This document shows, one piece after another, positions 1 through 53,863 of a stretch of 53,863 nucleotides of DNA. The position numbers and the translations under genes were made by a program. Source of the stretch: Acidimicrobiia bacterium. Lineage in GTDB: Bacteria; Actinomycetota; Acidimicrobiia; Spongiisociales; UBA5794. How positions within the stretch are numbered: the stretch's first letter is position 1; the number at the start of each line of letters is the position of its first letter. The DNA lies in the NCBI GenBank assembly GCA_030064765.1, contig JASJEG010000004.1, forward strand, positions 1-53,863, given 5' to 3'. The notes under the pieces are model-generated. The model worked only from the letters and a program-made list of their open reading frames with translations, did no database searches and was not told where the DNA came from.

Positions 1-1
1 T

Positions 2-151
2 TCGATCTTCGAGACGGACATAGACAAGTTGGCAACAGCGAAAGTGACTCTGGGCTGCAACCCGCCTGCCAACGATCACTTCTGCCCTGACGACCCGGTG
101 ACCCGCGGACAGATGGCGGCGTTCTTGGTACGGGCACTGGCTCTCGGATAG
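2..151 (+). CDS. 3' end of S-layer homology (SLH) domain protein (partial)
   Basis: Frame 2 reads SIFETDIDKLATAKVTLGCNPPANDHFCPDDPVTRGQMAAFLVRALALG*; FCP..PVTRGQMAAFL is an SLH signature. Confidence 0.85.
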   Translation, partial: SIFETDIDKLATAKVTLGCNPPANDHFCPDDPVTRGQMAAFLVRALALG

Positions 152-180
152 AGAGACGCCTATTGCCTATTGCGTGGCTT

Positions 181-211
181 CCGGTGCGCTCAGCTCAGCC
201 GGGCGCACCGG
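181..211. terminator. Hairpin between convergent genes
   Basis: CCGGTGCGC (181-189) / GCGCACCGG (203-211) inverted repeat. Confidence 0.45.
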
Positions 212-250
212 TCGGGCTGCGCCGGCGCCAAGAAGCGGAGCTGTGCTGAG

Positions 251-742
251 CTAGGCCATCGCGGCCAGCAAATCGGGAACCTGGCTGAGTGAGCCCTTCA
301 TGCCCTCCTCGGCGCCCATCTCGATGAGTTGCTCCATTGCCTCGAGCGAGGGGAACATGGTCGTGATGACCATTCGGGTGGCGTCGCCGATGTCTGAGAT
401 GTCGACGCGACTGGTCATCGTCGGCATTCCCTCGACCTCGTTGCCGTCGTCGTCGAGGAAGCCGTCGCCGAGCTCGAGTGCCTTGGGCGGGTCGATGGCG
501 ATGAACTCGGAGAACCCGTGGTACTTCTCACCCTCAGGCCCGGTCATGTAGTAGCGCACCTTGCCGCCCGGGGTGAACTCGTGCTCGACAACCGTTGCCG
601 GATACTCGGGCGGGCCCCACCACTTCTCGAACAGGCGAGGGTCGGCCCACAACTGCCATACCCGTTCCGGGGTGGAGTCGAACTCCGCCGTGAACGACAT
701 GGTCAGCTTCTCGGGGTCCTTGTGGATAGCGGTGATGGTCAT
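251..742 (-). CDS. SRPBCC/AHSA1-like ligand-binding protein
   Basis: F...PERVWQLWADP....WWGP..YP motif; ATG overlaps ArsR stop (ATGA). Confidence 0.9.
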   Translation of the reverse strand: MTITAIHKDPEKLTMSFTAEFDSTPERVWQLWADPRLFEKWWGPPEYPATVVEHEFTPGGKVRYYMTGPEGEKYHGFSEFIAIDPPKALELGDGFLDDDGNEVEGMPTMTSRVDISDIGDATRMVITTMFPSLEAMEQLIEMGAEEGMKGSLSQVPDLLAAMA

Positions 743-1086
743 CGTGATTCTCCGGTTTCTAGAGCGAGAAGCTCGCCCATTCTGTTGACTCGCTGACGCC
801 ACAGCTCCTCGAACTGGTCGAGCAGCTGTGCCGCCTGGTTGATGGTTGCGATATCGGTGGTGACCAGCCGTTCCCGGCCGCGCCGGGTCTTGGTCACCAA
901 TCCGGCCCGCTCCAGGACCGAGACGTGCTTCTGCACAGCCGCAAAGCTCATCGCATAACCGGCGGCCAGCTCGGACACCGAGTGCTCGCCGGCAATGGCG
1001 CGCTTGACGATATCCCGCCGGGTCGCATCGGCCAGGGCGTGAAAGAGCAGATCAACTTGCTCGTCGGTCATCGTATCTACAACCAT
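739..1086 (-). CDS. ArsR/SmtB family transcriptional regulator
   Basis: FHALADATRRDI...SVSELA...MSFAAVQKHVSVLERAGLV HTH; start could be a few codons later (MTDEQ). Confidence 0.9.
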   Translation of the reverse strand: MVVDTMTDEQVDLLFHALADATRRDIVKRAIAGEHSVSELAAGYAMSFAAVQKHVSVLERAGLVTKTRRGRERLVTTDIATINQAAQLLDQFEELWRQRVNRMGELLALETGESR

Positions 1087-1095
1087 ATGGTTGTA
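1078..1095. promoter_or_regulatory. Perfect 18-bp palindrome, probable ArsR operator
   Basis: TACAACCATATGGTTGTA overlaps the ArsR start. Confidence 0.8.
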
Positions 1096-1161
1096 TGTTA
1101 GCCGGGATCGGCGGCTTGGCAAGGGTGTCTCCCATCGGTGCATCCTCGTAGAGTGATCGTC

Positions 1162-2301
1162 GTGATCAGCCGTCCCCTCACGAAGCGACAGCTCAACCGC
1201 ACCACGCTGGCCCGACAGCTACTGCTGCAACGCAAGCCGCTCGGCGCTGTCGATGCGGTTCGTCGCGTGGTTGCCCTGCAAGCGCAGGAGCCCGCCTCGC
1301 CCTACATCGCACTGTGGAACCGGGTGGAGGGCTTCGACCCGGCGGAACTCGATGGGGCCTATGCCGATCGTTCGGTCATCAAGGCATCGTTGATGCGGAT
1401 CACACTCCACGCCGTTGCCGCCACCGACTACGCGACCTTCCAGCTTGGGATGTTGCGCACGCTGCGGGCTGCCCGGCTGAACGATCGCCGCTTCGAGTCA
1501 ACTGGTTTGTCGATATCGGAAGCCGATGCGCTGGTGCCGATCTTGCTCCAACTCCTCGCCGAGCCCCGCTCCCGCCAACAGATCGAGGAGATGCTCGAGA
1601 GCGAGCTTGGTGAAACTCCGGACAGGCACGTGTTCTGGGCGCTGCGCACCTTTTCCCCTCTGCTGCATGCTCCCACCGGTGGGCCGTGGTCGTTCACGAG
1701 CAATGCTCCCTCGTACCAGGCCGCGCCTTTCGACCGGACCGAGACGGATCAGGCGGCGGCACTGCAGCACCTCATCTGGCGCTACCTCGAGGGGTTCGGT
1801 CCGGCTTCGCCTGCCGACTTCGCCCAGTTTGCGTTGCATCGGCAGGCGGAGATTCGCCCCGCACTGGCGGGCCTGGCCGATCGCCTCGTCACCATCGACG
1901 GGCCCAACGGGAAACTGCTCGACATCCCCAACGGTCACGTTGCCGATAGCGACGCCGCCGCTCCGCCCCGCTTGCTCCCGATGTGGGACAGCACGCTGCT
2001 CGCCTATAGGGACAGAAGCCGAATCATCCCCGAGGAGCACCGCCGGACGGTCATTCGGCGCAACGGTGATGTGCTTCCCACCGTGCTGGTCGATGGCTAC
2101 GTCGCCGGTGTGTGGAGATCGATCGAGGACGGAATCGAAGTCACAGCGTTCCGCCGATTGAGCGATGCTGAGTGGACCGGGCTGGCTGAGGAGGCCGCCG
2201 GCCTCGTCGCATTCCTGTCCGCTCGCGAGCCCCTGGTGTACTCCCGCTACGGCAACTGGTGGAAGGACATGCCGGGGGAGCGGCGGCTTCTGGCGGCGTG
2301 A
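1162..2301 (+). CDS. HTH_42 winged-helix DNA glycosylase, AlkZ-like
   Basis: LNRTTLARQLLL, LQAQ (QxQ) motif, LMRITLH, RLLPMWD, VLVDGYVAGVW; TAGAGT-N7-GTG suggests leaderless start at 1162. Confidence 0.85.
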   Translation: MISRPLTKRQLNRTTLARQLLLQRKPLGAVDAVRRVVALQAQEPASPYIALWNRVEGFDPAELDGAYADRSVIKASLMRITLHAVAATDYATFQLGMLRTLRAARLNDRRFESTGLSISEADALVPILLQLLAEPRSRQQIEEMLESELGETPDRHVFWALRTFSPLLHAPTGGPWSFTSNAPSYQAAPFDRTETDQAAALQHLIWRYLEGFGPASPADFAQFALHRQAEIRPALAGLADRLVTIDGPNGKLLDIPNGHVADSDAAAPPRLLPMWDSTLLAYRDRSRIIPEEHRRTVIRRNGDVLPTVLVDGYVAGVWRSIEDGIEVTAFRRLSDAEWTGLAEEAAGLVAFLSAREPLVYSRYGNWWKDMPGERRLLAA

Positions 2302-2322
2302 GTTCTCCCGCCGTCGCCTTCT

Positions 2323-2375
2323 CCGTTCTTGCGTAGAAACGTCGCCTATACAGCTACGGATGTACGCAAGAACGG
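2323..2375. repeat. ~53-bp palindromic REP-like element between convergent genes
   Basis: CCGTTCTTGCGTA...TACGCAAGAACGG; termini resemble units at 47835-47955. Confidence 0.6.
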
Positions 2376-2380
2376 TTGGG

Positions 2381-3334
2381 CTACCTCTGTTCGCGGAAGT
2401 AGGGGAGACCCAATGCTGCCGGGGCACCGAGGAACCTGGCTCGCTTGCCGCTGGTGAGGGCCAGCATGGCGACGATGGCCAGGATGAACGGCAGCATCGC
2501 CAGCAGATTCGACGGCACGTTGGACCATGGCTCACCGAGGGTTTGCAGGGTGAACTGGATCCGCTCGGCAGCTCCGAACAGGTAGGCAGCAAACAGGGCT
2601 CGCGACGGTCTCCAACTGGCCAGGATGACCAGGGCGATACAAATCCAGCCTGCCTGACCGATGGGCTCGTTCTGCCAGGTCGGCACCAGGGCCAGCGAGT
2701 AGTAGGCCCCGCCCAGACCGGCGAACGCGCCGCCAATCATGATGTGGATGTAGCGCACCCGAGCCACGTTGACACCGGCCGATTCTGCGCTGGCGGGATC
2801 TTCGCCGACGGCGCGGAGTGAAAGCCCCATGCGGGTCCGGAAGACGTAGAAGCTCGCCGCCGCCACCGTGATCCAGGACACGTAGACCATGATGTCGTGA
2901 CCGAACACCAGCGGTCCCAGGATCGGAATGTCGGCGAGGCCACCCTCGAGGATCGGCTCGAACGTCGCCTTCGACGGCTCGCCGACCAGCGGCTCGGACC
3001 CGGTCTCACCGAGGAAGCTCGACAAGCCGGTGCCGAAGATCGTGAGGGCAAGACCAGACACGATCTGACTCACCCGTAGCGTTACCGAGGCAAACGCATG
3101 AACCACCGACAGCGCGGCTCCGGCGAGCATGGCCACGATGACGCCGAGCAGCAGGTTCTCCGTGTTGAACGTCGCCCAGAAGCCGGCGACAGCCCCGACC
3201 AGCATCATGCCCTGCACACCGAGGTTCAAGTTGCCGGCGCGTTCCGTGATGATCTCGCCGACCGTTCCGAAGACCAGCGGTGTGCCCAGGCCGATCGCAG
3301 CGAACAAGGTGAGGATCAACGTTGACTCGTTCAT
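2381..3334 (-). CDS. Nucleoside/purine ABC transporter permease
   Basis: GEIITERAGNLNLGVQGMM, LRAVGEDPASAESAGVNV, PAALGLPY. Confidence 0.92.
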   Translation of the reverse strand: MNESTLILTLFAAIGLGTPLVFGTVGEIITERAGNLNLGVQGMMLVGAVAGFWATFNTENLLLGVIVAMLAGAALSVVHAFASVTLRVSQIVSGLALTIFGTGLSSFLGETGSEPLVGEPSKATFEPILEGGLADIPILGPLVFGHDIMVYVSWITVAAASFYVFRTRMGLSLRAVGEDPASAESAGVNVARVRYIHIMIGGAFAGLGGAYYSLALVPTWQNEPIGQAGWICIALVILASWRPSRALFAAYLFGAAERIQFTLQTLGEPWSNVPSNLLAMLPFILAIVAMLALTSGKRARFLGAPAALGLPYFREQR

Positions 3335-4452
3335 GCCTCACCTCCTTCCGCAGCCGCCACCGGCTGGGGTTTCTTCTCCGGTCTCCTGAGCCGATTGGCG
3401 ATGAAGAACTCACCGGCGACGGCAAAGATCAGGATTGCGCCCTGCAGCATCTCGACAGTTGCCGCCGGGACCCGGATCGACTGCAACGACGGGCCGGCGT
3501 TGTTGAGCGCACCCATCAGGATGCCAACAGGGACGACGGCGACCGGGTTCAATCGGGCCAGCGCGGCCACGATGATGCCGGTGAAGCCGAGGCCGAGGTC
3601 CAACGACCGGGGGTCGAGTGCCCCGACCGGCCCGGCGACGTACAGCGAGCCGGCCAGACCGGCGAATGCGCCAGACATCAGGAACACACCGAGGAACTTC
3701 CGGGGCACTGCGATGCCTGCATAGCGGGCCGTGTCGGACGAGTCACCGACGACTCGTACCTCGAATCCCCACTTCGTCTTGCTGATCAGGAACCAGGCGA
3801 GGATGGCGAACGCCACCGCAATGAAGAACCCGTAGTCGAGGCGCTGGGAATCGAGGATCTCCGGAATTCGCCCGCTGTCGGGGATGGGCCGGCCGCTCGG
3901 GAATTGGCTCACCTCGGGATCGCGCCACGGGCTGCTGCTCCCGAAGATCAGGTAGTACATGAAGTTGAGTGCGATGAAGTTCAACATCAGCGTGGTGATG
4001 ATCTCGTTCACACCCAGGTACACCTTGGGAACGGCCGAGACCGAAGCCCAGAAGGCGCCACCGACGGCACCGGCCAAGATGACCACCGGGATGGCAATCA
4101 GGGCCGGAGTCCCCGAGCCGAGGGCGATGCCGACACCGGCAGCAAAGACCGCGCCCATGATGAACTGACCTTCAGCACCGATGTTCCAGACCAGCATCTT
4201 GAACGCAACGGCCGCTGCGACGCCGGTGAGGATCAGCGGTGTTGCTGAGATGAGGGTCTCGCTGAGCCCGCGCTGCGAACCGAATGCGGTATCGACCATC
4301 TTGACGTACACCTCGCCGGGGCTGTTCCCGGTCAGGGCGAGGAAGATCGCTCCCACGATGAGAGCGAGTAGCACCGACGCAGCCGGAACGGCGAGGGTGA
4401 GACCCAGCGACGCGAGCCCGCGCGGTTCGACGATGATGCGACGTGTCGTCAT
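3331..4452 (-). CDS. Nucleoside/purine ABC transporter permease
   Basis: WNIGAEGQF, GVNEIITTLMLNFIA, GFTGIIVAALARLNP; 4-nt overlaps with neighbours. Confidence 0.92.
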   Translation of the reverse strand: MTTRRIIVEPRGLASLGLTLAVPAASVLLALIVGAIFLALTGNSPGEVYVKMVDTAFGSQRGLSETLISATPLILTGVAAAVAFKMLVWNIGAEGQFIMGAVFAAGVGIALGSGTPALIAIPVVILAGAVGGAFWASVSAVPKVYLGVNEIITTLMLNFIALNFMYYLIFGSSSPWRDPEVSQFPSGRPIPDSGRIPEILDSQRLDYGFFIAVAFAILAWFLISKTKWGFEVRVVGDSSDTARYAGIAVPRKFLGVFLMSGAFAGLAGSLYVAGPVGALDPRSLDLGLGFTGIIVAALARLNPVAVVPVGILMGALNNAGPSLQSIRVPAATVEMLQGAILIFAVAGEFFIANRLRRPEKKPQPVAAAEGGEA

Positions 4453-5975
4453 GTCGCTGCCTCCTCCTTGTGCCCGGCCATTAGTAGGCCGAGGCGCTCG
4501 GGTGTCGCCTCCTCGGCCGGCATCCTTCCGGCGACTTGACCTTCGTAGAGAACGAGTACGCGGTCGGACAGAGCGAGCAACTCGTCGAGGTCTTCGGAGA
4601 TGAGCAGAACCGCCGTGCCTTTGGCCCGTTCCGCCAGTACCAGATTGCGGACCGCTTCGGTTGCTCCCACGTCGAGGCCGCGAGTCGGGGAGCGGGCGAT
4701 GAGCACTTTGGGGTTGAGCTCAACCTCGCGGGCCAGCAGTGCCTTCTGTAGGTTGCCGCCTGATAGCAGTCGGATCGGCAGGCCGGGACGGACCCCGCGG
4801 ATGTCGTACTTCTCGATCCACTTCTGGCCGCGCTCCTTGAAGACGCTCGCCGCCAGCATCAATCCCTTTGAGTAGGGCGGCTTGCGGTAAGCCTTGAGCC
4901 CGAGGTTGTCCTCGGTTGTCAGCCCGGGGGCAAGCCCCATACCGAGTCGGCTCTGCGGCACGTACGCAACACCGCGGTCGATCTTGTCGGCGACACTCAA
5001 GCTGGTTACGTCTTCACCATCGACGGTGACGGTGCCGGAGGTTGGGGTGCGCAGCCCGACGATCCCGTATGCGAGCTCGCGTTGCCCGTTGCCGGAGACC
5101 CCGGAGATCCCGAGGACTTCCCCGCCGCGAACTTCGAAGCTGATCCCGCGCACGGCTTCGAGCCCGCGGTCTCCGGCGACACGCACGTCGTCGACGATGA
5201 GCATGGCGTCGCCGACGTCGTGTTGGGCGTCGCGGGTGGGCAGCTCGAGATCGCGGCCCACCATCATGCGGGCCAGGTCGCGCGGTTCGGCGTCTGCCGT
5301 ATCGGCACCGCCGACGGTTGTCCCGTCACGAAGGACAGTGACACGATCCGACACCTGTTTGACTTCGTGCAGCTTGTGGGACACGAAGATCACCGAGCGT
5401 CCCTCGGACGCAAGCTGTCGCATCGTCTTGAACAGCTGCTGTGCTTCCTGCGGAGTCAGCACCGCAGTTGGCTCGTCGAGGATGAGGATCTTGGCCTGCC
5501 GGTACAGCAGCTTCAGGATCTCGACCCGCTGCTGCTCGCCAACCGAGAGCTGCCAGATGCGCGCCGCCGGATCAACGGGAAGCCCGTACTCCTCGCCGAG
5601 CTGACGGGCATCATCCTCCAATTCGGCTTGCGAGATGCTCATCCCGAGCTTGGGATGGCCGAGAGCGAGGTTCTCTGCCACAGTGAGGTTGGATACCAGA
5701 CGGAAGTGCTGATACACCATTCCGACACCGGCGGCGAGGGCGTCCTTTGGCGTCTTGAACACGGTGGGCGTGCCTTCGAAAAGGAACTCCCCGGCGTCGG
5801 GCCGGTAGAGGCCGGCGAGGATGGAGCACAGGGTGGATTTACCGGCGCCGTTCTCTCCGAGCAGGGCGTGCACTTCGCCCTTGCGTAACTGGAAGTTGAC
5901 GTTGTCGTTGGCCTTTACTCCGTAGAAGGCCTTGTCGATGTTCCGGAACTCAACTGCAAGGGTGCTATCGGCCAT
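4449..5975 (-). CDS. ABC transporter ATP-binding protein (two NBDs)
   Basis: GENGAGKST, LSVGEQQRVEI, ILDEPT, LSGGNLQK. Confidence 0.95.
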   Translation of the reverse strand: MADSTLAVEFRNIDKAFYGVKANDNVNFQLRKGEVHALLGENGAGKSTLCSILAGLYRPDAGEFLFEGTPTVFKTPKDALAAGVGMVYQHFRLVSNLTVAENLALGHPKLGMSISQAELEDDARQLGEEYGLPVDPAARIWQLSVGEQQRVEILKLLYRQAKILILDEPTAVLTPQEAQQLFKTMRQLASEGRSVIFVSHKLHEVKQVSDRVTVLRDGTTVGGADTADAEPRDLARMMVGRDLELPTRDAQHDVGDAMLIVDDVRVAGDRGLEAVRGISFEVRGGEVLGISGVSGNGQRELAYGIVGLRTPTSGTVTVDGEDVTSLSVADKIDRGVAYVPQSRLGMGLAPGLTTEDNLGLKAYRKPPYSKGLMLAASVFKERGQKWIEKYDIRGVRPGLPIRLLSGGNLQKALLAREVELNPKVLIARSPTRGLDVGATEAVRNLVLAERAKGTAVLLISEDLDELLALSDRVLVLYEGQVAGRMPAEEATPERLGLLMAGHKEEAAT

Positions 5976-6011
5976 TGCCGTAGCCTAGCGATTCGGATCG
6001 GAGCGCACCCT

Positions 6012-6047
6012 GGCAAAGAAGCGGGGCCCCGCATCCGCGGAGCCCCG
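6012..6047 (-). terminator. Stem-loop after BMP gene (intra-operon terminator/stabiliser)
   Basis: Minus strand CGGGGCTCCGC-GGAT-GCGGGGCCCCG followed by CTTCTTT. Confidence 0.65.
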
Positions 6048-6070
6048 ACTTGCTTCAGGTTGGGAGCGGA

Positions 6071-7195
6071 TCAGCCGGTCGGGCTGCCGATGACGCCCTC
6101 GACAAAGAAGTCCATCGAGAAGATGTCACCAAGCGGCTGCTCGGCGCCGTCCTGGTTCATGATCGGATCTGGGAAGACACTGAACGAACCATCGATGATC
6201 TGCGCCTTGCGCTCCTCGATCAGGTCGATCGTCGCCTGGTCGACCGAATCGCCGTATGGAGCGATGTCGACCATGCCGTCTGCCATGTTGCCGTAGTAGG
6301 CGGTGGCCTCCCAATTACCGGCGACGAAGTCCTCGACCGTCTTGAGGTAGTACGGGCCCCAGTCCCAGATGGCTGCTGTCAGCCATGCCGACGGTGCGAA
6401 CTCGGTCATGTCGGTGTTGTAGCCAACCCACTTGGCTCCCGCTGCCTCGGCCTCCTGGCCGGGTGCTGCGGAGTCCTGGTGCATGGCGATGACGTCTGCG
6501 CCCGCGTCGAGCAGCGACTTGGCCGCTGCGCCTTCCTTGGGCGGATCGAACCAGGTAGAGGTCCAGACGACCTGCACCTGTGCATCCGGGTTCACTTCCT
6601 GGGCGCCGAGAGTGAAGGCGTTGATGCCGCGCAGCACCTCGGGGATCGGGAAGGCAGCGACGTAACCGATGAGGTTGCTATCAGTGGCAGCGCCGGCGGC
6701 CATCCCGCTCAGGTAGCGGCCCTCTTCGGCGGCGCCGAAGTAGTTGCCCATGCCCGGGCCGGTCTTGAAGCCGGTCGCGTGCAAGAAGGCAACATCCGGG
6801 AAGTTCTCGGATGCGGCCAGCATCGGATCCATGTAGCCGAACGATGTGCCGAAGATGACCTGGTTGCCTGCGGCAGCGAGATCCTCGAACACGCGCTGCG
6901 AGTCAGAGCCCTCGGGGATGCTCTCCAGCGTTGTGATTTCGACGTTGGCGTTGGCTTCGAGGTACTGAGCGCCCTGGTCATGTGCCCAGGACCAGCCCTT
7001 GTCCGCTACCGGTCCGACGTGAACGAACGCAACCTTGATTGCTTCTGCGTCGTCCGCAGCTGCTGTCGTTTCGGTGTCGCCTGATGGCGCCGCGGTGGTG
7101 GCCGCGTCGCCCTCATCGTCGCCACCGCACGCGGCGGCGAGCAGCGACAGGGCGAGGACGAGAATGGCGATCAGCCGCCAGTTCCTTAGATTCAT
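6071..7195 (-). CDS. BMP family ABC substrate-binding lipoprotein (purine nucleoside type)
   Basis: Lipobox LAAAC; VGPVADKGWSWAH, IFGTSFGY, GINAFTLGA, WFDP, QDS; AAGGAG RBS. Confidence 0.93.
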   Translation of the reverse strand: MNLRNWRLIAILVLALSLLAAACGGDDEGDAATTAAPSGDTETTAAADDAEAIKVAFVHVGPVADKGWSWAHDQGAQYLEANANVEITTLESIPEGSDSQRVFEDLAAAGNQVIFGTSFGYMDPMLAASENFPDVAFLHATGFKTGPGMGNYFGAAEEGRYLSGMAAGAATDSNLIGYVAAFPIPEVLRGINAFTLGAQEVNPDAQVQVVWTSTWFDPPKEGAAAKSLLDAGADVIAMHQDSAAPGQEAEAAGAKWVGYNTDMTEFAPSAWLTAAIWDWGPYYLKTVEDFVAGNWEATAYYGNMADGMVDIAPYGDSVDQATIDLIEERKAQIIDGSFSVFPDPIMNQDGAEQPLGDIFSMDFFVEGVIGSPTG

Positions 7196-7273
7196 AGAGT
7201 CTCCTTCTCCGCGATCGTTCCCGTTGCCGGGAAGGATCGATTGCGCTCTCATTTGGGGAGTGCGGCCCCCACT

Positions 7274-8281
7274 CTAGGAAGAGATCAGAGAAATGGCTCC
7301 ATCGGCGGCTTCGGGCGAGTGATCTTCCGGCGTCTCGGTGATGTCGATCAGTCGGGGTGAAGCCATCTGCTCAACCCGGCCTTCAGTGTCGACCACGCGG
7401 CCGACCATTCGCCAATGGCCCGCCGGTCGTCGCTTCCCGCGATACATCAGATCGTCGGCAGTATGGATCATCTCCTCGACTGATCCCGGCGGGACCCGGA
7501 AGGTAACAAATCCGGCCGTTGCCGTCACTACGGGAATGTCGGTCCTCGCCGCCAGGCTATGCCTGATTCGGTTCAGGACGGCAGTCGCCTCATGTGGTCC
7601 GGTATTGGGGAGAATGAGCGTGAACTCGTCCCCGCCGACACGGCCGGCGATGTCGGTCGATCGAATCGATTTACTGATTACTTCGCCGAATGCGCTCAGG
7701 ACGTTGTCGCCGACGATGTGTCCATGAACGTCGTTGACCCCCTTGAAATCGTCGAGGTCGAGGAATGCGATCGTCATCGGCAACCTGCTTGTCGCCGCGC
7801 CGACCCGGGCATGTTCCCCAGTCCGCTGCAGCGCTCCGGTGTTGAGCAAGCCGGTTAGCGAGTCACGACGAGTTGCCTCGTCCAACTCCAGCACAAGCCG
7901 CCGGAAAGTCTTGGTGAGGGCGATTCCGATTCCCAGCAGAATCGATCCCGACATGGCGGCCAGGATCACCCGGGATCCTTGTGTTGCGTTTGCGGCCTCG
8001 AGCTGTCGGATGGCCCACAGCCCCATGATCGCCACCCCGATGAACGATGCCTCGTAGGTGCGGCCCGCCCAGGTCACCGCCGCCACGATGACGTAGGCCC
8101 CGAGCAGAACGTGGGCGTCTGATCCGATGATCGTGTCGACCACCAGCAATCCGGCGGCGGCAACGATGGCGGAAACCAGCACCACCCAGCGGGGAGGGCA
8201 GATCCCGCGCGCCAGCACACCCCATGCTGGGACTTCGCTGTACGTCGGCGCCTGGCTGAGCCGTTCCCGGTGTAGAACCAT
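7274..8281 (-). CDS. Membrane-anchored diguanylate cyclase (GGDEF)
   Basis: N-terminal TM segments; DSLTGLLN, DLDDFKGVND..GH..GD, RSTD I-site, intact GGDEF. Confidence 0.9.
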   Translation of the reverse strand: MVLHRERLSQAPTYSEVPAWGVLARGICPPRWVVLVSAIVAAAGLLVVDTIIGSDAHVLLGAYVIVAAVTWAGRTYEASFIGVAIMGLWAIRQLEAANATQGSRVILAAMSGSILLGIGIALTKTFRRLVLELDEATRRDSLTGLLNTGALQRTGEHARVGAATSRLPMTIAFLDLDDFKGVNDVHGHIVGDNVLSAFGEVISKSIRSTDIAGRVGGDEFTLILPNTGPHEATAVLNRIRHSLAARTDIPVVTATAGFVTFRVPPGSVEEMIHTADDLMYRGKRRPAGHWRMVGRVVDTEGRVEQMASPRLIDITETPEDHSPEAADGAISLISS

Positions 8282-8288
8282 GGCAACG

Positions 8289-8315
8289 TAATCGGAAGGT
8301 CAACTGCCGGCTTTA
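8289..8315 (-). promoter_or_regulatory. Sigma-28-type promoter, leaderless, for diguanylate cyclase
   Basis: TAAA-N15-TCCGATTA-N7-ATG. Confidence 0.7.
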
Positions 8316-8380
8316 GCCTGTTTCTACCAGGCGGAGGTAGGCAGGACAGGGCGAATAGGCGGAGAAGAGGCCGGCCTGGC

Positions 8381-9118
8381 TCAGAACACAACCGGTACCG
8401 ACAGCGCCATTGGCTTGTCGAGCCGACCGGCGAGCACGAGGCAGAACTCGATTGCGTCCATCTCGATCTTCACGCCATCGTCGCCGACCCGGTAACCGCC
8501 GCCCGCCGGGCCGTCGAGCAGCAACTGGAACGGCTCACCGTGGCGTTCGGCCCACTCGACAACAACATCCTCGACGATGCGCCCATCATGCCCGCGGGTC
8601 AGCACCAGCTCGCGGCCGGTTGCCGCAGCTATGTCGATGCGGTGCATCCACTGGTCCCGGGTGTAGACCCGATCGACGAGGTGGCCCATGGTCATCCGAT
8701 AGCCGACGCCGGTTGGAATCGGGATCCGCCGTGCGAGTGCTGGTGTTCGCTGGCGTCCCTTGATGGCTGCCGGGGCGACCTCTTGCAGCTGAGCGATGAG
8801 CTCGGAGGGGGAGTGGTGTCTCCGGGCGTCCACCTGTACCGCATTGATGCCGTCGATGTCCTCGACGTCCTCCCGGATAGCTATCCGCTTCCCCTTGACG
8901 AGCTGGCGAACACTCTCGGCAACCGATGCGTTGGCCTCGGCGGCTCCCAGTAGGTGGGCCACCATGAGGTGTACGTCCCAGTCGTCGCAGACCGTCTGCG
9001 TCGCCCAATCGTCAGGGGTCAGCTCGCCGAGCAGCTCGAACAGGCGTTGGTACTCGGTGTTCGCCAGCCCGGCCATCTCGGTGCGGTCTATTGGTTCAAT
9101 CGTTGTTGCGTCCTTCAC
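8381..9118 (-). CDS. Maleylpyruvate isomerase-like (MDMPI_N/DinB superfamily) protein
   Basis: DW...T.C..WDV...VAHL and WMHRIDI; GTG start overlaps TetR stop. Confidence 0.85.
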   Translation of the reverse strand: MKDATTIEPIDRTEMAGLANTEYQRLFELLGELTPDDWATQTVCDDWDVHLMVAHLLGAAEANASVAESVRQLVKGKRIAIREDVEDIDGINAVQVDARRHHSPSELIAQLQEVAPAAIKGRQRTPALARRIPIPTGVGYRMTMGHLVDRVYTRDQWMHRIDIAAATGRELVLTRGHDGRIVEDVVVEWAERHGEPFQLLLDGPAGGGYRVGDDGVKIEMDAIEFCLVLAGRLDKPMALSVPVVF

Positions 9119-9687
9119 GTGCTCTCCCTCCTCAGGAACATGTCTACTGCGGTTTCGATGAGGCGCAGCCAACGGTCGCCTCCGTGGTCATTGGCCACCT
9201 GCTGGCTCGCCAGGCCGCTGGTGAGCGCGGTCCACAGATCAAGCGACGGGCCATCACTGATGCCGACCCGACCCATGACCGAGCGCATATGCTCGTAGTT
9301 GTCGACTGCGGACGAATAGGCATCGGGCGACGGTTCCCATCCGGGTACCGCGTGCTGAAAGAGCAGCTGGAACCGCGCCGGGTCCTCGTCGCAGAACGCA
9401 ACAAAGTGACGGGCCGTCTCGATCAGCATGCTTCGTCGGTCGAGATCGGTCGGGAGGGATTCAAAGCGCACGCTCAGCTCGTGATTGCCCGCGATGAACA
9501 TGGCGTCGTGAATGGCGTCGTTGCCGGCGAAGTAGCCGTATAGCGAGCTCGGCGCCATCTCGAGGTGTGCCGCTATCTCCCTGACTCCCACCCGGCCCCA
9601 GCCCTGGGTCCTAGCGATCTCCCAGGCTGTTTCGATGATCGTGGCGCGAGTAGCCGCCCGACGGGATTCGACTCTTGCGGTGGCCAA
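9115..9687 (-). CDS. TetR family regulator
   Basis: RATIIETAWEI...VREIAAHLEMAPSSLYGYF HTH; AAGGAG before TTG. Confidence 0.88.
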   Translation of the reverse strand: MATARVESRRAATRATIIETAWEIARTQGWGRVGVREIAAHLEMAPSSLYGYFAGNDAIHDAMFIAGNHELSVRFESLPTDLDRRSMLIETARHFVAFCDEDPARFQLLFQHAVPGWEPSPDAYSSAVDNYEHMRSVMGRVGISDGPSLDLWTALTSGLASQQVANDHGGDRWLRLIETAVDMFLRREST

Positions 9688-9700
9688 GGCGCTCTCCTTA

Positions 9701-9733
9701 CTAACGGTGTTCGGTTTTCCGAACAGTGTTCGG
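9701..9733. promoter_or_regulatory. Tandem TetR-type operators
   Basis: CCGAACA-G-TGTTCGG palindrome (9719-9733) plus degenerate copy CTAACGGTGTTCGG (9701-9714). Confidence 0.65.
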
Positions 9734-9834
9734 TATTCTGGCTGTCCCGGGTCCAAATGTCAAGACTTCTGCAAACGAGCGGGCCCAATCGTGGGCCGGT
9801 AGCCTGGCGGGAGCGACTGCACGGAGGGTGTGCA

Positions 9835-10596
9835 ATGGATATCGCAGGAGCGTCGGCAATCGTCACAGGAGGCGCATCAGGTCTGGGGGCGGCCACAGCG
9901 CGCCGGCTGTCTGCGGAAGGCGTGCGCCTGGTTCTCGTCGACCTCCAGGATGATCTCGGAGGCGTGGTCGCCGATCAGGTAGGCGGTACGTACGTGCACG
10001 CCGATGTGACCGACGTCGAGCAGGTGCAAGCCGCAGTGGACGCAGCGGCGCAGGCGGGTCCGCTGCGAATTCTGGTCAACTGCGCCGGGATCGCCCCGCC
10101 GGCGCGGACCCTGAATCGGGACGGAGAGCCGCATCCAATGTCACTCTTCGAGAAGGTTATCGCAGTCAACCTCGTCGGTTCCTTCAACTGCATTCGCCTG
10201 GCTGCGGCGGCGATGGCGGCAACCGAGCCCCTCGAAGACGGTGAGCGCGGTGCGATTGTCAATACGGCGTCGGTGGCGGCGTTTGATGGACAGATCGGTC
10301 AGGCGGCGTATTCGGCCTCGAAGGGTGGCATCGTCGGCATGACCTTGCCGATTGCCCGTGACCTCTCTGCAATCGGTGTCCGGGTCAACACGATTGCGCC
10401 GGGAATCATGGACACGCCACTACTGGCCGGGTTGCCGGAGCCGGCGAAGGAGTCGTTGGGCCAGCAGGTGCTCTATCCGAAGCGCCTCGGCACAACCGAC
10501 GAGTACGCCGAGACCGCCCAATTCCTGCTGACCCACTCATACATGAACGGGGAAACCGTCCGGATGGATGGCGGCATAAGGATGGCGCCGAAGTAG
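9835..10596 (+). CDS. SDR oxidoreductase, 3-hydroxyacyl-CoA dehydrogenase type-2-like
   Basis: TGGASGLG, NCAG, YSASK, GQIGQAAY, DGGIRMAPK. Confidence 0.92.
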   Translation: MDIAGASAIVTGGASGLGAATARRLSAEGVRLVLVDLQDDLGGVVADQVGGTYVHADVTDVEQVQAAVDAAAQAGPLRILVNCAGIAPPARTLNRDGEPHPMSLFEKVIAVNLVGSFNCIRLAAAAMAATEPLEDGERGAIVNTASVAAFDGQIGQAAYSASKGGIVGMTLPIARDLSAIGVRVNTIAPGIMDTPLLAGLPEPAKESLGQQVLYPKRLGTTDEYAETAQFLLTHSYMNGETVRMDGGIRMAPK

Positions 10597-10677
10597 CCCA
10601 CAGCGTCGATCGTGACCGATTTCGGGCATACGGCCGACTGACATCATCTAGAGTTCCGCGGATGTTGTCCAAGATGC

Positions 10678-10704
10678 TCAATCCGTGGCGTTGCCTGCCG
10701 ACTG
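10678..10704 (+). promoter_or_regulatory. Sigma-28-type promoter, leaderless, for amidotransferase
   Basis: TCAA-N15-GCCGACTG-N7-ATG. Confidence 0.7.
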
Positions 10705-10711
10705 GTAGTGC

Positions 10712-11500
10712 ATGAAGCCGGTCATTGCCGTTTCGGCTCAGCAGGCGGTCTCGACGACCAAGCACTACGGGGATCAGCGGATCACCAGTCTGTACGACCT
10801 GTACGTCACCGCCATTCAGCAAGCGGGGGGGCTACCGGTCGTGCTCGCGCATGGGGAACCGGTTGACGTACCGCGCCTGCTCGATCGGTTCGACGCCCTT
10901 GTGCTGCCCGGTGGCGGCGACATTGACCCCACTTCGTACGGGGACGTTCCGCAGACCGACACCCTGTACGGCATGCGACCGGAATCCGACCTGTTCGAGG
11001 TTGCGCTAGTACGCGAGGCGGCGAAGCGCCAGATGCCCATCCTCGGGATCTGCCGCGGTCTGCAGGTCATCAACGTTGCCTTCGGGGGGACTCTCCATCA
11101 GGATCTGCCGGAGCATCCGCAAGATCTCGCCGGACGCGCATTTGCCCCGCACTATCGCACCGACGTTGCCCCCGGTTCCCGGCTGCACGAGGTGGTGGGT
11201 CGGAACGAGATTGTCGTCAACTCGCTACACCATCAGGGAGTCAAGGATGTCGGCGAAGGGTTGCAGGTGGTCGCAACCGCCAACGACGGCGTTGTCGAGT
11301 CGCTCGAGCCCGAGAACCCGGCGTGGGACATGCTGGCCGTGCAATGGCATCCCGAGTGTCTGCACAAGGATCACGCCACCGCCCTGTTCAATTGGCTCGT
11401 TGCCGCTGCTGCGATGAAGGCGACCCAACACGATCTGCACTCGCTCACCGAGTCGGTTCGTGTCATTCCGGTCAAGAGGAAGACCGCAGCAGCTTCGTAG
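10712..11500 (+). CDS. Gamma-glutamyl-gamma-aminobutyrate hydrolase family (peptidase C26, class I GATase)
   Basis: PGGGDIDP, GICRGLQ, VNSLHHQ, VQWHPE triad. Confidence 0.9.
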   Translation: MKPVIAVSAQQAVSTTKHYGDQRITSLYDLYVTAIQQAGGLPVVLAHGEPVDVPRLLDRFDALVLPGGGDIDPTSYGDVPQTDTLYGMRPESDLFEVALVREAAKRQMPILGICRGLQVINVAFGGTLHQDLPEHPQDLAGRAFAPHYRTDVAPGSRLHEVVGRNEIVVNSLHHQGVKDVGEGLQVVATANDGVVESLEPENPAWDMLAVQWHPECLHKDHATALFNWLVAAAAMKATQHDLHSLTESVRVIPVKRKTAAAS

Positions 11501-11539
11501 ATCGAGCCGCATTCGATTCAGAACGCTAACTTTGCTCCT

Positions 11540-12907
11540 ATGAGCACTCTTCTGATCAAGCATGCGCAAGTAGTAGCGACGATGGATGGGGAGCGGCGGG
11601 AGATCCCGGATGGTGCGATGCTCGTTGAGGAGGGATTCATCTCCCGGGTTGGTCCGAGCGAGGACCTTCCCGACACAGCCGACGAGGTGCTCGATCTCTC
11701 TGGGCACCTGGTCTTGCCCGGGTTCATCAACACCCACCATCACTTCTATCAGACTCTGACCCGTGCCGTTCCCGGTGCCCAGGACGCCGGGCTCTTCGAC
11801 TGGCTGCGCACCCTGTATCCGATATGGGCCCGCATGACTGCCGAGCATGTCTGGGTTTCGACCCAGGTGGCCCTTGCCGAGTTGGCTCTCTCCGGGTGCA
11901 CGACCGCCTTCGATCACCTCTATCTGTTCCCCAACGATTCCCGGCTCGACGACGAGATCGAAGCGGCTCGGGAGATAGGTCTGCGCCTCCACGCCTCCCG
12001 CGGCTCGATGTCGTTGGGGGAGAGCGACGGAGGCCTCCCGCCCGACTCAGTTGTGGAAACCGATTCGGCGATCCTCGCAGATACCCAGCGGCTGATTGAG
12101 ACGTATCACGATGGTCGGCCGGGTTCGATGACTCAGGTCGTAGTTGCCCCCTGTTCGCCCTTCAGCGTCACCACCGAAATCATGCGGGACAGCGCCGCGC
12201 TGGCACGCCAGTTCGGAGTCACGATGCATACCCATCTCGCCGAAACGATGGATGAGGAGGAGTTCTGCATCTCGACGTACGGTCGTCGACCTATCGAGCT
12301 CATGGAAGACCTCGATTGGATGGGCGACGACGTCTGGTTTGCCCACAGCGTCTTCATCAACGACTCCGAGATCCAGCGCATGTCCGGAACTCGGACCGGA
12401 GTTGCCCACTGTCCATCCTCGAACATGCGCCTCGCCTCCGGGATTGCCCCGGTGCGCAAGTACCTCGAAGCCGGAGTGCCGACCGGCTTGGGGGTCGACG
12501 GATCGGCAAGCAACGATGGCAGCCACCTCCTCGGCGAAGCGAGGATGGCGATGTTGCTCGCCCGCCTCGATGCGGCGCCCAATCAGAGCGGCGGCGGGCT
12601 CATGACCGCCCGGACCGCAATCGAGCTCGCCACCCGGGGCGGTGCCGAGGTGCTGCGGCGCTCCGATCTCGGTTCGCTCGAGCCGGGCAAGGCGGCCGAC
12701 TTCATCGCCATTGACCTGAGCCGCCTCGAGTACGCAGGAGCACTGCACGATCCGGTTGCGGCGGCCATGCTGGCCGCTCCGGTCAACGTTGATTTCAACT
12801 ATGTCGGTGGTCGTCCGGTTGTCGTGAACGGCGAGCTCGTCACCATGGAGCTCGAGCCGCTGATCGAGCGGCACAATCAGCTGGCTGCGACGCTGCTCGA
12901 CAGCTGA
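11540..12907 (+). CDS. 8-oxoguanine deaminase-like amidohydrolase
   Basis: NTHHHFYQTLTRA, APCSPFSVT, HTHLAE, HCPSSNMRLASG, GLGVDGSASND. Confidence 0.88.
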   Translation: MSTLLIKHAQVVATMDGERREIPDGAMLVEEGFISRVGPSEDLPDTADEVLDLSGHLVLPGFINTHHHFYQTLTRAVPGAQDAGLFDWLRTLYPIWARMTAEHVWVSTQVALAELALSGCTTAFDHLYLFPNDSRLDDEIEAAREIGLRLHASRGSMSLGESDGGLPPDSVVETDSAILADTQRLIETYHDGRPGSMTQVVVAPCSPFSVTTEIMRDSAALARQFGVTMHTHLAETMDEEEFCISTYGRRPIELMEDLDWMGDDVWFAHSVFINDSEIQRMSGTRTGVAHCPSSNMRLASGIAPVRKYLEAGVPTGLGVDGSASNDGSHLLGEARMAMLLARLDAAPNQSGGGLMTARTAIELATRGGAEVLRRSDLGSLEPGKAADFIAIDLSRLEYAGALHDPVAAAMLAAPVNVDFNYVGGRPVVVNGELVTMELEPLIERHNQLAATLLDS

Positions 12908-12953
12908 GTAGCCCGATGCCCACCGTTTACAATCAGTAAAGAGGAGGTGCCGA

Positions 12954-13760
12954 GTGGAGATCACCCGTCCGACAAGTCTCAGTGAAGCCCTCGATGCACG
13001 AGCGCAGGATCCCGGTGCCGATTTGCTCGCCGGTGGTACGGATCTGATGGTCGAGGTCAATTTTGGTCTCGCCAAGCCCGAGCACGTTATCGCTCTCCGG
13101 CGCATTGATGAGATAGGCGAAGTCGAGGACCGGCGCATCGGCGCCGGCGTTACCTGGGCCCGACTGGAGGAGAGCGACCATCGCGCGCTCGCCCAGCTGT
13201 CGCGAACGGTCGGCTCACCGCAGATCAGGGCTGCAGGCACCATTGGCGGGAACATCGGCACGGCGAGCCCCGCCGGAGACGGGTTGCCCTGGCTGGCTGC
13301 CGTCGATGCCGAGATCGAAGTGGCCTCGCAGGCACGCGGTACCCGTCGCCTGCGCTGGGATGAGTTCTTCACCGGCGTGAAGCGAAATGCGCTCGAACCG
13401 GACGAGGTGATTGTGGCCGCAGTCCTGCCTGAGCGTGTTCCTTCCAACCAGCACTTCGCCAAGATCGGGCAACGCAGTGCGATGGTCATCTCTACAGTCT
13501 CCGCAGTCGTTGTTCGCGACGATGACGGTTCGGTTCGTGTCGCTCTCGGATCGGTGGCTCCGACCCCAATCCGAGCGCTTGCAGCGGAGCAGTTGATCAA
13601 CGAGAACCCGCAACCCACCGACGAGGTGCTGGCGGAGTTTGCGCGGACGGTGTCTGCCGAAGTCACTCCTATTACCGATCACCGCTCTACCGAGTCCTAT
13701 CGACGGCATGCCGCCGGTGTTCTAGCGCGGAGGCTTCTCGAAAGGTGCCTTGCATCATGA
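12954..13760 (+). CDS. Xanthine dehydrogenase family FAD-binding subunit
   Basis: LAGGTDLMV, VGSPQIR..GTIGGN..ASPAGD, PITDHRST..YR. Confidence 0.9.
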   Translation: MEITRPTSLSEALDARAQDPGADLLAGGTDLMVEVNFGLAKPEHVIALRRIDEIGEVEDRRIGAGVTWARLEESDHRALAQLSRTVGSPQIRAAGTIGGNIGTASPAGDGLPWLAAVDAEIEVASQARGTRRLRWDEFFTGVKRNALEPDEVIVAAVLPERVPSNQHFAKIGQRSAMVISTVSAVVVRDDDGSVRVALGSVAPTPIRALAAEQLINENPQPTDEVLAEFARTVSAEVTPITDHRSTESYRRHAAGVLARRLLERCLAS

Positions 13761-14218
13761 TTGTGAGCTTCACTGTCAACGGAGAAGAGCGGATCGCCAA
13801 CGTCTCCGGCCCCGAAAGCCTGCTCACGGTGCTGCGTGAGGAACTGGGCCTACCCGGCTCCAAGAACGCGTGTGAGCAGGGGGAATGCGGGTCGTGCGCC
13901 GTGGTTCTCGACGGGGCCGTTGTCACCTCGTGTCTCGTGATGGCCGCCGACTGCGAGGGCTCCGAGGTCACAACTGTCGAAGGCATCGGCAGCGATCGGG
14001 AGCTTCATGCGGTTCAGCAGGCGCTGCTCGATCACGGCGCGGTGCAATGCGGCTTCTGCACCCCCGGGTTTGTCGTAACGGCAGCCCATTTGTTCGAAGA
14101 GAACCCACACCCGTCCTCTGATGAGATCAAGGAAGCGCTCTCCGGCAACATCTGCCGCTGTACCGGGTACGGCGCCATCGCCAGAGCGCTGGAGGAACTA
14201 GCGGAGGGGACAGCATGA
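13757..14218 (+). CDS. Xanthine dehydrogenase family 2Fe-2S subunit
   Basis: CEQGECGSC...SC and QCGFCTPG...CRCTGY. Confidence 0.93.
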   Translation: MIVSFTVNGEERIANVSGPESLLTVLREELGLPGSKNACEQGECGSCAVVLDGAVVTSCLVMAADCEGSEVTTVEGIGSDRELHAVQQALLDHGAVQCGFCTPGFVVTAAHLFEENPHPSSDEIKEALSGNICRCTGYGAIARALEELAEGTA

Positions 14219-16440
14219 CCACTTCTCCCATCACCAGGAAGAGGGTCCGTGGCGGTGTCGGCGATTCGCCGCTCCGTATCGACGGCATCCCCAAGGTCAC
14301 GGGCAACTTCGCCTACGCCTCCGACCTGTACGCAGACGGGATGCTCTGGGCCGCGACGCTACGCAGCCCACATGCCCGAGCCCGGATCACGAAGTTGGAC
14401 ACCGCCCCCGCCTATGCGGTTGGTGGTGTCGTGCTGGTGCTCACTCAGGAGGACGTCGTCGGTCGCCCCGGTTTTGGCATGCATGTTCCCGATCAACCGG
14501 TATTTGCCGACGGCGAGTGCAACTACTGGGGCGAGCCCATCGCCGTGGTTGTTGCGTCCGATCTTCCCACCGCCAAGCTGGGTGTTGAGGCGATCGATGT
14601 CGAGTTCGAGGAACTCGAACCGCTTACCGACATGGAGGAAGCCGATGCCCGCGACTCGCAGACACGGCGGATGAAGATCCGTCGGGGTGATCGTGATGTT
14701 GAAGGCGCGGTTGTTGTCGAGGGGTACTACGAAGTGGGGCAGCAGGATCAGGCGCCGCTCGGCAATGAGGCCGGTCTTGCCATACCCGATGGTGATGGCG
14801 GTGTTGACCTGTATGCGGTCTCGCAATGGGTGCACAGCGACCATTGGCAGATCTACCCGTGTCTCGACATCGAACCGGAACAGGTCCGTTGCCATCCGGT
14901 GGGGATGGGCGGCGCCTTTGGTGCGCGCGAGGACGTGAGCATGCACATCCACCTGTGCATGGCCGCGTTGCGCACCGGTCGTCCCATCAAGATGATGTAC
15001 GACCGCGCTGAGTCGTTCGTCGGTCATGTGCATCGCCATCCGGCCCGTATGTGGTACCGGCATGAAGCCGATAACCAAGGCAGGCTGGTCAAGGTCGAGG
15101 CCCGTCTGATCCTCGATGGCGGCGCCTACGAGTCCTCGTCAAATGCGGTCATCGCCAATGCTGCGTACTTTGCGGTCGGCCCGTACCGTTGCGACAACGT
15201 TTTCGTCGATGCCGTAGCCGCCAAGACCAACAACCCGCCCGCCGGGGCGATGCGTGGATTTGGTGGTGTGCAGACTGCGTTCGCACACGAATCTCAGATG
15301 GACAAGCTGGCCGCCGAGCTAGGGCTTGACCCGTTGGAGATCAGGCTGCGCAATGCACTTGGCCGCGGCGATGCCCTGAATACCTCCGGTCAACTGATTG
15401 AGGGCTCGCTACCGACTGCCGAACTCATCAACGAGCTCGACGCCATGCCATTGGCGGAGCCACTCGATTCGGATGATGCTCGTCACCTTCCGGGCGGGAC
15501 CGGGCTGACCACCGATCCCCGACACGTCCGGCGCGGCGTTGGCTACGGAGTCACCCTCAAGAACCTGGCGTTCTCCGAAGCCTTCGATGACTACAGCGAC
15601 GTGCGGATCGTGCTCAGCCCGATCGGTGTCGAGGTGTACACCGCCGCAGCCGAGGTCGGTCAGGGAATGGTGACCATCATTCAGCAGCTCGCCCGTGAGG
15701 TGCTGCAGATCGAGCAAGTCGCAGTGGTGTGGGCCGACACCGGTGTTATCGGGTCCGCAGGTTCCACTTCGGCGTCACGGCAGACCCAGATGACCGGGGG
15801 CGCCACCCACCAGTGCGCCATCGAACTGCGGGAACAGATTCTCGCCGAGTTCGGTGGTGACGACCTCTCCGGCGAGGGCGTGTGGAAGGACGGTGAGCTG
15901 ATAGTCACCCTCCACGAGGTCTGCGAATCGGGCCCGCGCGAGCACGAGATCCGCTACCGACATCCCGAGACCTTCGCCACCGACGAGAACGGTCAGGGAG
16001 ATGCTCATCCCGCCTGGGCGGTGGCCGCCCACCGGGCCGTAGTTGATGTGGATCCCGAGCTCGGGCTGGTGCGGGTGGTGCAGATCGACGCGGTGCACGA
16101 TGTCGGCCGGCTGCTGAATCCCGTCGCCGCGCTCGGGCAGATCGAGGGTGGGACCCTGCAGGGCGTGGGTCTGGCGACGCTCGAGGAGTTGGTTCTCGAT
16201 AGGGGTGTCATCAAGAACGCCAACTTCACCGACTACCTGCTGCCTACCTTCCTCGATGCTCCGCACGTGGAGGTGAAGTGGGTCGAAGAACCGGAGCGCT
16301 GGGGGCCGCTGGGCGCCAAGGGAATCGGGGAACCACCCACCATCTCAGCGGGACCTGCAGTTGCCGCCGCGATCAGAAATGCCATCGGGGCCGATCTGAT
16401 CCGGGTGCCGATCCTGCCGCAGCACATCGTGGGCGCATAG
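14215..16440 (+). CDS. Xanthine dehydrogenase molybdopterin-binding subunit (PucD-like)
   Basis: GGAFGARE, GAMRGFG, EVGQG, SASRQT, GQIEGG, AKGIGEPP. Confidence 0.92.
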   Translation: MTTSPITRKRVRGGVGDSPLRIDGIPKVTGNFAYASDLYADGMLWAATLRSPHARARITKLDTAPAYAVGGVVLVLTQEDVVGRPGFGMHVPDQPVFADGECNYWGEPIAVVVASDLPTAKLGVEAIDVEFEELEPLTDMEEADARDSQTRRMKIRRGDRDVEGAVVVEGYYEVGQQDQAPLGNEAGLAIPDGDGGVDLYAVSQWVHSDHWQIYPCLDIEPEQVRCHPVGMGGAFGAREDVSMHIHLCMAALRTGRPIKMMYDRAESFVGHVHRHPARMWYRHEADNQGRLVKVEARLILDGGAYESSSNAVIANAAYFAVGPYRCDNVFVDAVAAKTNNPPAGAMRGFGGVQTAFAHESQMDKLAAELGLDPLEIRLRNALGRGDALNTSGQLIEGSLPTAELINELDAMPLAEPLDSDDARHLPGGTGLTTDPRHVRRGVGYGVTLKNLAFSEAFDDYSDVRIVLSPIGVEVYTAAAEVGQGMVTIIQQLAREVLQIEQVAVVWADTGVIGSAGSTSASRQTQMTGGATHQCAIELREQILAEFGGDDLSGEGVWKDGELIVTLHEVCESGPREHEIRYRHPETFATDENGQGDAHPAWAVAAHRAVVDVDPELGLVRVVQIDAVHDVGRLLNPVAALGQIEGGTLQGVGLATLEELVLDRGVIKNANFTDYLLPTFLDAPHVEVKWVEEPERWGPLGAKGIGEPPTISAGPAVAAAIRNAIGADLIRVPILPQHIVGA

Positions 16441-16446
16441 GCGAGG

Positions 16447-18189
16447 TCAGCCGGTCTGGGCGATCACGGCGTCGCCGGATTCGTTGCCGGCGCACGGAGG
16501 TTCACCCTGTTTCCGCTGTGCGGTCGGCGCATTGGGGAGACGGAGCCGGAAGTGGCTCCACTCTCCGTCATAGGCGTACTCGAGCTCGCCTCCCATGGCG
16601 CGAGCGAGGTTGCGCGATATGTAGAGCCCCAGGCCAACCGACTCGACGTTCGTGGTGGGCGCATGAGCGGACTCGTATGGCTCGAACACCGATCGTCGTT
16701 TCTGCACGGGGATGCCCATGCCATCATCGGCGACTGACACTTCGGTCCAACCCGCGCCCTCGGCGAAGTCGATCCGCACCTTTGACCCTCCGTACCGCTT
16801 GGCGTTGGTGAGCAGGTTGCGCAGGATCTGACGGACCCGTTGTGGGTCGGCCAGCGCGTGACCGGGGTCACCCCGGGTCGATGCCTCGATCCCCGTCGAT
16901 TCCATGACCTGTTCGACCAGGCAACGAAGGTCGACTTCCTGGCGGTGGACGGTAACGCTCCCGATGTCGCTGCGGGCCGCGACCAGGAGATCCTCGACGA
17001 TCCCGGTGAGCTCGTCGGTCTGTTCCACCAGCATGTCCATCAGACCTTCGCGCTCCACGGGGGTGAACTGGCTGAGCTTGTCGTGGAGCTCGTATGCCAA
17101 CCCGGATACCACCGTCAAGGGGGTGCGCAACTCGTGAGAGACCGATGCCAGGAACCGGTCCTTGTCCTCAGCCCGTCTGCGCAGCCGGTCCAGTCTCTTG
17201 CGCTCCCGCTGTCGCTCGATGAGTAGCCAGCCGGCCAGGACAACGAGGAAGACCACGGCTGCGGCGATCGCCGGAGTAACCCACCAAGCTGCCCCGGTCA
17301 GTTCGGCCAGCGCTTCTTCAGTTGGCGCAATCGCCAGCGACCAGGTTGTGCCCGGTAGTTCCAGTGGATAGAGACGGGTGTTGGGCCCGGTGACGTGAGC
17401 GACCTCGGCACCGGGTGGGATGGCCTCCCAGGAGACGTTGTCGAGGATCGTTCTGTCGAGCTCCGGCAGCACCAGTTGCTCGACCATCATCGCTACAACT
17501 AGGCCCCGGGGCCTCTCATCTGATGGAGCAACGGGGACAGATGCGAAGAACACGCGGTCGAGCGTGACGAAGGCAAGATCGAGGGTGGTGAAGCCGCTGA
17601 AAGTAGGTATGTCGACGTCGAGCGCCCGCGCAATGTCCGCTCGCCACGCTGGATCGAATCCGGCATCCAGGCCCGGTCCGATGTTGGCGATCTCCGGATC
17701 GTTGGCGATGGCGCTGCGGATCGTGCTGCCGAGAGCGAAGTATCGGACCGGGTAGAAGGCCTCCCTTCCGTCTCGCTCCACTGGCGCCGGCTCCGCTTGC
17801 TCGTCGATCCCGAACACGTAGTAGTCGTCGTCCAGCGACTGTTGTGTTGCAGCTGTGTGGGCGTCAAAATCGGCGGACTTCAGCTCGGTCAGATAGCCAA
17901 CGCCAACAGCGCTGGCGGTGCCATCGATACGGTCGACAAACGCCTCAAACTGAGTCTTGTCCGGGTTCGATTGCTCGACAAACGCGGCCACCGCTTCGAG
18001 GTCGGTAGTCACGCCACCCAGCGACTCCGTTACCACCTCGGTGACCAGCTCGGCCTGGCTGTCGGTCCACTCTGCAACGCGGTCGCTCCTGGAGTTGACT
18101 TCGAAGGCCGATGCAATGGCGAACGCCAGCAACACAACACAGATCAGGATGAGAACTGTGAGCGGACGTCGTCGCACCTGTGGCTTCAT
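16447..18189 (-). CDS. Sensor histidine kinase with CHASE-like extracytoplasmic domain (paralog 1)
   Basis: Two TMs flanking ~270 aa domain with R..FYPV.YF...GLDAGFDP.WR..I..A; SHELRTPLT, NLLTNAKRYG, DDGMG, GLGL. Confidence 0.9.
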   Translation of the reverse strand: MKPQVRRRPLTVLILICVVLLAFAIASAFEVNSRSDRVAEWTDSQAELVTEVVTESLGGVTTDLEAVAAFVEQSNPDKTQFEAFVDRIDGTASAVGVGYLTELKSADFDAHTAATQQSLDDDYYVFGIDEQAEPAPVERDGREAFYPVRYFALGSTIRSAIANDPEIANIGPGLDAGFDPAWRADIARALDVDIPTFSGFTTLDLAFVTLDRVFFASVPVAPSDERPRGLVVAMMVEQLVLPELDRTILDNVSWEAIPPGAEVAHVTGPNTRLYPLELPGTTWSLAIAPTEEALAELTGAAWWVTPAIAAAVVFLVVLAGWLLIERQRERKRLDRLRRRAEDKDRFLASVSHELRTPLTVVSGLAYELHDKLSQFTPVEREGLMDMLVEQTDELTGIVEDLLVAARSDIGSVTVHRQEVDLRCLVEQVMESTGIEASTRGDPGHALADPQRVRQILRNLLTNAKRYGGSKVRIDFAEGAGWTEVSVADDGMGIPVQKRRSVFEPYESAHAPTTNVESVGLGLYISRNLARAMGGELEYAYDGEWSHFRLRLPNAPTAQRKQGEPPCAGNESGDAVIAQTG

Positions 18190-18196
18190 TACTCAT

Positions 18197-18224
18197 GTGT
18201 CGGCACAAGAGGTACCGAGGTAAA
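18197..18224 (-). promoter_or_regulatory. Sigma-28-type promoter, leaderless, kinase 1
   Basis: TTTA-N16-GCCGACAC-N7-ATG. Confidence 0.7.
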
Positions 18225-18256
18225 CCAACAAATGGATGACGGTGCGGCGTGAGGGT

Positions 18257-20020
18257 CTACTTGACGGCCACTGCAGGTGCCGCGCCCGATCCCCCGCGGG
18301 TTTGGCCAATGCTGACCCGATCACCGGTGGGTAGCGGCCTCAGCCGGAGGCGGAAGTGGCTCCACTCCCCGTCATATACGTATTCCAGATCTCCCCCCAT
18401 GGCCTGCGCCAGGTTGCGCGAGATGTACAGGCCGAGGCCAACTGAGCGCACGTCGCTACTCGGTCGATGTGCCGAGCGATAGGGGTCGAAGATCACATCG
18501 CGCATCTCTCTGGGCACACCATCTCCATTGTCGGACACGGTCACTTCGACCCAGTCTGTTCCCTCCGAGAAGCCGACCCGCACCTCTGGCCCGCCGTACC
18601 GCTTTGCATTGGTGAACAGGTTGCGCAGGATCTGCCGGACCCGCTGCGGATCTCCGTAGGCCGGAACGGGATCACCACGACGGCGCACGGTGAGGTCCGA
18701 TGTCTGGGCTGCATTGTCCACCTCGGCACCAACGTCGACCTCGCCGTAGTGAATGGCCACCTTGCCGATGTCGCTGCGGGCGGCGACCAGAAGGTCTTCA
18801 ACGATCGCGGCGAGCTCTTCGGTCTGGTCCATGAGCATCGTCATCAGTTCGACGCGCTCCTCGTCACCGAACGATTCGGGTTGGTCTGTGAGCTCGTGGG
18901 CGAGACCCGAAACAACCGTGAGCGGGGTGCGCAACTCGTGCGACACGGAAGCAAGGAAGCGGTCCTTGTCGTCTGCAATCTGGCGGAACTGGACCGCACG
19001 GTTGTGTTCGGTACGGCGGTCGATCAGGAGCCATACCGCCAGGATCGCAAGTCCCACGAGAGTCGCTGCGATCGATGCGATGGCCCACCACGGCAGTCCT
19101 TGCAGGTCCGAGAATGCTTCGTCGGTGGGGGCAACCGCAACGGACCAGGTGGAACCCGGCAGCGCCACCGGGAAGATGCCGGCATGCTCCGAGTCGACGA
19201 ATGCCGGTGTGTCGCCCTCGGCGATGATCTCCCACTCGACCTGCTGGAGAGCTGATGTGGTCAGCTCCGCCACGAGAAGCGGTTCGAGCATCATCGCCAT
19301 GACCATGCCTTGCTTGGATCCGTCATCATCTTCGACAGGTACCGAGACGAAGAAGACGCGGTCCAGGGCGAGGTCGCCAACTCGGAGCGATATGAACTGC
19401 GAGATCGATGGGCCATCACGGGCAATGGCGGAGGTGATATCTGAACGCCATCTCGGGTCGAAGCCGGCATCGAGACCTAGCACCAGCTCGCTCCCGATCG
19501 GTTCGTCTGGCACCGCTGCCCTGATCAGGTTTCCAACTGCAAAGGCCTGGACCGGGTAGAAGACATCGCGACTGGTCAGATCTGTGGGTGCGGCATCCAT
19601 GAAGAACAGGTTGTCATCTGAGCTCTCGTCATCTGGGAATCCCCAGATCTCGTACCAATCGCCGTGGACGGCCCTTTGTGAATCGACGAAGTCGTAGATC
19701 TCGCTTGCGGAGACCTCGGTCAAGTAGCCATACCCCACCGCGCTGTCGGTTCCCTCGATGCGATTGGTGAAGCTCTCGAACGTACCCGGGTCGGAGCCGA
19801 TCTCCTCAACGAACGCAGCTACCGCTTCGACGTCGGCGATGACGCCATCGACGGCCTCTTGCATCACCTGCTCGATCACAGCCGCCTGCTCAGCCGTCCA
19901 GTTGGTCACGGCGGTGCGCGTGGAGATAGATTCCACCGCCGCAGCGACCACAAAGGCAACCACGACGAGGAGAATCAAGCCCATCAGTAGGATCCTGCGC
20001 GACCCCTTCGGTGATTCCAT
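18257..20020 (-). CDS. Sensor histidine kinase with CHASE-like domain (paralog 2)
   Basis: Same architecture; RDVFYPVQAF...LGLDAGFDPRWR; SHELRTPLT. Confidence 0.9.
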   Translation of the reverse strand: MESPKGSRRILLMGLILLVVVAFVVAAAVESISTRTAVTNWTAEQAAVIEQVMQEAVDGVIADVEAVAAFVEEIGSDPGTFESFTNRIEGTDSAVGYGYLTEVSASEIYDFVDSQRAVHGDWYEIWGFPDDESSDDNLFFMDAAPTDLTSRDVFYPVQAFAVGNLIRAAVPDEPIGSELVLGLDAGFDPRWRSDITSAIARDGPSISQFISLRVGDLALDRVFFVSVPVEDDDGSKQGMVMAMMLEPLLVAELTTSALQQVEWEIIAEGDTPAFVDSEHAGIFPVALPGSTWSVAVAPTDEAFSDLQGLPWWAIASIAATLVGLAILAVWLLIDRRTEHNRAVQFRQIADDKDRFLASVSHELRTPLTVVSGLAHELTDQPESFGDEERVELMTMLMDQTEELAAIVEDLLVAARSDIGKVAIHYGEVDVGAEVDNAAQTSDLTVRRRGDPVPAYGDPQRVRQILRNLFTNAKRYGGPEVRVGFSEGTDWVEVTVSDNGDGVPREMRDVIFDPYRSAHRPSSDVRSVGLGLYISRNLAQAMGGDLEYVYDGEWSHFRLRLRPLPTGDRVSIGQTRGGSGAAPAVAVK

Positions 20021-20027
20021 TACCTAA

Positions 20028-20054
20028 CTATCGGCAGCCCATTCGAGCGGTAAA
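20028..20054 (-). promoter_or_regulatory. Sigma-28-type promoter, leaderless, kinase 2
   Basis: TTTA-N15-GCCGATAG-N7-ATG. Confidence 0.75.
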
Positions 20055-20067
20055 GGCTGGCTGCCGG

Positions 20068-21786
20068 TTAGCCGGGTATCGACGCAACCGGTCGCGGCGA
20101 GTCCTGCTGCTCGGTTCTCGAATCGACCGCCGGGAGGCGAAGCCGGAAGTGGCTCCATTGGTCGCGACGGGTGTAGTCGAGATCGCCGTTCATCGCCCGG
20201 GCGAGGGCGCGGGACACGTAGAGGCCCAAACCGACCGATCCCGTCCCGTTCCTCGAGGCGTGGGCCGACTCGTATGGTTCGAAGACCAACTCACGCTTCG
20301 CCGCCGGGATCCCCTCCCCGTTGTCCGAGACGATGGTCTCGACCCAGGGGCCTGCGACGCTGACTTCGACCCGGACCTCGTCTCCGCCGTAGCGGATTGC
20401 GTTGGTGAAGAGATTGCGCAGGATCTGTCGCACCCGTTGCGGGTCGGCAAGAGCGATGGCGGGATCGCCGCTGACTTTGGGCACGGCATCGACAACGCGA
20501 AGGGCTACCTCGAGCTCGGCCATCACATCGACAGGCTGGCTCGCCACTGTCACGCTGCTGATGTCGCTCCTCGCAGCAATAAGCAGGTCCTCGACTATTG
20601 CACTGAGCTCGTCGGTTTCGTCAACGATCATTGAATGCAGAGTTCCGATTTCGTCCGGTTCGAAGTCCAACGGTCGGTCCCGTATCTCATTTGCCAGGCC
20701 GGAGACCACAGTCAACGGTGTTCGTAGCTCATGAGAAACGGTGGCAAGGAACCGGTCCTTCTCCTCGGCCAGCGCTTTCAAGTTGACCGAGCGGTTCCGC
20801 TCGCGACGTCTATCGACGAACAGCCACAGTGACACTGCGGCGAGGGTCATGGCTACCGCCACCGCGAGCCCGGTGGTCCACGGTGGCCGCCCCTCCAGTT
20901 CGGCGAGCGCCTCGTCCGTCGGCGCCACTGCGAGTCGCCACGGCGCGTTGGGGACGTCCAGGTCGAAGAAGCTGACATTGGCGGACTGGATCCGTTCGGG
21001 CGCACCGCCAATGGGCACAACCTCCCATTGCACATCGTCGAGGATGCGAGTTTCGGCGTTAGCGAGTAGCAGCGGTTCCAGCATCACGGAGGCGACGACT
21101 CCTATCGGCTCGCCACCGTCTGGGCCGACCGGAACCGACGCAAAGAACAAGCGGTCAAATCTGAAGGAGGCGGCCTCGATCCCGAAGAAGGACGAGAGGT
21201 TGCGCCCATCGGCCTTGATCGCAGTAGTCACCAGAGCTCGCCAGGCAGGGTTGTAGCCGGCATCGAGTCCCAGTCCCAGTTCGGGGATCGATACATCGTC
21301 ACCCAGCAGGGGACGAATCAGGTCGCCGAATGCAAACAACTGGATCGGGTAGAACTCAGTACGTCCGGTGCGGTCGAGGGGCTCAGGGAAGGCGGTCTCC
21401 GGAGCGAGGCCGAGGAAGTCGTAGAACTCGCCAAGTGTTGCCCGCCGTTCCGCAATGTGAGCTTCGGCCTGGTCCGCTGGCACATAGTCGAGGTATCCGA
21501 TGCCGATCGAGTTTGACGTTCCCTCAATGTGATCGACGAAGCTCTGGAAGGATGCGGGGGAGGGGCTGCCGTAGGTTATGTACGCAGCCATTGCCTCGAG
21601 ATCGTCAAACGCGTCGTCGAGAAGATCCTGCACGACCGATTCCACGACTTCGGATCGTCCCTGAGTCCACGTAGCGACTTCGGCGCGGTAACTGGCAGCG
21701 TCTAGGAGCGCAGCAGCAACCCCCGAGCCCACCACGAGGATGACGAGCGCGAGTACGAAGAGACGCCGCTTCGCTGGATTGTCCAC
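20068..21786 (-). CDS. Sensor histidine kinase with CHASE-like domain (paralog 3)
   Basis: Same architecture; RTEFYPIQLF...LGLDAGYNPAWR; SHELRTPLT. Confidence 0.9.
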   Translation of the reverse strand: MDNPAKRRLFVLALVILVVGSGVAAALLDAASYRAEVATWTQGRSEVVESVVQDLLDDAFDDLEAMAAYITYGSPSPASFQSFVDHIEGTSNSIGIGYLDYVPADQAEAHIAERRATLGEFYDFLGLAPETAFPEPLDRTGRTEFYPIQLFAFGDLIRPLLGDDVSIPELGLGLDAGYNPAWRALVTTAIKADGRNLSSFFGIEAASFRFDRLFFASVPVGPDGGEPIGVVASVMLEPLLLANAETRILDDVQWEVVPIGGAPERIQSANVSFFDLDVPNAPWRLAVAPTDEALAELEGRPPWTTGLAVAVAMTLAAVSLWLFVDRRRERNRSVNLKALAEEKDRFLATVSHELRTPLTVVSGLANEIRDRPLDFEPDEIGTLHSMIVDETDELSAIVEDLLIAARSDISSVTVASQPVDVMAELEVALRVVDAVPKVSGDPAIALADPQRVRQILRNLFTNAIRYGGDEVRVEVSVAGPWVETIVSDNGEGIPAAKRELVFEPYESAHASRNGTGSVGLGLYVSRALARAMNGDLDYTRRDQWSHFRLRLPAVDSRTEQQDSPRPVASIPG

Positions 21787-21793
21787 CCAGATA

Positions 21794-21820
21794 ATGTCGG
21801 CTCGAGGAGGTGCCCCTTAA
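21794..21820 (-). promoter_or_regulatory. Sigma-28-type promoter, leaderless, kinase 3
   Basis: TTAA-N15-GCCGACAT-N7-GTG. Confidence 0.75.
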
Positions 21821-21830
21821 CGGATGAGAC

Positions 21831-22391
21831 TCACTCCGGTGCGAGGCTGCTCTGGCTCACGAGCCTTGCCCGGCTGGCGTAATCAAACCCCGGTTGGATC
21901 ATCCACATGAAGGCAAGCCCGGATAGGGCAGCAAGGATGATCTCGGCACGGGCCACCGCCGCTTCCTCGTCCATTTCGGGGTGCTCCCGGCCGATGGCGG
22001 CGGCAAAGCGCGCCACCCGACGCTGATGATGGCCGATGATCTGATCGCCCAGCGAACCGTTGGTGGCCCCGGAAATGGCGATCTTGAGATAGACCCGTGC
22101 AACTTCGGGTTGTCCGGTGATGAAGAGGATGAAGGCCTCGATCAGTTCGCGCAGGGAATCAGGGACGTCTTTGTCCGGGTGGGGGTCGACAGCCCGGATC
22201 GCGTCCTTCACCACCTGCATCACTGCGTCGTCCTTGGACTCGAACAGGTTGTAGAAACTGCCCGCACGCACGCCGGCTCGATCACAGATTGCCTTCAGGG
22301 TGGTGCCTTCGAGCCCCACCTCGCCCAGCAACTCGCGAGTCGCCTCGAGGATGCGCTCCTCGGTGCGAATGCCCGCCTGATATCGAGCCAA
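21831..22391 (-). CDS. TetR family regulator
   Basis: ERILEATRELL..G...TTLKAICDRAGVRAGSFYNLFESK; AAGGAAGG before TTG. Confidence 0.88.
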   Translation of the reverse strand: MARYQAGIRTEERILEATRELLGEVGLEGTTLKAICDRAGVRAGSFYNLFESKDDAVMQVVKDAIRAVDPHPDKDVPDSLRELIEAFILFITGQPEVARVYLKIAISGATNGSLGDQIIGHHQRRVARFAAAIGREHPEMDEEAAVARAEIILAALSGLAFMWMIQPGFDYASRARLVSQSSLAPE

Positions 22392-22436
22392 GATCCCTTC
22401 CTTTCCTTTTCCACCATAGCCGGATCGAGCCAAACT

Positions 22437-22472
22437 TAGAGCATTCACTCAAAATAGAGTGTATAGTCAAAA
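22437..22472. promoter_or_regulatory. Two tandem imperfect palindromes, probable TetR operators
   Basis: TAGAGCATTCACTCAAAA and TAGAGTGTATAGTCAAAA at 18-bp period in the divergent intergenic region. Confidence 0.5.
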
Positions 22473-22515
22473 TCGAATGCGGTGAGTCCGCGTCCGGCTA
22501 GCCACGGGGTCTGTC

Positions 22516-24321
22516 ATGAGCCACTACAAGACGAACCTGCGAGACATCAAGTTCAACCTCTTCGAGGCATATAACACTCAGAACTACATGGGTGAGGAGC
22601 CGTTCACCGACATGGACGAGGAGACCGCCCGTCACATGCTCGACGAGATTGGCCGGTTTGCGGTCGAGGAGTTCGCCGCCAGCTTCGAGGACGCCGATCG
22701 GAACCCGCCCGTGTTCGAAGACGGCGAGATCAAGCTTCCGCAGAGCCTCAAGGATTCACTCAACGCGTACTTCGAGGCGGGCTGGGACAGCCTGTTCCGC
22801 CCGCAGGAACTCGACGGCGTTGCCGCTCCCTCCTCACTGCGGTGGGCCGTGCAGGAGATCCTGGTTGGAGCAAACCCCTCGGCGTTTCTGTTCATCGGCA
22901 CCCTGATGGCGGTCGTTCTCAACGAAGTTGGCACGCCGGAACAGATCGAGCGCTTCGTCAGGCCGGCGCTGGACAACAACTGGGGTGGGACGATGGTGCT
23001 CACCGAGCCCGATGCCGGCTCGGACGTCGGCGCCGGAACGACGAAGGCCATCCCGGTCGATGAGGACGCAGGGGTTTACCACCTGGAGGGAGTGAAGCGG
23101 TTCATAACCTCTGGAGACCACGACGCATTCGAGAACATCATTCACCTGGTGCTGGCGCGTCCCGTCGGTGCCGGTCCGGGCACCAAGGGCCTATCGATGT
23201 TCATTGTTCCCAAGTTCCTGGTCAACGAGGACGGCTCGATTGGCGAGCGGAACGGTGTTGTTGCCACCAATCTCGAGAAGAAGATGGGTATCAAGGCGTC
23301 GACCACGACCGAGCTGACCTTTGGAATGGATGATCCGTGCGTTGGTTATCTGGTCGGCAACTCGCACGACGGGATTCGGCAGATGTTCCAGGTCATCGAG
23401 CGCGCCCGCATGTTGATTGGGACCAAGGCAGTCGCAACTCTCTCAACCGGCTACCTGAACTCCCTGGAGTATGCCAAGGAGCGCGTGCAGGGCGCCGATC
23501 TCACCCAGATGCTGGACAAGACGGCGCCGCGGGTCGAGATCATCCGGCACCCCGACGTACGCCGCATGCTGATGCTGCAGAAGTCCCATGTCGAGGGCTT
23601 GCGGGCTCTCCTGTACTACACCGCCTGGGTGCAGGACCAGAAAGAGCGGTTCCCCGACGATGACATGTGGGCCAAGCGCGACGACCTGCTACTGCCGCTC
23701 GTCAAGGGCTATTCATCGGAGAAGGCCTACGAGCTGCTGTCGACTTCGCTTCAGGTGTACGGGGGATCCGGGTTCACTACCGACTACCCGATCGAGCAGT
23801 ACATCCGGGACACCAAGATCGACACCCTGTATGAGGGGACGACTGCGATCCAGGCGCTCGATCTGTTCTTCCGCAAGATTGCCCGAGATCAGGGTCAGGC
23901 CCTCATGGCGCTTGCCGGCGAAATGCTGGAGACGGTCAAGGGTGGTCCCGAGGAGCTGGCCGTCGAGCGCGAGCTGCTCGGTAAGGCTCTCGAAGCGACC
24001 CAGGAGCACGTGGGCGCGATGGTCGGCCACCTGATGGGCGCGGCGCAGGATCCCGGCGGCATGTACAAGCTCGCGCTTCATGCCAATGCGCTGCTGGAGA
24101 GCGCATCCGAGGTCACGATTGGCTGGCTGCTGCTGCGGCACGCCGAGGTCGCGCTGGACGCGCTGCCCGAAGCCGAGGCTCGCGACAAGGCGTTCTACGA
24201 AGGCAAGATCGCATCGGCGCGGTTCTTCGCCCGTCATGCGCTACCCAAGGCCAAGACCCGCCAGCTCGAAGCGACTCGGGAAGACGGTGCGTTGATGGAG
24301 ATGGCCGACGAAGCGTTCTAG
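22516..24321 (+). CDS. Acyl-CoA dehydrogenase (FadE5-like)
   Basis: MSHYKTNLRDIKFNLFE, TMVLTEPDAGSDVG, KRFITSG, YEGTTAIQ. Confidence 0.93.
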   Translation: MSHYKTNLRDIKFNLFEAYNTQNYMGEEPFTDMDEETARHMLDEIGRFAVEEFAASFEDADRNPPVFEDGEIKLPQSLKDSLNAYFEAGWDSLFRPQELDGVAAPSSLRWAVQEILVGANPSAFLFIGTLMAVVLNEVGTPEQIERFVRPALDNNWGGTMVLTEPDAGSDVGAGTTKAIPVDEDAGVYHLEGVKRFITSGDHDAFENIIHLVLARPVGAGPGTKGLSMFIVPKFLVNEDGSIGERNGVVATNLEKKMGIKASTTTELTFGMDDPCVGYLVGNSHDGIRQMFQVIERARMLIGTKAVATLSTGYLNSLEYAKERVQGADLTQMLDKTAPRVEIIRHPDVRRMLMLQKSHVEGLRALLYYTAWVQDQKERFPDDDMWAKRDDLLLPLVKGYSSEKAYELLSTSLQVYGGSGFTTDYPIEQYIRDTKIDTLYEGTTAIQALDLFFRKIARDQGQALMALAGEMLETVKGGPEELAVERELLGKALEATQEHVGAMVGHLMGAAQDPGGMYKLALHANALLESASEVTIGWLLLRHAEVALDALPEAEARDKAFYEGKIASARFFARHALPKAKTRQLEATREDGALMEMADEAF

Positions 24322-24334
24322 GTAATGCTTCGGC

Positions 24335-25504
24335 CTAGAGGCTGATCAGCGGCCCGAATACCGAGACCAGCCCGATACTGACAACGCCGACGGACGCAGC
24401 GGCAGCAATCCCGACGACAAAGGGTTTCAAACCGAGACCCTTCAACTGCGCCAGCGAAGTACCGAGTCCGACGGCCGCCATTGCCGTTGCCAGGGTGTAC
24501 TCGGCGGCTGTGCGAATCCAATGAGTCAGATCTCCCCATGTTTCGGCTCCCCAGAGACCGAATGCGTTGCCTCCCCCATCAACCGCGGCATCGCCGATCG
24601 AGCGGATTGCGGCCATGACGACGAATCCGATGATGAAGACCGGGAACATGTCACGCATCCGTGTGCCGGTGCCGGCATCCTCACCGTTGCGGGCAAGGTT
24701 GCGGGCATAGAGATAGGTGACTCCGGGGATCACCAGGATCATCATCACGTTGCGAACGAGCTTGGCGACGACGGCGACGTCGGCGACGCTCGGCGTAGCT
24801 GTGACGTTGAAGGACTGGTCGTAGATGAGGCCGGCTCCGGCTACCTGTGCGGTTTCGTGGATTGACGTCCCCAGGAACAGACCGGTGTTGGCGATGTCCC
24901 CAGCGAAGATCAGATCGCCGAGGAAGGGATAGAGAAGCATGGCGGCGATGCCAAAGATGGTGATGTTGGCAACGGCATAGGCCACCTCCTCTTCCTTGGC
25001 TCGCAATCCCGGGGCAGCGGCGACGATGGCGGTTGCCCCACAGATGCCTGTGCCGATGGCGATAAGCGCTCCGAGCCGATCGGACAGCCCGAGGCGGCGG
25101 GTCGCAGCGATGGCAACGATGAGCCCCGTGGCCACCGCACCAACTACGACCGGGATTCCAAACCCTCCGATCTCGAGCACGTCGCCAAGGCTGAGCCGGA
25201 TGCCGAGCAGGATGATGCCCAGCCGCAGCACCTTCTTGAGAGAGAACTGAAGCCCGGGGGAGAAACGGTCTCCGAGCCCGACGGTATTGCGGATGAGCAT
25301 GCCGAGCACGATGGCAACCAGGATGAATGAGATGAGCCCGTCGAACCCGAGCGCGGCATTGACCAACTCGGCCAGTACGGCGGAAGCGACGACCACAGCC
25401 AGAGCAAGAAGAACCCCGGGGATCAGGCTGGGGATCTGATCGCGGGTTGTTCCCAGCAGCAGGTTCTCGATGAACCCGGGTTGTCGGTCGCTGGTTGTCT
25501 TCAT
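24335..25504 (-). CDS. YeiH/putative sulfate exporter family membrane protein
   Basis: LRLGIILLG, GTGICGATAI, GTSIHETAQV, KLVRN, AMAAVGL. Confidence 0.88.
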   Translation of the reverse strand: MKTTSDRQPGFIENLLLGTTRDQIPSLIPGVLLALAVVVASAVLAELVNAALGFDGLISFILVAIVLGMLIRNTVGLGDRFSPGLQFSLKKVLRLGIILLGIRLSLGDVLEIGGFGIPVVVGAVATGLIVAIAATRRLGLSDRLGALIAIGTGICGATAIVAAAPGLRAKEEEVAYAVANITIFGIAAMLLYPFLGDLIFAGDIANTGLFLGTSIHETAQVAGAGLIYDQSFNVTATPSVADVAVVAKLVRNVMMILVIPGVTYLYARNLARNGEDAGTGTRMRDMFPVFIIGFVVMAAIRSIGDAAVDGGGNAFGLWGAETWGDLTHWIRTAAEYTLATAMAAVGLGTSLAQLKGLGLKPFVVGIAAAASVGVVSIGLVSVFGPLISL

Positions 25505-25570
25505 GGGATCTCCGCTGGAAGGGGTTCCATTCTTGCAGACGACGACGCCGTGAACCCAATCAGGGTGGGG

Positions 25571-25945
25571 CTAGGTGCGCTTGGCCAGTGCGGACTCTGC
25601 GGCACGACGGAGATCGTCGGGCCGGAAAGGCATCTTGACTACCGCATCGACGCCTGCTTCTTCGATCGTCTGAATGGACTTCTCGCGAGTGTCGGTCGTG
25701 ATCGCCACGATCGCCGGCCGGTTGGACCGGGCAAGCAGTCGCTCCACAATGCCGAGACCAATTGTGAATGGCTGATACATGCCGATCACTACGAGATCGG
25801 CTTCCTTGAATCCACCCAGTCGCTGTGGGCTGTGGGGTAGCCGCTGGCTCTCGAACTCGCTGCCGAGATCGCGGAAACACGTCTCGATGAGACGTCCCAG
25901 CACAGCGGAGTCTTCGATTATCAGCACACGCATCTGATATTCCAT
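25571..25945 (-). CDS. Stand-alone atypical receiver domain protein
   Basis: RVLIIEDS, DLVVIG (Gly at the phospho-Asp position), IVAITT, AGVDAVVKMPF. Confidence 0.75.
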   Translation of the reverse strand: MEYQMRVLIIEDSAVLGRLIETCFRDLGSEFESQRLPHSPQRLGGFKEADLVVIGMYQPFTIGLGIVERLLARSNRPAIVAITTDTREKSIQTIEEAGVDAVVKMPFRPDDLRRAAESALAKRT

Positions 25946-26157
25946 CCGTGGAAACTGACACCTTCTTGGTGTAGATAGCTTCCCTAAATCAAGCACACTC
26001 CGTTGCATTCTTATAGTCGAATGTATGCATTATGCCCGGAAAATGGCCATGTTGCACTTATCTGCGAGCTACAAATGACCAGGCAAAATGTGGCTTCCTC
26101 ATTGCATATTCTGTCAGTTCTTCGTCCCGACGGGTGAGCGGCAGTACTCTTATATGC

Positions 26158-26661
26158 ATGAGTAACTATGACTTCGTCTTGGGTCTGCGTGCGATACGTG
26201 GCTACGGAGAGCAGCCAGTTTCTTCCGAGCACATGACCGCAATCCTGGAAGCAGCCCGCTGGACCGGCTCCGCGAAGAACCGACAGGACTGGGCGTTTGT
26301 GGTCGTGACCGAACGCGAGCAACTCGAGAGGGTTGCCACCTGTGGCCACTACACCGACCCGGTCAGGAACTCGGCCGCCACCATCGTGATCGTGGAAGAG
26401 CCCGGCGGATACGAGTTCGACTCCGGCCGGGTTGCCCAGAACATCATGCTGGCCGCCAAGGCGTTGGGTGTTGCCTCGTGCCCGATCACGCTCCACCACA
26501 GCGATCGGGTGAGCGAGGTGCTCCACCTGGCTGAGGGTCGATCGTGCCGTTACGCGGTAGCGCTCGGCTACCCGCTACCGGGAGCTGAGCCGGCAGTCCT
26601 GGGGGGTCGCAAACCTCTCGCCGACCTGGTGCACTGGCAGACCTACGGGGGTAGCCGCTAG
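26158..26661 (+). CDS. Nitroreductase family protein
   Basis: LRAIRGY, ILEAARWTGSAKNRQDW.FVVV, DSGRVAQNIMLAA, ALGYP, RKPL. Confidence 0.9.
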   Translation: MSNYDFVLGLRAIRGYGEQPVSSEHMTAILEAARWTGSAKNRQDWAFVVVTEREQLERVATCGHYTDPVRNSAATIVIVEEPGGYEFDSGRVAQNIMLAAKALGVASCPITLHHSDRVSEVLHLAEGRSCRYAVALGYPLPGAEPAVLGGRKPLADLVHWQTYGGSR

Positions 26662-26709
26662 CTCTCGTAGCAACGGCCCGATTCTGCCGTTCGTCGCCCC
26701 GAATCAACC

Positions 26710-26737
26710 CTTACCTCTGCCGCTTCTCTGCCGACAG
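26710..26737 (+). promoter_or_regulatory. Sigma-28-type promoter for flhB operon
   Basis: CTTA-N16-GCCGACAG. Confidence 0.65.
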
Positions 26738-26803
26738 TGACCCAGGCCGAAGGAACGGCTGCATCGCCAATGGAATGGCTTGGATTGACGACCGGAGTCG
26801 GAA

Positions 26804-27850
26804 TTGAGCCGTTCCCAGGATCGGACAGAGAAGCCAACTGAGCGACGGAAGCGAGAAGCGCGTCGCGAAGGTCGTGTTGCCAAGTCCCAAGAGGTAGGCG
26901 TTGCCCTCTCCATGGTCATGCTCGTGTTGGCACTGCGCTTCCTGGCTCCCGCAGCAGCCGCCCAGATCGCAGATCGAGCGCGAGCCATCTTCGCCATTTC
27001 CGGAAGAGCCACCTTCAGCCCCGAAATCGGCTCTCACGTCATCGGGATGATCATGGTCGGGCTCGTGCCGGTTCTGCTCGCTGCGACCGTCTTCGGAGTT
27101 GCGGGTGGCGTTGGCCAGGTCGGCTTGACGCTGGCCCCGAAAGCCGCCAAGCCCAAGCTCTCCAACCTTTCGCTGAAGAAGGGCCTCAATCGATTCAAGC
27201 CGTCGGTGTTCATGTGGGAGCTGGTCAAGGCTGTGGGCAAGGTGGGTTTGCTCGTTGCCTTCATCTGGGGCCCGCTCATGGCCTGGATGGATCGTCTCGG
27301 CGAGCCGCTTGGCATCGTCGATGCGATCAGCTTCACCGGTGACCAGGTCTGGCAGATCGTGTTGCGGGCTGCGGGTTTGGCGGTCGTGATTGCCGGTTCT
27401 GACTATGCGGTCAATCGAATCCGGCACAACAAAGAGATGAAGATGACCAAGCAAGAAATGCGCGAGGAGTTCAAGAGCTCCGAGGGTGACCCGATGGTCC
27501 GCGCCGCTCGCCGGCAGCGTGCTCGGGAGATGAGCCGCAACCGCATGATCTTCGACGTTGCGCACGCCGACGTAGTAGTCACCAACCCGACCCGACTCGC
27601 GATTGCCCTCAAGTACGACCCGGATGAGGTCGCCCCCCGGATTGTCGCTAAGGGAGCAGGCAAGATCGCCGCCAAGATTCGCCGTGAGGCTCGCCGCAAC
27701 GGGGTGCCTCTCATCGAGAACAAGCCGCTGGCCCGCACGCTCTACCGCAAAGTCAAGGTCGGCGGGTTTGTGCCGGCCAACCTGTTCGAGGCCGTTGCCG
27801 CCGTGCTGGCCGTCGCCTACCGCCGTCGTCCACGTAGGAGAGTCGCATGA
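26804..27850 (+). CDS. flhB: Flagellar export protein FlhB
   Basis: RTEKPT.RR.REAR.EG.V.KS, KMTKQE...E.K.SEGDP, TNPT, LARTLY. Confidence 0.95.
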   Translation: MSRSQDRTEKPTERRKREARREGRVAKSQEVGVALSMVMLVLALRFLAPAAAAQIADRARAIFAISGRATFSPEIGSHVIGMIMVGLVPVLLAATVFGVAGGVGQVGLTLAPKAAKPKLSNLSLKKGLNRFKPSVFMWELVKAVGKVGLLVAFIWGPLMAWMDRLGEPLGIVDAISFTGDQVWQIVLRAAGLAVVIAGSDYAVNRIRHNKEMKMTKQEMREEFKSSEGDPMVRAARRQRAREMSRNRMIFDVAHADVVVTNPTRLAIALKYDPDEVAPRIVAKGAGKIAAKIRREARRNGVPLIENKPLARTLYRKVKVGGFVPANLFEAVAAVLAVAYRRRPRRRVA

Positions 27851-29892
27851 GGCGCTCGTCGATAGTCGTCCCGCTTTCGCTCATTGGAGTGATCATGATG
27901 ATGATCATTCCGATCTCGGCGACTGTTCTCGACACGATGCTGGCTGCGAACATCACGATCGCCGTGCTCGTGCTGCTCGGAGTCATCCTGCTCTCCGACA
28001 GTCTCGACTTCTCGGTCTTTCCGTCGCTGCTGCTCGTCACCACGCTGGCCCGACTGGCTCTCAACGTGTCCTCCACCCGGCTGATCCTGCTCGACGGCAA
28101 CGCCGGCAAAGTCATTGATACCTTCGGCAACTTCGTCATCGGCAGTTCGGTCATAGTTGGTCTCGTCGTATTCCTGATCCTGATCGTGATCCAGTTCGTC
28201 GTCATCACCAACGGTGCCACCAGGGTGGCCGAGGTCGCTGCCCGGTTCACATTGGACGCCATGCCCGGCAAGCAGATGGCGATCGATGCCGATCTCGGTG
28301 CGGGGCTGATCGACGAGGCGCAGGCCAAGGAGCAGCGGAAGCGCATCGCCACCGAGGCAGACTTCTACGGGGCGATGGACGGTGCCGCCAAGTTCGTCAA
28401 GGGCGATGCCATCGCCAGCATCATCATCGTTGTGATCAACCTATTCGGCGGCCTCGCCGTCGGCATGGGCTCCCTCGGCATGAACTTCTCCGAGGCCGTC
28501 AACACGTTCTCCCTACTGTCGGTCGGCGACGGTCTGGTCAGCCAGATCCCGGCACTGCTGATCTCCATCTCCACCGGTCTGCTGGTCACCAGGGTCGGAG
28601 CCGAAGAGGACATCGGCGCAGAGATCGGGTCCCAGCTGCTCGGCAACGCCCGCGCCCTTCGCTTCGGCGGGCTCGCCGTGGCCGGTCTCGGCATGCTCCC
28701 GGGGCTTCCCAAGATCCCGTTCCTCACTCTGGCGGCAATTCTGTTCTTCGCCGGCAGCCGCCGGGCGGCGCTCGACGATCGTGATCGAGAGAAGCCGGAG
28801 GAGGCTCCTGAGGTCACGCTCGATCCTGATGACCCCGAAGCCCTCATGGGCGAGATGCGGGTCGAACCTCTCGAGCTCAGGCTCTCCTACGACATCCTCG
28901 ATCTGATTGATCCGAGCAAGAACGGTGACCTCCTCGACCGGGTCAAGTCATTGCGCAGGCAGATAGCAATGGAACTAGGTGTGGTCATGCCGTTCGTCCG
29001 AACGCGTGACGACGTTTCGCTCCCTCCGGCCACGTACAGCATCGTGCTGCGCGGCACCGAGGTGGGGCGGGGCACCGCTCCACAGGATCAGATCCTGGCC
29101 CTGCCGCTGGGCGACGGCGAAGAATTGCGCGCCCTGGGCGGGACCGAGACCATTGAGCCGGTCTTTGGCCTCAAGGCCTTCTGGGTTCCCGAGTCGGCCC
29201 GTGCCTCGGCAGCCGCCACCGGAGCCACTGCAGTGGATCGGTCGTCGGTCATCGTCACCCACATCGCCGAGGTCGTTCGCGCCAATGCCGCTTCTCTGCT
29301 CAGCCGCCAGGATGTCCAGTCACTCGTCGACGGACTGCGGTACGAGGAGCCCATCCTCGCCAACGAGGTTTCCACCGAGGCGCTGCCACTCGGCCTGCTT
29401 CACAGCGTCCTCCGCAAACTGCTCGAGGACAGGGTTTCGATCCGGGACCTGGGTCCCATCGTCGAGTCCGTTTCCAACCGGGCTGCCGAAACCCGCTCCG
29501 CCGAACAGCTGGCCACCGCCGCCCGGGTTGCCGTGGGAAGGTCGATTGTCGCCCGGATTTCCCCAGACGGCCGGCTCATGGTGATGACGCTGGCCCCGAG
29601 CCTGGAAGCCGCCATGCACGAATCGCTGCGCGAGGTGGATGGAACAACCTTCATCGTCATGGATCCCGCCAAGCTCGATGTTGTCCGCATCGACGTCGAT
29701 CACCTGGCGGGCGAAGCCGCCCGCGCCCAGCGCCCCGCCGCCCTCGTCGTCGGTCAGGCCCTGCGCGGCCCGCTGACCAAGACCCTCCGCGGTATGGGGC
29801 TCGATGTACCCGTACTTGCCTATCCGGAATTGCCCCCCGATGTTGAACTCGAACCAATTGGAGTCATAGGAGCCGCCCTTGCCAATGCTTGA
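27847..29892 (+). CDS. flhA: Flagellar export protein FlhA
   Basis: RVAEVAARFTLDAMPGKQMAIDADL, FYGAMDGAAKFVKGDAIA. Confidence 0.97.
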   Translation: MRRSSIVVPLSLIGVIMMMIIPISATVLDTMLAANITIAVLVLLGVILLSDSLDFSVFPSLLLVTTLARLALNVSSTRLILLDGNAGKVIDTFGNFVIGSSVIVGLVVFLILIVIQFVVITNGATRVAEVAARFTLDAMPGKQMAIDADLGAGLIDEAQAKEQRKRIATEADFYGAMDGAAKFVKGDAIASIIIVVINLFGGLAVGMGSLGMNFSEAVNTFSLLSVGDGLVSQIPALLISISTGLLVTRVGAEEDIGAEIGSQLLGNARALRFGGLAVAGLGMLPGLPKIPFLTLAAILFFAGSRRAALDDRDREKPEEAPEVTLDPDDPEALMGEMRVEPLELRLSYDILDLIDPSKNGDLLDRVKSLRRQIAMELGVVMPFVRTRDDVSLPPATYSIVLRGTEVGRGTAPQDQILALPLGDGEELRALGGTETIEPVFGLKAFWVPESARASAAATGATAVDRSSVIVTHIAEVVRANAASLLSRQDVQSLVDGLRYEEPILANEVSTEALPLGLLHSVLRKLLEDRVSIRDLGPIVESVSNRAAETRSAEQLATAARVAVGRSIVARISPDGRLMVMTLAPSLEAAMHESLREVDGTTFIVMDPAKLDVVRIDVDHLAGEAARAQRPAALVVGQALRGPLTKTLRGMGLDVPVLAYPELPPDVELEPIGVIGAALANA

Positions 29893-31174
29893 CACCACCC
29901 CCAATCAATTGACAGTAGAAGCCGAGACCGTTGAGGACGCCCTAGCGGAGATCTCGATGGAGCTCGGCGAGAACGCAGAGATCATGCGTGCCCAGAAGGT
30001 GCATCGCGGTGGTGTCGGTGGCTTCTTCGCCAAGGAGATGGTCCAACTGACCGCTCGCCGCCGCCGCGGCGAGCCGGTACCTCTTCATCGCCCGATCGAG
30101 GGTGGAGGTATTGCCGACGTGCTGGAGCGGATGGCGCAGGATGCCGACGCCGAAGACTCCGACTTCCGCACCGTGCTCACACGGGAGCTGGCAGCCGGGC
30201 CGGATGACACCAGTGGCGACGGCTTTGCAGCAGCAGTCGGCTGGGAAGAGACGGTTGATCCTGCCGATGAGCCCATGTCGGTCGAGGGCCCGGCGAACAG
30301 CGACGCAACTGCCGCCGTCGATTCCGGCGAACAGACCCTGGAGCCGGTCGTCGTAGGACCGGCGCTCCGCAGCAGTGATGCGGTGGCCGTAGTCGACGCC
30401 GGTAGCCCCGCTGCTCCTCCTCTTGATGTGGTCGAGCCCGAGTGTGGCGATGTCGCAACTGCCGAGCCGATCCCGATCGAAGCGATCAGTGCGGCAGCTG
30501 AGCTGAATTGGGAACAGGTCGAACCGGCGGCCACCGTTGATCAGACCGCCTCGGCCGAATCGGCCGCTGCAGAGGAAGTGGGCGATGAGCCCGAACCCAA
30601 AGAGGTAGTTGACGCACCTCCCGGCATGGGCCCGGTGGATTGGAGCACAACTGCACTGCTCCGCCTCGGCCTGCCCGGGCCGGTGATCAGCGCCGTCACC
30701 GGGCTCGATGAGAGCAACGATCTGAGCTGGATCGAAAGAATCGCCGCAACGGTTGCTCCGCATTGCGGTCCACTTCCGAGCGGCGATGTGATCGTTGTCG
30801 GTCCCCATGCCGAGCGGCTCGCCGAGCCACTCGGTCTCCCTCTGGTGAGGGCCGGGGACATGGCTCCTTACGACGGTTCCTTCTGCGCCATGGTCGAGGA
30901 CAGTGCCGAAGACAGGAAGTGGCTCGAATTCGTCAGGGGTGGTCGCGGAATCCACCTGGTCGTTGGCGATGAGCCGTGGCAGGACCTTCTCATCGACGAG
31001 CCCGTTGCGGTCTCCTGGGTGGGCGAGAGCGCAGTCTCGGCTGCTCTCTACCTCGCATTCACCTTGGGAGCGACTCTCGGGTTCGGCACGGTAGACGGAT
31101 TTGTCTCCACGATGGTGCGAGCTCAGCCGACTGATATTGCGCTGGCGATTCGCCGGATTGTGGGGCGGCAATGA
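29885..31174 (+). CDS. FlhF-like protein with degenerate GTPase domain
   Basis: Follows flhA; N-terminus EAETVEDALAEISMELGENAEIMRAQKVHRGGVGGFF resembles FlhF; acidic linker; VIVVGP without GxGKT. Confidence 0.6.
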   Translation: MLDTTPNQLTVEAETVEDALAEISMELGENAEIMRAQKVHRGGVGGFFAKEMVQLTARRRRGEPVPLHRPIEGGGIADVLERMAQDADAEDSDFRTVLTRELAAGPDDTSGDGFAAAVGWEETVDPADEPMSVEGPANSDATAAVDSGEQTLEPVVVGPALRSSDAVAVVDAGSPAAPPLDVVEPECGDVATAEPIPIEAISAAAELNWEQVEPAATVDQTASAESAAAEEVGDEPEPKEVVDAPPGMGPVDWSTTALLRLGLPGPVISAVTGLDESNDLSWIERIAATVAPHCGPLPSGDVIVVGPHAERLAEPLGLPLVRAGDMAPYDGSFCAMVEDSAEDRKWLEFVRGGRGIHLVVGDEPWQDLLIDEPVAVSWVGESAVSAALYLAFTLGATLGFGTVDGFVSTMVRAQPTDIALAIRRIVGRQ

Positions 31175-31416
31175 GCGGTAATCCCATCAACCGGCTGGCC
31201 GCGCTTCTCGGGTTGGTGGCCGTCGGCCTCATTGCATACGGCGTTGTGACCGGTTCCCTCGAGTTGGTCGAGGCAGCGAAACGGGCCGGACTGACCCTAT
31301 TTGCGGTGATTGTGGTCCGCGCGATCGGCAGGGTCGGTTTGTCCGCACTCGCCGGCTCCATGGAGCGAGCCTCCATCGCAGAGCAGCCGCGGCGCCGGGC
31401 AACTGATCAGGTCTAA
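31171..31416 (+). CDS. Small two-TM membrane protein
   Basis: ATGA overlap with previous gene; two hydrophobic segments; C-terminal RRRATD. Confidence 0.7.
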   Translation: MSGNPINRLAALLGLVAVGLIAYGVVTGSLELVEAAKRAGLTLFAVIVVRAIGRVGLSALAGSMERASIAEQPRRRATDQV

Positions 31417-31419
31417 CCA

Positions 31420-31634
31420 TTCGACAGGTGAGGTGCCGGGGGTCATGGTGCTCGACAACGGCGGTGAGATGCGAGTCTCCAATCGCCCCGGCTCCTCGAT
31501 CCGCTGCCTGGAACAGCCTGCATCCTCGCTCGCAGTGACAGGAGCCACCGCGGGGCAGCAGTCTGTACGGCCAACGGGTCCTGTCGGGAAGTACCTCCTT
31601 GTACCTCGCAGCCCGCATCCTTGCGGACGGACAA
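31420..31634 (-). ncRNA. Candidate CsrA-sequestering small RNA (flagellin-leader mimic)
   Basis: Follows a sigma-28-type promoter; AAGGAT and AAGGAG hexaloop hairpins; TACAAGGAGGTACTT identical to fliC leader; seven GGA; no start codon after the SD-like site; ends approximate. Confidence 0.6.
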
Positions 31635-31640
31635 TCACAC

Positions 31641-31668
31641 CTGTCGACCAGTTCCGGGAGGGTCTAAG
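31641..31668 (-). promoter_or_regulatory. Sigma-28-type promoter for candidate sRNA
   Basis: CTTA-N16-GTCGACAG, divergent from promoter at 31694. Confidence 0.55.
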
Positions 31669-31693
31669 CATCCGGGACCGGACTCGCTCACCG

Positions 31694-31721
31694 CTTATTC
31701 GCTACACATCCCTGCCGACAG
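31694..31721 (+). promoter_or_regulatory. Sigma-28-type promoter for FlgN-like gene
   Basis: CTTA-N16-GCCGACAG. Confidence 0.65.
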
Positions 31722-31758
31722 ATAGGAAAGCCGCAGCCAACCGCGTGCGGAGCAAATC

Positions 31759-32283
31759 ATGACAACCTCAACGAAGCTTCTCATCAATGAGCGGTACATC
31801 GCCCTCGTGGGCGTGCTCAATCGCGAGTTGGTGATCCTGGAACGGTTGGTCTTCAAGCTCACCCAGGCCGAAATGCTGACCCGGGCCGGCGAATCCCGGT
31901 TCCTGGCGAACATCTTCGACGAGATCGACTCAGTCCGTGATGATCTTGGCGCGCTCGAGGTAGCCCGCTCCATGTTGGTCGGTGATGTGACTGCGGCGCT
32001 TGGGCTGGCCAACGACACGCTCACTCTCAGCCAGCTGATTGCGTACGCTCCCGACCTGGCGGTTGAACCGCTCGAAGGCCTGCTGCGGCGAATGGCCGAG
32101 GCCATGGAAGAGGTTGCGGAGCTCAAGGAGATGGGCTCCCGGGCCGTCATGGAGCGCCTCGATCAGATCGAAAGGGCGATGGACCGGGTAGAGCCGGGTG
32201 TGTTCGGACAGGCGGGCTACGACCAGGGTGGGTTTGTCACCGCACCGGTGACGACGTCGTCTCGCTTCGACCTCAACGTCTGA
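31759..32283 (+). CDS. FlgN-like flagellar chaperone (second paralog)
   Basis: LNRELVILERLVFKL....L.....RFL aligns with LWYERRLLEYLLFKL...RRFV of 35288-35788; C-terminal GYDQGG. Confidence 0.7.
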   Translation: MTTSTKLLINERYIALVGVLNRELVILERLVFKLTQAEMLTRAGESRFLANIFDEIDSVRDDLGALEVARSMLVGDVTAALGLANDTLTLSQLIAYAPDLAVEPLEGLLRRMAEAMEEVAELKEMGSRAVMERLDQIERAMDRVEPGVFGQAGYDQGGFVTAPVTTSSRFDLNV

Positions 32284-32290
32284 TCGCCGA

Positions 32291-32524
32291 TTAGCCGGGA
32301 TCCTTGGGTGCGTCCTGAACGGCTTCGCGGATCTTCTCGACATTGGCGATTGCCGACAGGTTCTCTTGCCGGACCTGCTCGTAGATTTCCTCGCGGTAGA
32401 CCTCGACGCTGCGCGGAGCGTCGATCCCGATCCGCACCTGTCCACCCTTTATCTCGATAACGGTGATGACGATGTCTTCACCGACGACAATGGATTCTCC
32501 GGGCCTTCTGGTGAGTACAAGCAT
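32291..32524 (-). CDS. csrA: Carbon storage regulator CsrA
   Basis: [15 protein letters not shown]...[19 protein letters not shown] plus C-terminal helical extension typical of FliW-binding CsrA. Confidence 0.97.
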
Positions 32525-32958
32525 CAGGCCCCCGGCAATTCGATCGGCGTACGGGTTGAGTAGTCGGTGCCGGTGAGCACGAGCTGACGGCCCTTGCGGG
32601 TCTTGACGTTGACGACAAACGGGCCGAGCAGGTTCAGGAATATCTCCCGGGTTTCGCTGTCGATCGTGACCGGAACAAACAAGATCGCATCATCGGCCGT
32701 TTCCAGCTCCAACTCCGCTTGCTCCACATCGGACAGGACCGGCGCATAGTCGGGGAAGAACAGCCAGGGCACGCACACGATCATCGAGATATCGATGTTG
32801 TCGAGGCTCTGCAACTGCTGGAAGGCCCCGTCCTCCCGGAGTTCGACGATCACGAATCGTTCGAGATCGGGAAGGCCGGGAAGGCCGTCCGGGAAGTGGA
32901 GTGCCTTCTCGAAGAGGTCGCTCGCCTCGGCGGCGTCGGCGCTGGATTGCTCGGTCAT
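32524..32958 (-). CDS. fliW: Flagellar assembly factor FliW
   Basis: [29 protein letters not shown]...GRQLVL; adjacent to csrA. Confidence 0.95.
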
Positions 32959-33033
32959 CGCTCACAGCCTAATCCAGTACGACAGCGCCCTCGTGTCAGA
33001 TACATACGTCGGGGACCACGGAAGAGGAGGCGA

Positions 33034-33918
33034 TTAGCGCAGGAAGTCGACGAGCGAGGTCTGCGCTGATCTGGAGAAGGCAGCGAGAGCCGCCTCGTAA
33101 GCGGTCTGCTGCAGCTCGAGTTCCATGACCGCTTCGGCGATGTCGACATCCTCGAGCGTGGCTAGTTGCTCAGTGATCGTTTGGATCTCGTTGGCCGTCC
33201 GCAGCGATGCGGATTCGAGTTGGTTGGTCTTGGCCCCGACGATGCCGAGCCCGCCGAGCACCGTCTGCAGGCTGGTGTCAAGACCGCCGATCCCGGACTC
33301 GATCCCTGCGGTGTCGTCCGCATAGAGGGCAGCTTCGAGATCGTCGAGAACCGTGAAGATGTCGTTGCCGCTGGAGAAGCCGAAAGCGACGTCACCGGTA
33401 ACGTTGATGGTTACGACCTCGTTCTCGCCAACACGACGGTTGATCTGGCCGGAATCGCCGGTGTAGGTCCACACTCCGCCGACCTTCTCGACCGCATCGC
33501 TCGAGCTGAAGCCGGAGAACAGGCCCCGTCCCTGGTGCTGGGCGTTGGCCTGGGCAACGATGCTGTCTCGCAGGTGGCCGATCTCGAGGGCGATTGCCTC
33601 GCGCTCCTCGGGACCGACGTAGGTCGCACCGCGGACCGCCAGTTCGCGGGCTCGTTGGATCTGAGTCACGACATCCTGCAGCTTGGTGTCGGCGAGATCC
33701 AGCCACATCTGGCCGTCCGCCGCATTGCGGCCCTCTTGCTCGCGGGCGCTGAGTGTGGCGCGGAGCTGGAGAGCCCGGTTCATTCCAATGGGGTCGTCCG
33801 AAGGCCGGGTCATCTGCCTGCCGGTAGAGAGCCGTTCTTGCGTGGCCGAGTACTCGGACAGACGGGTCGTCAGCCGGTTGAGTGCTGCATGGTGGGCGCC
33901 GAGGTGAGTGACTCTCAT
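33034..33918 (-). CDS. flgL: Hook-associated protein 3 FlgL
   Basis: LSTGRQMTRPSDDP, DVDIAEAVMEL..Q..AYEAAL, SLVDFLR. Confidence 0.95.
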   Translation of the reverse strand: MRVTHLGAHHAALNRLTTRLSEYSATQERLSTGRQMTRPSDDPIGMNRALQLRATLSAREQEGRNAADGQMWLDLADTKLQDVVTQIQRARELAVRGATYVGPEEREAIALEIGHLRDSIVAQANAQHQGRGLFSGFSSSDAVEKVGGVWTYTGDSGQINRRVGENEVVTINVTGDVAFGFSSGNDIFTVLDDLEAALYADDTAGIESGIGGLDTSLQTVLGGLGIVGAKTNQLESASLRTANEIQTITEQLATLEDVDIAEAVMELELQQTAYEAALAAFSRSAQTSLVDFLR

Positions 33919-33920
33919 GA

Positions 33921-35288
33921 CTACCTACCCACAAGCCCGGTTCGGTTGATGAGCGTGTCGAGGCTCTCATCGACGGCGGTCATGACGCGAGCTGCGGCTT
34001 CGTATGCCCGCTGGTATGTGATGAGGTTGACCATCTCCTCATCGATCGAAACCCCGTGTGCCTGCATGCGTGCGCTCTCGGCGGCTGAGGTGAGGGCGGC
34101 CTGGCTGCGGGCACCGGAGATCGCGGAGGCGGTCATTTCGCCAACGAACGAGACGATGTTGCGCATCGCATCGTCGACGGTGAGGGTCCCGCCGTCTGCG
34201 ACCAGGCTGTCACGCAATGCCGAGAGGGCTTCGGCGTTCATCCCGTCGAACTCGGCCACGGGCGGCCCCGAGCCGGCAGCGGCGATCTCGGAATGGTGGC
34301 TCACTGCAACCACGAGCGAGGCCGCTTCGGCGCCGACCGTGTAGGACAGGAGGTCGCCTCCGGCTGAACCATCGGGGGCATAGCCGGTGGCGTGCTGGGC
34401 ATTGAGGGCATCGGCCAGTTCCCGGGCGAAGGTATTGAGAGCGGCCTCGAAGCCGGGCAGTTCGGTCTGCAGGTAACTCTGGAATCCGGAGAGCTCACCG
34501 CCGACGGTGACCGTTGCCCCCGAGGAGTGAGAAATCGCAAAGGTCGCCGGGTCGTAGGAGAGCGGGCTGACCATCGTGTCGGAAACCAGCGACAGGCCAT
34601 CGAGGCTGACCCGGGCTGCTCCGTTGTCCATGATCGTGACGGTTACGCCCGCGATGTTGGACAGGTCGTCCATTATCAGGTCCCGCTGATCCAGCAGATC
34701 GTTCGGCTCGCCGGGCAGCGAAGTGGCATCGAGGATCTGCCGATTGAGCTGAGCGATCTCGTGCAGCATGGCGTTGGTACGGTCGACGTACGCCTCGAGC
34801 GAGTTCGATGCACTCTGGCGTTCGATGTCCCACTTCTCGGCGACGCCGCGCACGTTGGTGGCCAGCTGGCCGAGCGTGGTGATCACGTGCTGCCGGGCCG
34901 AGGCGTTGGGAGGATCGAGTGTCAGTTCGTCAAAAGCGGTCCACAGGTTGGCCAAGCTCGAGGTGACCCCGGTGTCGGGCTCGCCCATCACCGACTCGGT
35001 CTTCGCCAGCAGGTCGGCAAGAACGTCGAGACGGCCCTGGGCGCTGGCGGAACGACGCACCTGGGTATCGAGACCATCGATCCGCACCCTGGAAATGTTG
35101 GCGATGTCGACCCCCTGGCCGACGGTGCCGAAGCGATGGTGGTAGGGGAGGCGGGTAGCGAGGTCGACCCGCTGCCGGCTGTATCCGGGGGTCGAGGCAT
35201 TGGCGACGTTGTGGGATGAGGTATTGATGCCGGCCTGAGCAGCGGTCAGCCCGCTGAATGCCGTGTAGAGGGAGATGAAGTCGCTCAT
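33921..35288 (-). CDS. flgK: Hook-associated protein 1 FlgK
   Basis: SHNVANASTPGYSRQRV, NDLLDQRD, GVSIDEEMVNLITYQRAYEAAARV. Confidence 0.96.
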   Translation of the reverse strand: MSDFISLYTAFSGLTAAQAGINTSSHNVANASTPGYSRQRVDLATRLPYHHRFGTVGQGVDIANISRVRIDGLDTQVRRSASAQGRLDVLADLLAKTESVMGEPDTGVTSSLANLWTAFDELTLDPPNASARQHVITTLGQLATNVRGVAEKWDIERQSASNSLEAYVDRTNAMLHEIAQLNRQILDATSLPGEPNDLLDQRDLIMDDLSNIAGVTVTIMDNGAARVSLDGLSLVSDTMVSPLSYDPATFAISHSSGATVTVGGELSGFQSYLQTELPGFEAALNTFARELADALNAQHATGYAPDGSAGGDLLSYTVGAEAASLVVAVSHHSEIAAAGSGPPVAEFDGMNAEALSALRDSLVADGGTLTVDDAMRNIVSFVGEMTASAISGARSQAALTSAAESARMQAHGVSIDEEMVNLITYQRAYEAAARVMTAVDESLDTLINRTGLVGR

Positions 35289-35788
35289 CAGATGATCCGA
35301 TTCACTCGTAGCGGCTGATCGGGTGTTCGGGTCGCCCGTCCGGCGGCGTCATAGATGTCGCCTCCGGCAAACCCGAGTGTCCCTTGGATACCGTCGAGGG
35401 CAACGGTTGCCAGGCGGCGGTTCTCCTTGGTGAGCACCTCGATCTCGTTGACCAGGCCCATGAATACCGCCTGGTGGTCTTCGAATGTGGGTCGCAGATG
35501 GTCCGGGGCGTTGTCGACGAGGAATCGCAGCCCGACCGACGCGGGGGGAACATTCCATTCCTGCGCTACGGCGGCGACGACTTCGCTTCGTTGATCCTCG
35601 GCTCTGCGGATCTCGGCCATGACTGCGTCGACCTCAGCGATGGCCGGGCCGACAAAGCGGCGATCATCGGCAATCAGCACGAGATTGGCCGACACGAGCT
35701 TGAACAGCAGGTACTCGAGCAGTCTGCGTTCGTACCAGAGCGTGTCGGCTAGCTGGCTCATAGGTGTAGATCCGGTTGCGGTAACCAT
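35288..35788 (-). CDS. flgN: Flagellar chaperone FlgN
   Basis: LADTLWYERRLLEYLLFKL actinobacterial FlgN pattern; directly upstream of flgK. Confidence 0.85.
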   Translation of the reverse strand: MVTATGSTPMSQLADTLWYERRLLEYLLFKLVSANLVLIADDRRFVGPAIAEVDAVMAEIRRAEDQRSEVVAAVAQEWNVPPASVGLRFLVDNAPDHLRPTFEDHQAVFMGLVNEIEVLTKENRRLATVALDGIQGTLGFAGGDIYDAAGRATRTPDQPLRVNRII

Positions 35789-35796
35789 TGGGTGTT

Positions 35797-35823
35797 CAGT
35801 CGGCCCGAGCACCGCTCGATTAA
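35797..35823 (-). promoter_or_regulatory. Sigma-28-type promoter, (near-)leaderless, for flgN-flgK-flgL
   Basis: TTAA-N15-GCCGACTG-N8-ATG. Confidence 0.75.
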
Positions 35824-35897
35824 GGCCCAGAACCGACATAAGTGAGCTCGGATAAATCGTGGCGCAAGCTGCCGGGGAGGGCGGGATTCGGATATGC

Positions 35898-35925
35898 TCA
35901 AGGGCAGCCGAGCAGGTGCCGAGTA
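35898..35925 (+). promoter_or_regulatory. Sigma-28-type promoter for degenerate GGDEF gene
   Basis: TCAA-N16-GCCGAGTA. Confidence 0.6.
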
Positions 35926-35978
35926 CTTCTCATATGGCCTTGCGGGCTGTGCCGTTTCGCCTATGAATCGGGGAAATC

Positions 35979-36599
35979 ATGAACTCAGGTGATGCCATCA
36001 AGGGAGAAAACGCCGAGGCGCGTATCGCTCATCTCGAGGCCCGCCTCGCCGAGGCGGAAGCCGACAACGGCGTACTCCGCCTCCAGCTCGACATGCTCAC
36101 CTCGACGGATATCGTCACCGGGCTCCCCAATAGCAATGGCATCGCCGCCCAGCTGCAGAAGGCGGCCGCTCGCTACTCGCGTTCCGGAGAGGCGTTCGCC
36201 CTGATGCACATCGGCTTTCCGGCCTTCGCCCGCATCGCAGAGGAACGAGGGCGGCACGCGCTCGAAGATGGCATGCGCCACGCCGGGTCCCTCGTCGGAG
36301 CCGCGGTGCGGCAACTAGACACGGTAGGTCGAATCGACGAAGAGGGCCTGGTCTGTGTCATGCCGATGATGTCTGATGACGGGGTAACGCCCGTGGTCAA
36401 CCGGGTCGAGCGGGTTCTCGAGTCAACTCCGATGCTGTTTGAGGACGATCAGGAGATCTACCTCGTCCCTGAGTTCACCATTGTGATCTGCAGCACTGCA
36501 GCCCGGGTTGATCCGCCGACCATCATGAACCGGCTTCTCGATGCCCGCGCCCAGGCGAAGCCCGGTGCCCCCGTGGTTCGTCACGCCAGCTCTTCCTAG
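35979..36599 (+). CDS. Coiled-coil plus degenerate GGDEF domain protein
   Basis: DIVTGLPN; RQLD I-site then TVGRI-DEEGL in place of GGDEF. Confidence 0.8.
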   Translation: MNSGDAIKGENAEARIAHLEARLAEAEADNGVLRLQLDMLTSTDIVTGLPNSNGIAAQLQKAAARYSRSGEAFALMHIGFPAFARIAEERGRHALEDGMRHAGSLVGAAVRQLDTVGRIDEEGLVCVMPMMSDDGVTPVVNRVERVLESTPMLFEDDQEIYLVPEFTIVICSTAARVDPPTIMNRLLDARAQAKPGAPVVRHASSS

Positions 36600-36626
36600 C
36601 TTCCCGACCGCCCCGTTGCGTTCTGC

Positions 36627-36653
36627 TTAATTCGACTCCCCGCCAGCCGACGG
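36627..36653 (+). promoter_or_regulatory. Sigma-28-type promoter for flgE
   Basis: TTAA-N15-GCCGACGG. Confidence 0.7.
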
Positions 36654-36768
36654 TGTCATCCGAGCGAGAGTTGTGACCGGCAATTGCGCTTGCATACGGA
36701 CGCCGCCCACGGATGTGGTGGCTCAGTCTTCTAGGGACGGAGTGACATCACGCTAGGGGTGATGAAAC

Positions 36769-37995
36769 ATGATGCGTTCGATGTTTGCCGGTGTATCCGG
36801 TCTTCGATCCCACCAAACGATGATGGATGTGGTGGGCAACAACATCGCCAACGTCAACACCGCAGGATTCAAGAGCGCCCAGATCACATTTGGTGAAGCG
36901 ATGGCGCAGACCTTGTCGGGCCCGTCCGGCGCAGGTGTCGAATCCGGTGGTACCAACCCTCTCCAGATCGGCCTCGGTGTGCAGGTCGCCTCTATCGATG
37001 GCGTCTTCACGCAGGGTGCGATCCAGATCACCGGCCGACCGACCGATATCGCCATTCAAGGCGACGGATTCTTCATTCTTGCGGACTCCAGCGGACGTGA
37101 GTACACCCGTGCCGGCACCTTCCGTTGGGACGAGTCGGGCAACCTGGTCGCCCCCGGTGGCCAGCTCGTTCAGGGCTGGCTGGCCGATCCGACCGGCGTC
37201 GTGCAGACCCAGACTTCGGTTCAGGGGATCAATCTCCCGCTGTCCCAGGTCATTCAGCCCGTGACCACGACCGAGGTCCAAGTAGGCGGGAACCTCTCCG
37301 CAGACGCGGCAGTTGGCGACGTCCACAGCACTTCGATCGTTGTTTACGACTCGCTCGGTGAGCCGCAGGAGCTGCTCGTCGACTTTGAGAAGACAGCGGC
37401 CAACACCTGGGACGTGTCGGCTTCCATGAACGGCTCGGCGCTCACGCTCAGCTCGAGCTCCGTGACCTTCGACACTGCGGGCGCCCTGACCAGCGCAGGA
37501 ACCTTGACGGTGAGCGGATACACGCCTCCCGGCGCTGCTGCGCTGAACTTCGACCTGGACCTCGCCACCGGTTCGCCGCTGGTGCAGTTCGGGGGCAGCT
37601 CCAGCGCAGAGAGCATGGATCAAGACGGCAACGCAATCGGGTTCCTGACCGACTTCTCGATTGCCGCCAACGGCACGATCAGTGGCCAGTTCTCCAACGG
37701 TGAGACCAAGGTGCTGGCGATGATCGCTACGGCAACGTTCAACAACCCGTCCGGTCTCATCCGGGCAGGCGAGACTCGTTTTGAGGCCTCGGTCAACTCC
37801 GGCCAGCCGCTGGTCGGTGAGCCGGGCAACGGCAACCGGGGCATGCTTGCCTCCGGCGCACTCGAGATGAGCAACGTTGACCTGGCTCAGGAGTTCACCA
37901 ATCTGATCATTGCCCAGCGTGGCTTCCAGGCCAACAGCCGGGTGATCACGGCCTCCGACGAAGTCCTGGCCGATCTGGTGAACCTGAAGCGTTAG
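36769..37995 (+). CDS. flgE: Flagellar hook protein FlgE
   Basis: MRSMFAGVSGL..HQT.MDVVGNNIANVNTAGFK; LEMSNVDLAQEFTNLIIAQRGFQANSR. Confidence 0.96.
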   Translation: MMRSMFAGVSGLRSHQTMMDVVGNNIANVNTAGFKSAQITFGEAMAQTLSGPSGAGVESGGTNPLQIGLGVQVASIDGVFTQGAIQITGRPTDIAIQGDGFFILADSSGREYTRAGTFRWDESGNLVAPGGQLVQGWLADPTGVVQTQTSVQGINLPLSQVIQPVTTTEVQVGGNLSADAAVGDVHSTSIVVYDSLGEPQELLVDFEKTAANTWDVSASMNGSALTLSSSSVTFDTAGALTSAGTLTVSGYTPPGAAALNFDLDLATGSPLVQFGGSSSAESMDQDGNAIGFLTDFSIAANGTISGQFSNGETKVLAMIATATFNNPSGLIRAGETRFEASVNSGQPLVGEPGNGNRGMLASGALEMSNVDLAQEFTNLIIAQRGFQANSRVITASDEVLADLVNLKR

Positions 37996-38008
37996 TAGTT
38001 GACCAACC

Positions 38009-38067
38009 GGGGGCTGCCAGCACGGCCCCCGAGAGGACATCGGGGGCTCCGCCGTGACGGAGCCCCC
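38009..38067 (+). terminator. Twin GC-rich hairpins after flgE
   Basis: CGGGGGCTG...CGGCCCCCG and GGGGGCTCCG-N6-CGGAGCCCCC. Confidence 0.6.
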
Positions 38068-38081
38068 ACCAGGGTTGGCCG

Positions 38082-38108
38082 TTAAGCACAGAGCGCAACG
38101 GCCGACAT
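38082..38108 (+). promoter_or_regulatory. Sigma-28-type promoter for flbD
   Basis: TTAA-N15-GCCGACAT. Confidence 0.7.
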
Positions 38109-38159
38109 GAGTAGTAAGCAAGCAAAGGCTGGCTGGCAGCCTGGCAAAGGAGACGACGA

Positions 38160-38393
38160 ATGATCGCCGTACATCGACTTCGAGGTGAGCCGATGTTTCT
38201 CAACGCCGACCTCGTCGAGTCCATTGAGGCAACACCGGACACGGTGCTGACGCTTGTTGACGGGCGCCGCATCGTTGTCGCCGACACACCGGAGGAAGTC
38301 GCCGAGCGGATCGTAGAGTTCCGCGCCTCGATTCTGGTGAGCGCAGCCGAGCTGCGCGGCGCAACCACACCGGTTGCCACGATCCATTCCTGA
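38160..38393 (+). CDS. flbD: Flagellar FlbD (SwrD) family protein
   Basis: MIAVHRL.G....LNADLVESIEATPDTVLTL.DG. Confidence 0.92.
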   Translation: MIAVHRLRGEPMFLNADLVESIEATPDTVLTLVDGRRIVVADTPEEVAERIVEFRASILVSAAELRGATTPVATIHS

Positions 38394-38457
38394 GGACCCT
38401 ATTGGCGCGACGGGCAAGACCCGGTAGCGTGATGGTGCCGCATTTGAGGAGGCAGAA

Positions 38458-39327
38458 ATGCAGCACCGGCGCGTCCTCGCGCATTCCCTGGCGTTGGTTG
38501 TCCTTCTCGCTGCCTGCAGTACCGACCTGACCGATGAGCCCGGAGCGCCGTCCAATGGTGGTTCGGATTCCGCTGCAGCAGAGGTGACGACAACCACCAG
38601 TCCGTTCTCGACCACCACCACAACGTCAACCATCCCTCCGCGACTGATCCCGCTCCTTGAGTCGCCACCAGCCTTCGAGGAAGTGGCTCTCCTCACCAGC
38701 GACGACCTCGAGCTCTACGCCAAGTACTGGCCGGGTGGCCCGGTCGCAGTGCTTGCCGGTCATGACTTCTATACGACGTCCGACGCTGACGACGGCGTCG
38801 ATCCACAGAGCTCGGACTCCATCGTCTGGTGGACAGGTGTGCTCGCGGATCAAGGATTCACGGTCCTGTCGCCGGACTATCGGGGACACGGCAGGTCTCC
38901 CGGTGAGACCAGCATCAATGACGCTCCAACCGACCTCAAGGCGGCCTACGACTTCTTGGTCGCCCGCGGTTACGAGAAGATCGTGATGGCCGGCCTGCTT
39001 GGCTCAGGCACCGCCGGGGTCGTTCTCGACGCTCAGGACCCCGATGTTGAATTCGCCGGCATCGCCATGATCTGGTCGGCTCCGCAGGAACTCGCGCTCG
39101 ATGCGCAACGTGTGCTGTACGGGATCGATGCTCCGATTTACCTGGTGTCCTTCGACAACAACCGTATCGAGCGTTGGTCGAAGCTGATGGCAGCGGAGAT
39201 CGATCATCTCTACGACCGGGTGATGTTCTACCCGGCACCCGATGGCGTGGACTGGGTACAGGCGAATGGCGAGGAGTTCGTCGGACGTCTGGTCGACTTC
39301 GTCGAGTACGTTGCTGCGGAGGGTTAG
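38458..39327 (+). CDS. Lipoprotein with alpha/beta hydrolase fold
   Basis: Lipobox LAAC, Thr-rich linker, GFTVLSPDYRGHGRS, DLKAAYDFL; nucleophile elbow atypical. Confidence 0.75.
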   Translation: MQHRRVLAHSLALVVLLAACSTDLTDEPGAPSNGGSDSAAAEVTTTTSPFSTTTTTSTIPPRLIPLLESPPAFEEVALLTSDDLELYAKYWPGGPVAVLAGHDFYTTSDADDGVDPQSSDSIVWWTGVLADQGFTVLSPDYRGHGRSPGETSINDAPTDLKAAYDFLVARGYEKIVMAGLLGSGTAGVVLDAQDPDVEFAGIAMIWSAPQELALDAQRVLYGIDAPIYLVSFDNNRIERWSKLMAAEIDHLYDRVMFYPAPDGVDWVQANGEEFVGRLVDFVEYVAAEG

Positions 39328-39427
39328 GTATCGAGTTCTGCGCAGCAGAACTCGATACCTTTCTTGGGAGCACTGGCTCCCAAGAAAGGCGAAACCCCCC
39401 TGGGAGGGGGGGAAGAGGGGTTTCGCC
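39326..39427. terminator. Three abutting hairpins between convergent genes
   Basis: 16-bp stem 39326-39360, 14-bp stem 39358-39389, 11-bp stem 39388-39427. Confidence 0.7.
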
Positions 39428-39437
39428 CTGGAGGGAT

Positions 39438-40283
39438 CTATCCGTGCAGTATCAAGGCCAGATCGGGGTCGTCGTCGGCCGCGTCGAGCCGGCTTCGCCA
39501 GTTGCTGTCTGCCGAGAGCTGCGCCACATAGGCGGCACGAGCCCGTTTGCCGGCAGCGTCGTCGCTGACATCGGGGGCGCCTTCGTATAGCGTCCCGAAC
39601 CATGCCCGCAGCGACGTGAGCGCCTCCGACCGAATCTGCGAAACCCTGGCCTGGGTAACGCCGAGGTCCTTGGCGATGTCCTGGAGCATTTCGCCGTTGA
39701 AGTAGTACCGCTCAATGACCTCGGCGTGGGTGGCGGGTAGACCGACGACTGCGGTCCGCAGTGTGCCGAGCATCTCGCGCTGCTCGAGAGCAGCTTCCGG
39801 TTGAACGGAGGTGTCCTGATCAACGATCGTGTCACGTAGCGACACGCTGTCGTCGGGACGCTGGTGATCCAGGTACAGAAGCATGGAGGCAGCCGACTGA
39901 GCCTGGGTCTTGTCGAGTTCTTCTACTGTCACGCCAAGTGCCTTGGCGAGAGTCTCCCGATCCGGCTCTCGCCCCGTCGAATCGCGCAGATCCGAGCTCG
40001 TCTCTTCCATCTCCCGATAGCGCCGCCGCACTGAGCGAGATGCCCAGTCCCGGGTGCGAGTCGAGTCGATGATGGCGCCACGAATCCGAATTGCTGCATA
40101 GCGTTCGAACGGGATACCGGAATCGGGGTTGAATCGTCTGGCCGCTTCCACCAATCCGAGCGCGCCGGCATTCCAGAGCTCTTCTCTGTCTACGTGGCGG
40201 GGATAGCGAGCGGAGACTTTGGCGACGGTGCGCCCTACCAGGTCGAGATGATCACGAACCAATTGGTTCGTCTCATGCTCCAT
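39438..40283 (-). CDS. fliA: FliA/WhiG family sigma factor (sigma-28)
   Basis: GLVEAARRFNP..G..F..YA.IRIRGAIID..R..DW..RSVR; LGVTQARVSQI; divergent from flagellin. Confidence 0.93.
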   Translation of the reverse strand: MEHETNQLVRDHLDLVGRTVAKVSARYPRHVDREELWNAGALGLVEAARRFNPDSGIPFERYAAIRIRGAIIDSTRTRDWASRSVRRRYREMEETSSDLRDSTGREPDRETLAKALGVTVEELDKTQAQSAASMLLYLDHQRPDDSVSLRDTIVDQDTSVQPEAALEQREMLGTLRTAVVGLPATHAEVIERYYFNGEMLQDIAKDLGVTQARVSQIRSEALTSLRAWFGTLYEGAPDVSDDAAGKRARAAYVAQLSADSNWRSRLDAADDDPDLALILHG

Positions 40284-40350
40284 GTCTCTCTTACCCATTT
40301 GTACTGGCCTCCATGGATTGCCCCACCCGGACAATCCGTGCATTAGGGAG

Positions 40351-40378
40351 AGATCGGGATCTGGAGAACTAGCCTTGA
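40351..40378 (-). promoter_or_regulatory. Possible autoregulatory sigma-28-type promoter for fliA
   Basis: TCAA-N16-CCCGATCT. Confidence 0.5.
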
Positions 40379-40410
40379 TGACCATTCTTCAAATAGTCAC
40401 TCTCTGTGGC

Positions 40411-40438
40411 CTTATGCCGGCCGCCCGACTGCCGATAG
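40411..40438 (+). promoter_or_regulatory. Sigma-28-type promoter for flagellin
   Basis: CTTA-N16-GCCGATAG. Confidence 0.8.
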
Positions 40439-40456
40439 TGGTGGGTGGAAGCGTTG

Positions 40457-40505
40457 ACATGGATGTTGACGTGGAGCGAACGCACCGTCCTACAAGGAGG
40501 TACTT
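40457..40505 (+). promoter_or_regulatory. Two CsrA-binding sites in the flagellin leader
   Basis: ACATGGATGT (40457-40466) and TACAAGGAGGTA (40491-40502) overlapping the SD. Confidence 0.75.
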
Positions 40506-40508
40506 ACA

Positions 40509-41303
40509 GTGCGTATCAACCAGAACATTGCGGCATTCAACTCGTACCGCAATCTTTCCGCGACCAATATCCAGTTGGGTAAGTCGCTCGAGAAACTGTC
40601 TTCGGGTTTCCGGATCAATCGTGCCGCCGATGACGCTGCCGGTTTGGCAAAGTCTGAGTCGCTGCGGGCCGAGATCAACGGGTCGCGGCAGGCGATTCGT
40701 AACGCCCAAGACGGTGTAAGTCTTGTTCAAACTGCTGAGGGTGCCCTCAATGAGGTGCATGCGATTCTGCAGCGGATGCGTGAGCTGGCTGTTGATGCCG
40801 CTAACACCGCAACCACTACAGGTGCCGCTCAGCAGGCCGAGGTGACCCAGCTGCTCGCTGAGATCAACGCCATCGGTACCAACACCAAGTTCGCCGGACA
40901 GAGCGTATTCACCGCCAGTGCCCGGACATTCCATGTCGGCGCCGGTGCGGATCAGGTCCTCTCGGTGACCGTGGGCACGCTGACCACCGGCGGGCTGACC
41001 ATCGACTCTGTGAACCTGCAGACCGGTGCCAACGCAGCGATCGGCGCAGTTGACGGCGCCATCGGCGCAGTCTCGACTCTGCGTTCGACTTTGGGTGCTA
41101 CTCAGAATCGTCTGGAGCACACTGTGGCGAATCTGAGTGTTGCTGTGGAGAATCTGTCGGCTTCTGAGTCCCGGGTTCGTGACACGGATATGGCTGCCGA
41201 GATGGTGTCGTTCACCAGGCATCAGATCATGGTGCAGGCGGGTACGGCGATGTTGGCGCAGGCCAACCAGGTGCCGGCCTCCGTCCTCAACCTGCTCGCC
41301 TAG
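40509..41303 (+). CDS. fliC: Flagellin (264 aa, minimal)
   Basis: MRINQNIAA...EKLSSGFRINRAADDAAGL; RSTLGATQNRLEH; SRVRDTDMAAEM; AMLAQAN. Confidence 0.97.
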   Translation: MRINQNIAAFNSYRNLSATNIQLGKSLEKLSSGFRINRAADDAAGLAKSESLRAEINGSRQAIRNAQDGVSLVQTAEGALNEVHAILQRMRELAVDAANTATTTGAAQQAEVTQLLAEINAIGTNTKFAGQSVFTASARTFHVGAGADQVLSVTVGTLTTGGLTIDSVNLQTGANAAIGAVDGAIGAVSTLRSTLGATQNRLEHTVANLSVAVENLSASESRVRDTDMAAEMVSFTRHQIMVQAGTAMLAQANQVPASVLNLLA

Positions 41304-41337
41304 TCAACCAACCAAAACAACCAAGAACCTCCCTACT

Positions 41338-41369
41338 GAAGGGGGCGGCGCTGCCGCCCCCTTCTTCTT
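41338..41369 (+). terminator. Intrinsic terminator after fliC
   Basis: GAAGGGGGCGGC-GCT-GCCGCCCCCTTC then TTCTT. Confidence 0.8.
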
Positions 41370-41394
41370 GATTCGCCCGCCGCCCGGCCGACTG
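41368..41394 (+). promoter_or_regulatory. Sigma-28-type promoter for glycosyltransferase
   Basis: TTGA-N15-GCCGACTG. Confidence 0.55.
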
Positions 41395-41423
41395 TCACAT
41401 GGCGTAGTTATGAAGGAGCATTG

Positions 41424-43448
41424 ATGCACATCGTCGTCTTGGCCTATGGCCCCGGCTCTCATACCAAGCGTGCTGTGCACCGGGCCCGCAAGCTGGTCGG
41501 CACCGGGCAAACGTTGTCCGTTGTCCCCGCCTCCACGGTGGGTCGGGATGCGATGGAGAACCTTGCCGGGGCGAAGAAGATCGAGACTATCGGGACTGCC
41601 GGACTGCGGACGGCGTTCGAAGGGCTCGGCACTGAATCCACACTTCTGATTCACGACGACGTTGTCCTCACGACGCGAGGATTGATGGCACTGGAGCGGG
41701 AGTTGGCCGCCGGCGCCCGTTTTGCCGTCCCCTACAGCAATGACCAGGCAATGGAGTACTTCGTCGGGTCGCTACCCGCGGGCAAGGACGCGGAGCGTTT
41801 CCTCGACCAAGTACCGGTACCGGACGAGTCAAGGCCGGTTGATGCTGTGAGATCGGCGTGCATCGCCGGCGCCGCAGAAGACCTAATCGAGCTTCTCGGA
41901 GAATCACTACCCGATCCCTACGCAGCGGTGACCTCGACAGAGCTCGGGTTTGTCGTGGCGGGCGGTGCGTTGGCGTCCCACGAGACACAGTGCGTGCATC
42001 AGCTGGCCGATCCGGAGGGCTCCGAGTCTCCGCTCCTGGTTGCTGCTCTCATCGTGAAGGATGAGGAGGAGATGCTCCCCGACTGCATCGCGTCGCTGCA
42101 GGAGGTGTGCGACCGCATTGAGATCTGCGACACCGGCTCCAGCGATAGGACGGTCAGCATCGCCGAGGCAGCGGGCGCAGTAGTCAGCCATACCGAGTGG
42201 AACGATGACTTCGGGGCGGCGAGGAACTTCGTACTGGAGCGCTGCCGCGATGCCCAATACGTGATCGTCGTCGACGCTGATGAGCGGGTGTCGTGCGCCG
42301 ACCCCGAACACACCCGCCGATATCTCGCCACCTATGCCCGCGAGCATCCGGCATTCCGGGTCGAGGTCGCCAACTTCGAATCCGATGGGACAGAGCTCTA
42401 TCGCTTCACAACCGTCCGGATATTCCAGGCGCAGGGAACCGAGTACGTCGGTTCGCTCCACGAAATGGTGCACCTGAATGGAGAAGACCTGCCGCTGGAC
42501 GGGCACCGCTTCGACCAGATCAAAATCGACCACCATGGGTATGCCGGCGACCTGATCAGCGAGAAGGACAAAGCGATCCGCAATCTCGAACTCGCCGAGG
42601 CACAGCACGAGATAGACAACGATGCCCGCTCTGCGATTCACCTAGCGAGATCGCTCACCTACGCCCACGAGTCACCCGAGCGGGCCCTCGAGCTCCTGGA
42701 GCAAGGCTTGACCGGGACCAGGAGCAAGGTAGCCGAGGCACAGATCAAGGGACTCATCGCCGATCGCCTTGTTGCACTCTCCGAGTATCGGAGGGCTTTC
42801 GATATGGCGGCCGAAGCGTTGGAGCTGCTGCCGGGCGATGACACCGCCCTCGGTGCGCTGGGCGCGGCCACCGACAAGCTCGGCAATCACCAGGAGTTCA
42901 TAGCAATTGGAGAGCGGCAGCGAGGAGCCAACTCGGCAAAACACGTGATCAAGATCGATCACAATCGACTTGTCTTCCAGGATCGCATGATTGCCGCATA
43001 TGCAGCGATAGGGCAGGTCGAGCAAGCGGTCGAAATCGCTATCGCCACCCTCACCGAGGACTCGAGCGCGCTGCGCTCGTGGCCGGAACTGATCGACGCA
43101 CTCAGCTCGCTTTACGGCGCCGCATCCACCGAATTGCTGCTGCCGATGGCACTGCTCGATGTGGGCGGAGGCTTCTTGGAACCCGCCATCAAGACCTATC
43201 CCTCCGACACGCTGGCCGGATTCTGTGCTGCCTACCTGGAGCGGGGTGGCCGGATCACCGAAGTGATCCGGGTAGGCCTGCTTGCCGCCGCCATGTCGGG
43301 CAACGACGCCGCTTTCGACGCAATGGTCCCAGCCGTACGAGATCTGGATGAAAGCACCCGCACCGGCCTTGCGCAGCGGATAGCAGCCGGCGGCCGGTCG
43401 GACCTGGCCGAGAAGCTCTCCCGGGAGCCCGTCGCAGCTAGTCACTAG
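41424..43448 (+). CDS. GT2 glycosyltransferase with TPR-like region, probable flagellin glycosylation
   Basis: LIVKDEE..L..C, DTGSSDRT, W.DDF.AARN, DADE, HE, HHGY, K..RNL; next to fliC. Confidence 0.85.
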   Translation: MHIVVLAYGPGSHTKRAVHRARKLVGTGQTLSVVPASTVGRDAMENLAGAKKIETIGTAGLRTAFEGLGTESTLLIHDDVVLTTRGLMALERELAAGARFAVPYSNDQAMEYFVGSLPAGKDAERFLDQVPVPDESRPVDAVRSACIAGAAEDLIELLGESLPDPYAAVTSTELGFVVAGGALASHETQCVHQLADPEGSESPLLVAALIVKDEEEMLPDCIASLQEVCDRIEICDTGSSDRTVSIAEAAGAVVSHTEWNDDFGAARNFVLERCRDAQYVIVVDADERVSCADPEHTRRYLATYAREHPAFRVEVANFESDGTELYRFTTVRIFQAQGTEYVGSLHEMVHLNGEDLPLDGHRFDQIKIDHHGYAGDLISEKDKAIRNLELAEAQHEIDNDARSAIHLARSLTYAHESPERALELLEQGLTGTRSKVAEAQIKGLIADRLVALSEYRRAFDMAAEALELLPGDDTALGALGAATDKLGNHQEFIAIGERQRGANSAKHVIKIDHNRLVFQDRMIAAYAAIGQVEQAVEIAIATLTEDSSALRSWPELIDALSSLYGAASTELLLPMALLDVGGGFLEPAIKTYPSDTLAGFCAAYLERGGRITEVIRVGLLAAAMSGNDAAFDAMVPAVRDLDESTRTGLAQRIAAGGRSDLAEKLSREPVAASH

Positions 43449-43540
43449 CGAGGGCTCGCCGGTCACCCGGCTGCATCCATGGAATCCTGTCGACAGGCTC
43501 CGACAGCTAGCATCACCGAGCCATCCCCAAGGGACCTCGA

Positions 43541-44464
43541 GTGCTGCTTTCCTTCATCTACGTCGTCGTCGGGCTCATTCTGCTCATGGGCGCGTCCGAT
43601 CGCTTCGTCGAGTCGGCGGTGCGACTGTCTCGAACGCTCGGCGTATCGATCGTCCTGATCGGGGCGCTGATCGTCGGCCTCGGTACCTCACTGCCCGAGC
43701 TGCTTGTCTCGGTGATTGCCTCCGTTGACGGACAGATTGATGTGGCAATGGCCAACGTGACGGGTTCCAACGTCGCCAACGTATCGCTGGTATTGGGTAC
43801 GGCAGCGCTGGTGACACCGATCATGAGCCGCACGCTGATCCTGCGGCGCGAAGGACTGCTCATGTTCGTCGCAGTCTGCTCTCTCGCCGCTGTGCTCTGG
43901 GATGGTGAAGTGTCGCGAATCGAGGGGTTCGCACTGTTGCTGGGCATGAGCGTCACGCTCGTTCTGCTCGTGCGCTGGGCGTCGACCGACCCGGACGGCA
44001 TCATCGAGCTCGACGACCAGACAGCCCACTCCGTTCCAGGTGAGCTGCTAATCGGACTCGCTGCGTTGGCCGTCACCGTCTTTGCGGCCCGGTTGCTCCT
44101 GAACGGCGCTCTGGATCTCGGGGAGCGATTCGGGCTCGGCGCAGCGTTCCTGGGAGTGCTCCTCGGCGTCGGGACGAGCCTGCCGGAGCTGGCTACAACC
44201 CTGGCTGCGGTAAGGCGCCACGAATCCGACCTGGTTATCGGGAACGTCCTCGGCTCCAATCTCTTCAATTCCTTTGCGGTCGCGGGTACAGCAGCTGCGT
44301 TCGGTCCCGGGACGCTGATCGATCTCTCTCGCCCGTCGCTGGTATTGATGGTCATGGTTGTCGGGCTGGCCGGCTGGTTCGCCTGGCGCGATCAGAAGGT
44401 CAGTAGGCCTGAGGGTGCCGTACTGCTGGCCATTTTTGTGGCGTTCACACTGTTGAGCTACTAA
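43541..44464 (+). CDS. Calcium/sodium antiporter (YrbG-like)
   Basis: Two repeats GTSLPEL...GSN. Confidence 0.92.
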   Translation: MLLSFIYVVVGLILLMGASDRFVESAVRLSRTLGVSIVLIGALIVGLGTSLPELLVSVIASVDGQIDVAMANVTGSNVANVSLVLGTAALVTPIMSRTLILRREGLLMFVAVCSLAAVLWDGEVSRIEGFALLLGMSVTLVLLVRWASTDPDGIIELDDQTAHSVPGELLIGLAALAVTVFAARLLLNGALDLGERFGLGAAFLGVLLGVGTSLPELATTLAAVRRHESDLVIGNVLGSNLFNSFAVAGTAAAFGPGTLIDLSRPSLVLMVMVVGLAGWFAWRDQKVSRPEGAVLLAIFVAFTLLSY

Positions 44465-44471
44465 CCACACA

Positions 44472-46205
44472 ATGACGAGCAACCAGGAAATCGCAAGAGC
44501 TCTGCAGGAGCTCGCCGACCTACTGACCATGGCCGAAGGCAGCAGGCAGGCGTTCCGGGTGCGCGCCTACGAGAAGGCAGTCGCCGCAATTCAAGCCCTT
44601 CCCGGCGACGCGGCAGAGATGACCGAAGCTCAGCTGGTTGCCATCCCCGGAGTCGGCAAGAGCACCGCCGCCAAGATCCGTGAGTACGTCGATACCGGCG
44701 AGATTGCCCGGGTCAAAGCGTTGCGGGAGCGCTTTCCCGCCGAGATGATGGAGATGACACGGATCCCGGGATTGGGCCCCAAGACGGTCGTGCTGCTCCG
44801 GGACCAACTTGGAATCGAATCGGTTGATCAACTGAGCCAGGCCATCGCCGCCGATGAGGTACAGGGAGTGCCGGGCTTCGGGCGCAAGTCGCAGGAGAAG
44901 ATCGCGACTGCAATCGAGCGGCTCGGATTGCACGGCAAGGACCGCCGCACACCGATCGCCGAGGCGCTACCGATAGCTCGCGATCTCGTTGCCACTCTGG
45001 AGGCACTGGACGAAGTCTCCCGCGCCCAGTATTGCGGCTCGCTGCGTCGCTTCCGGGAAACGATCGCCGACATCGACATCGTTGCGGCCAGCAATAGGCC
45101 AGAGGCAGTCATGGCTGCGTTTGTGCAGTTGCCTATCGTTTCCGAGATCATCGGCAGCGGCGACACCAAGACCTCAGTGCTGACCGCAAGCGGTCTCCAG
45201 ATCGACCTCCGTGTGGTCAAGCCAAGCCAGTTCGGATCGGCCATCCTCTACTTCACCGGTTCCAAGCAACACAACATCGAACTGCGGCAGCGAGCCATCG
45301 ATCGGGGCCTGCTTCTCAACGAGTACGGACTCGAGGATGCGGAGTCGGGCAAGGTCGTGGCCGCCAAGACGGAGAACGCCGTCTACCGCAAACTCGAAAT
45401 GCCGTTCATCCCTCCCGAAATGAGGGAAGGCATCGGCGAGGTCGGGCTCGAGGACATCCCCGACCTCGTATCTGTTGAGGACCTCCGCGGGGATCTGCAT
45501 GTCCACTCCACCTGGTCCGGTGACGGTCGGAGCAGCCTCGACGACATGGTTGCCGCGGCCGCTGCGCAGGGACTCGAGTACATCGCAATGACCGAACACG
45601 CCGAGGACCTGCGGATCAATGGCTTGAGTCGCGAGCAGGTGGCAGCCGAGCAGATCGAGATCGAACGCCTCCGGGAGGAGTACCCGGAGCTCACCATCCT
45701 GCACGGTTCCGAGCTCAACATCGGGCCCGACGGCAGCGTCGACTATGACCCGGCGTTTCTTGCCCGGTACGACTGGTGCGTTGCCAGCGTCCACACCTAC
45801 TTCGATCTCTCCGAGGCGGAGCAGACCGATCGTTTCATTACCGCAATGCAGAACCCTGCGGTCAACGCCATCGGGCATCTCACCGGACGCCGCATCGGCC
45901 ATCGCCCCTCGATCGAGCTCAATGCCAGGGCGGTCTTCGAGGCCGCAGCCGCCTCGGGCACCGCTCTCGAGATCAACGGCCATTTGCACCGACTCGACGT
46001 TCCGTCCGAACTGTTGCTGCAAGCGCGAGGAATCGAAGGTTTGCGCTTCACAATCTCAACCGACAGTCATCACACCAGCGAGTTCGAGAACCTGGCATGG
46101 GGGGTGGCCAATGCCCGGCGCGGCTGGGTTACCCGGGACTCCGTGATCAACACGCTCCCCCTCGACGAACTCCTCGAGTTCGTGGCGCGGAAGCGGACCG
46201 GCTGA
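44472..46205 (+). CDS. polX: DNA polymerase X with PHP domain
   Basis: GSLRR..ETIADID, DLRVV, YFTGSK.HN, NEYG; PHP DLHVHS, TEH, TDSHH. Confidence 0.93.
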   Translation: MTSNQEIARALQELADLLTMAEGSRQAFRVRAYEKAVAAIQALPGDAAEMTEAQLVAIPGVGKSTAAKIREYVDTGEIARVKALRERFPAEMMEMTRIPGLGPKTVVLLRDQLGIESVDQLSQAIAADEVQGVPGFGRKSQEKIATAIERLGLHGKDRRTPIAEALPIARDLVATLEALDEVSRAQYCGSLRRFRETIADIDIVAASNRPEAVMAAFVQLPIVSEIIGSGDTKTSVLTASGLQIDLRVVKPSQFGSAILYFTGSKQHNIELRQRAIDRGLLLNEYGLEDAESGKVVAAKTENAVYRKLEMPFIPPEMREGIGEVGLEDIPDLVSVEDLRGDLHVHSTWSGDGRSSLDDMVAAAAAQGLEYIAMTEHAEDLRINGLSREQVAAEQIEIERLREEYPELTILHGSELNIGPDGSVDYDPAFLARYDWCVASVHTYFDLSEAEQTDRFITAMQNPAVNAIGHLTGRRIGHRPSIELNARAVFEAAAASGTALEINGHLHRLDVPSELLLQARGIEGLRFTISTDSHHTSEFENLAWGVANARRGWVTRDSVINTLPLDELLEFVARKRTG

Positions 46206-46296
46206 TCCAGGCTCCGCTGAAGCGTCCGTTGTGTTAACAGTTTGGTAATGCCAGATTCGTCATCGCACCCCGATCGCCTTGCGTATCGTGCCGCCC

Positions 46297-47820
46297 ATGC
46301 TGAACGCCACCAAGTCGAGCGCGGGCCTTGCCGGTGCGGTCAGCGCCGGACTGGCGCTTGGCCTCACTGAACTGATCGCGGGCCTAACGCCACTCGTCCC
46401 TTCGGCGATCGCATCGGTCGGAAGCGTCGTCATCGACTTGTCCCCGCGCTTCGTCAAGGAACTCGCCATCAGCTTGTTTGGGACCGCCGACAAAGGCGCC
46501 CTTGCCATCGGCACGGTGATTATCGGAGTGATGATCGGGTGGTTCGTCGGACAAGCGGCCCTCACCCGACCTGCCGTCCCCTGGGCCGCATTCGGCGGCT
46601 TTGCGGTCATCGGCATTCTGGCCGCAGCAGATGGGTTCGGCGGCAACCTCGCCCTGACCGTGATTGCCATTTCTGGCTCAGCTCTCGCCGGCGTGCTGGT
46701 ACTTCGCTACATGCTCAACATGAACGAGGCACCGACTGATGGGCTTGCGTCCGACCCCGCCCGGCGCAAGCTCCTAGCCCAGGCTGCCGGCGTCGGTGCC
46801 GTGGCTGCGGTCGCCGGGCTGGGCGGACGGCAGCTGATCATTGCCCGGTCGGAAGAGGTCCGCCAGGCCGTGGCAATCCCGACTGCCGACATCACCGTGC
46901 CCGCTCCGCCGCCCGAGGCGCAGTTTGCCGGCATCCCGGATCTCACCCCGATCGTGGTTCCCAACGATGAGTTCTACCGGATCGACACTGCTTTGGTGGT
47001 GCCCCGTCCGGACCCTGAGACGTGGCGCCTCCGCATCACCGGCATGGTCGACAACGAGCTTTCGCTCTCGCTCGACGACCTCACCGCCATGCCGCTGTAT
47101 GAGGACTACGTCACGATTGCCTGCGTGTCGAACGAGGTCGGGGGAGACCTCATCGGCAATGCCAAATGGACCGGCGTTCGCCTGGTGGATTTGTTGGAGC
47201 AGGCCGGGGTCCAGGACGGAGCGGAGCAGCTGTTCAGCAGGTCGGTAGATGGCTGGACATCAGGGTTTCCCGTCGAGCTCGCCTTCGACGGTCGCGATCC
47301 GCTGCTCGCCATCGGCATGAACGGAGAACCGCTCCCTCCGAACCACGGGTTCCCGGCTCGACTCATTGTTCCCGGCCTCTACGGATACGTGTCGGCGACG
47401 AAGTGGATCGAAGAAATCGAGTTGACCTCCTGGGAAGGCGTCGACGGATACTGGATTCCCCGCGGCTGGTCCAAGGAAGCTCCGATCAAGACTCAGTCAC
47501 GAATCGACCGTCCCCGACGCAACCAAAGCGTCCAGGAGGATCCGCTGGTGCTGGCCGGTGTCGCCTGGGCACCTACCAAGGGCATCGAAAAGGTCGAGAT
47601 CCAATTGGATGATGGTGAGTGGATCGAGTGCGAGTTGACCACTCCCCTGTCGAGCAAGGCCTGGGTGCAGTGGCGAGCCGAGCTTCCGGCTGCTCCGGGA
47701 CCCCACACCGCCCGCGTTCGCGCCACCGACGGTGATGGCGAGACCCAGACCTCCGCGCGCAGCCGACCGGCTCCCGACGGCGCCACCGGCTACCACGAGG
47801 TCAGCTTCGACGTCGCCTGA
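46297..47820 (+). CDS. Membrane-anchored molybdopterin oxidoreductase (sulfite oxidase family)
   Basis: N-terminal TMs; FYRIDTAL, CVSNEVGG, HGFPARLIVPGLYGYVSATKW, PDGATG.H. Confidence 0.9.
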   Translation: MLNATKSSAGLAGAVSAGLALGLTELIAGLTPLVPSAIASVGSVVIDLSPRFVKELAISLFGTADKGALAIGTVIIGVMIGWFVGQAALTRPAVPWAAFGGFAVIGILAAADGFGGNLALTVIAISGSALAGVLVLRYMLNMNEAPTDGLASDPARRKLLAQAAGVGAVAAVAGLGGRQLIIARSEEVRQAVAIPTADITVPAPPPEAQFAGIPDLTPIVVPNDEFYRIDTALVVPRPDPETWRLRITGMVDNELSLSLDDLTAMPLYEDYVTIACVSNEVGGDLIGNAKWTGVRLVDLLEQAGVQDGAEQLFSRSVDGWTSGFPVELAFDGRDPLLAIGMNGEPLPPNHGFPARLIVPGLYGYVSATKWIEEIELTSWEGVDGYWIPRGWSKEAPIKTQSRIDRPRRNQSVQEDPLVLAGVAWAPTKGIEKVEIQLDDGEWIECELTTPLSSKAWVQWRAELPAAPGPHTARVRATDGDGETQTSARSRPAPDGATGYHEVSFDVA

Positions 47821-47834
47821 CCGCCTCCTTCCCT

Positions 47835-47955
47835 CGGTTTTGGCGTACACCAGGCCCATATGTGGGCCTCAGATCCGCCAAAACGAACGCATTCCCACTC
47901 GACCCGGTTCTGGCGTACACCAGACCCATATTTGGGCCTCAGATCCGCCAAAACG
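47835..47955. repeat. Two 51-bp palindromic direct repeats (REP-like), 70-bp period
   Basis: 47835-47885 and 47905-47955 differ at 3 positions; GTTYTGGCG...CGCCAAAAC termini with inner GRCCCA/TGGGCC stem. Confidence 0.85.
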
Positions 47956-48001
47956 GTTGGGGGGCGCGGGGCACGGTCCGTAGGAGTCGTATGATTGAGG
48001 T

Positions 48002-48517
48002 ATGACGACACACGACGACAGCAACGAAACCGAGTCCCGCCCGCCGGAGCTTCCCCTCCAGGCGCAGGTTGTCGAGAACGGCGAGCCCGTCGAAGCAGTG
48101 GAGGAGGACAGCGGTAGCTTCATTACTGAGCCCTCCAAACTGATTCGGATCGCTTCGATGACCAGGGCCATGCTGGATGAGGTACGCCAGGCAGGCCTCG
48201 ACGAGGCCGGTCGCGGGCGATTGGCGGAGATCTATGCCAACTCGCTCGAGCAGCTCCACGATTCCCTGAGCGATGATCTCCAAGAGGAGTTGCAGTCGAT
48301 CTTCCAGCCCCTCCATAAAGAGGAGACGTCCGAATCCGAGCTGCGCATCGTCCAGGCCCAGCTCGTTGGATGGCTGGAGGGTCTATTCCACGGTATCCAG
48401 GCCTCACTGTTCAGCCAGCAGGCCGCAGCCGCCGCCCAGCTCGATGAGATGCGTCGGCGTCGTGCCCTCGAGGCGGCCTCGGACGAAGCAATGGGTTCCC
48501 CCGGCCAGTACCTCTAG
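48002..48517 (+). CDS. bpa: Bacterial proteasome activator (Bpa/PafE)
   Basis: ELRIVQAQLVGWLEGLFHGIQ and C-terminal GQYL; TATGAT-N6-ATG leaderless. Confidence 0.93.
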   Translation: MTTHDDSNETESRPPELPLQAQVVENGEPVEAVEEDSGSFITEPSKLIRIASMTRAMLDEVRQAGLDEAGRGRLAEIYANSLEQLHDSLSDDLQEELQSIFQPLHKEETSESELRIVQAQLVGWLEGLFHGIQASLFSQQAAAAAQLDEMRRRRALEAASDEAMGSPGQYL

Positions 48518-48612
48518 AAGCATCGGCGTCAGGGCCGCTATCCATCGCCAACGCTCCGCACATCCGATTCGGTCCCCGCGTCCGAACTAAATGAACAGAA
48601 CGTGAAAATCCC

Positions 48613-48641
48613 TTGACCGGGCCCGGAACGACAGGCATTAT
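48613..48641 (+). promoter_or_regulatory. Housekeeping sigma promoter for whiB
   Basis: TTGACC-N17-CATTAT. Confidence 0.55.
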
Positions 48642-48721
48642 CCGCACTCGGCTCTCCCGGTTAGGAATAAGTCACTGCCCTGGCTGGTTCCAAGAGCGAA
48701 CGCCCAGAAGGGGGTGTGAAA

Positions 48722-49009
48722 ATGGTGATGGCACTAGAAGAGCAGATTTGGGAACCCGAGCACGAATGGCGGGAACTCTCAGCTTGCGCCGGTGCGGACT
48801 CCGACGTCTTCTTCCCTCCCGGGGAAGACGAGGCGGCCGCCATGCAGGCCAAGAAGATCTGCGCCCTCTGTCCGGTCCAAGAGCAATGTCTCCAGTACGC
48901 CCTGGCTACCAATCAGACCGAAGGCGTCTGGGGCGGCATGAGCTCCGGCGACCGTCGTCGGCTCCGCCGCCGGCTGCGCGACCGAGCCCGGCGAGCCCGA
49001 GCCAGCTAG
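48722..49009 (+). CDS. WhiB family Fe-S transcriptional regulator
   Basis: W....AC...FFP...AKKIC..CPV...CLQYAL...GVWGG. Confidence 0.95.
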   Translation: MVMALEEQIWEPEHEWRELSACAGADSDVFFPPGEDEAAAMQAKKICALCPVQEQCLQYALATNQTEGVWGGMSSGDRRRLRRRLRDRARRARAS

Positions 49010-49018
49010 CCGGGCGCT

Positions 49019-49070
49019 GGCGAACTCACCTCGTGAGTTCGTTGCCTTAGAGTTCGATGCAATCGAACTC
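49019..49070. terminator. Two tandem hairpins between convergent whiB and cyclophilin genes
   Basis: CGAACTCAC-CTC-GTGAGTTCG and GAGTTCGAT-GCA-ATCGAACTC. Confidence 0.65.
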
Positions 49071-49080
49071 CACCGGTAGA

Positions 49081-49587
49081 TCAGGACTCGTTCACCGTCA
49101 CTGACTCTATGACACAGTCGTCAAGCGGCTTGTCTTGCGCCCCGGTAGATGTGTTTGCGATTGCATCGACCACATCGAGCCCTTCGGTGACGTGTCCGAA
49201 GATCGAGTAGTTGTGGGGCAACCCGTAGTCCGTGTGCATGATGAAGAACTGCGACCCGTTGGTGTTGGGACCGGCGTTCGCCATCGCAACGGTGCCCCGG
49301 GAGTACCGACCCGGACCGTCCAACTCGTCACGGAACCGGTAGCCCGGGCCACCCATTCCGGTGCCGGTCGGATCGCCGCCCTGAATCATGAATCCCTTGA
49401 TCACACGGTGGAAGATCACCCCGTTGTAGAAGCCGTCGCGAGCCAGGAACACGAAGTTATTGACTGTTAGCGGCGAGTTTGTCGCGTCGAACGCAATGCT
49501 GATGTCGCCGTGGTTGGTATGGAGCGTTGCGGAGTAGCTCTTGTCGAGGTCGATGCTCATCTCGGGTGGGGCGGTGTACTGCGTCAT
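49081..49587 (-). CDS. Cyclophilin-type peptidyl-prolyl isomerase
   Basis: FHRVIKGFMIQGGDP.GTG.GGPGY, AMANAGPNTNGSQFFI. Confidence 0.95.
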   Translation of the reverse strand: MTQYTAPPEMSIDLDKSYSATLHTNHGDISIAFDATNSPLTVNNFVFLARDGFYNGVIFHRVIKGFMIQGGDPTGTGMGGPGYRFRDELDGPGRYSRGTVAMANAGPNTNGSQFFIMHTDYGLPHNYSIFGHVTEGLDVVDAIANTSTGAQDKPLDDCVIESVTVNES

Positions 49588-49636
49588 GGGATTCTCCTCC
49601 TGATCTGGGTCGAAGAGTAATGCTGATTGGATGGGT

Positions 49637-50860
49637 TCACCGGCGCCGGCGACCCCGTGACATGGGATGAGAACGTCGACCCTTGAATGGGGCCAGCTCC
49701 GGATCGGGGCGCCAGCTAGACAGATCCCGGATCCGGTCGTCGTTTGAGAACATCTTGATGATGGGGACGTTGAGGCCGGCGCGCCGCTGAATGCCGAGAA
49801 CCTCGTTGACCTGATCCCACTCGACAAAGGTCACAACAAGGCCTGTCTCCCCGGCCCGCGCCGTTCTCCCGGAGCGGTGGAGATAGGTCTTTGGATCATC
49901 CGGGGGGTCGTAGTGGATCACCACATCAACGTCATCGATGTGCAGCCCCCGGGCGGCAACGTTGGTGGCGACCAATACCGGTGAGGTACCGTCGGCGAAC
50001 CCGGCCAGAGCTCGATCACGCTGGCGCTGGTGGAGGTCGCCATGAATGGCACGAGCCTCGACACCCGCTTCTCTGAGGTTCTTGGCAACCCGATCACACT
50101 CGATCTTGGTGCGGACGAACACAAGGGTCCGACCCGACGAGTCGGCGATGGCCGCCGCCATCTTCACCTTGTCCATGTGATGCACCTTGAGGAAGCGATG
50201 CTCCATGGTGTCAACGGTCTCGCCATCAGGCTCAGCGTCATGACGGGCCGGCTGTTCCATATAGGCGCTCACGAGCGTACCGACCTGACCGTCGAGAGTT
50301 GCCGAGAAGAGGAAAGTCTGATGCTCAACGGAGATCCCACTCATGATCCGCCTCACCTGAGGCAAGAAGCCCATGTCCGCCATCTGGTCTGCCTCATCGA
50401 TCGCCACCATGCGCACTTCGTCGAGTTGCAGTTCTCTGCGGTCGATCAGGTCGATGAGCCTTCCCGGTGTGGCGATAACCACCTCAACACCACGTCGCAG
50501 CGCCTTGATCTGCACCCCCATCGGAGCGCCGCCGTAGACCGCTACTGTGCGGAAATCGCGAAGGGCAGCAAGCGGCTCGAGTACTGCGGTCACCTGCTGG
50601 GCGAGCTCGCGGGTGGGAACCAGTACAAGGGCCAACGGGCGCTTCACCGGCGCCCGCTCGAGTTGCTGAATGATGGGCAGTCCGAACGCCAGGGTCTTCC
50701 CTGAACCGGTCTTCGCCTTGCCGCACACATCCCTTCCCTCGAGGGCGTCCGGAATCGTCAGCTGCTGAATCGGAAAGGGTTCGCCGATGCCGTCAGAGAC
50801 GAGAGCGTTGGCGAGATCGTCGGCAACGCCGAGCTCGCGGAATGTGGGTGTAGTTGGCAT
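49637..50860 (-). CDS. DEAD-box RNA helicase
   Basis: AKTGSGKT, PTRELA, TPGR, DEAD, SAT, ARGL, HRSGRTAR. Confidence 0.95.
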   Translation of the reverse strand: MPTTPTFRELGVADDLANALVSDGIGEPFPIQQLTIPDALEGRDVCGKAKTGSGKTLAFGLPIIQQLERAPVKRPLALVLVPTRELAQQVTAVLEPLAALRDFRTVAVYGGAPMGVQIKALRRGVEVVIATPGRLIDLIDRRELQLDEVRMVAIDEADQMADMGFLPQVRRIMSGISVEHQTFLFSATLDGQVGTLVSAYMEQPARHDAEPDGETVDTMEHRFLKVHHMDKVKMAAAIADSSGRTLVFVRTKIECDRVAKNLREAGVEARAIHGDLHQRQRDRALAGFADGTSPVLVATNVAARGLHIDDVDVVIHYDPPDDPKTYLHRSGRTARAGETGLVVTFVEWDQVNEVLGIQRRAGLNVPIIKMFSNDDRIRDLSSWRPDPELAPFKGRRSHPMSRGRRRR

Positions 50861-50936
50861 GAGCCCTGAAGGAATCGGTGGGCGGACTCGTCCAACCTAG
50901 TCGCCGATCACCGTCCGTCCGCCGTTTCCAGGCCGG

Positions 50937-51917
50937 CTAGGTGCTGCGACGACCGTTGCGTGTGTGCATATGGGCGAGGTTTCGAGCCTCTAGCTCAGCA
51001 TTGAGCTCGGCCCCGGTCAGCACAATCAAGCCCGAGATGAAGAACCAGAGCAGCAGCACGATGACGGCCGACAGCGTCCCGTAGGCAGCTCCCAGCGAAG
51101 GCACCCGATTGGCGAAGGCGGAGAATCCGACCGTGGCCAGCAACCAGAGGACGGCCACGACAAGCGAGCCTATGGAGATCCAGGGTGACTCCCTGGCGGG
51201 ACGATTGGGGGCGATCTTATAAAGCATGCCCAGCCCAGCAATCACCATGACGAAGATGAATGGCCATCTGCCGTACTCAACGAGCCCGATCAGATCGTCG
51301 GCACCGACGGCGCCCAGCAGATTCGGGAGGAAGGTAACCGCGGAGGCAGCCACGGAAACGAAGACGATCAGTGATACGGTGATCCCGAGTGCCATGCCAC
51401 GCAGGACCACAAAGGAGCGGTTCTCGGGGGTCTCATATGCGATGTCGATTCCCATGATCAGGGCCTTGGTACCCGCCGATGCCGACCAGAAAGCAGCGAG
51501 GATGCTGAGCACTGCGGCAGCTCCGAGGCCGGAGCTCGATGACTCAACGATCGTGGTCAGCTCGGAGGAGAGGAATCCTGCCGTCTTCTCTGGAAGTGCG
51601 TCTGTGATGCTCTCAATCTGATTGGCGAGATCGGCCGGATCGAGAACCAGGCCGTAGATGGAGATCGCTGCGATTGCGGTGGGGAATAGCGCCAGGAGTG
51701 CGTAGTACGCCAGGCTGCCCGCAATCATCGGCATGTGGTGCTCCCGCAACCGAAACACCACCGCTTTGGCAACGGACAGGGTTTCGTCGAACCACGTCCC
51801 GTCCTCTGGCTCAGGCTCGGGCTCCTCCGGTTCGGGTATCTCAGTCCGCGGGCGCAGCGCCGCGACGGCGGTAATGCCGGCAAGCGCCCCCAGGACCCAG
51901 TTGAGATACCTCTGCAT
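50937..51917 (-). CDS. YihY/virulence factor BrkB family membrane protein
   Basis: AGSLAYYALLALFP, WSAS.G, YG.L..VIVLLLW, GAELNA. Confidence 0.9.
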   Translation of the reverse strand: MQRYLNWVLGALAGITAVAALRPRTEIPEPEEPEPEPEDGTWFDETLSVAKAVVFRLREHHMPMIAGSLAYYALLALFPTAIAAISIYGLVLDPADLANQIESITDALPEKTAGFLSSELTTIVESSSSGLGAAAVLSILAAFWSASAGTKALIMGIDIAYETPENRSFVVLRGMALGITVSLIVFVSVAASAVTFLPNLLGAVGADDLIGLVEYGRWPFIFVMVIAGLGMLYKIAPNRPARESPWISIGSLVVAVLWLLATVGFSAFANRVPSLGAAYGTLSAVIVLLLWFFISGLIVLTGAELNAELEARNLAHMHTRNGRRST

Positions 51918-51933
51918 GGTGATGACGGTAGCG

Positions 51934-53715
51934 CTAGTCCAACAGGTCGTCGGTGATCGAGTAGAGCTGGTCAACACCGGCGATGACCGCCGGGCGCAGG
52001 CCGGCACCCTGGGGCAGGATCTGCTCGATGTAGAAGCGAGCTGTCTCGATCTTCGCCTGGAGCCAGGGGTCGTCCGCCGCAGCAAGCTCCCGATGGGCAG
52101 CAAGGGCGAGACGAGCCAGGTAGTAACCGCCGGCAACTACTCCGAACTGGCGCAAGTACGGACTTGCCCCGGCCAGGGCATCCTCCGGCGTCGCACCGCG
52201 CAGCCACTCAGTTGAATCGCGCAGCGCGGCGACGGCGGTGCGCAGGGCGCCGGCCATGCTGTCGAGGCCACCCGCTGATTCGAGATCGGCTGCAGTGCCT
52301 TCCATCTCGGCGAGGTAACCCTCGACCACTGAGCCGTCGCCAAGGGACAACTTGCGCATCACGAGGTCAATCGCCTGGATCCCGTTGGTTCCCTCGTAGA
52401 TGGGGGCAATACGGGAGTCGCGCCAGTGCTGGGCGGCACCCGTTTCCTCAACGTACCCGGCTCCACCGTGGATCTGGATGCCGAGCGAGGTCAGCTCAAC
52501 CCCGAGATCGGTCGCCCACGCTTTGGCAACGGGGGTCAGCAGGGCAACACGATTCGCCGCAGCTGCGCGCTCGGCGCCGTCTGCCGCATGCCTGCTGCGA
52601 TCGGCCGCAGCCGACGTGTCGAACACGAGGGCACGTATGGCCTCGATATTCGCCTTCATTGTCATCAGCATCCGCCGGACGTCCGGATGGTCGATGATCG
52701 GAGATGACTCACCCTTGGCGGCACCGGGGGCGCGACCCTGACGGCGTTCCTTCGCGTAGTCGAGCGATTGCTGATACGAGCGAACGGAGAGCCCGAGCCC
52801 CTCGAGCCCAACGTGTAGGCGAGCATCGTTCATCATCGTGAACATGCAGCGCATCCCGGCGTTCACCTCGCCCACTAGGTAGGCCACCGCACCCTCCTGC
52901 TCGCCGTACTCCATCACACAGGTCGGGCTGGCATGAATCCCGAGCTTGTGCTCGATGCTCAGGCACTCGACATCGTTCTTCTCCCCGAGAGTGCCATCGT
53001 CGTTGACCAGATACTTGGGGATGAGGAAGAGCGAAATGCCCTTGGTTCCCGGGGGTGCTTCGGGGGCCCGCGCCAGCACGAAATGGATGATGTTCTCGGC
53101 CATCTCGTGGTCGCCCCAGGTGATGTAGATCTTGGTGCCTTTGACCCGCCAGGTTCCGTCGGTTTCGGGCCAAGCCTTGGCCCGCAGCGCGCCTACATCC
53201 GAACCGGCCTGCGGCTCGGTGAGATCCATGGTGCCCGCCCATTCCCCGCTGATCAGCTTCTCGAGGTAAACGGCCTTGAGCTCATCACTGCCGTGATGTT
53301 GGAACGCCTCGACTGCGCTGATGGTCAACATGGGACAGAGCGAGAAGGCCATGTTCGAGGAGGTCAGCATCTCCTGGAAGGCTGTCGCCATCACGCCAGG
53401 GAATCCGTGGCCCCCGAACTCGGGGTCCCCGGAAACGGCCAACCAGCCCGCCTCGACGAGCTGCTCGTAAGCGGAGACCATTGGCTCGGGAACGGTCACC
53501 GAACCGTCGGCATTGTGAGTCAGGCCTTCTGTGTCACCAATTACGTTGGTCGGGGCGACGACCTCAGCAAGGAAGCGCCCGGCCTCGGCCAGGGCGTCGT
53601 GGACGTCCTCAGCTTCGACATGCTCATATCCCGGCAGCCCGGCGATGCTCTCGAGATCGGCAATGTGGTCTAGGACAAACCTGATATCACGCAATGGGGG
53701 GCGGTAGTCACTCAT
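51934..53715 (-). CDS. Acyl-CoA dehydrogenase (DmdC/FadE15-like)
   Basis: GTMDLTEPQAGSDVG, KIYITWG, EHKLGIHASPTC, IYEGTNGIQAIDL. Confidence 0.93.
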   Translation of the reverse strand: MSDYRPPLRDIRFVLDHIADLESIAGLPGYEHVEAEDVHDALAEAGRFLAEVVAPTNVIGDTEGLTHNADGSVTVPEPMVSAYEQLVEAGWLAVSGDPEFGGHGFPGVMATAFQEMLTSSNMAFSLCPMLTISAVEAFQHHGSDELKAVYLEKLISGEWAGTMDLTEPQAGSDVGALRAKAWPETDGTWRVKGTKIYITWGDHEMAENIIHFVLARAPEAPPGTKGISLFLIPKYLVNDDGTLGEKNDVECLSIEHKLGIHASPTCVMEYGEQEGAVAYLVGEVNAGMRCMFTMMNDARLHVGLEGLGLSVRSYQQSLDYAKERRQGRAPGAAKGESSPIIDHPDVRRMLMTMKANIEAIRALVFDTSAAADRSRHAADGAERAAAANRVALLTPVAKAWATDLGVELTSLGIQIHGGAGYVEETGAAQHWRDSRIAPIYEGTNGIQAIDLVMRKLSLGDGSVVEGYLAEMEGTAADLESAGGLDSMAGALRTAVAALRDSTEWLRGATPEDALAGASPYLRQFGVVAGGYYLARLALAAHRELAAADDPWLQAKIETARFYIEQILPQGAGLRPAVIAGVDQLYSITDDLLD

Positions 53716-53863
53716 GTGCCCAGGATAGGTTGGAGGGCGCTATCGATGCCCTGAATCGCAGAGCTTGGACGACGGCGGCGTACAGGGCATCATGGCCGCC
53801 ATGCTTGTTGACATCCGCAACACGCCGCCGCCCGCTGAGTGGGGCGTGACTATCTCCTCCAGA

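Follow-up and report, generated by a model that had tools for sequence, protein, structure and literature searches.

A conserved sigma-28-family promoter motif precedes flagellar units and five non-flagellar genes in an uncultured Acidimicrobiia bacterium

In the DNA analysed here – a 53,863-nt window on contig JASJEG010000004.1 of assembly GCA_030064765.1, from an uncultured Acidimicrobiia bacterium (Actinomycetota) – a bipartite motif fronts every transcription unit of the flagellar stretch at 26.7–43.4 kb, as well as five non-flagellar genes lying up to 18 kb away. We are confident that this motif is a genuine, conserved promoter element of the sigma-28 family, and we treat its occurrences as predicted promoters. 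Completeness of the bin is 78%, contamination 3.9% and G+C content 63%. The sites, together with the cluster's sigma gene and a palindrome beside it, are as follows.

8289–8316, minus strand: predicted promoter of the GGDEF diguanylate cyclase gene (7274–8281), CTAAA-N15-TCCGATTA; 14.7 bits; 7 nt, then ATG at 8281
10677–10704, plus strand: predicted promoter of the Peptidase_C26/GATase gene (10712–11500), CTCAA-N15-GCCGACTG; 17.2 bits; 7 nt, then ATG
18197–18224, minus strand: predicted promoter of histidine kinase gene 1 (16447–18189), TTTAC-N15-GCCGACAC; 15.5 bits; 7 nt, then ATG
20028–20055, minus strand: predicted promoter of histidine kinase gene 2 (18257–20020), CTTTA-N15-GCCGATAG; 17.6 bits; 7 nt, then ATG
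21794–21821, minus strand: predicted promoter of histidine kinase gene 3 (20068–21786), GTTAA-N15-GCCGACAT; 16.6 bits; 7 nt, then GTG
26710–26737, plus strand: predicted promoter of the flhB–flhA–flhF-like–small ORF operon (gene span 26804–31416); 19.0 bits; 66-nt leader
31641–31668, minus strand: predicted promoter of a non-coding transcript, CTTAG-N15-GTCGACAG; 15.0 bits; predicted RNA from about 31633 down to about 31420
31694–31721, plus strand: predicted promoter of a FlgN-like gene (31759–32283); 19.6 bits; 7/7 relatives
35797–35824, minus strand: predicted promoter of the flgN–flgK–flgL–fliW–csrA operon; 19.0 bits; ATG at 35788, 8 nt past the −10
35897–35925, plus strand: predicted promoter of a degenerate GGDEF gene (35979–36599), CTCAAG-N16-GCCGAGTA; 12.2 bits
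36626–36653, plus strand: predicted promoter of flgE (36769–37995); 16.3 bits; 115-nt leader; 6/6 relatives
38081–38108, plus strand: predicted promoter of flbD (38160–38393); 16.9 bits; 6/6 relatives
39438–40298, minus strand: gene for a FliA/WhiG-family sigma factor, WhiG1-like; TIGR02479 186 bits versus a cut-off of 189.6
40351–40379, minus strand: weak candidate for fliA's own promoter, TCAAG-N15-CCCGATCT; 6.2 bits
40379–40399, no strand: imperfect palindrome TGACCATT-N5-AAATAGTCA at the fliA −35, a candidate operator; 12/13 relatives
40411–40438, plus strand: predicted promoter of the flagellin gene fliC (40509–41303); 19.1 bits; 13/13 flagellin copies in relatives
41367–41394, plus strand: predicted promoter of a GT2-TPR glycosyltransferase gene (41421–43448), directly past the fliC terminator hairpin; 15.2 bits

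The initial annotation had reported fifteen such sites, and all are present, each directed at the unit that it adjoins; the three divergent pairs that it described (31641/31694, 35797/35898 and 40351/40411) are real. Its gene names mostly hold in the flagellar stretch – FlhB, two FlgN-family proteins, a degenerate GGDEF protein, FlgE, FlbD, the FliA/WhiG-family sigma, flagellin and a GT2 glycosyltransferase – and also for the non-flagellar set, comprising an intact GGDEF cyclase, a Peptidase_C26/GATase protein (its 'amidotransferase') and three HisKA/HATPase kinases.

Aligned on their −10 boxes, the fifteen sites give the local consensus cTTAa-N15-GCCGAyag. With a scoring matrix trained on these initially annotated sites themselves, thirteen reach 14.7–19.6 bits (strong), while the 35898 site scores 12.2 (moderate) and the fliA site at 40351 scores 6.2 (weak) – though both of these are kept in relatives – and no place in the rest of the window exceeds 13.4 bits. 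A strict pattern (one of six −35 tetramers, a 15–16-nt spacer and GCCGAY) is matched by 11 of the 15 and by nothing else in the window, among 218 GCCGAY hexamers on both strands; the other four sites carry variant −10 boxes (TCCGAT at 8289, GTCGAC at 31641, GCCGAG at 35898 and CCCGAT at 40351). By comparison, 100 simulated first-order Markov windows held 1.8±1.3 strict matches (maximum 5). By crude gene calls, ten of the eleven strict sites are intergenic, against 0.18 expected by chance in the 4.6 kb of intergenic DNA, and the eleventh falls in the 5′ part of the called flgN ORF, an extension that is doubtful.

The upstream preference extends to the rest of the genome. At 15 bits or more, 20 of the 29 matches outside the window's contig fall within an upstream mask (−150 to +40 of co-oriented genes, 7.4% of strand positions), whereas 60 column-permuted matrices gave 25 matches, of which 1.8±1.5 (maximum 7) lay in the mask; with the threshold raised to 16 bits, the figures are 19 of 22 versus 0.8 of 10.2. 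The window has a second syntenic counterpart in the bin, at 70–90% amino-acid identity; in consequence, of the 22 outside matches for which a downstream gene was called, 3 represent orthologues of window units, and another pair is redundant. Among the targets elsewhere in the bin are a second FlhB and a rod protein, as well as kinases, receiver proteins, a REC-HDOD protein and an HD-GYP-like HD_5 protein. When the threshold is lowered to 14 bits, 28 of the 64 outside matches lie in coding DNA, and some matches scoring 14–15 bits stand upstream of housekeeping genes (those for phosphofructokinase and a Cys/Met PLP enzyme), which may be chance.

Conservation is broad in the flagellar stretch: every relative examined has the motif in front of its genes for flagellin, hook, FlbD, FlhB and FlgN. 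The second flhB copy, on contig C12, is likewise preceded by it (19.0 bits); the degenerate GGDEF gene keeps CTCAAG-N16-GCCGA(A/G) in 5/5 relatives (11.5–12.9 bits); and the glycosyltransferase copy on contig C135 keeps, by eye, CTTCA-N15-GCCGACTG. The flbD promoter probably also serves the hydrolase gene that follows. At 31641, the motif is kept in three related loci (L077, L088 and L090), and the 62 nt downstream of it, which contain GGA-loop hairpins, are conserved. The promoter of the flgN operon is kept at seven loci with the ATG at an offset of 7–9 nt; since ATG 35788 lies only 8 nt past the −10, the arrangement implies that flgN would be leaderless and start there instead of at 35839.

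The non-flagellar sites are conserved as well. Boxes and 7-nt spacing recur in 10/10 Peptidase_C26 orthologues (67–78% identity), while the motif is found in 0/8 of the distant paralogues examined; all three GGDEF orthologues (in genomes G010, G004 and G009) keep the boxes and a gap of 6–7 nt to the ATG, judged by eye. Among kinase homologues outside the window, 6/8 keep the motif (in G011, G010 twice, G001, G006 and on contig C90), as do 3/3 REC-HDOD genes and 4/4 genes of the type found on contig C114. In orthologous promoters, both boxes are retained and the spacers have diverged.

At all five non-flagellar genes, the start codon lies exactly 7 nt past the −10, which implies that the mRNAs of the GGDEF cyclase, Peptidase_C26 and the three kinases would be leaderless. 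The spacing is a genome-wide feature of the motif: at matches of at least 14 bits, ATG or GTG stands at offset 7 in 13 of 77 cases (5 of the 13 in the window), opening ORFs of at least 80 codons in 10 of the 13, whereas the remaining offsets between 0 and 24 show 0–6 such codons each, and 0–3 that open long ORFs. Shine–Dalgarno-like sequences were read for fliA and the glycosyltransferase gene only. In leaderless mRNAs of Actinobacteria, a short and constant distance separates the promoter −10 from the start codon, and this genome's housekeeping promoters present a parallel: in 156 of 2441 genes TANNNT ends 6 nt upstream of the called start, against a background of about 4–16 at most other offsets, so that a leaderless mode is predicted to be common there too. 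What differs from known leaderless promoters is that the −10 here is a sigma-28 octamer; a literature search found no title or abstract joining leaderless with WhiG, FliA or sigma-28.

Two sigma factors are candidates for reading the non-flagellar sites. The initial annotation had placed these five genes in a motility regulon under the cluster's FliA; the conserved motif upstream of them stands, but the window's FliA is only a candidate for their factor, given a second sigma-28 paralogue in the bin and the presence of the motif upstream of one target gene in a congener in which FliA was not detected. The FliA of the window, whose start is likely ATG 40298 with GGAGG 9 nt upstream, gives 117 bits against Streptomyces venezuelae WhiG and does not keep the equivalents of K57/G61/R62. 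The second paralogue, on contig C7, is WhiG2-like: its scores are 264 bits against TIGR02479, which exceeds the cut-off, and 259 bits against S. venezuelae WhiG, and it retains a VK-x-VAGR stretch aligned to K57/G61/R62 (chain numbering being assumed to equal residue numbering). The WhiG2 of other actinobacteria is kept in check by the anti-sigma factor RsiG together with c-di-GMP. One possible, if on balance improbable, reading is that the non-flagellar sites belong to the C7 sigma, forming a c-di-GMP feedback regulon not strictly co-expressed with flagella. Consistent with it, 13/13 congeners carry homologues that are, like the C7 gene, 35% identical to the window's FliA; the C114-type gene keeps GTTAA-N15-GCCGATAG in G003 (80% complete), for which searches detected no FliA, FlhA or flagellin; and a site upstream of a kinase homologue is retained in G002. 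The −35 boxes of the GGDEF (TAAA) and Peptidase_C26 (TCAA) sites also fit the WhiG2 form T(A/C)AA given in the main text of Denis et al. (bioRxiv 2026, PMC12871210), where WhiG1 and WhiG2 consensuses are reported to overlap and their regulons could not be told apart; however, both Peptidase_C26 and the degenerate GGDEF gene have CTCA-N16-GCCGA, which also fits the WhiG1 consensus of the same text. Also against this reading, no orthologue of Peptidase_C26, REC-HDOD or HD_5 was detected in G002 and G003, the two congeners without detected FliA, FlhA or flagellin (albeit just 66% and 80% complete), and a search for an RsiG-like signature protein gave only three chance-looking regex matches in the 78% complete bin. 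Under the reading that we prefer, the five genes may be co-regulated with motility.

It is very unlikely that the element belongs to another sigma factor (of ECF or SigB/F type) or a DNA-binding regulator and merely resembles the sigma-28 consensus. The cTTAa −35 does deviate from the textbook TAAA, and two further sigma-70-family genes (C69 and C49) match TIGR02479 weakly, at 116–120 bits; but FliA/SigD/WhiG promoters are characterised by a GCCGA(T/C)A −10 and a spacer of 15 nt, a consensus quoted in the main text of PMC12871210, the motif consistently precedes flagellar genes in relatives, and its strand specificity and fixed distance to the start codon are promoter-like, as an operator's need not be. 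Weaker still, and close to refuted, is the reading of the non-flagellar matches as chance or relics with the flagellar sites alone functional, for which it can be said that GCCGAY is a common Ala-Asp codon pair without intergenic enrichment (18 in 4.6 kb versus 200 in 49 kb), that the permissive six-tetramer −35 list was picked after the sites were seen and that weaker matrix matches are mostly coding, but against which stand the lack of the −35 at every one of the GCCGAY hexamers, roughly 200, that are confidently coding, the retention of boxes and spacing in Peptidase_C26 and most kinase and GGDEF orthologues despite diverged spacers, the start-codon spike at offset 7 and an upstream bias that permuted matrices do not reproduce.

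In the mechanism that we propose, RNA polymerase carrying a sigma-28-family factor (FliA/SigD/WhiG) would read these promoters, with transcription starting about 8 nt past the GCCGAyag octamer. Two architectures are predicted: leaders of 26–115 nt for flhBA, flgE, flbD, fliC, the FlgN-like gene, the glycosyltransferase and the degenerate GGDEF gene, and transcripts beginning at the start codon for the GGDEF cyclase, Peptidase_C26, the three kinases and flgN (8 nt; the others 7). The motif itself, its enrichment, its conservation and its spacing are observed; the start sites, the sigma-28 paralogue used and co-expression with motility are here inferred from sequence. At fliA, the TCAAG box and CGAT core are found in 12/13 relatives, whereas the ATG 7 nt downstream lacks conservation, and the full palindrome pattern has two matches in the bin, both at the two fliA loci; the weak motif combined with this private palindrome suggests gated positive feedback on the cluster's sigma gene.

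Class-3 flagellar promoters of sigma-28 (FliA in Escherichia and Salmonella, SigD in Bacillus) have the consensus TAAA-N15-GCCGATAA, and belong in enteric bacteria to a three-tier scheme. The sites described here share the bipartite layout, the 15-nt spacer, the GCCGA(T/C)A −10, the placement before flagellin and FlgN/FlgK/FlgL genes and a sigma gene inside the flagellar cluster; unlike that consensus, which is also quoted in PMC12871210, they have a cTTAa −35 and a −10 ending in AG or TG instead of AA. Early genes carry the motif too (flhBA, flgE and a rod-protein gene on contig C207 that heads a co-oriented run), a subset of units is predicted to be leaderless and a search of this genome did not find FlgM. 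The hierarchy looks flatter than the enteric one because early and late flagellar genes share the motif and FlgM was not found.

The pattern is real but matches one recently predicted phylum-wide: PMC12871210, as far as its main text goes, predicts WhiG/FliA regulons across Actinomycetota that comprise flagellar operons, c-di-GMP enzymes and regulators. There, too, a flagellar-cluster sigma without the RsiG/c-di-GMP contact residues occurs beside a WhiG2 type that has them, several sites are predicted within flagellar clusters (flagellin and FlbD being the commonest), and c-di-GMP enzymes have the widest distribution among the non-flagellar targets, which also comprise response regulators and the sigma gene itself. 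The words Acidimicrobi*, leaderless and histidine kinase are absent from that main text, and its sections 8 and 18 describe neither a conserved Peptidase_C26 target nor three kinases in tandem, a constant 7-nt gap to the start codon or an RNA with GGA hairpins. In Proteobacteria, sigma-28 regulons likewise extend past structural genes to c-di-GMP turnover and regulatory RNAs, examples being the FliA-dependent c-di-GMP gene bifA of Pseudomonas putida (PMC5300878) and sigma-28-dependent sRNAs of Escherichia coli (PMC10578931); yet bifA encodes a phosphodiesterase whereas the target here is a cyclase with an intact GGDEF, and, unlike the UTR-derived base-pairing sRNAs of E. coli, the candidate RNA has GGA-loop hairpins and adjoins csrA–fliW. 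Related clusters may be listed in Table S4 of PMC12871210.

All 15 sigma-28-type promoters that the initial annotation had placed between 8289 and 41394 were found at their positions, each facing its adjacent unit. Aligned on their CCGA core, they give the consensus cTTAa-N15-GCCGAyag – that is, boxes resembling the sigma-28 consensus TAAA-N15-GCCGATAA and separated by a fixed spacer, with a -35 that at most sites departs from TAAA. A two-block matrix scores 13 of the 15 at 14.7–19.6 bits, the site at 35898 at 12.2 and the fliA site at 6.2, while nothing else in the window exceeds 13.4 bits. A stricter pattern, made of one of six -35 tetramers, a spacer of 15–16 nt and GCCGAY, has 11 distinct matches in the window, all of them previously proposed sites, compared with 1.8 ± 1.3 (maximum 5) in 100 first-order Markov windows and an expectation of 0.18 in 4.6 kb of intergenic DNA. 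The hexamer GCCGAY by itself shows no intergenic enrichment in the window (18 intergenic and 200 coding-called copies, 218 in total). What distinguishes the sites is its pairing with a -35, found at 10 of the 18 intergenic copies versus 1 of the 200 coding-called ones, the latter lying within a doubtful 5' extension of the flgN ORF call.

The same matrix was applied to the rest of the bin (G000; 3.16 Mb in 242 contigs, completeness 78%, contamination 3.9%), leaving out the window's own contig, C210. Genes were called by a crude codon-usage caller that takes the start of the longest ORF. Among 29 outside matches of at least 15 bits, 20 fall between -150 and +40 of a co-oriented called gene, a zone covering 7.4% of strand positions; column-permuted controls (n = 60) give 25 matches, with 1.8 ± 1.5 (maximum 7) in that zone. 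With the threshold raised to 16 bits, the zone takes in 19 of 22 matches for the motif and 0.8 of 10.2 for permuted matrices. The motif is hence over-represented upstream of co-oriented genes, with some non-independence arising from a duplicated region, and the possibility, raised at the outset, that it is no commoner than chance finds no support in either the window or the bin. In the duplicated region, most of the window recurs as a second, syntenic version spread over contigs C162, C90, C12 and C135 at 70–90% amino-acid identity, housekeeping genes included. It must reflect either the binning together of two congeners or an extensive duplication; the former is the likeliest source, so copy numbers in this bin are to be read with care.

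Among the 22 outside matches with a called gene, three belong to orthologues of window units, and another two form a redundant pair. The targets include flagellar genes (a second FlhB and a rod protein), signalling genes (four kinases, a receiver-only protein, a REC-HDOD protein and an HD_5 protein) and others (a Peptidase_C26 paralogue, two DivIVA-like proteins and a large SdrD/DUF11 surface protein). Some matches at 14–15 bits also precede a handful of housekeeping genes and may be due to chance.

Within the window (G+C ~63%), Pfam and NCBIfam scans place a flagellar stretch at 26.7–43.4 kb, encoding FlhB, FlhA, a weak FlhF-like protein, two FlgN-family proteins, CsrA, FliW, FlgL, FlgK, a degenerate GGDEF protein, FlgE, FlbD, a hydrolase, a FliA/WhiG-family sigma factor, flagellin and a GT2-TPR glycosyltransferase. 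Upstream of it, besides metabolic genes, lie those for a GGDEF cyclase that is intact (both GGDEF and RSTD can be read), for a Peptidase_C26/GATase protein and for three tandem HisKA/HATPase kinases.

The motif stands ahead of flagellin and other flagellar genes, and relatives keep it: before fliC in 13 of 13, flgE and flbD in 6 of 6 each, the flgN-like gene in 7 of 7, flgN at 7 loci (ATG at offset 7–9), the unit at 31641 at 3 loci and the degenerate GGDEF gene in 5 of 5, there as the variant CTCAAG-N16-GCCGA(A/G). The flhB promoter is kept in the C12 copy and, by eye, that of the glycosyltransferase in the C135 copy. Conservation extends to the non-flagellar genes. All three GGDEF cyclase orthologues (52–65% identity) carry, by eye, TAAA, TTCA or TTTA and a TCCGAT -10 located 6–7 nt from the ATG; all ten Peptidase_C26 orthologues (67–78%) carry CTCAA-N15-GCCGAC(T/A)(G/A)-N7-ATG amid diverged spacers (CTGAA in congener G007), whereas the best sites of distant paralogues score 2.1–9.3 bits (eight examined out of 12, one of the eight from the unpublished genome G026). 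The kinase boxes are kept in homologues from congeners G011, G010 (two), G001 and G006 and on contig C90, 7 nt (in one case 6 nt) from the ATG or GTG; the homologue in G007 has a displaced site and that in G005 a weak one. Genes for kinases, for c-di-GMP enzymes and for a gamma-glutamyl hydrolase-like protein consistently share their promoter type with flagella.

The position of these promoters relative to the coding sequence is equally regular. At 8289, 10678, 18197, 20028 and 21794, the -10 octamer ends exactly 7 nt before an ATG or GTG; at 35797, it ends 8 nt before the flgN ATG at 35788. Across the 77 genome-wide matches of at least 14 bits, offset 7 holds a start codon in 13, of which 10 open ORFs of at least 80 codons, versus 0–6 start codons (0–3 with long ORFs) at each of the other offsets from 0 to 24. 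In the kinase rows, those of the window included, the distance is 7 nt in seven and 6 nt in one. The spike gives indirect support to a transcription start about 7–8 nt after the -10. Fixed short spacing is not peculiar to sigma-28 in this bin: of 2441 genes, 156 have a TANNNT ending 6 nt ahead of their called start, most other offsets holding some 4–16 each, and leaderless housekeeping genes look common. Leaderless mRNAs are habitual in actinobacteria. The 7-nt spike and the parallel TANNNT spacing fit this habit, and the spacing can therefore serve as an internal proxy for the start site – one that is kept across species and needs nothing beyond sequence. From it we infer leaderless mRNAs for the five window genes, all ten Peptidase_C26 orthologues and the kinase rows, the GGDEF orthologues having 6–7 nt. 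Two further candidates were rejected: a leaderless fliA starting from ATG 40343, which relatives do not keep (ATG 40298, with GGAGG 9 nt upstream, is the likelier start), and a leaderless degenerate GGDEF gene starting from ATG 35934, which meets a stop after 10 codons.

The genome holds two genes that could supply the cognate sigma factor. The window FliA/WhiG-family protein scores 186–187 bits against TIGR02479 (cut-off 189.6) and 117 bits against Streptomyces venezuelae WhiG; a second sigma-28-family gene, on contig C7 (2269-3276, + strand), scores 264 and 259 bits, respectively. A 2026 preprint predicting WhiG1 and WhiG2 regulons across Actinomycetota (PMC12871210) tells WhiG2 from the flagellar-cluster sigma WhiG1 by the c-di-GMP contacts K57, G61 and R62. 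Aligned to S. venezuelae WhiG in 6pfv, with chain numbering taken as residue numbering, the window protein has G, A and K at these positions and so lacks the contacts, and its gene lies within the flagellar cluster, between flbD/hydrolase and fliC, both as described for WhiG1. The C7 paralogue keeps K, G and R under the same numbering, and by these residues is a second sigma-28-family gene of the WhiG2 type. A search for an RsiG-like partner, in which six-frame ORFs no shorter than 80 aa were scanned with an E..S..R...Q...D-type regular expression, gave three matches, none of them RsiG-looking.

How the two sigma factors might share the targets was approached through box sequence and phyletic distribution. 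Box sequence gave no clear split. All 13 congeners have homologues that, like the C7 gene, share 35% identity with the window FliA, and 10 of the 13 have the flagellar FliA, the assembly of G011 containing FlhA without FliA. In congeners G002 and G003, neither FliA, FlhA and flagellin nor orthologues of the Peptidase_C26, REC-HDOD and HD_5 proteins were found; G003 retains the motif before its C114-type gene (one of the motif-preceded genes outside the window) and G002 one before a kinase homologue. Three flagellate congeners contain 14, 14 and 15 copies of the strict pattern (controls 3, 3 and 5), and two in which flagellar genes are missing contain 2 and 7 (controls 0 and 5), all of these being counts from incomplete genomes. 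As a separator of FliA from WhiG2 targets, the phyletic pattern is suggestive only.

The general idea is already in print, and what the present analysis contributes is detail, not a new type of system. The preprint (PMC12871210) predicts several WhiG/FliA sites within actinobacterial flagellar clusters, names c-di-GMP enzymes as the most widespread other targets, lists regulators and autoregulation among the targets and also predicts that FlgM is absent; Acidimicrobiia, leaderless transcripts and histidine kinases go unmentioned in its main text. In Proteobacteria, FliA-dependent c-di-GMP genes and sRNAs are known. New in detail are a conserved, putatively leaderless architecture with 7-nt spacing, targets among kinases and Peptidase_C26, early operons that bear the motif and the features at fliA. 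The analysis also supplies a well-supported model of sigma-28 promoters for Acidimicrobiia, an uncultured class that the literature searched on motility control does not cover. The preprint could not separate the targets of WhiG1 and WhiG2 either, and the question becomes a sharper one: how do two sigma-28 paralogues that favour almost the same promoters share out their targets in the absence of FlgM?

The enteric three-tier hierarchy, with its FlgM checkpoint, is not reproduced here. A six-frame search of the 78%-complete bin with PF04316 gave a best score of 16.6 bits, which falls short of the 25-bit cut-off and comes from another contig. Furthermore, whereas the enteric scheme limits sigma-28 promoters to late genes, here they also precede flhB (19.0 bits), flgE (16.3) and flbD (16.9), as well as a rod-protein gene heading a co-oriented run on contig C207 (16.5). 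The following further features were noted:

31171-31416, + strand: 81-codon ORF with hydrophobic stretches, overlapping the FlhF-like stop (ATGA) and absent from the gene calls
31420-31633, - strand: transcript from the 31641 promoter, with no start codon after its AAGGAGG
35979-36599, + strand: degenerate GGDEF protein with the signature DEEGL, RxxD (RQLD) being kept five residues upstream; read by eye
40316-40334, - strand: conserved hairpin in the fliA 5' UTR, just before GGAGG and ATG 40298
40379-40399, between the fliA and fliC promoters: imperfect palindrome TGACCATT-N5-AAATAGTCA, abutting the fliA -35 and conserved in 12 of 13 relatives
40447-40467, + strand: block GCGTTGACATGGATGTTGACG, common to the flagellin leaders of the window, of loci L076-L090 from relatives and of contigs C135 and C196

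The first ORF probably closes the flhB operon. The region downstream of the minus-strand promoter at 31641 was considered as a place for FlgM, but neither it nor the window has a FlgM match, and ORF 31229-31618 has no Pfam or NCBIfam match; the region reads better as non-coding. The first 62 nt of its transcript, conserved in three relatives, contain two hairpins with GGA loops and a third GGA; no covariation was seen, and Rfam returned no family at gathering scores in the window, nor at E values up to 5 in 31300-31760. Lying ~660 nt from csrA-fliW, the transcript is a candidate CsrA-binding RNA. The GGDEF protein, degenerate when compared with the signature motif, could act as a c-di-GMP receptor inside the flagellar cluster.

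At fliA itself, the promoter is degenerate yet kept, with TCAAG and a CGAT core in 12 of 13 relatives. The full palindrome pattern has two matches in the bin, only at the two fliA loci, making it a candidate operator of a regulator. The stem of the 5'-UTR hairpin differs from that of relatives on both sides (GATTGTCC/GGGCAATC here versus ATCGTCC/GGACGAT).

Taken jointly, these elements permit a reading that we consider rather unlikely as a whole, in which the flagellar programme of these Acidimicrobiia forms a single tier and the regulon is split after transcription. Early and late operons would all be served by sigma-28-family promoters, with FlgM not found, and control would be exerted at the private palindromic operator and the 5'-UTR hairpin of fliA. 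Structural mRNAs, being leadered, would be open to CsrA/FliW, with the sigma-28-driven GGA-loop RNA beside csrA-fliW as a putative CsrA sponge. The GGDEF cyclase, the three kinases, Peptidase_C26 and the chaperone gene flgN, if leaderless, would therefore escape repressors acting on the Shine–Dalgarno region.

The block shared by the flagellin leaders may be a site of post-transcriptional control. Separately, the FliA orthologue of congener G004 (C8:32239-33127) matches as two overlapping pieces in different frames, which could reflect a frameshift or an assembly error.

Follow-up and report, generated by a model that had tools for sequence, protein, structure and literature searches.

A predicted small RNA in an Acidimicrobiia flagellar gene cluster with features of an orphaned HD-GYP gene leader and of a candidate CsrA decoy

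In the flagellar gene cluster of an Acidimicrobiia bacterium, we identified a predicted non-coding RNA on the minus strand of the window (the whole 53,863-nt stretch of DNA analysed here), which would extend over about 205 nt (31634 to about 31428) downstream of a sigma-28 (FliA)-type promoter. Such an RNA had been proposed in an initial annotation of the window, and it is now supported by the conservation of the element in relatives, by base pairs specific to one strand and by the lack of a conserved reading frame. Synteny with other genera identifies the element as the orphaned promoter and leader of a flagellar-regulon gene, hereafter X, which encodes an HD-GYP protein and was once located at the same spot. 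The likely function of this RNA, for which we see about an even chance, is the titration of CsrA.

The element is located in a gap of 342 bp (31417–31758) between a gene encoding an 81-aa membrane protein and a gene of the FlgN family (Table 1). The gap had been described as about 340 bp long and lacking a convincing gene; we found no convincing ORF in it, and direct reading of the sequence recovered all the features that had been listed. The nearby csrA and fliW genes, which encode the presumed protein partners of the element, were confirmed by Pfam, and residues 1–55 of CsrA align with solved CsrA/RsmE structures. A plus-strand ORF (31310–31762) was rejected because 1-nt indels between genomes break its frame, and two minus-strand ORFs (31229–31618 and 31297–31671) were rejected because they lack conservation and run across the conserved gene for the small membrane protein, which lies on the opposite strand. 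The label 'flhF' was dropped for positions 29879–31174, which gave no Pfam match, and this gene is called here the 431-aa ORF.

Table 1. Positions of the element, its predicted structural parts and the neighbouring features in the window.
Feature	Position	Strand	Basis or remark
csrA	32291-32524	-	Pfam CsrA, 93.9 bits; presumed protein partner of the element
fliW	32524-32958	-	Pfam FliW, 113.3 bits; presumed protein partner of the element
FlgN-family gene	31759-32283	+	Pfam FlgN match
Divergent sigma-28-type promoter of the FlgN-family gene, CTTA-N16-GCCGACAG	31694-31721	+	Back to back with the element promoter
Sigma-28 (FliA)-type promoter motif of the element, CTTA-N16-GTCGACAG	31641-31668	-	CTTA at 31668-31665, 16 nt, GTCGACAG at 31648-31641
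Predicted helix P1, GUCC (31632-31629) with GGAC (31581-78), enclosing H1 and H2	31576-31632	-	Pairing counts, alignment
Predicted hairpin H1, GUCCGC/GCGGGC stem, hexaloop AAGGAU	31611-31628	-	CANGGANG-type candidate CsrA site; sequence and folds
Predicted hairpin H2, GAGGUAC/GUACUUC stem, hexaloop AAGGAG	31588-31607	-	Former Shine-Dalgarno site and second candidate CsrA site
Probable long-range helix P2, CCGUUGGCCGUACAGACU (31577-~31559) with GCAGGCUGUUCCAGGCAGCGG (31521-31501)	31501-31577	-	Duplex energies
3′ module P3, outer stem GCCGGGG/CCCCGGC, covarying middle helix, inner hairpin CCGCC-GUU-GGYGG	31431-31496	-	RNAalifold
Further GGAs	31581-79, 31525-23, 31502-00, 31495-93, 31480-78	-	Direct reading
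fliC promoter and leader, CTTA-N16-GCCGATAG, hairpin GUUGAC-AUGGAU-GUUGAC, CCUACAAGGAGGUACUUACA-GUG	40411-40511	+	Presumed competing CsrA target

The element is carried by nine of the 14 genomes of one genus, whose organisms are uncultured, and by 16 metagenome contigs; its length in the genus ranges from 205 to 365 nt. Sixty relatives were scanned, two of which (G049 and G038, both unpublished) gave chance-level matches only and underlie none of the positive claims made here. Within the genus the element co-occurs with csrA and fliW: it is present in every genome where csrA was found, i.e., in all seven csrA-positive genomes and in the window's own genome, the contig of the eighth carrier being cut at this point, and the five genomes without csrA are also without the element.

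Pairwise identity averages 0.82 in the 5′ RNA module, as compared to 0.40 at the fourfold sites and 0.71 over the whole coding sequence of the neighbouring gene, and these comparisons support purifying selection on the element. It is unlikely that this conservation concerns the DNA only, with the element being part of the control region for the FlgN-like promoter, for instance a site bound by a regulator, or a recent relic devoid of RNA function. The two promoters are indeed back to back, with 26 nt between them, but conservation continues for about 240 nt past the FlgN-like promoter and includes the covariation of the P3 module and an excess of G-U pairs on one strand. Moreover, the GGA motifs and stems are kept while the bases flanking the loops vary, and, the fourfold sites being saturated, any neutral relic would have eroded by now.

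Neither a start codon nor a reading frame is conserved in the element among the genus genomes. The ORFs starting at its one conserved TTG would encode mutually unrelated products of 1–76 aa, the blocks of P3 are spaced by 26, 27, 28 or 29 nt, and the 5′ module contains 1-nt indels. We therefore count the element as non-coding, based on the lack of a conserved start or frame and on the frame-breaking indels. We consider it very unlikely that the element is still the leader of a small peptide, initiated in one subclade at a (C/U)UG codon in the ancestral start position. Such a codon lies 5–6 nt past the Shine-Dalgarno site in two genomes (CTG in G011 and TTG in G005), where it opens 7-codon ORFs, and similar TTG codons are present in four metagenome variants. 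However, among the nine genus genomes it is found in four only (TTG in G005; CTG in G011, G003 and G007), none being listed for the other five, and the predicted peptides differ in both length (7 to 72 aa) and sequence.

A cmscan of positions 30900–32400 against Rfam at E ≤ 10 produced a single chance snoRNA match located elsewhere, and the whole window gave 0 matches at the gathering score. The Rfam models of CsrB, CsrC, RsmX, RsmY and RsmZ (PrrB_RsmZ) did not match the element.

The promoter motif of the element belongs to a class that also precedes fliC (40411–40438), flhB (26710–26737) and the FlgN-like gene. The pattern CTWA-N16-GYCGAYAR, which was written after three of the four sites had been seen, has four matches in the window for 0.03 expected. 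The element promoter is kept as GCT[TA]AG-N16-G[TC]CGACAGG in all nine genus genomes carrying it. The genome encodes sigma factors of the FliA/WhiG family, the FliA_WhiG matches including one above the cut-off and one of 187.1 bits adjoining fliC. With a motif common to late flagellar genes and a FliA-family sigma factor encoded in the genome, the promoter can be assigned, as far as its sequence goes, to the sigma-28 (FliA)-dependent class, whose textbook consensus is TAAA-N15-GCCGATAA. A search of the region for sigma-70 promoters found none. The sole terminator-like site (31745–31732, minus strand) precedes the element and is no more than expected by chance.

The predicted 5′ domain of the RNA is built around the two GGA hexaloop hairpins noticed in the initial annotation, with stems of 6 bp (H1) and 7 bp (H2) in the window. 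The loop of H1 reads CA.GGA.G in 22 of 22 distinct variants, with freely varying flanking bases, and its GGA is predicted to be unpaired with a probability of 0.75–1.0 in all 17 full-length folds; compensatory substitutions are found in the H1 stem in leaders from other genera. The core of H2 (AGGTAC-AAGGAG-GTACTT, 31606–31589) is lengthened by one pair (31607–31588). This hairpin is invariant in the nine genus genomes, reading CAAGGAGG, all 17 minimum-energy folds close its hexaloop with a C-G pair, and its stem includes G-U pairs that are compatible with the minus strand only. Both loops are exposed in all 17 predicted folds. With their CANGGANG hexaloops closed by C-G on a stem, H1 and H2 have the predicted form of high-affinity CsrA sites, according to the GGA-hexaloop consensus quoted in PMC4894983. 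Only three tandem A.GGA. hexaloop hairpins exist in the whole genome, the H1/H2 pair being the strongest, and the fold of the element has a z of −2.54, beyond chance expectation.

Helix P1 is extended to 6 bp (GGGUCC/GGACCC) in most relatives, and 92.6% of its cells are paired. Across genera, five of its six pairs are altered on both sides, in an alignment that was fitted to the model. Its 3′ strand corresponds to a remnant of codons 3–4 of the lost gene, aligning to GUG GCA GGA UCC of the intact gene. Within the genus, no pair of the 5′ module is changed on both sides because the module is too conserved. The search pattern for the 16 metagenome loci demanded H2 and the 3′ strand of P1 but left H1 unconstrained, so that the invariance of H2 and of this strand in these loci is built in.

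The downstream part of the RNA probably contains a long-range helix, P2, for which support is moderate. The mean duplex energy of its cognate strands is −10.0 kcal/mol, versus −8.3 kcal/mol when partners are swapped (a result equalled in 15 of 5000 permutations), and single mismatches occur in the inner CCGYUG/CARCGG segment in about six of 22 variants. One conserved GGA may have been kept for this helix rather than for CsrA. The domain enclosed by P2 varies in length, exceeding that of the window by 0 to about 200 nt in relatives, and the central part of the element is unalignable between genomes.

The long 3′ stem pointed out initially at about 31431–31496 corresponds to P3 and does covary among relatives. 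In the window, its outer stem associates positions 31492–31486 with 31441–31435. P3 was matched in all 22 loci searched (37–86 bits), and 92.6% of its pairs are paired, as compared to 30–54% with the partners slid. Across 21 distinct rows, these pairs include 34 G-U versus 8 A-C, which points to an RNA of the element's strand. P3 is retained in G011 and G005 despite different downstream neighbours. It probably forms the 3′ end of the RNA or a structure that protects it.

No U-tract terminator was found after P3, so that transcription might instead continue through the convergent operon formed by the small membrane-protein gene, the 431-aa ORF and flhA. The element would then specify a CsrA-controlled antisense or interference transcript that damps early flagellar genes late in assembly, with CsrA tuning termination or stability from the leader. 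This scenario, which would also suit the short distance (about 15–45 nt in most genomes) between the end of P3 and the stop codon of the convergent gene, appears rather unlikely to us. P3 is equally conserved in G011 and G005, although the genes downstream lie there on the element's strand; a conserved long-range helix together with a stable 3′ stem suggests a discrete RNA; and antisense action has no need for two invariant GGA hexaloops. The structured and conserved 5′ and 3′ domains could also be those of a trans-acting sRNA that base-pairs through a seed in a conserved single strand, with CsrA serving it as chaperone or regulator instead of being titrated, and CsrA-assisted pairing between sRNA and mRNA is cited for B. 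subtilis in the reference list of the review PMC7652899. This possibility is improbable in our opinion, as no conserved unpaired stretch was found besides the GGA loops and the region between the two modules varies in length and sequence.

The origin of the element as an orphaned leader is shown by the syntenic loci of related genera. In the family's other genera, gene X is located beside the FlgN-like gene, on the csrA side, at all 10 loci. It encodes a protein of about 500 aa, whose N-terminus is receiver-like and which carries an HD-GYP domain (Pfam HD_5 and HD). In four of these 10 loci, the small membrane-protein gene, the 431-aa ORF or both were located beyond X. The covariance model of the element matches the region directly upstream of X in seven loci (16.6–25 bits). 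These seven leaders have a promoter of the same class and an AAGGAGG Shine-Dalgarno hairpin, followed 5–6 nt further on by ATG or GTG, and the ORF after the matched leader encodes 497–508 aa in six of them. A first hairpin with a GGA loop is present in five of the seven, two g16 loci being without it. In the cross-genus leader alignment, which was fitted to the model, 11 of 16 pairs are changed on both sides, a value reached by 0 of 500 shuffles. X and a distant copy in the element-bearing genus are reciprocal best hits, and tblastn and blastn searches of the genus elements with X proteins and X 3′ ends for coding remnants gave noise only. In this genus, the coding sequence of X has been lost from the locus, leaving its only full-length homologue elsewhere in the genome. 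The promoter, the first few codons and the 3′ structure have survived and would together produce a non-coding RNA from a sigma-28-type promoter.

The initial annotation had suggested a duplicated flagellin 5′ UTR as the source, an idea that is contradicted by the presence of X in this slot in the 10 loci of other genera. It was based on the identity of the 15-mer TACAAGGAGGTACTT (31603–31589) to the Shine-Dalgarno/CsrA site of fliC (40491–40505), just 5′ of its GTG at 40509. The identity is real, this 15-mer having only two copies in the 3.16-Mb assembly, and in the element no start codon comes next in most genomes. The flagellin identity of fliC is indicated by Pfam flagellin matches, and leaders of the fliC type are conserved among 13 flagellin leaders from genus genomes. 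The descent of the element from such a leader, turned into a CsrB-like multi-site sponge, is highly improbable. The 15-nt identity and a common promoter class would favour it, but the element and the fliC leaders are unalignable outside the 15-mer, the covariance model of the element scores 8.2 bits on the fliC leader with nothing beyond the 15-mer block, the first hairpin of the flagellin leaders is a different one that is itself invariant (Table 1), and synteny favours X. The element was likewise rejected as an actual flagellin leader of the hag/flaA type, because it is followed by no coding sequence and aligns with no flagellin leader outside the 15-mer. As judged from the sequences, the 15-nt identity reflects a Shine-Dalgarno/CsrA-site context common to several sigma-28 leaders.

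The GGA content of the element bears on the kind of CsrA antagonist it could be. The five further GGAs of the initial annotation are all present, at a count that is expected by chance: the total per element does not exceed that of shuffled sequences in most of the nine genomes (P(shuffle ≥ observed) 0.03–0.51). The pooled number of 77 GGAs is reached by 1 of 1000 shuffles, a figure that treats related genomes as independent and on which we do not rely. The GGA density (2.3–4.3 per 100 nt) is lower than that of classical sponges. In the predicted folds, most other conserved GGAs are paired, and only those of H1 and H2 are robustly exposed, which suggests a decoy for one CsrA dimer rather than the CsrB/RsmZ-like multi-site sponge that had been envisaged.

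The two CANGGANG hexaloop hairpins of the 5′ domain are about 22 nt apart, a spacing that would suit one CsrA dimer. The RNA would be made together with the flagellin mRNAs once sigma-28 is active and would bind CsrA, leaving less of it free to repress fliC and other leaders, in addition to the action of FliW. With one dimer per RNA, the element RNA would be an effective titrator only if abundant. This explanation as a whole, i.e., an orphaned X leader acting as a CsrA-titrating RNA, with transcription, binding and titration all deduced from sequence, is the best that we can propose, and we give it roughly equal chances of being right or wrong.

RNA antagonists of CsrA have been characterised in Gammaproteobacteria, and bacteria encoding FliW are described as using this protein instead (PMC7652899; PMC4894983); the flaA mRNA of C. 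jejuni is the one mixed case (Dugar et al., 2016, PMC4894983). Judged by titles and the openings of abstracts, the literature contained no description of a CsrA-binding sRNA in Actinobacteria or Acidimicrobiia. For a Gram-positive-type lineage bearing FliW (Actinobacteria), the element could be the first RNA that antagonises CsrA, formed when a CsrA-repressed mRNA lost its coding sequence, a claim that we put slightly below even. If this is true, a Csr-type decoy sRNA would have been caught in the act of arising from a target leader, by a clear evolutionary route from mRNA leader to sRNA of which sister genera still display both the ancestral state (leader and gene) and the derived state (leader alone). 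A single flagellar circuit would then combine control of CsrA by FliW and by RNA, and the RNA-based kind would reach another phylum, tied to sigma-28 timing.

Several known systems resemble the element in part. The Campylobacter jejuni flaA leader titrates CsrA alongside FliW in an organism that encodes FliW and has no canonical Csr sRNAs, and two adjacent GGA hexaloops are described for it by Dugar et al. (PMC4894983). However, flaA still encodes flagellin, whereas the element has neither coding sequence nor start codon; the element derives from an HD-GYP gene, not a flagellin gene, and is found in Acidimicrobiia (Actinobacteria), whereas flaA belongs to Campylobacterota. In the Bacillus subtilis hag leader, one CsrA site lies in a hairpin and a second covers the Shine-Dalgarno sequence (Yakhnin, 2007; Mukherjee, 2011; both as summarised in PMC7652899). 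This leader resembles the element in its sigma-28-type promoter, in this arrangement of an upstream GGA hairpin and a GGA over the Shine-Dalgarno site, and in its flgK-flgL-fliW-csrA neighbourhood, but it serves as translational operator for a gene that has been retained, whereas the element has nothing left to translate. The 5′ UTR of Salmonella fimAICDHF, mentioned in the discussion of Dugar et al. (PMC4894983), is another mRNA leader that antagonises CsrA in trans; unlike the element, it is still attached to its operon, and it operates in a gammaproteobacterium together with CsrB/C. Finally, CsrB/CsrC and RsmX/Y/Z are, like the element, non-coding RNAs with their own promoter, GGAs in hairpin loops and a proposed role in CsrA sequestration; they carry many GGA sites, versus two robustly exposed in the element, and depend on BarA/UvrY (GacS/GacA), versus a sigma-28-type promoter here. 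The presence of fliW is anti-correlated with this two-component system (PMC7652899).

The window corresponds to contig C210 in a genome bin of 3.16 Mb (242 contigs, 78% complete). The initial annotation placed a CsrA-sponge RNA on the minus strand of a gap in its flagellar cluster; we call this candidate RNA, running from about 31634 to about 31428, the element. The motifs on which the proposal was built (a promoter-like motif, two hairpins, five further GGAs and a GC-rich 3′ stem) are all in place on that strand, the 15-mer common to the element and the fliC Shine-Dalgarno region is exact, with just two copies in the assembly, and the minus strand of 31420-31640 folds with RNAfold at -101.3 kcal/mol (z = -2.54). 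The element matches no Rfam family. In the neighbourhood, flgL and flgK lie behind the csrA/fliW pair, and the 431-aa ORF, which has no Pfam match, is conserved in other genera of the family (41-51% identity).

Features of the element and of the surrounding flagellar genes
Feature	Position	Strand	Remarks
flhB	26804-27850	+	Pfam Bac_export_2
431-aa ORF	29879-31174	+	after flhA, in the slot usually held by flhF
81-aa membrane-protein gene	31171-31416	+	overlaps stop codon of 431-aa ORF
Gap with element	31417-31758 (342 bp)		between 81-aa membrane-protein gene and FlgN-family gene
Hairpin H1		-	GUCCGC-AAGGAU-GCGGGC
Hairpin H2		-	(G)AGGUAC-AAGGAG-GUACUU(C)
Element promoter-like motif		-	CTTA-N16-GTCGACAG
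Sigma-28-type promoter of FlgN-family gene	31694-31721	+	back to back with element promoter, 26 nt between
FlgN-family gene	31759-32283	+	Pfam FlgN, 40 bits
csrA	32291-32524	-	converges on FlgN-family gene
fliW	32524-32958	-	with csrA, converges on FlgN-family gene
fliC	40509-41303	+	

When 60 relatives were searched at the DNA level, the gap sequence turned up in eight genomes only, all of the window genome's own genus (hereafter the genus). R1, a covariance model built on the 5′ module, was run on 132 family genomes; its strong matches (E <= 4e-17) are confined to the window's genome and 8 of 13 genus members. All csrA-positive genomes of the genus (seven of these members and the window's genome) carry the element; the contig of the eighth carrier, G003, ends within the FlgN-like gene. 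In the five element-free genomes csrA gave no match either; these genomes are 66-95% complete and one of them (G010) does carry flagellin genes, so that the absence may be only apparent. Metagenome contigs scanned with a pattern of H2 and P1, the helix enclosing both hairpins, yielded 16 more loci, bringing the copies to 25 and the distinct 5′ modules to 22.

Conserved blocks in the nine aligned genus copies comprise the promoter, the 6-bp helix P1 (GGGUCC/GGACCC) around H1 and H2, H1 itself (CCCGC-A.GGA.-GCGGG, with variable loop flanks), an invariant H2 (GAGGUACAAGGAGGUA) and a further block, GGACCCGUUG. An unalignable middle stretch, varying in length by up to ~200 nt, separates these from a conserved 3′ module. 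H1, which was unconstrained by the search pattern, keeps CA.GGA.G in all 22 distinct 5′ modules. The H2 hexaloop is formed in 17 of 17 full-length folds and that of H1 in 12, the other five closing one extra A-U pair; the GGAs of H1 and H2 are unpaired with a probability of 0.57-1.0, versus mostly 0-0.5 for the remaining GGAs. The genome contains 465 A.GGA. hexaloop hairpins and just three tandem pairs, of which the element's is the strongest. The GGA total per element is not unusual relative to dinucleotide shuffles (P = 0.03-0.51 per genome). Of the proposed CsrA sponge, the two invariant exposed hexaloops are supported and a multi-site CsrB-like form is not; with two good GGA sites, the RNA would be a decoy for a single dimer.

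The mean pairwise identity of the transcribed 5′ module is 0.82, versus 0.71 for the FlgN-like coding sequence and 0.40 for its saturated fourfold-degenerate sites (28 genome pairs, omitting G004, a genome with a frameshifted FlgN-like gene), and the module is therefore under purifying selection rather than a decaying relic. A single TTG is conserved, 18-19 nt downstream of the former Shine-Dalgarno site; the ORFs starting from it span 1-76 aa and are unrelated in sequence, and no start codon is kept after that site in the genus copies. Since spacings within the 3′ module are 26, 27, 28 or 29 nt and the 5′ module contains 1-nt indels, neither strand keeps a reading frame. The FlgN-like gene of G004 (L006, contig G004:C8) is split across three frames, by a real frameshift or an assembly error.

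The initial annotation suggested a duplicated flagellin leader as a possible source of the element. The fliC leader does have an element-like layout (CTTA-N16-GCCGATAG, a hairpin GUUGAC-AUGGAU-GUUGAC, a Shine-Dalgarno sequence and GTG), and flagellated genus members have 3-4 flagellin genes each, with nearly identical leaders (85-91% identity). Their first hairpin, invariant in 13 of 13 genus leaders, is nevertheless their own, and R1 stops at the shared 12 nt (8.2 bits). The genus flagellin leaders share the two-site arrangement of the hag and flaA leaders (PMC7652899, PMC4894983).

Another origin emerged from the csrA neighbourhoods of eleven genomes of other genera, where unfiltered R1 gave weak matches (16.6-25 bits) in seven, each 0.6-1 kb beyond csrA. 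Promoter class is the same at these loci, which also have a GGA-loop hairpin (missing from the two loci labelled g16) and a ACAAGGAGGUA hairpin, with ATG or GTG 5-6 nt on. In six, the leader is followed by a 497-508-aa ORF, X, whose product has a receiver-like N-terminus and then an HD-type domain of the HD-GYP kind (Pfam HD_5, 95-98 bits); in genome G015 (L024), X is interrupted near its start, after 62 codons, by a real frameshift or an assembly error. The order fliW-csrA, FlgN-like, X holds in all ten other-genus loci reaching far enough, the longer ones having the small membrane-protein gene and the 431-aa ORF beyond X; the element occupies the exact slot of X. R1 aligns the X start, GUG GCA GGA UCC, with C(C/U)G A.A GGA CCC of the element; the first few X codons therefore persist in P1 as its 3′ strand, the start codon being mutated; no further X remnant was detected in genus elements. 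Both-side changes affect 11 of 16 pairs in the cross-genus alignment (reached by 0 of 500 shuffles), with 94.6% pairing versus 36-44% with partners slid, in an alignment fitted to the model. Judged from synteny, R1 matches and the start alignment, the element is the orphaned leader of X and not a flagellin-leader copy.

The genus has a full-length X homologue, the reciprocal best hit of X, only elsewhere: at G000:C143:1230-2702 (L031; 490 aa, 34% identity) in the window's genome, G000, and in other members at a distance of 20-40 kb on the same contig. The copies in G000 and G005 each carry a CTTA-N16-GCCGACTG motif of their own, and their Shine-Dalgarno sequence, CACGGAAGGUG, contains GGA; in other members the copy comes directly after a fliN-like or che-like gene.

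In the folded 3′ module, an outer stem (GCCGGGG/CCCCGGC) is combined with a three-pair helix and an inner hairpin (CCGCC-GUU-GGYGG). Covariation among relatives, proposed as a check on the element, is found here in all three pairs of the helix, besides the cross-genus stem changes in the model-fitted alignment. Pairing reaches 92.6% versus 30-54% with partners slid, and the pairs of 21 distinct rows (319 Watson-Crick, 34 G-U, 8 A-C and 14 other) fit an RNA of the element's strand. R2, the covariance model of this module, finds it in 22 of 22 loci searched (37-86 bits, leaving out three reverse-strand echoes of 20-28 bits). Its retention in G011 and G005, where downstream genes differ, indicates that it belongs to the element rather than to the neighbouring operon. 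In addition, a stretch of ~19 nt following P1 can base-pair with one of ~21 nt that precedes the 3′ stem, closing the variable domain; predicted stabilities (-10.0 kcal/mol for cognate versus -8.3 for swapped strands; 15 of 5000 permutations as good) lend moderate support to this helix, P2.

CsrA is canonical, its residues 1-55 aligning with solved CsrA/RsmE proteins, and FliW is present. Most simply, the orphan leader would be retained as a CsrA-dimer binder: it would keep the ancestral property of binding one dimer through two hexaloops ~22 nt apart, and selection would now maintain it solely for this. We infer that the element is transcribed, binds CsrA and titrates it, as a sigma-28-timed decoy that would lower free CsrA during flagellin production, in parallel to FliW. 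For the C. jejuni flaA leader, experiments demonstrated such titration (PMC4894983); the element would follow the same logic with its coding part discarded. Its predicted role is akin to that of Csr/Rsm sRNAs and closer still to that of the flaA and fim leader titrators; the element stands apart in phylum, promoter class, site number and its geneless leader. Among titles and abstract openings in the literature, no CsrA-binding sRNA of Actinobacteria came up. The comparative evidence is solid, the origin is unusual and testable, and the decoy role is predicted.

The pattern CTWA-N16-GYCGAYAR, written with three of its four sites already known, has four matches in the window (0.03 expected), lying ahead of flhB, the FlgN-like gene, fliC and the element; a version with 15-17 nt spacing has 15 matches genome-wide. 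The FlgN-family gene promoter is conserved in the genus (minus-strand reading CTGTCGGC). FliA/WhiG-family sigma genes are present in the genome, and one such gene, divergent from the adjacent fliC within 39438-40385 (-) and located at 39603-40262, scores 187.1 bits against an NCBIfam cut-off of 189.6.

The flhB leader (26710-26803, +) combines a sigma-28-type promoter with tandem GGA hexaloop hairpins (CCG-AAGGAA-CGG and CCA-AUGGAA-UGG), one of the three tandem pairs of the genome, and three more GGAs, one of which coincides with the Shine-Dalgarno site; contig C12 has a paralogous leader near 5092-5065 (-). The export-gate gene flhB may also be under CsrA control.

The cluster contains two FlgN-family genes, one in its usual position ahead of flgK (35288-35839, -) and the one convergent with csrA. 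A stand-alone GGDEF gene (35979-36599, +) adjoins the flgN-flgK operon.
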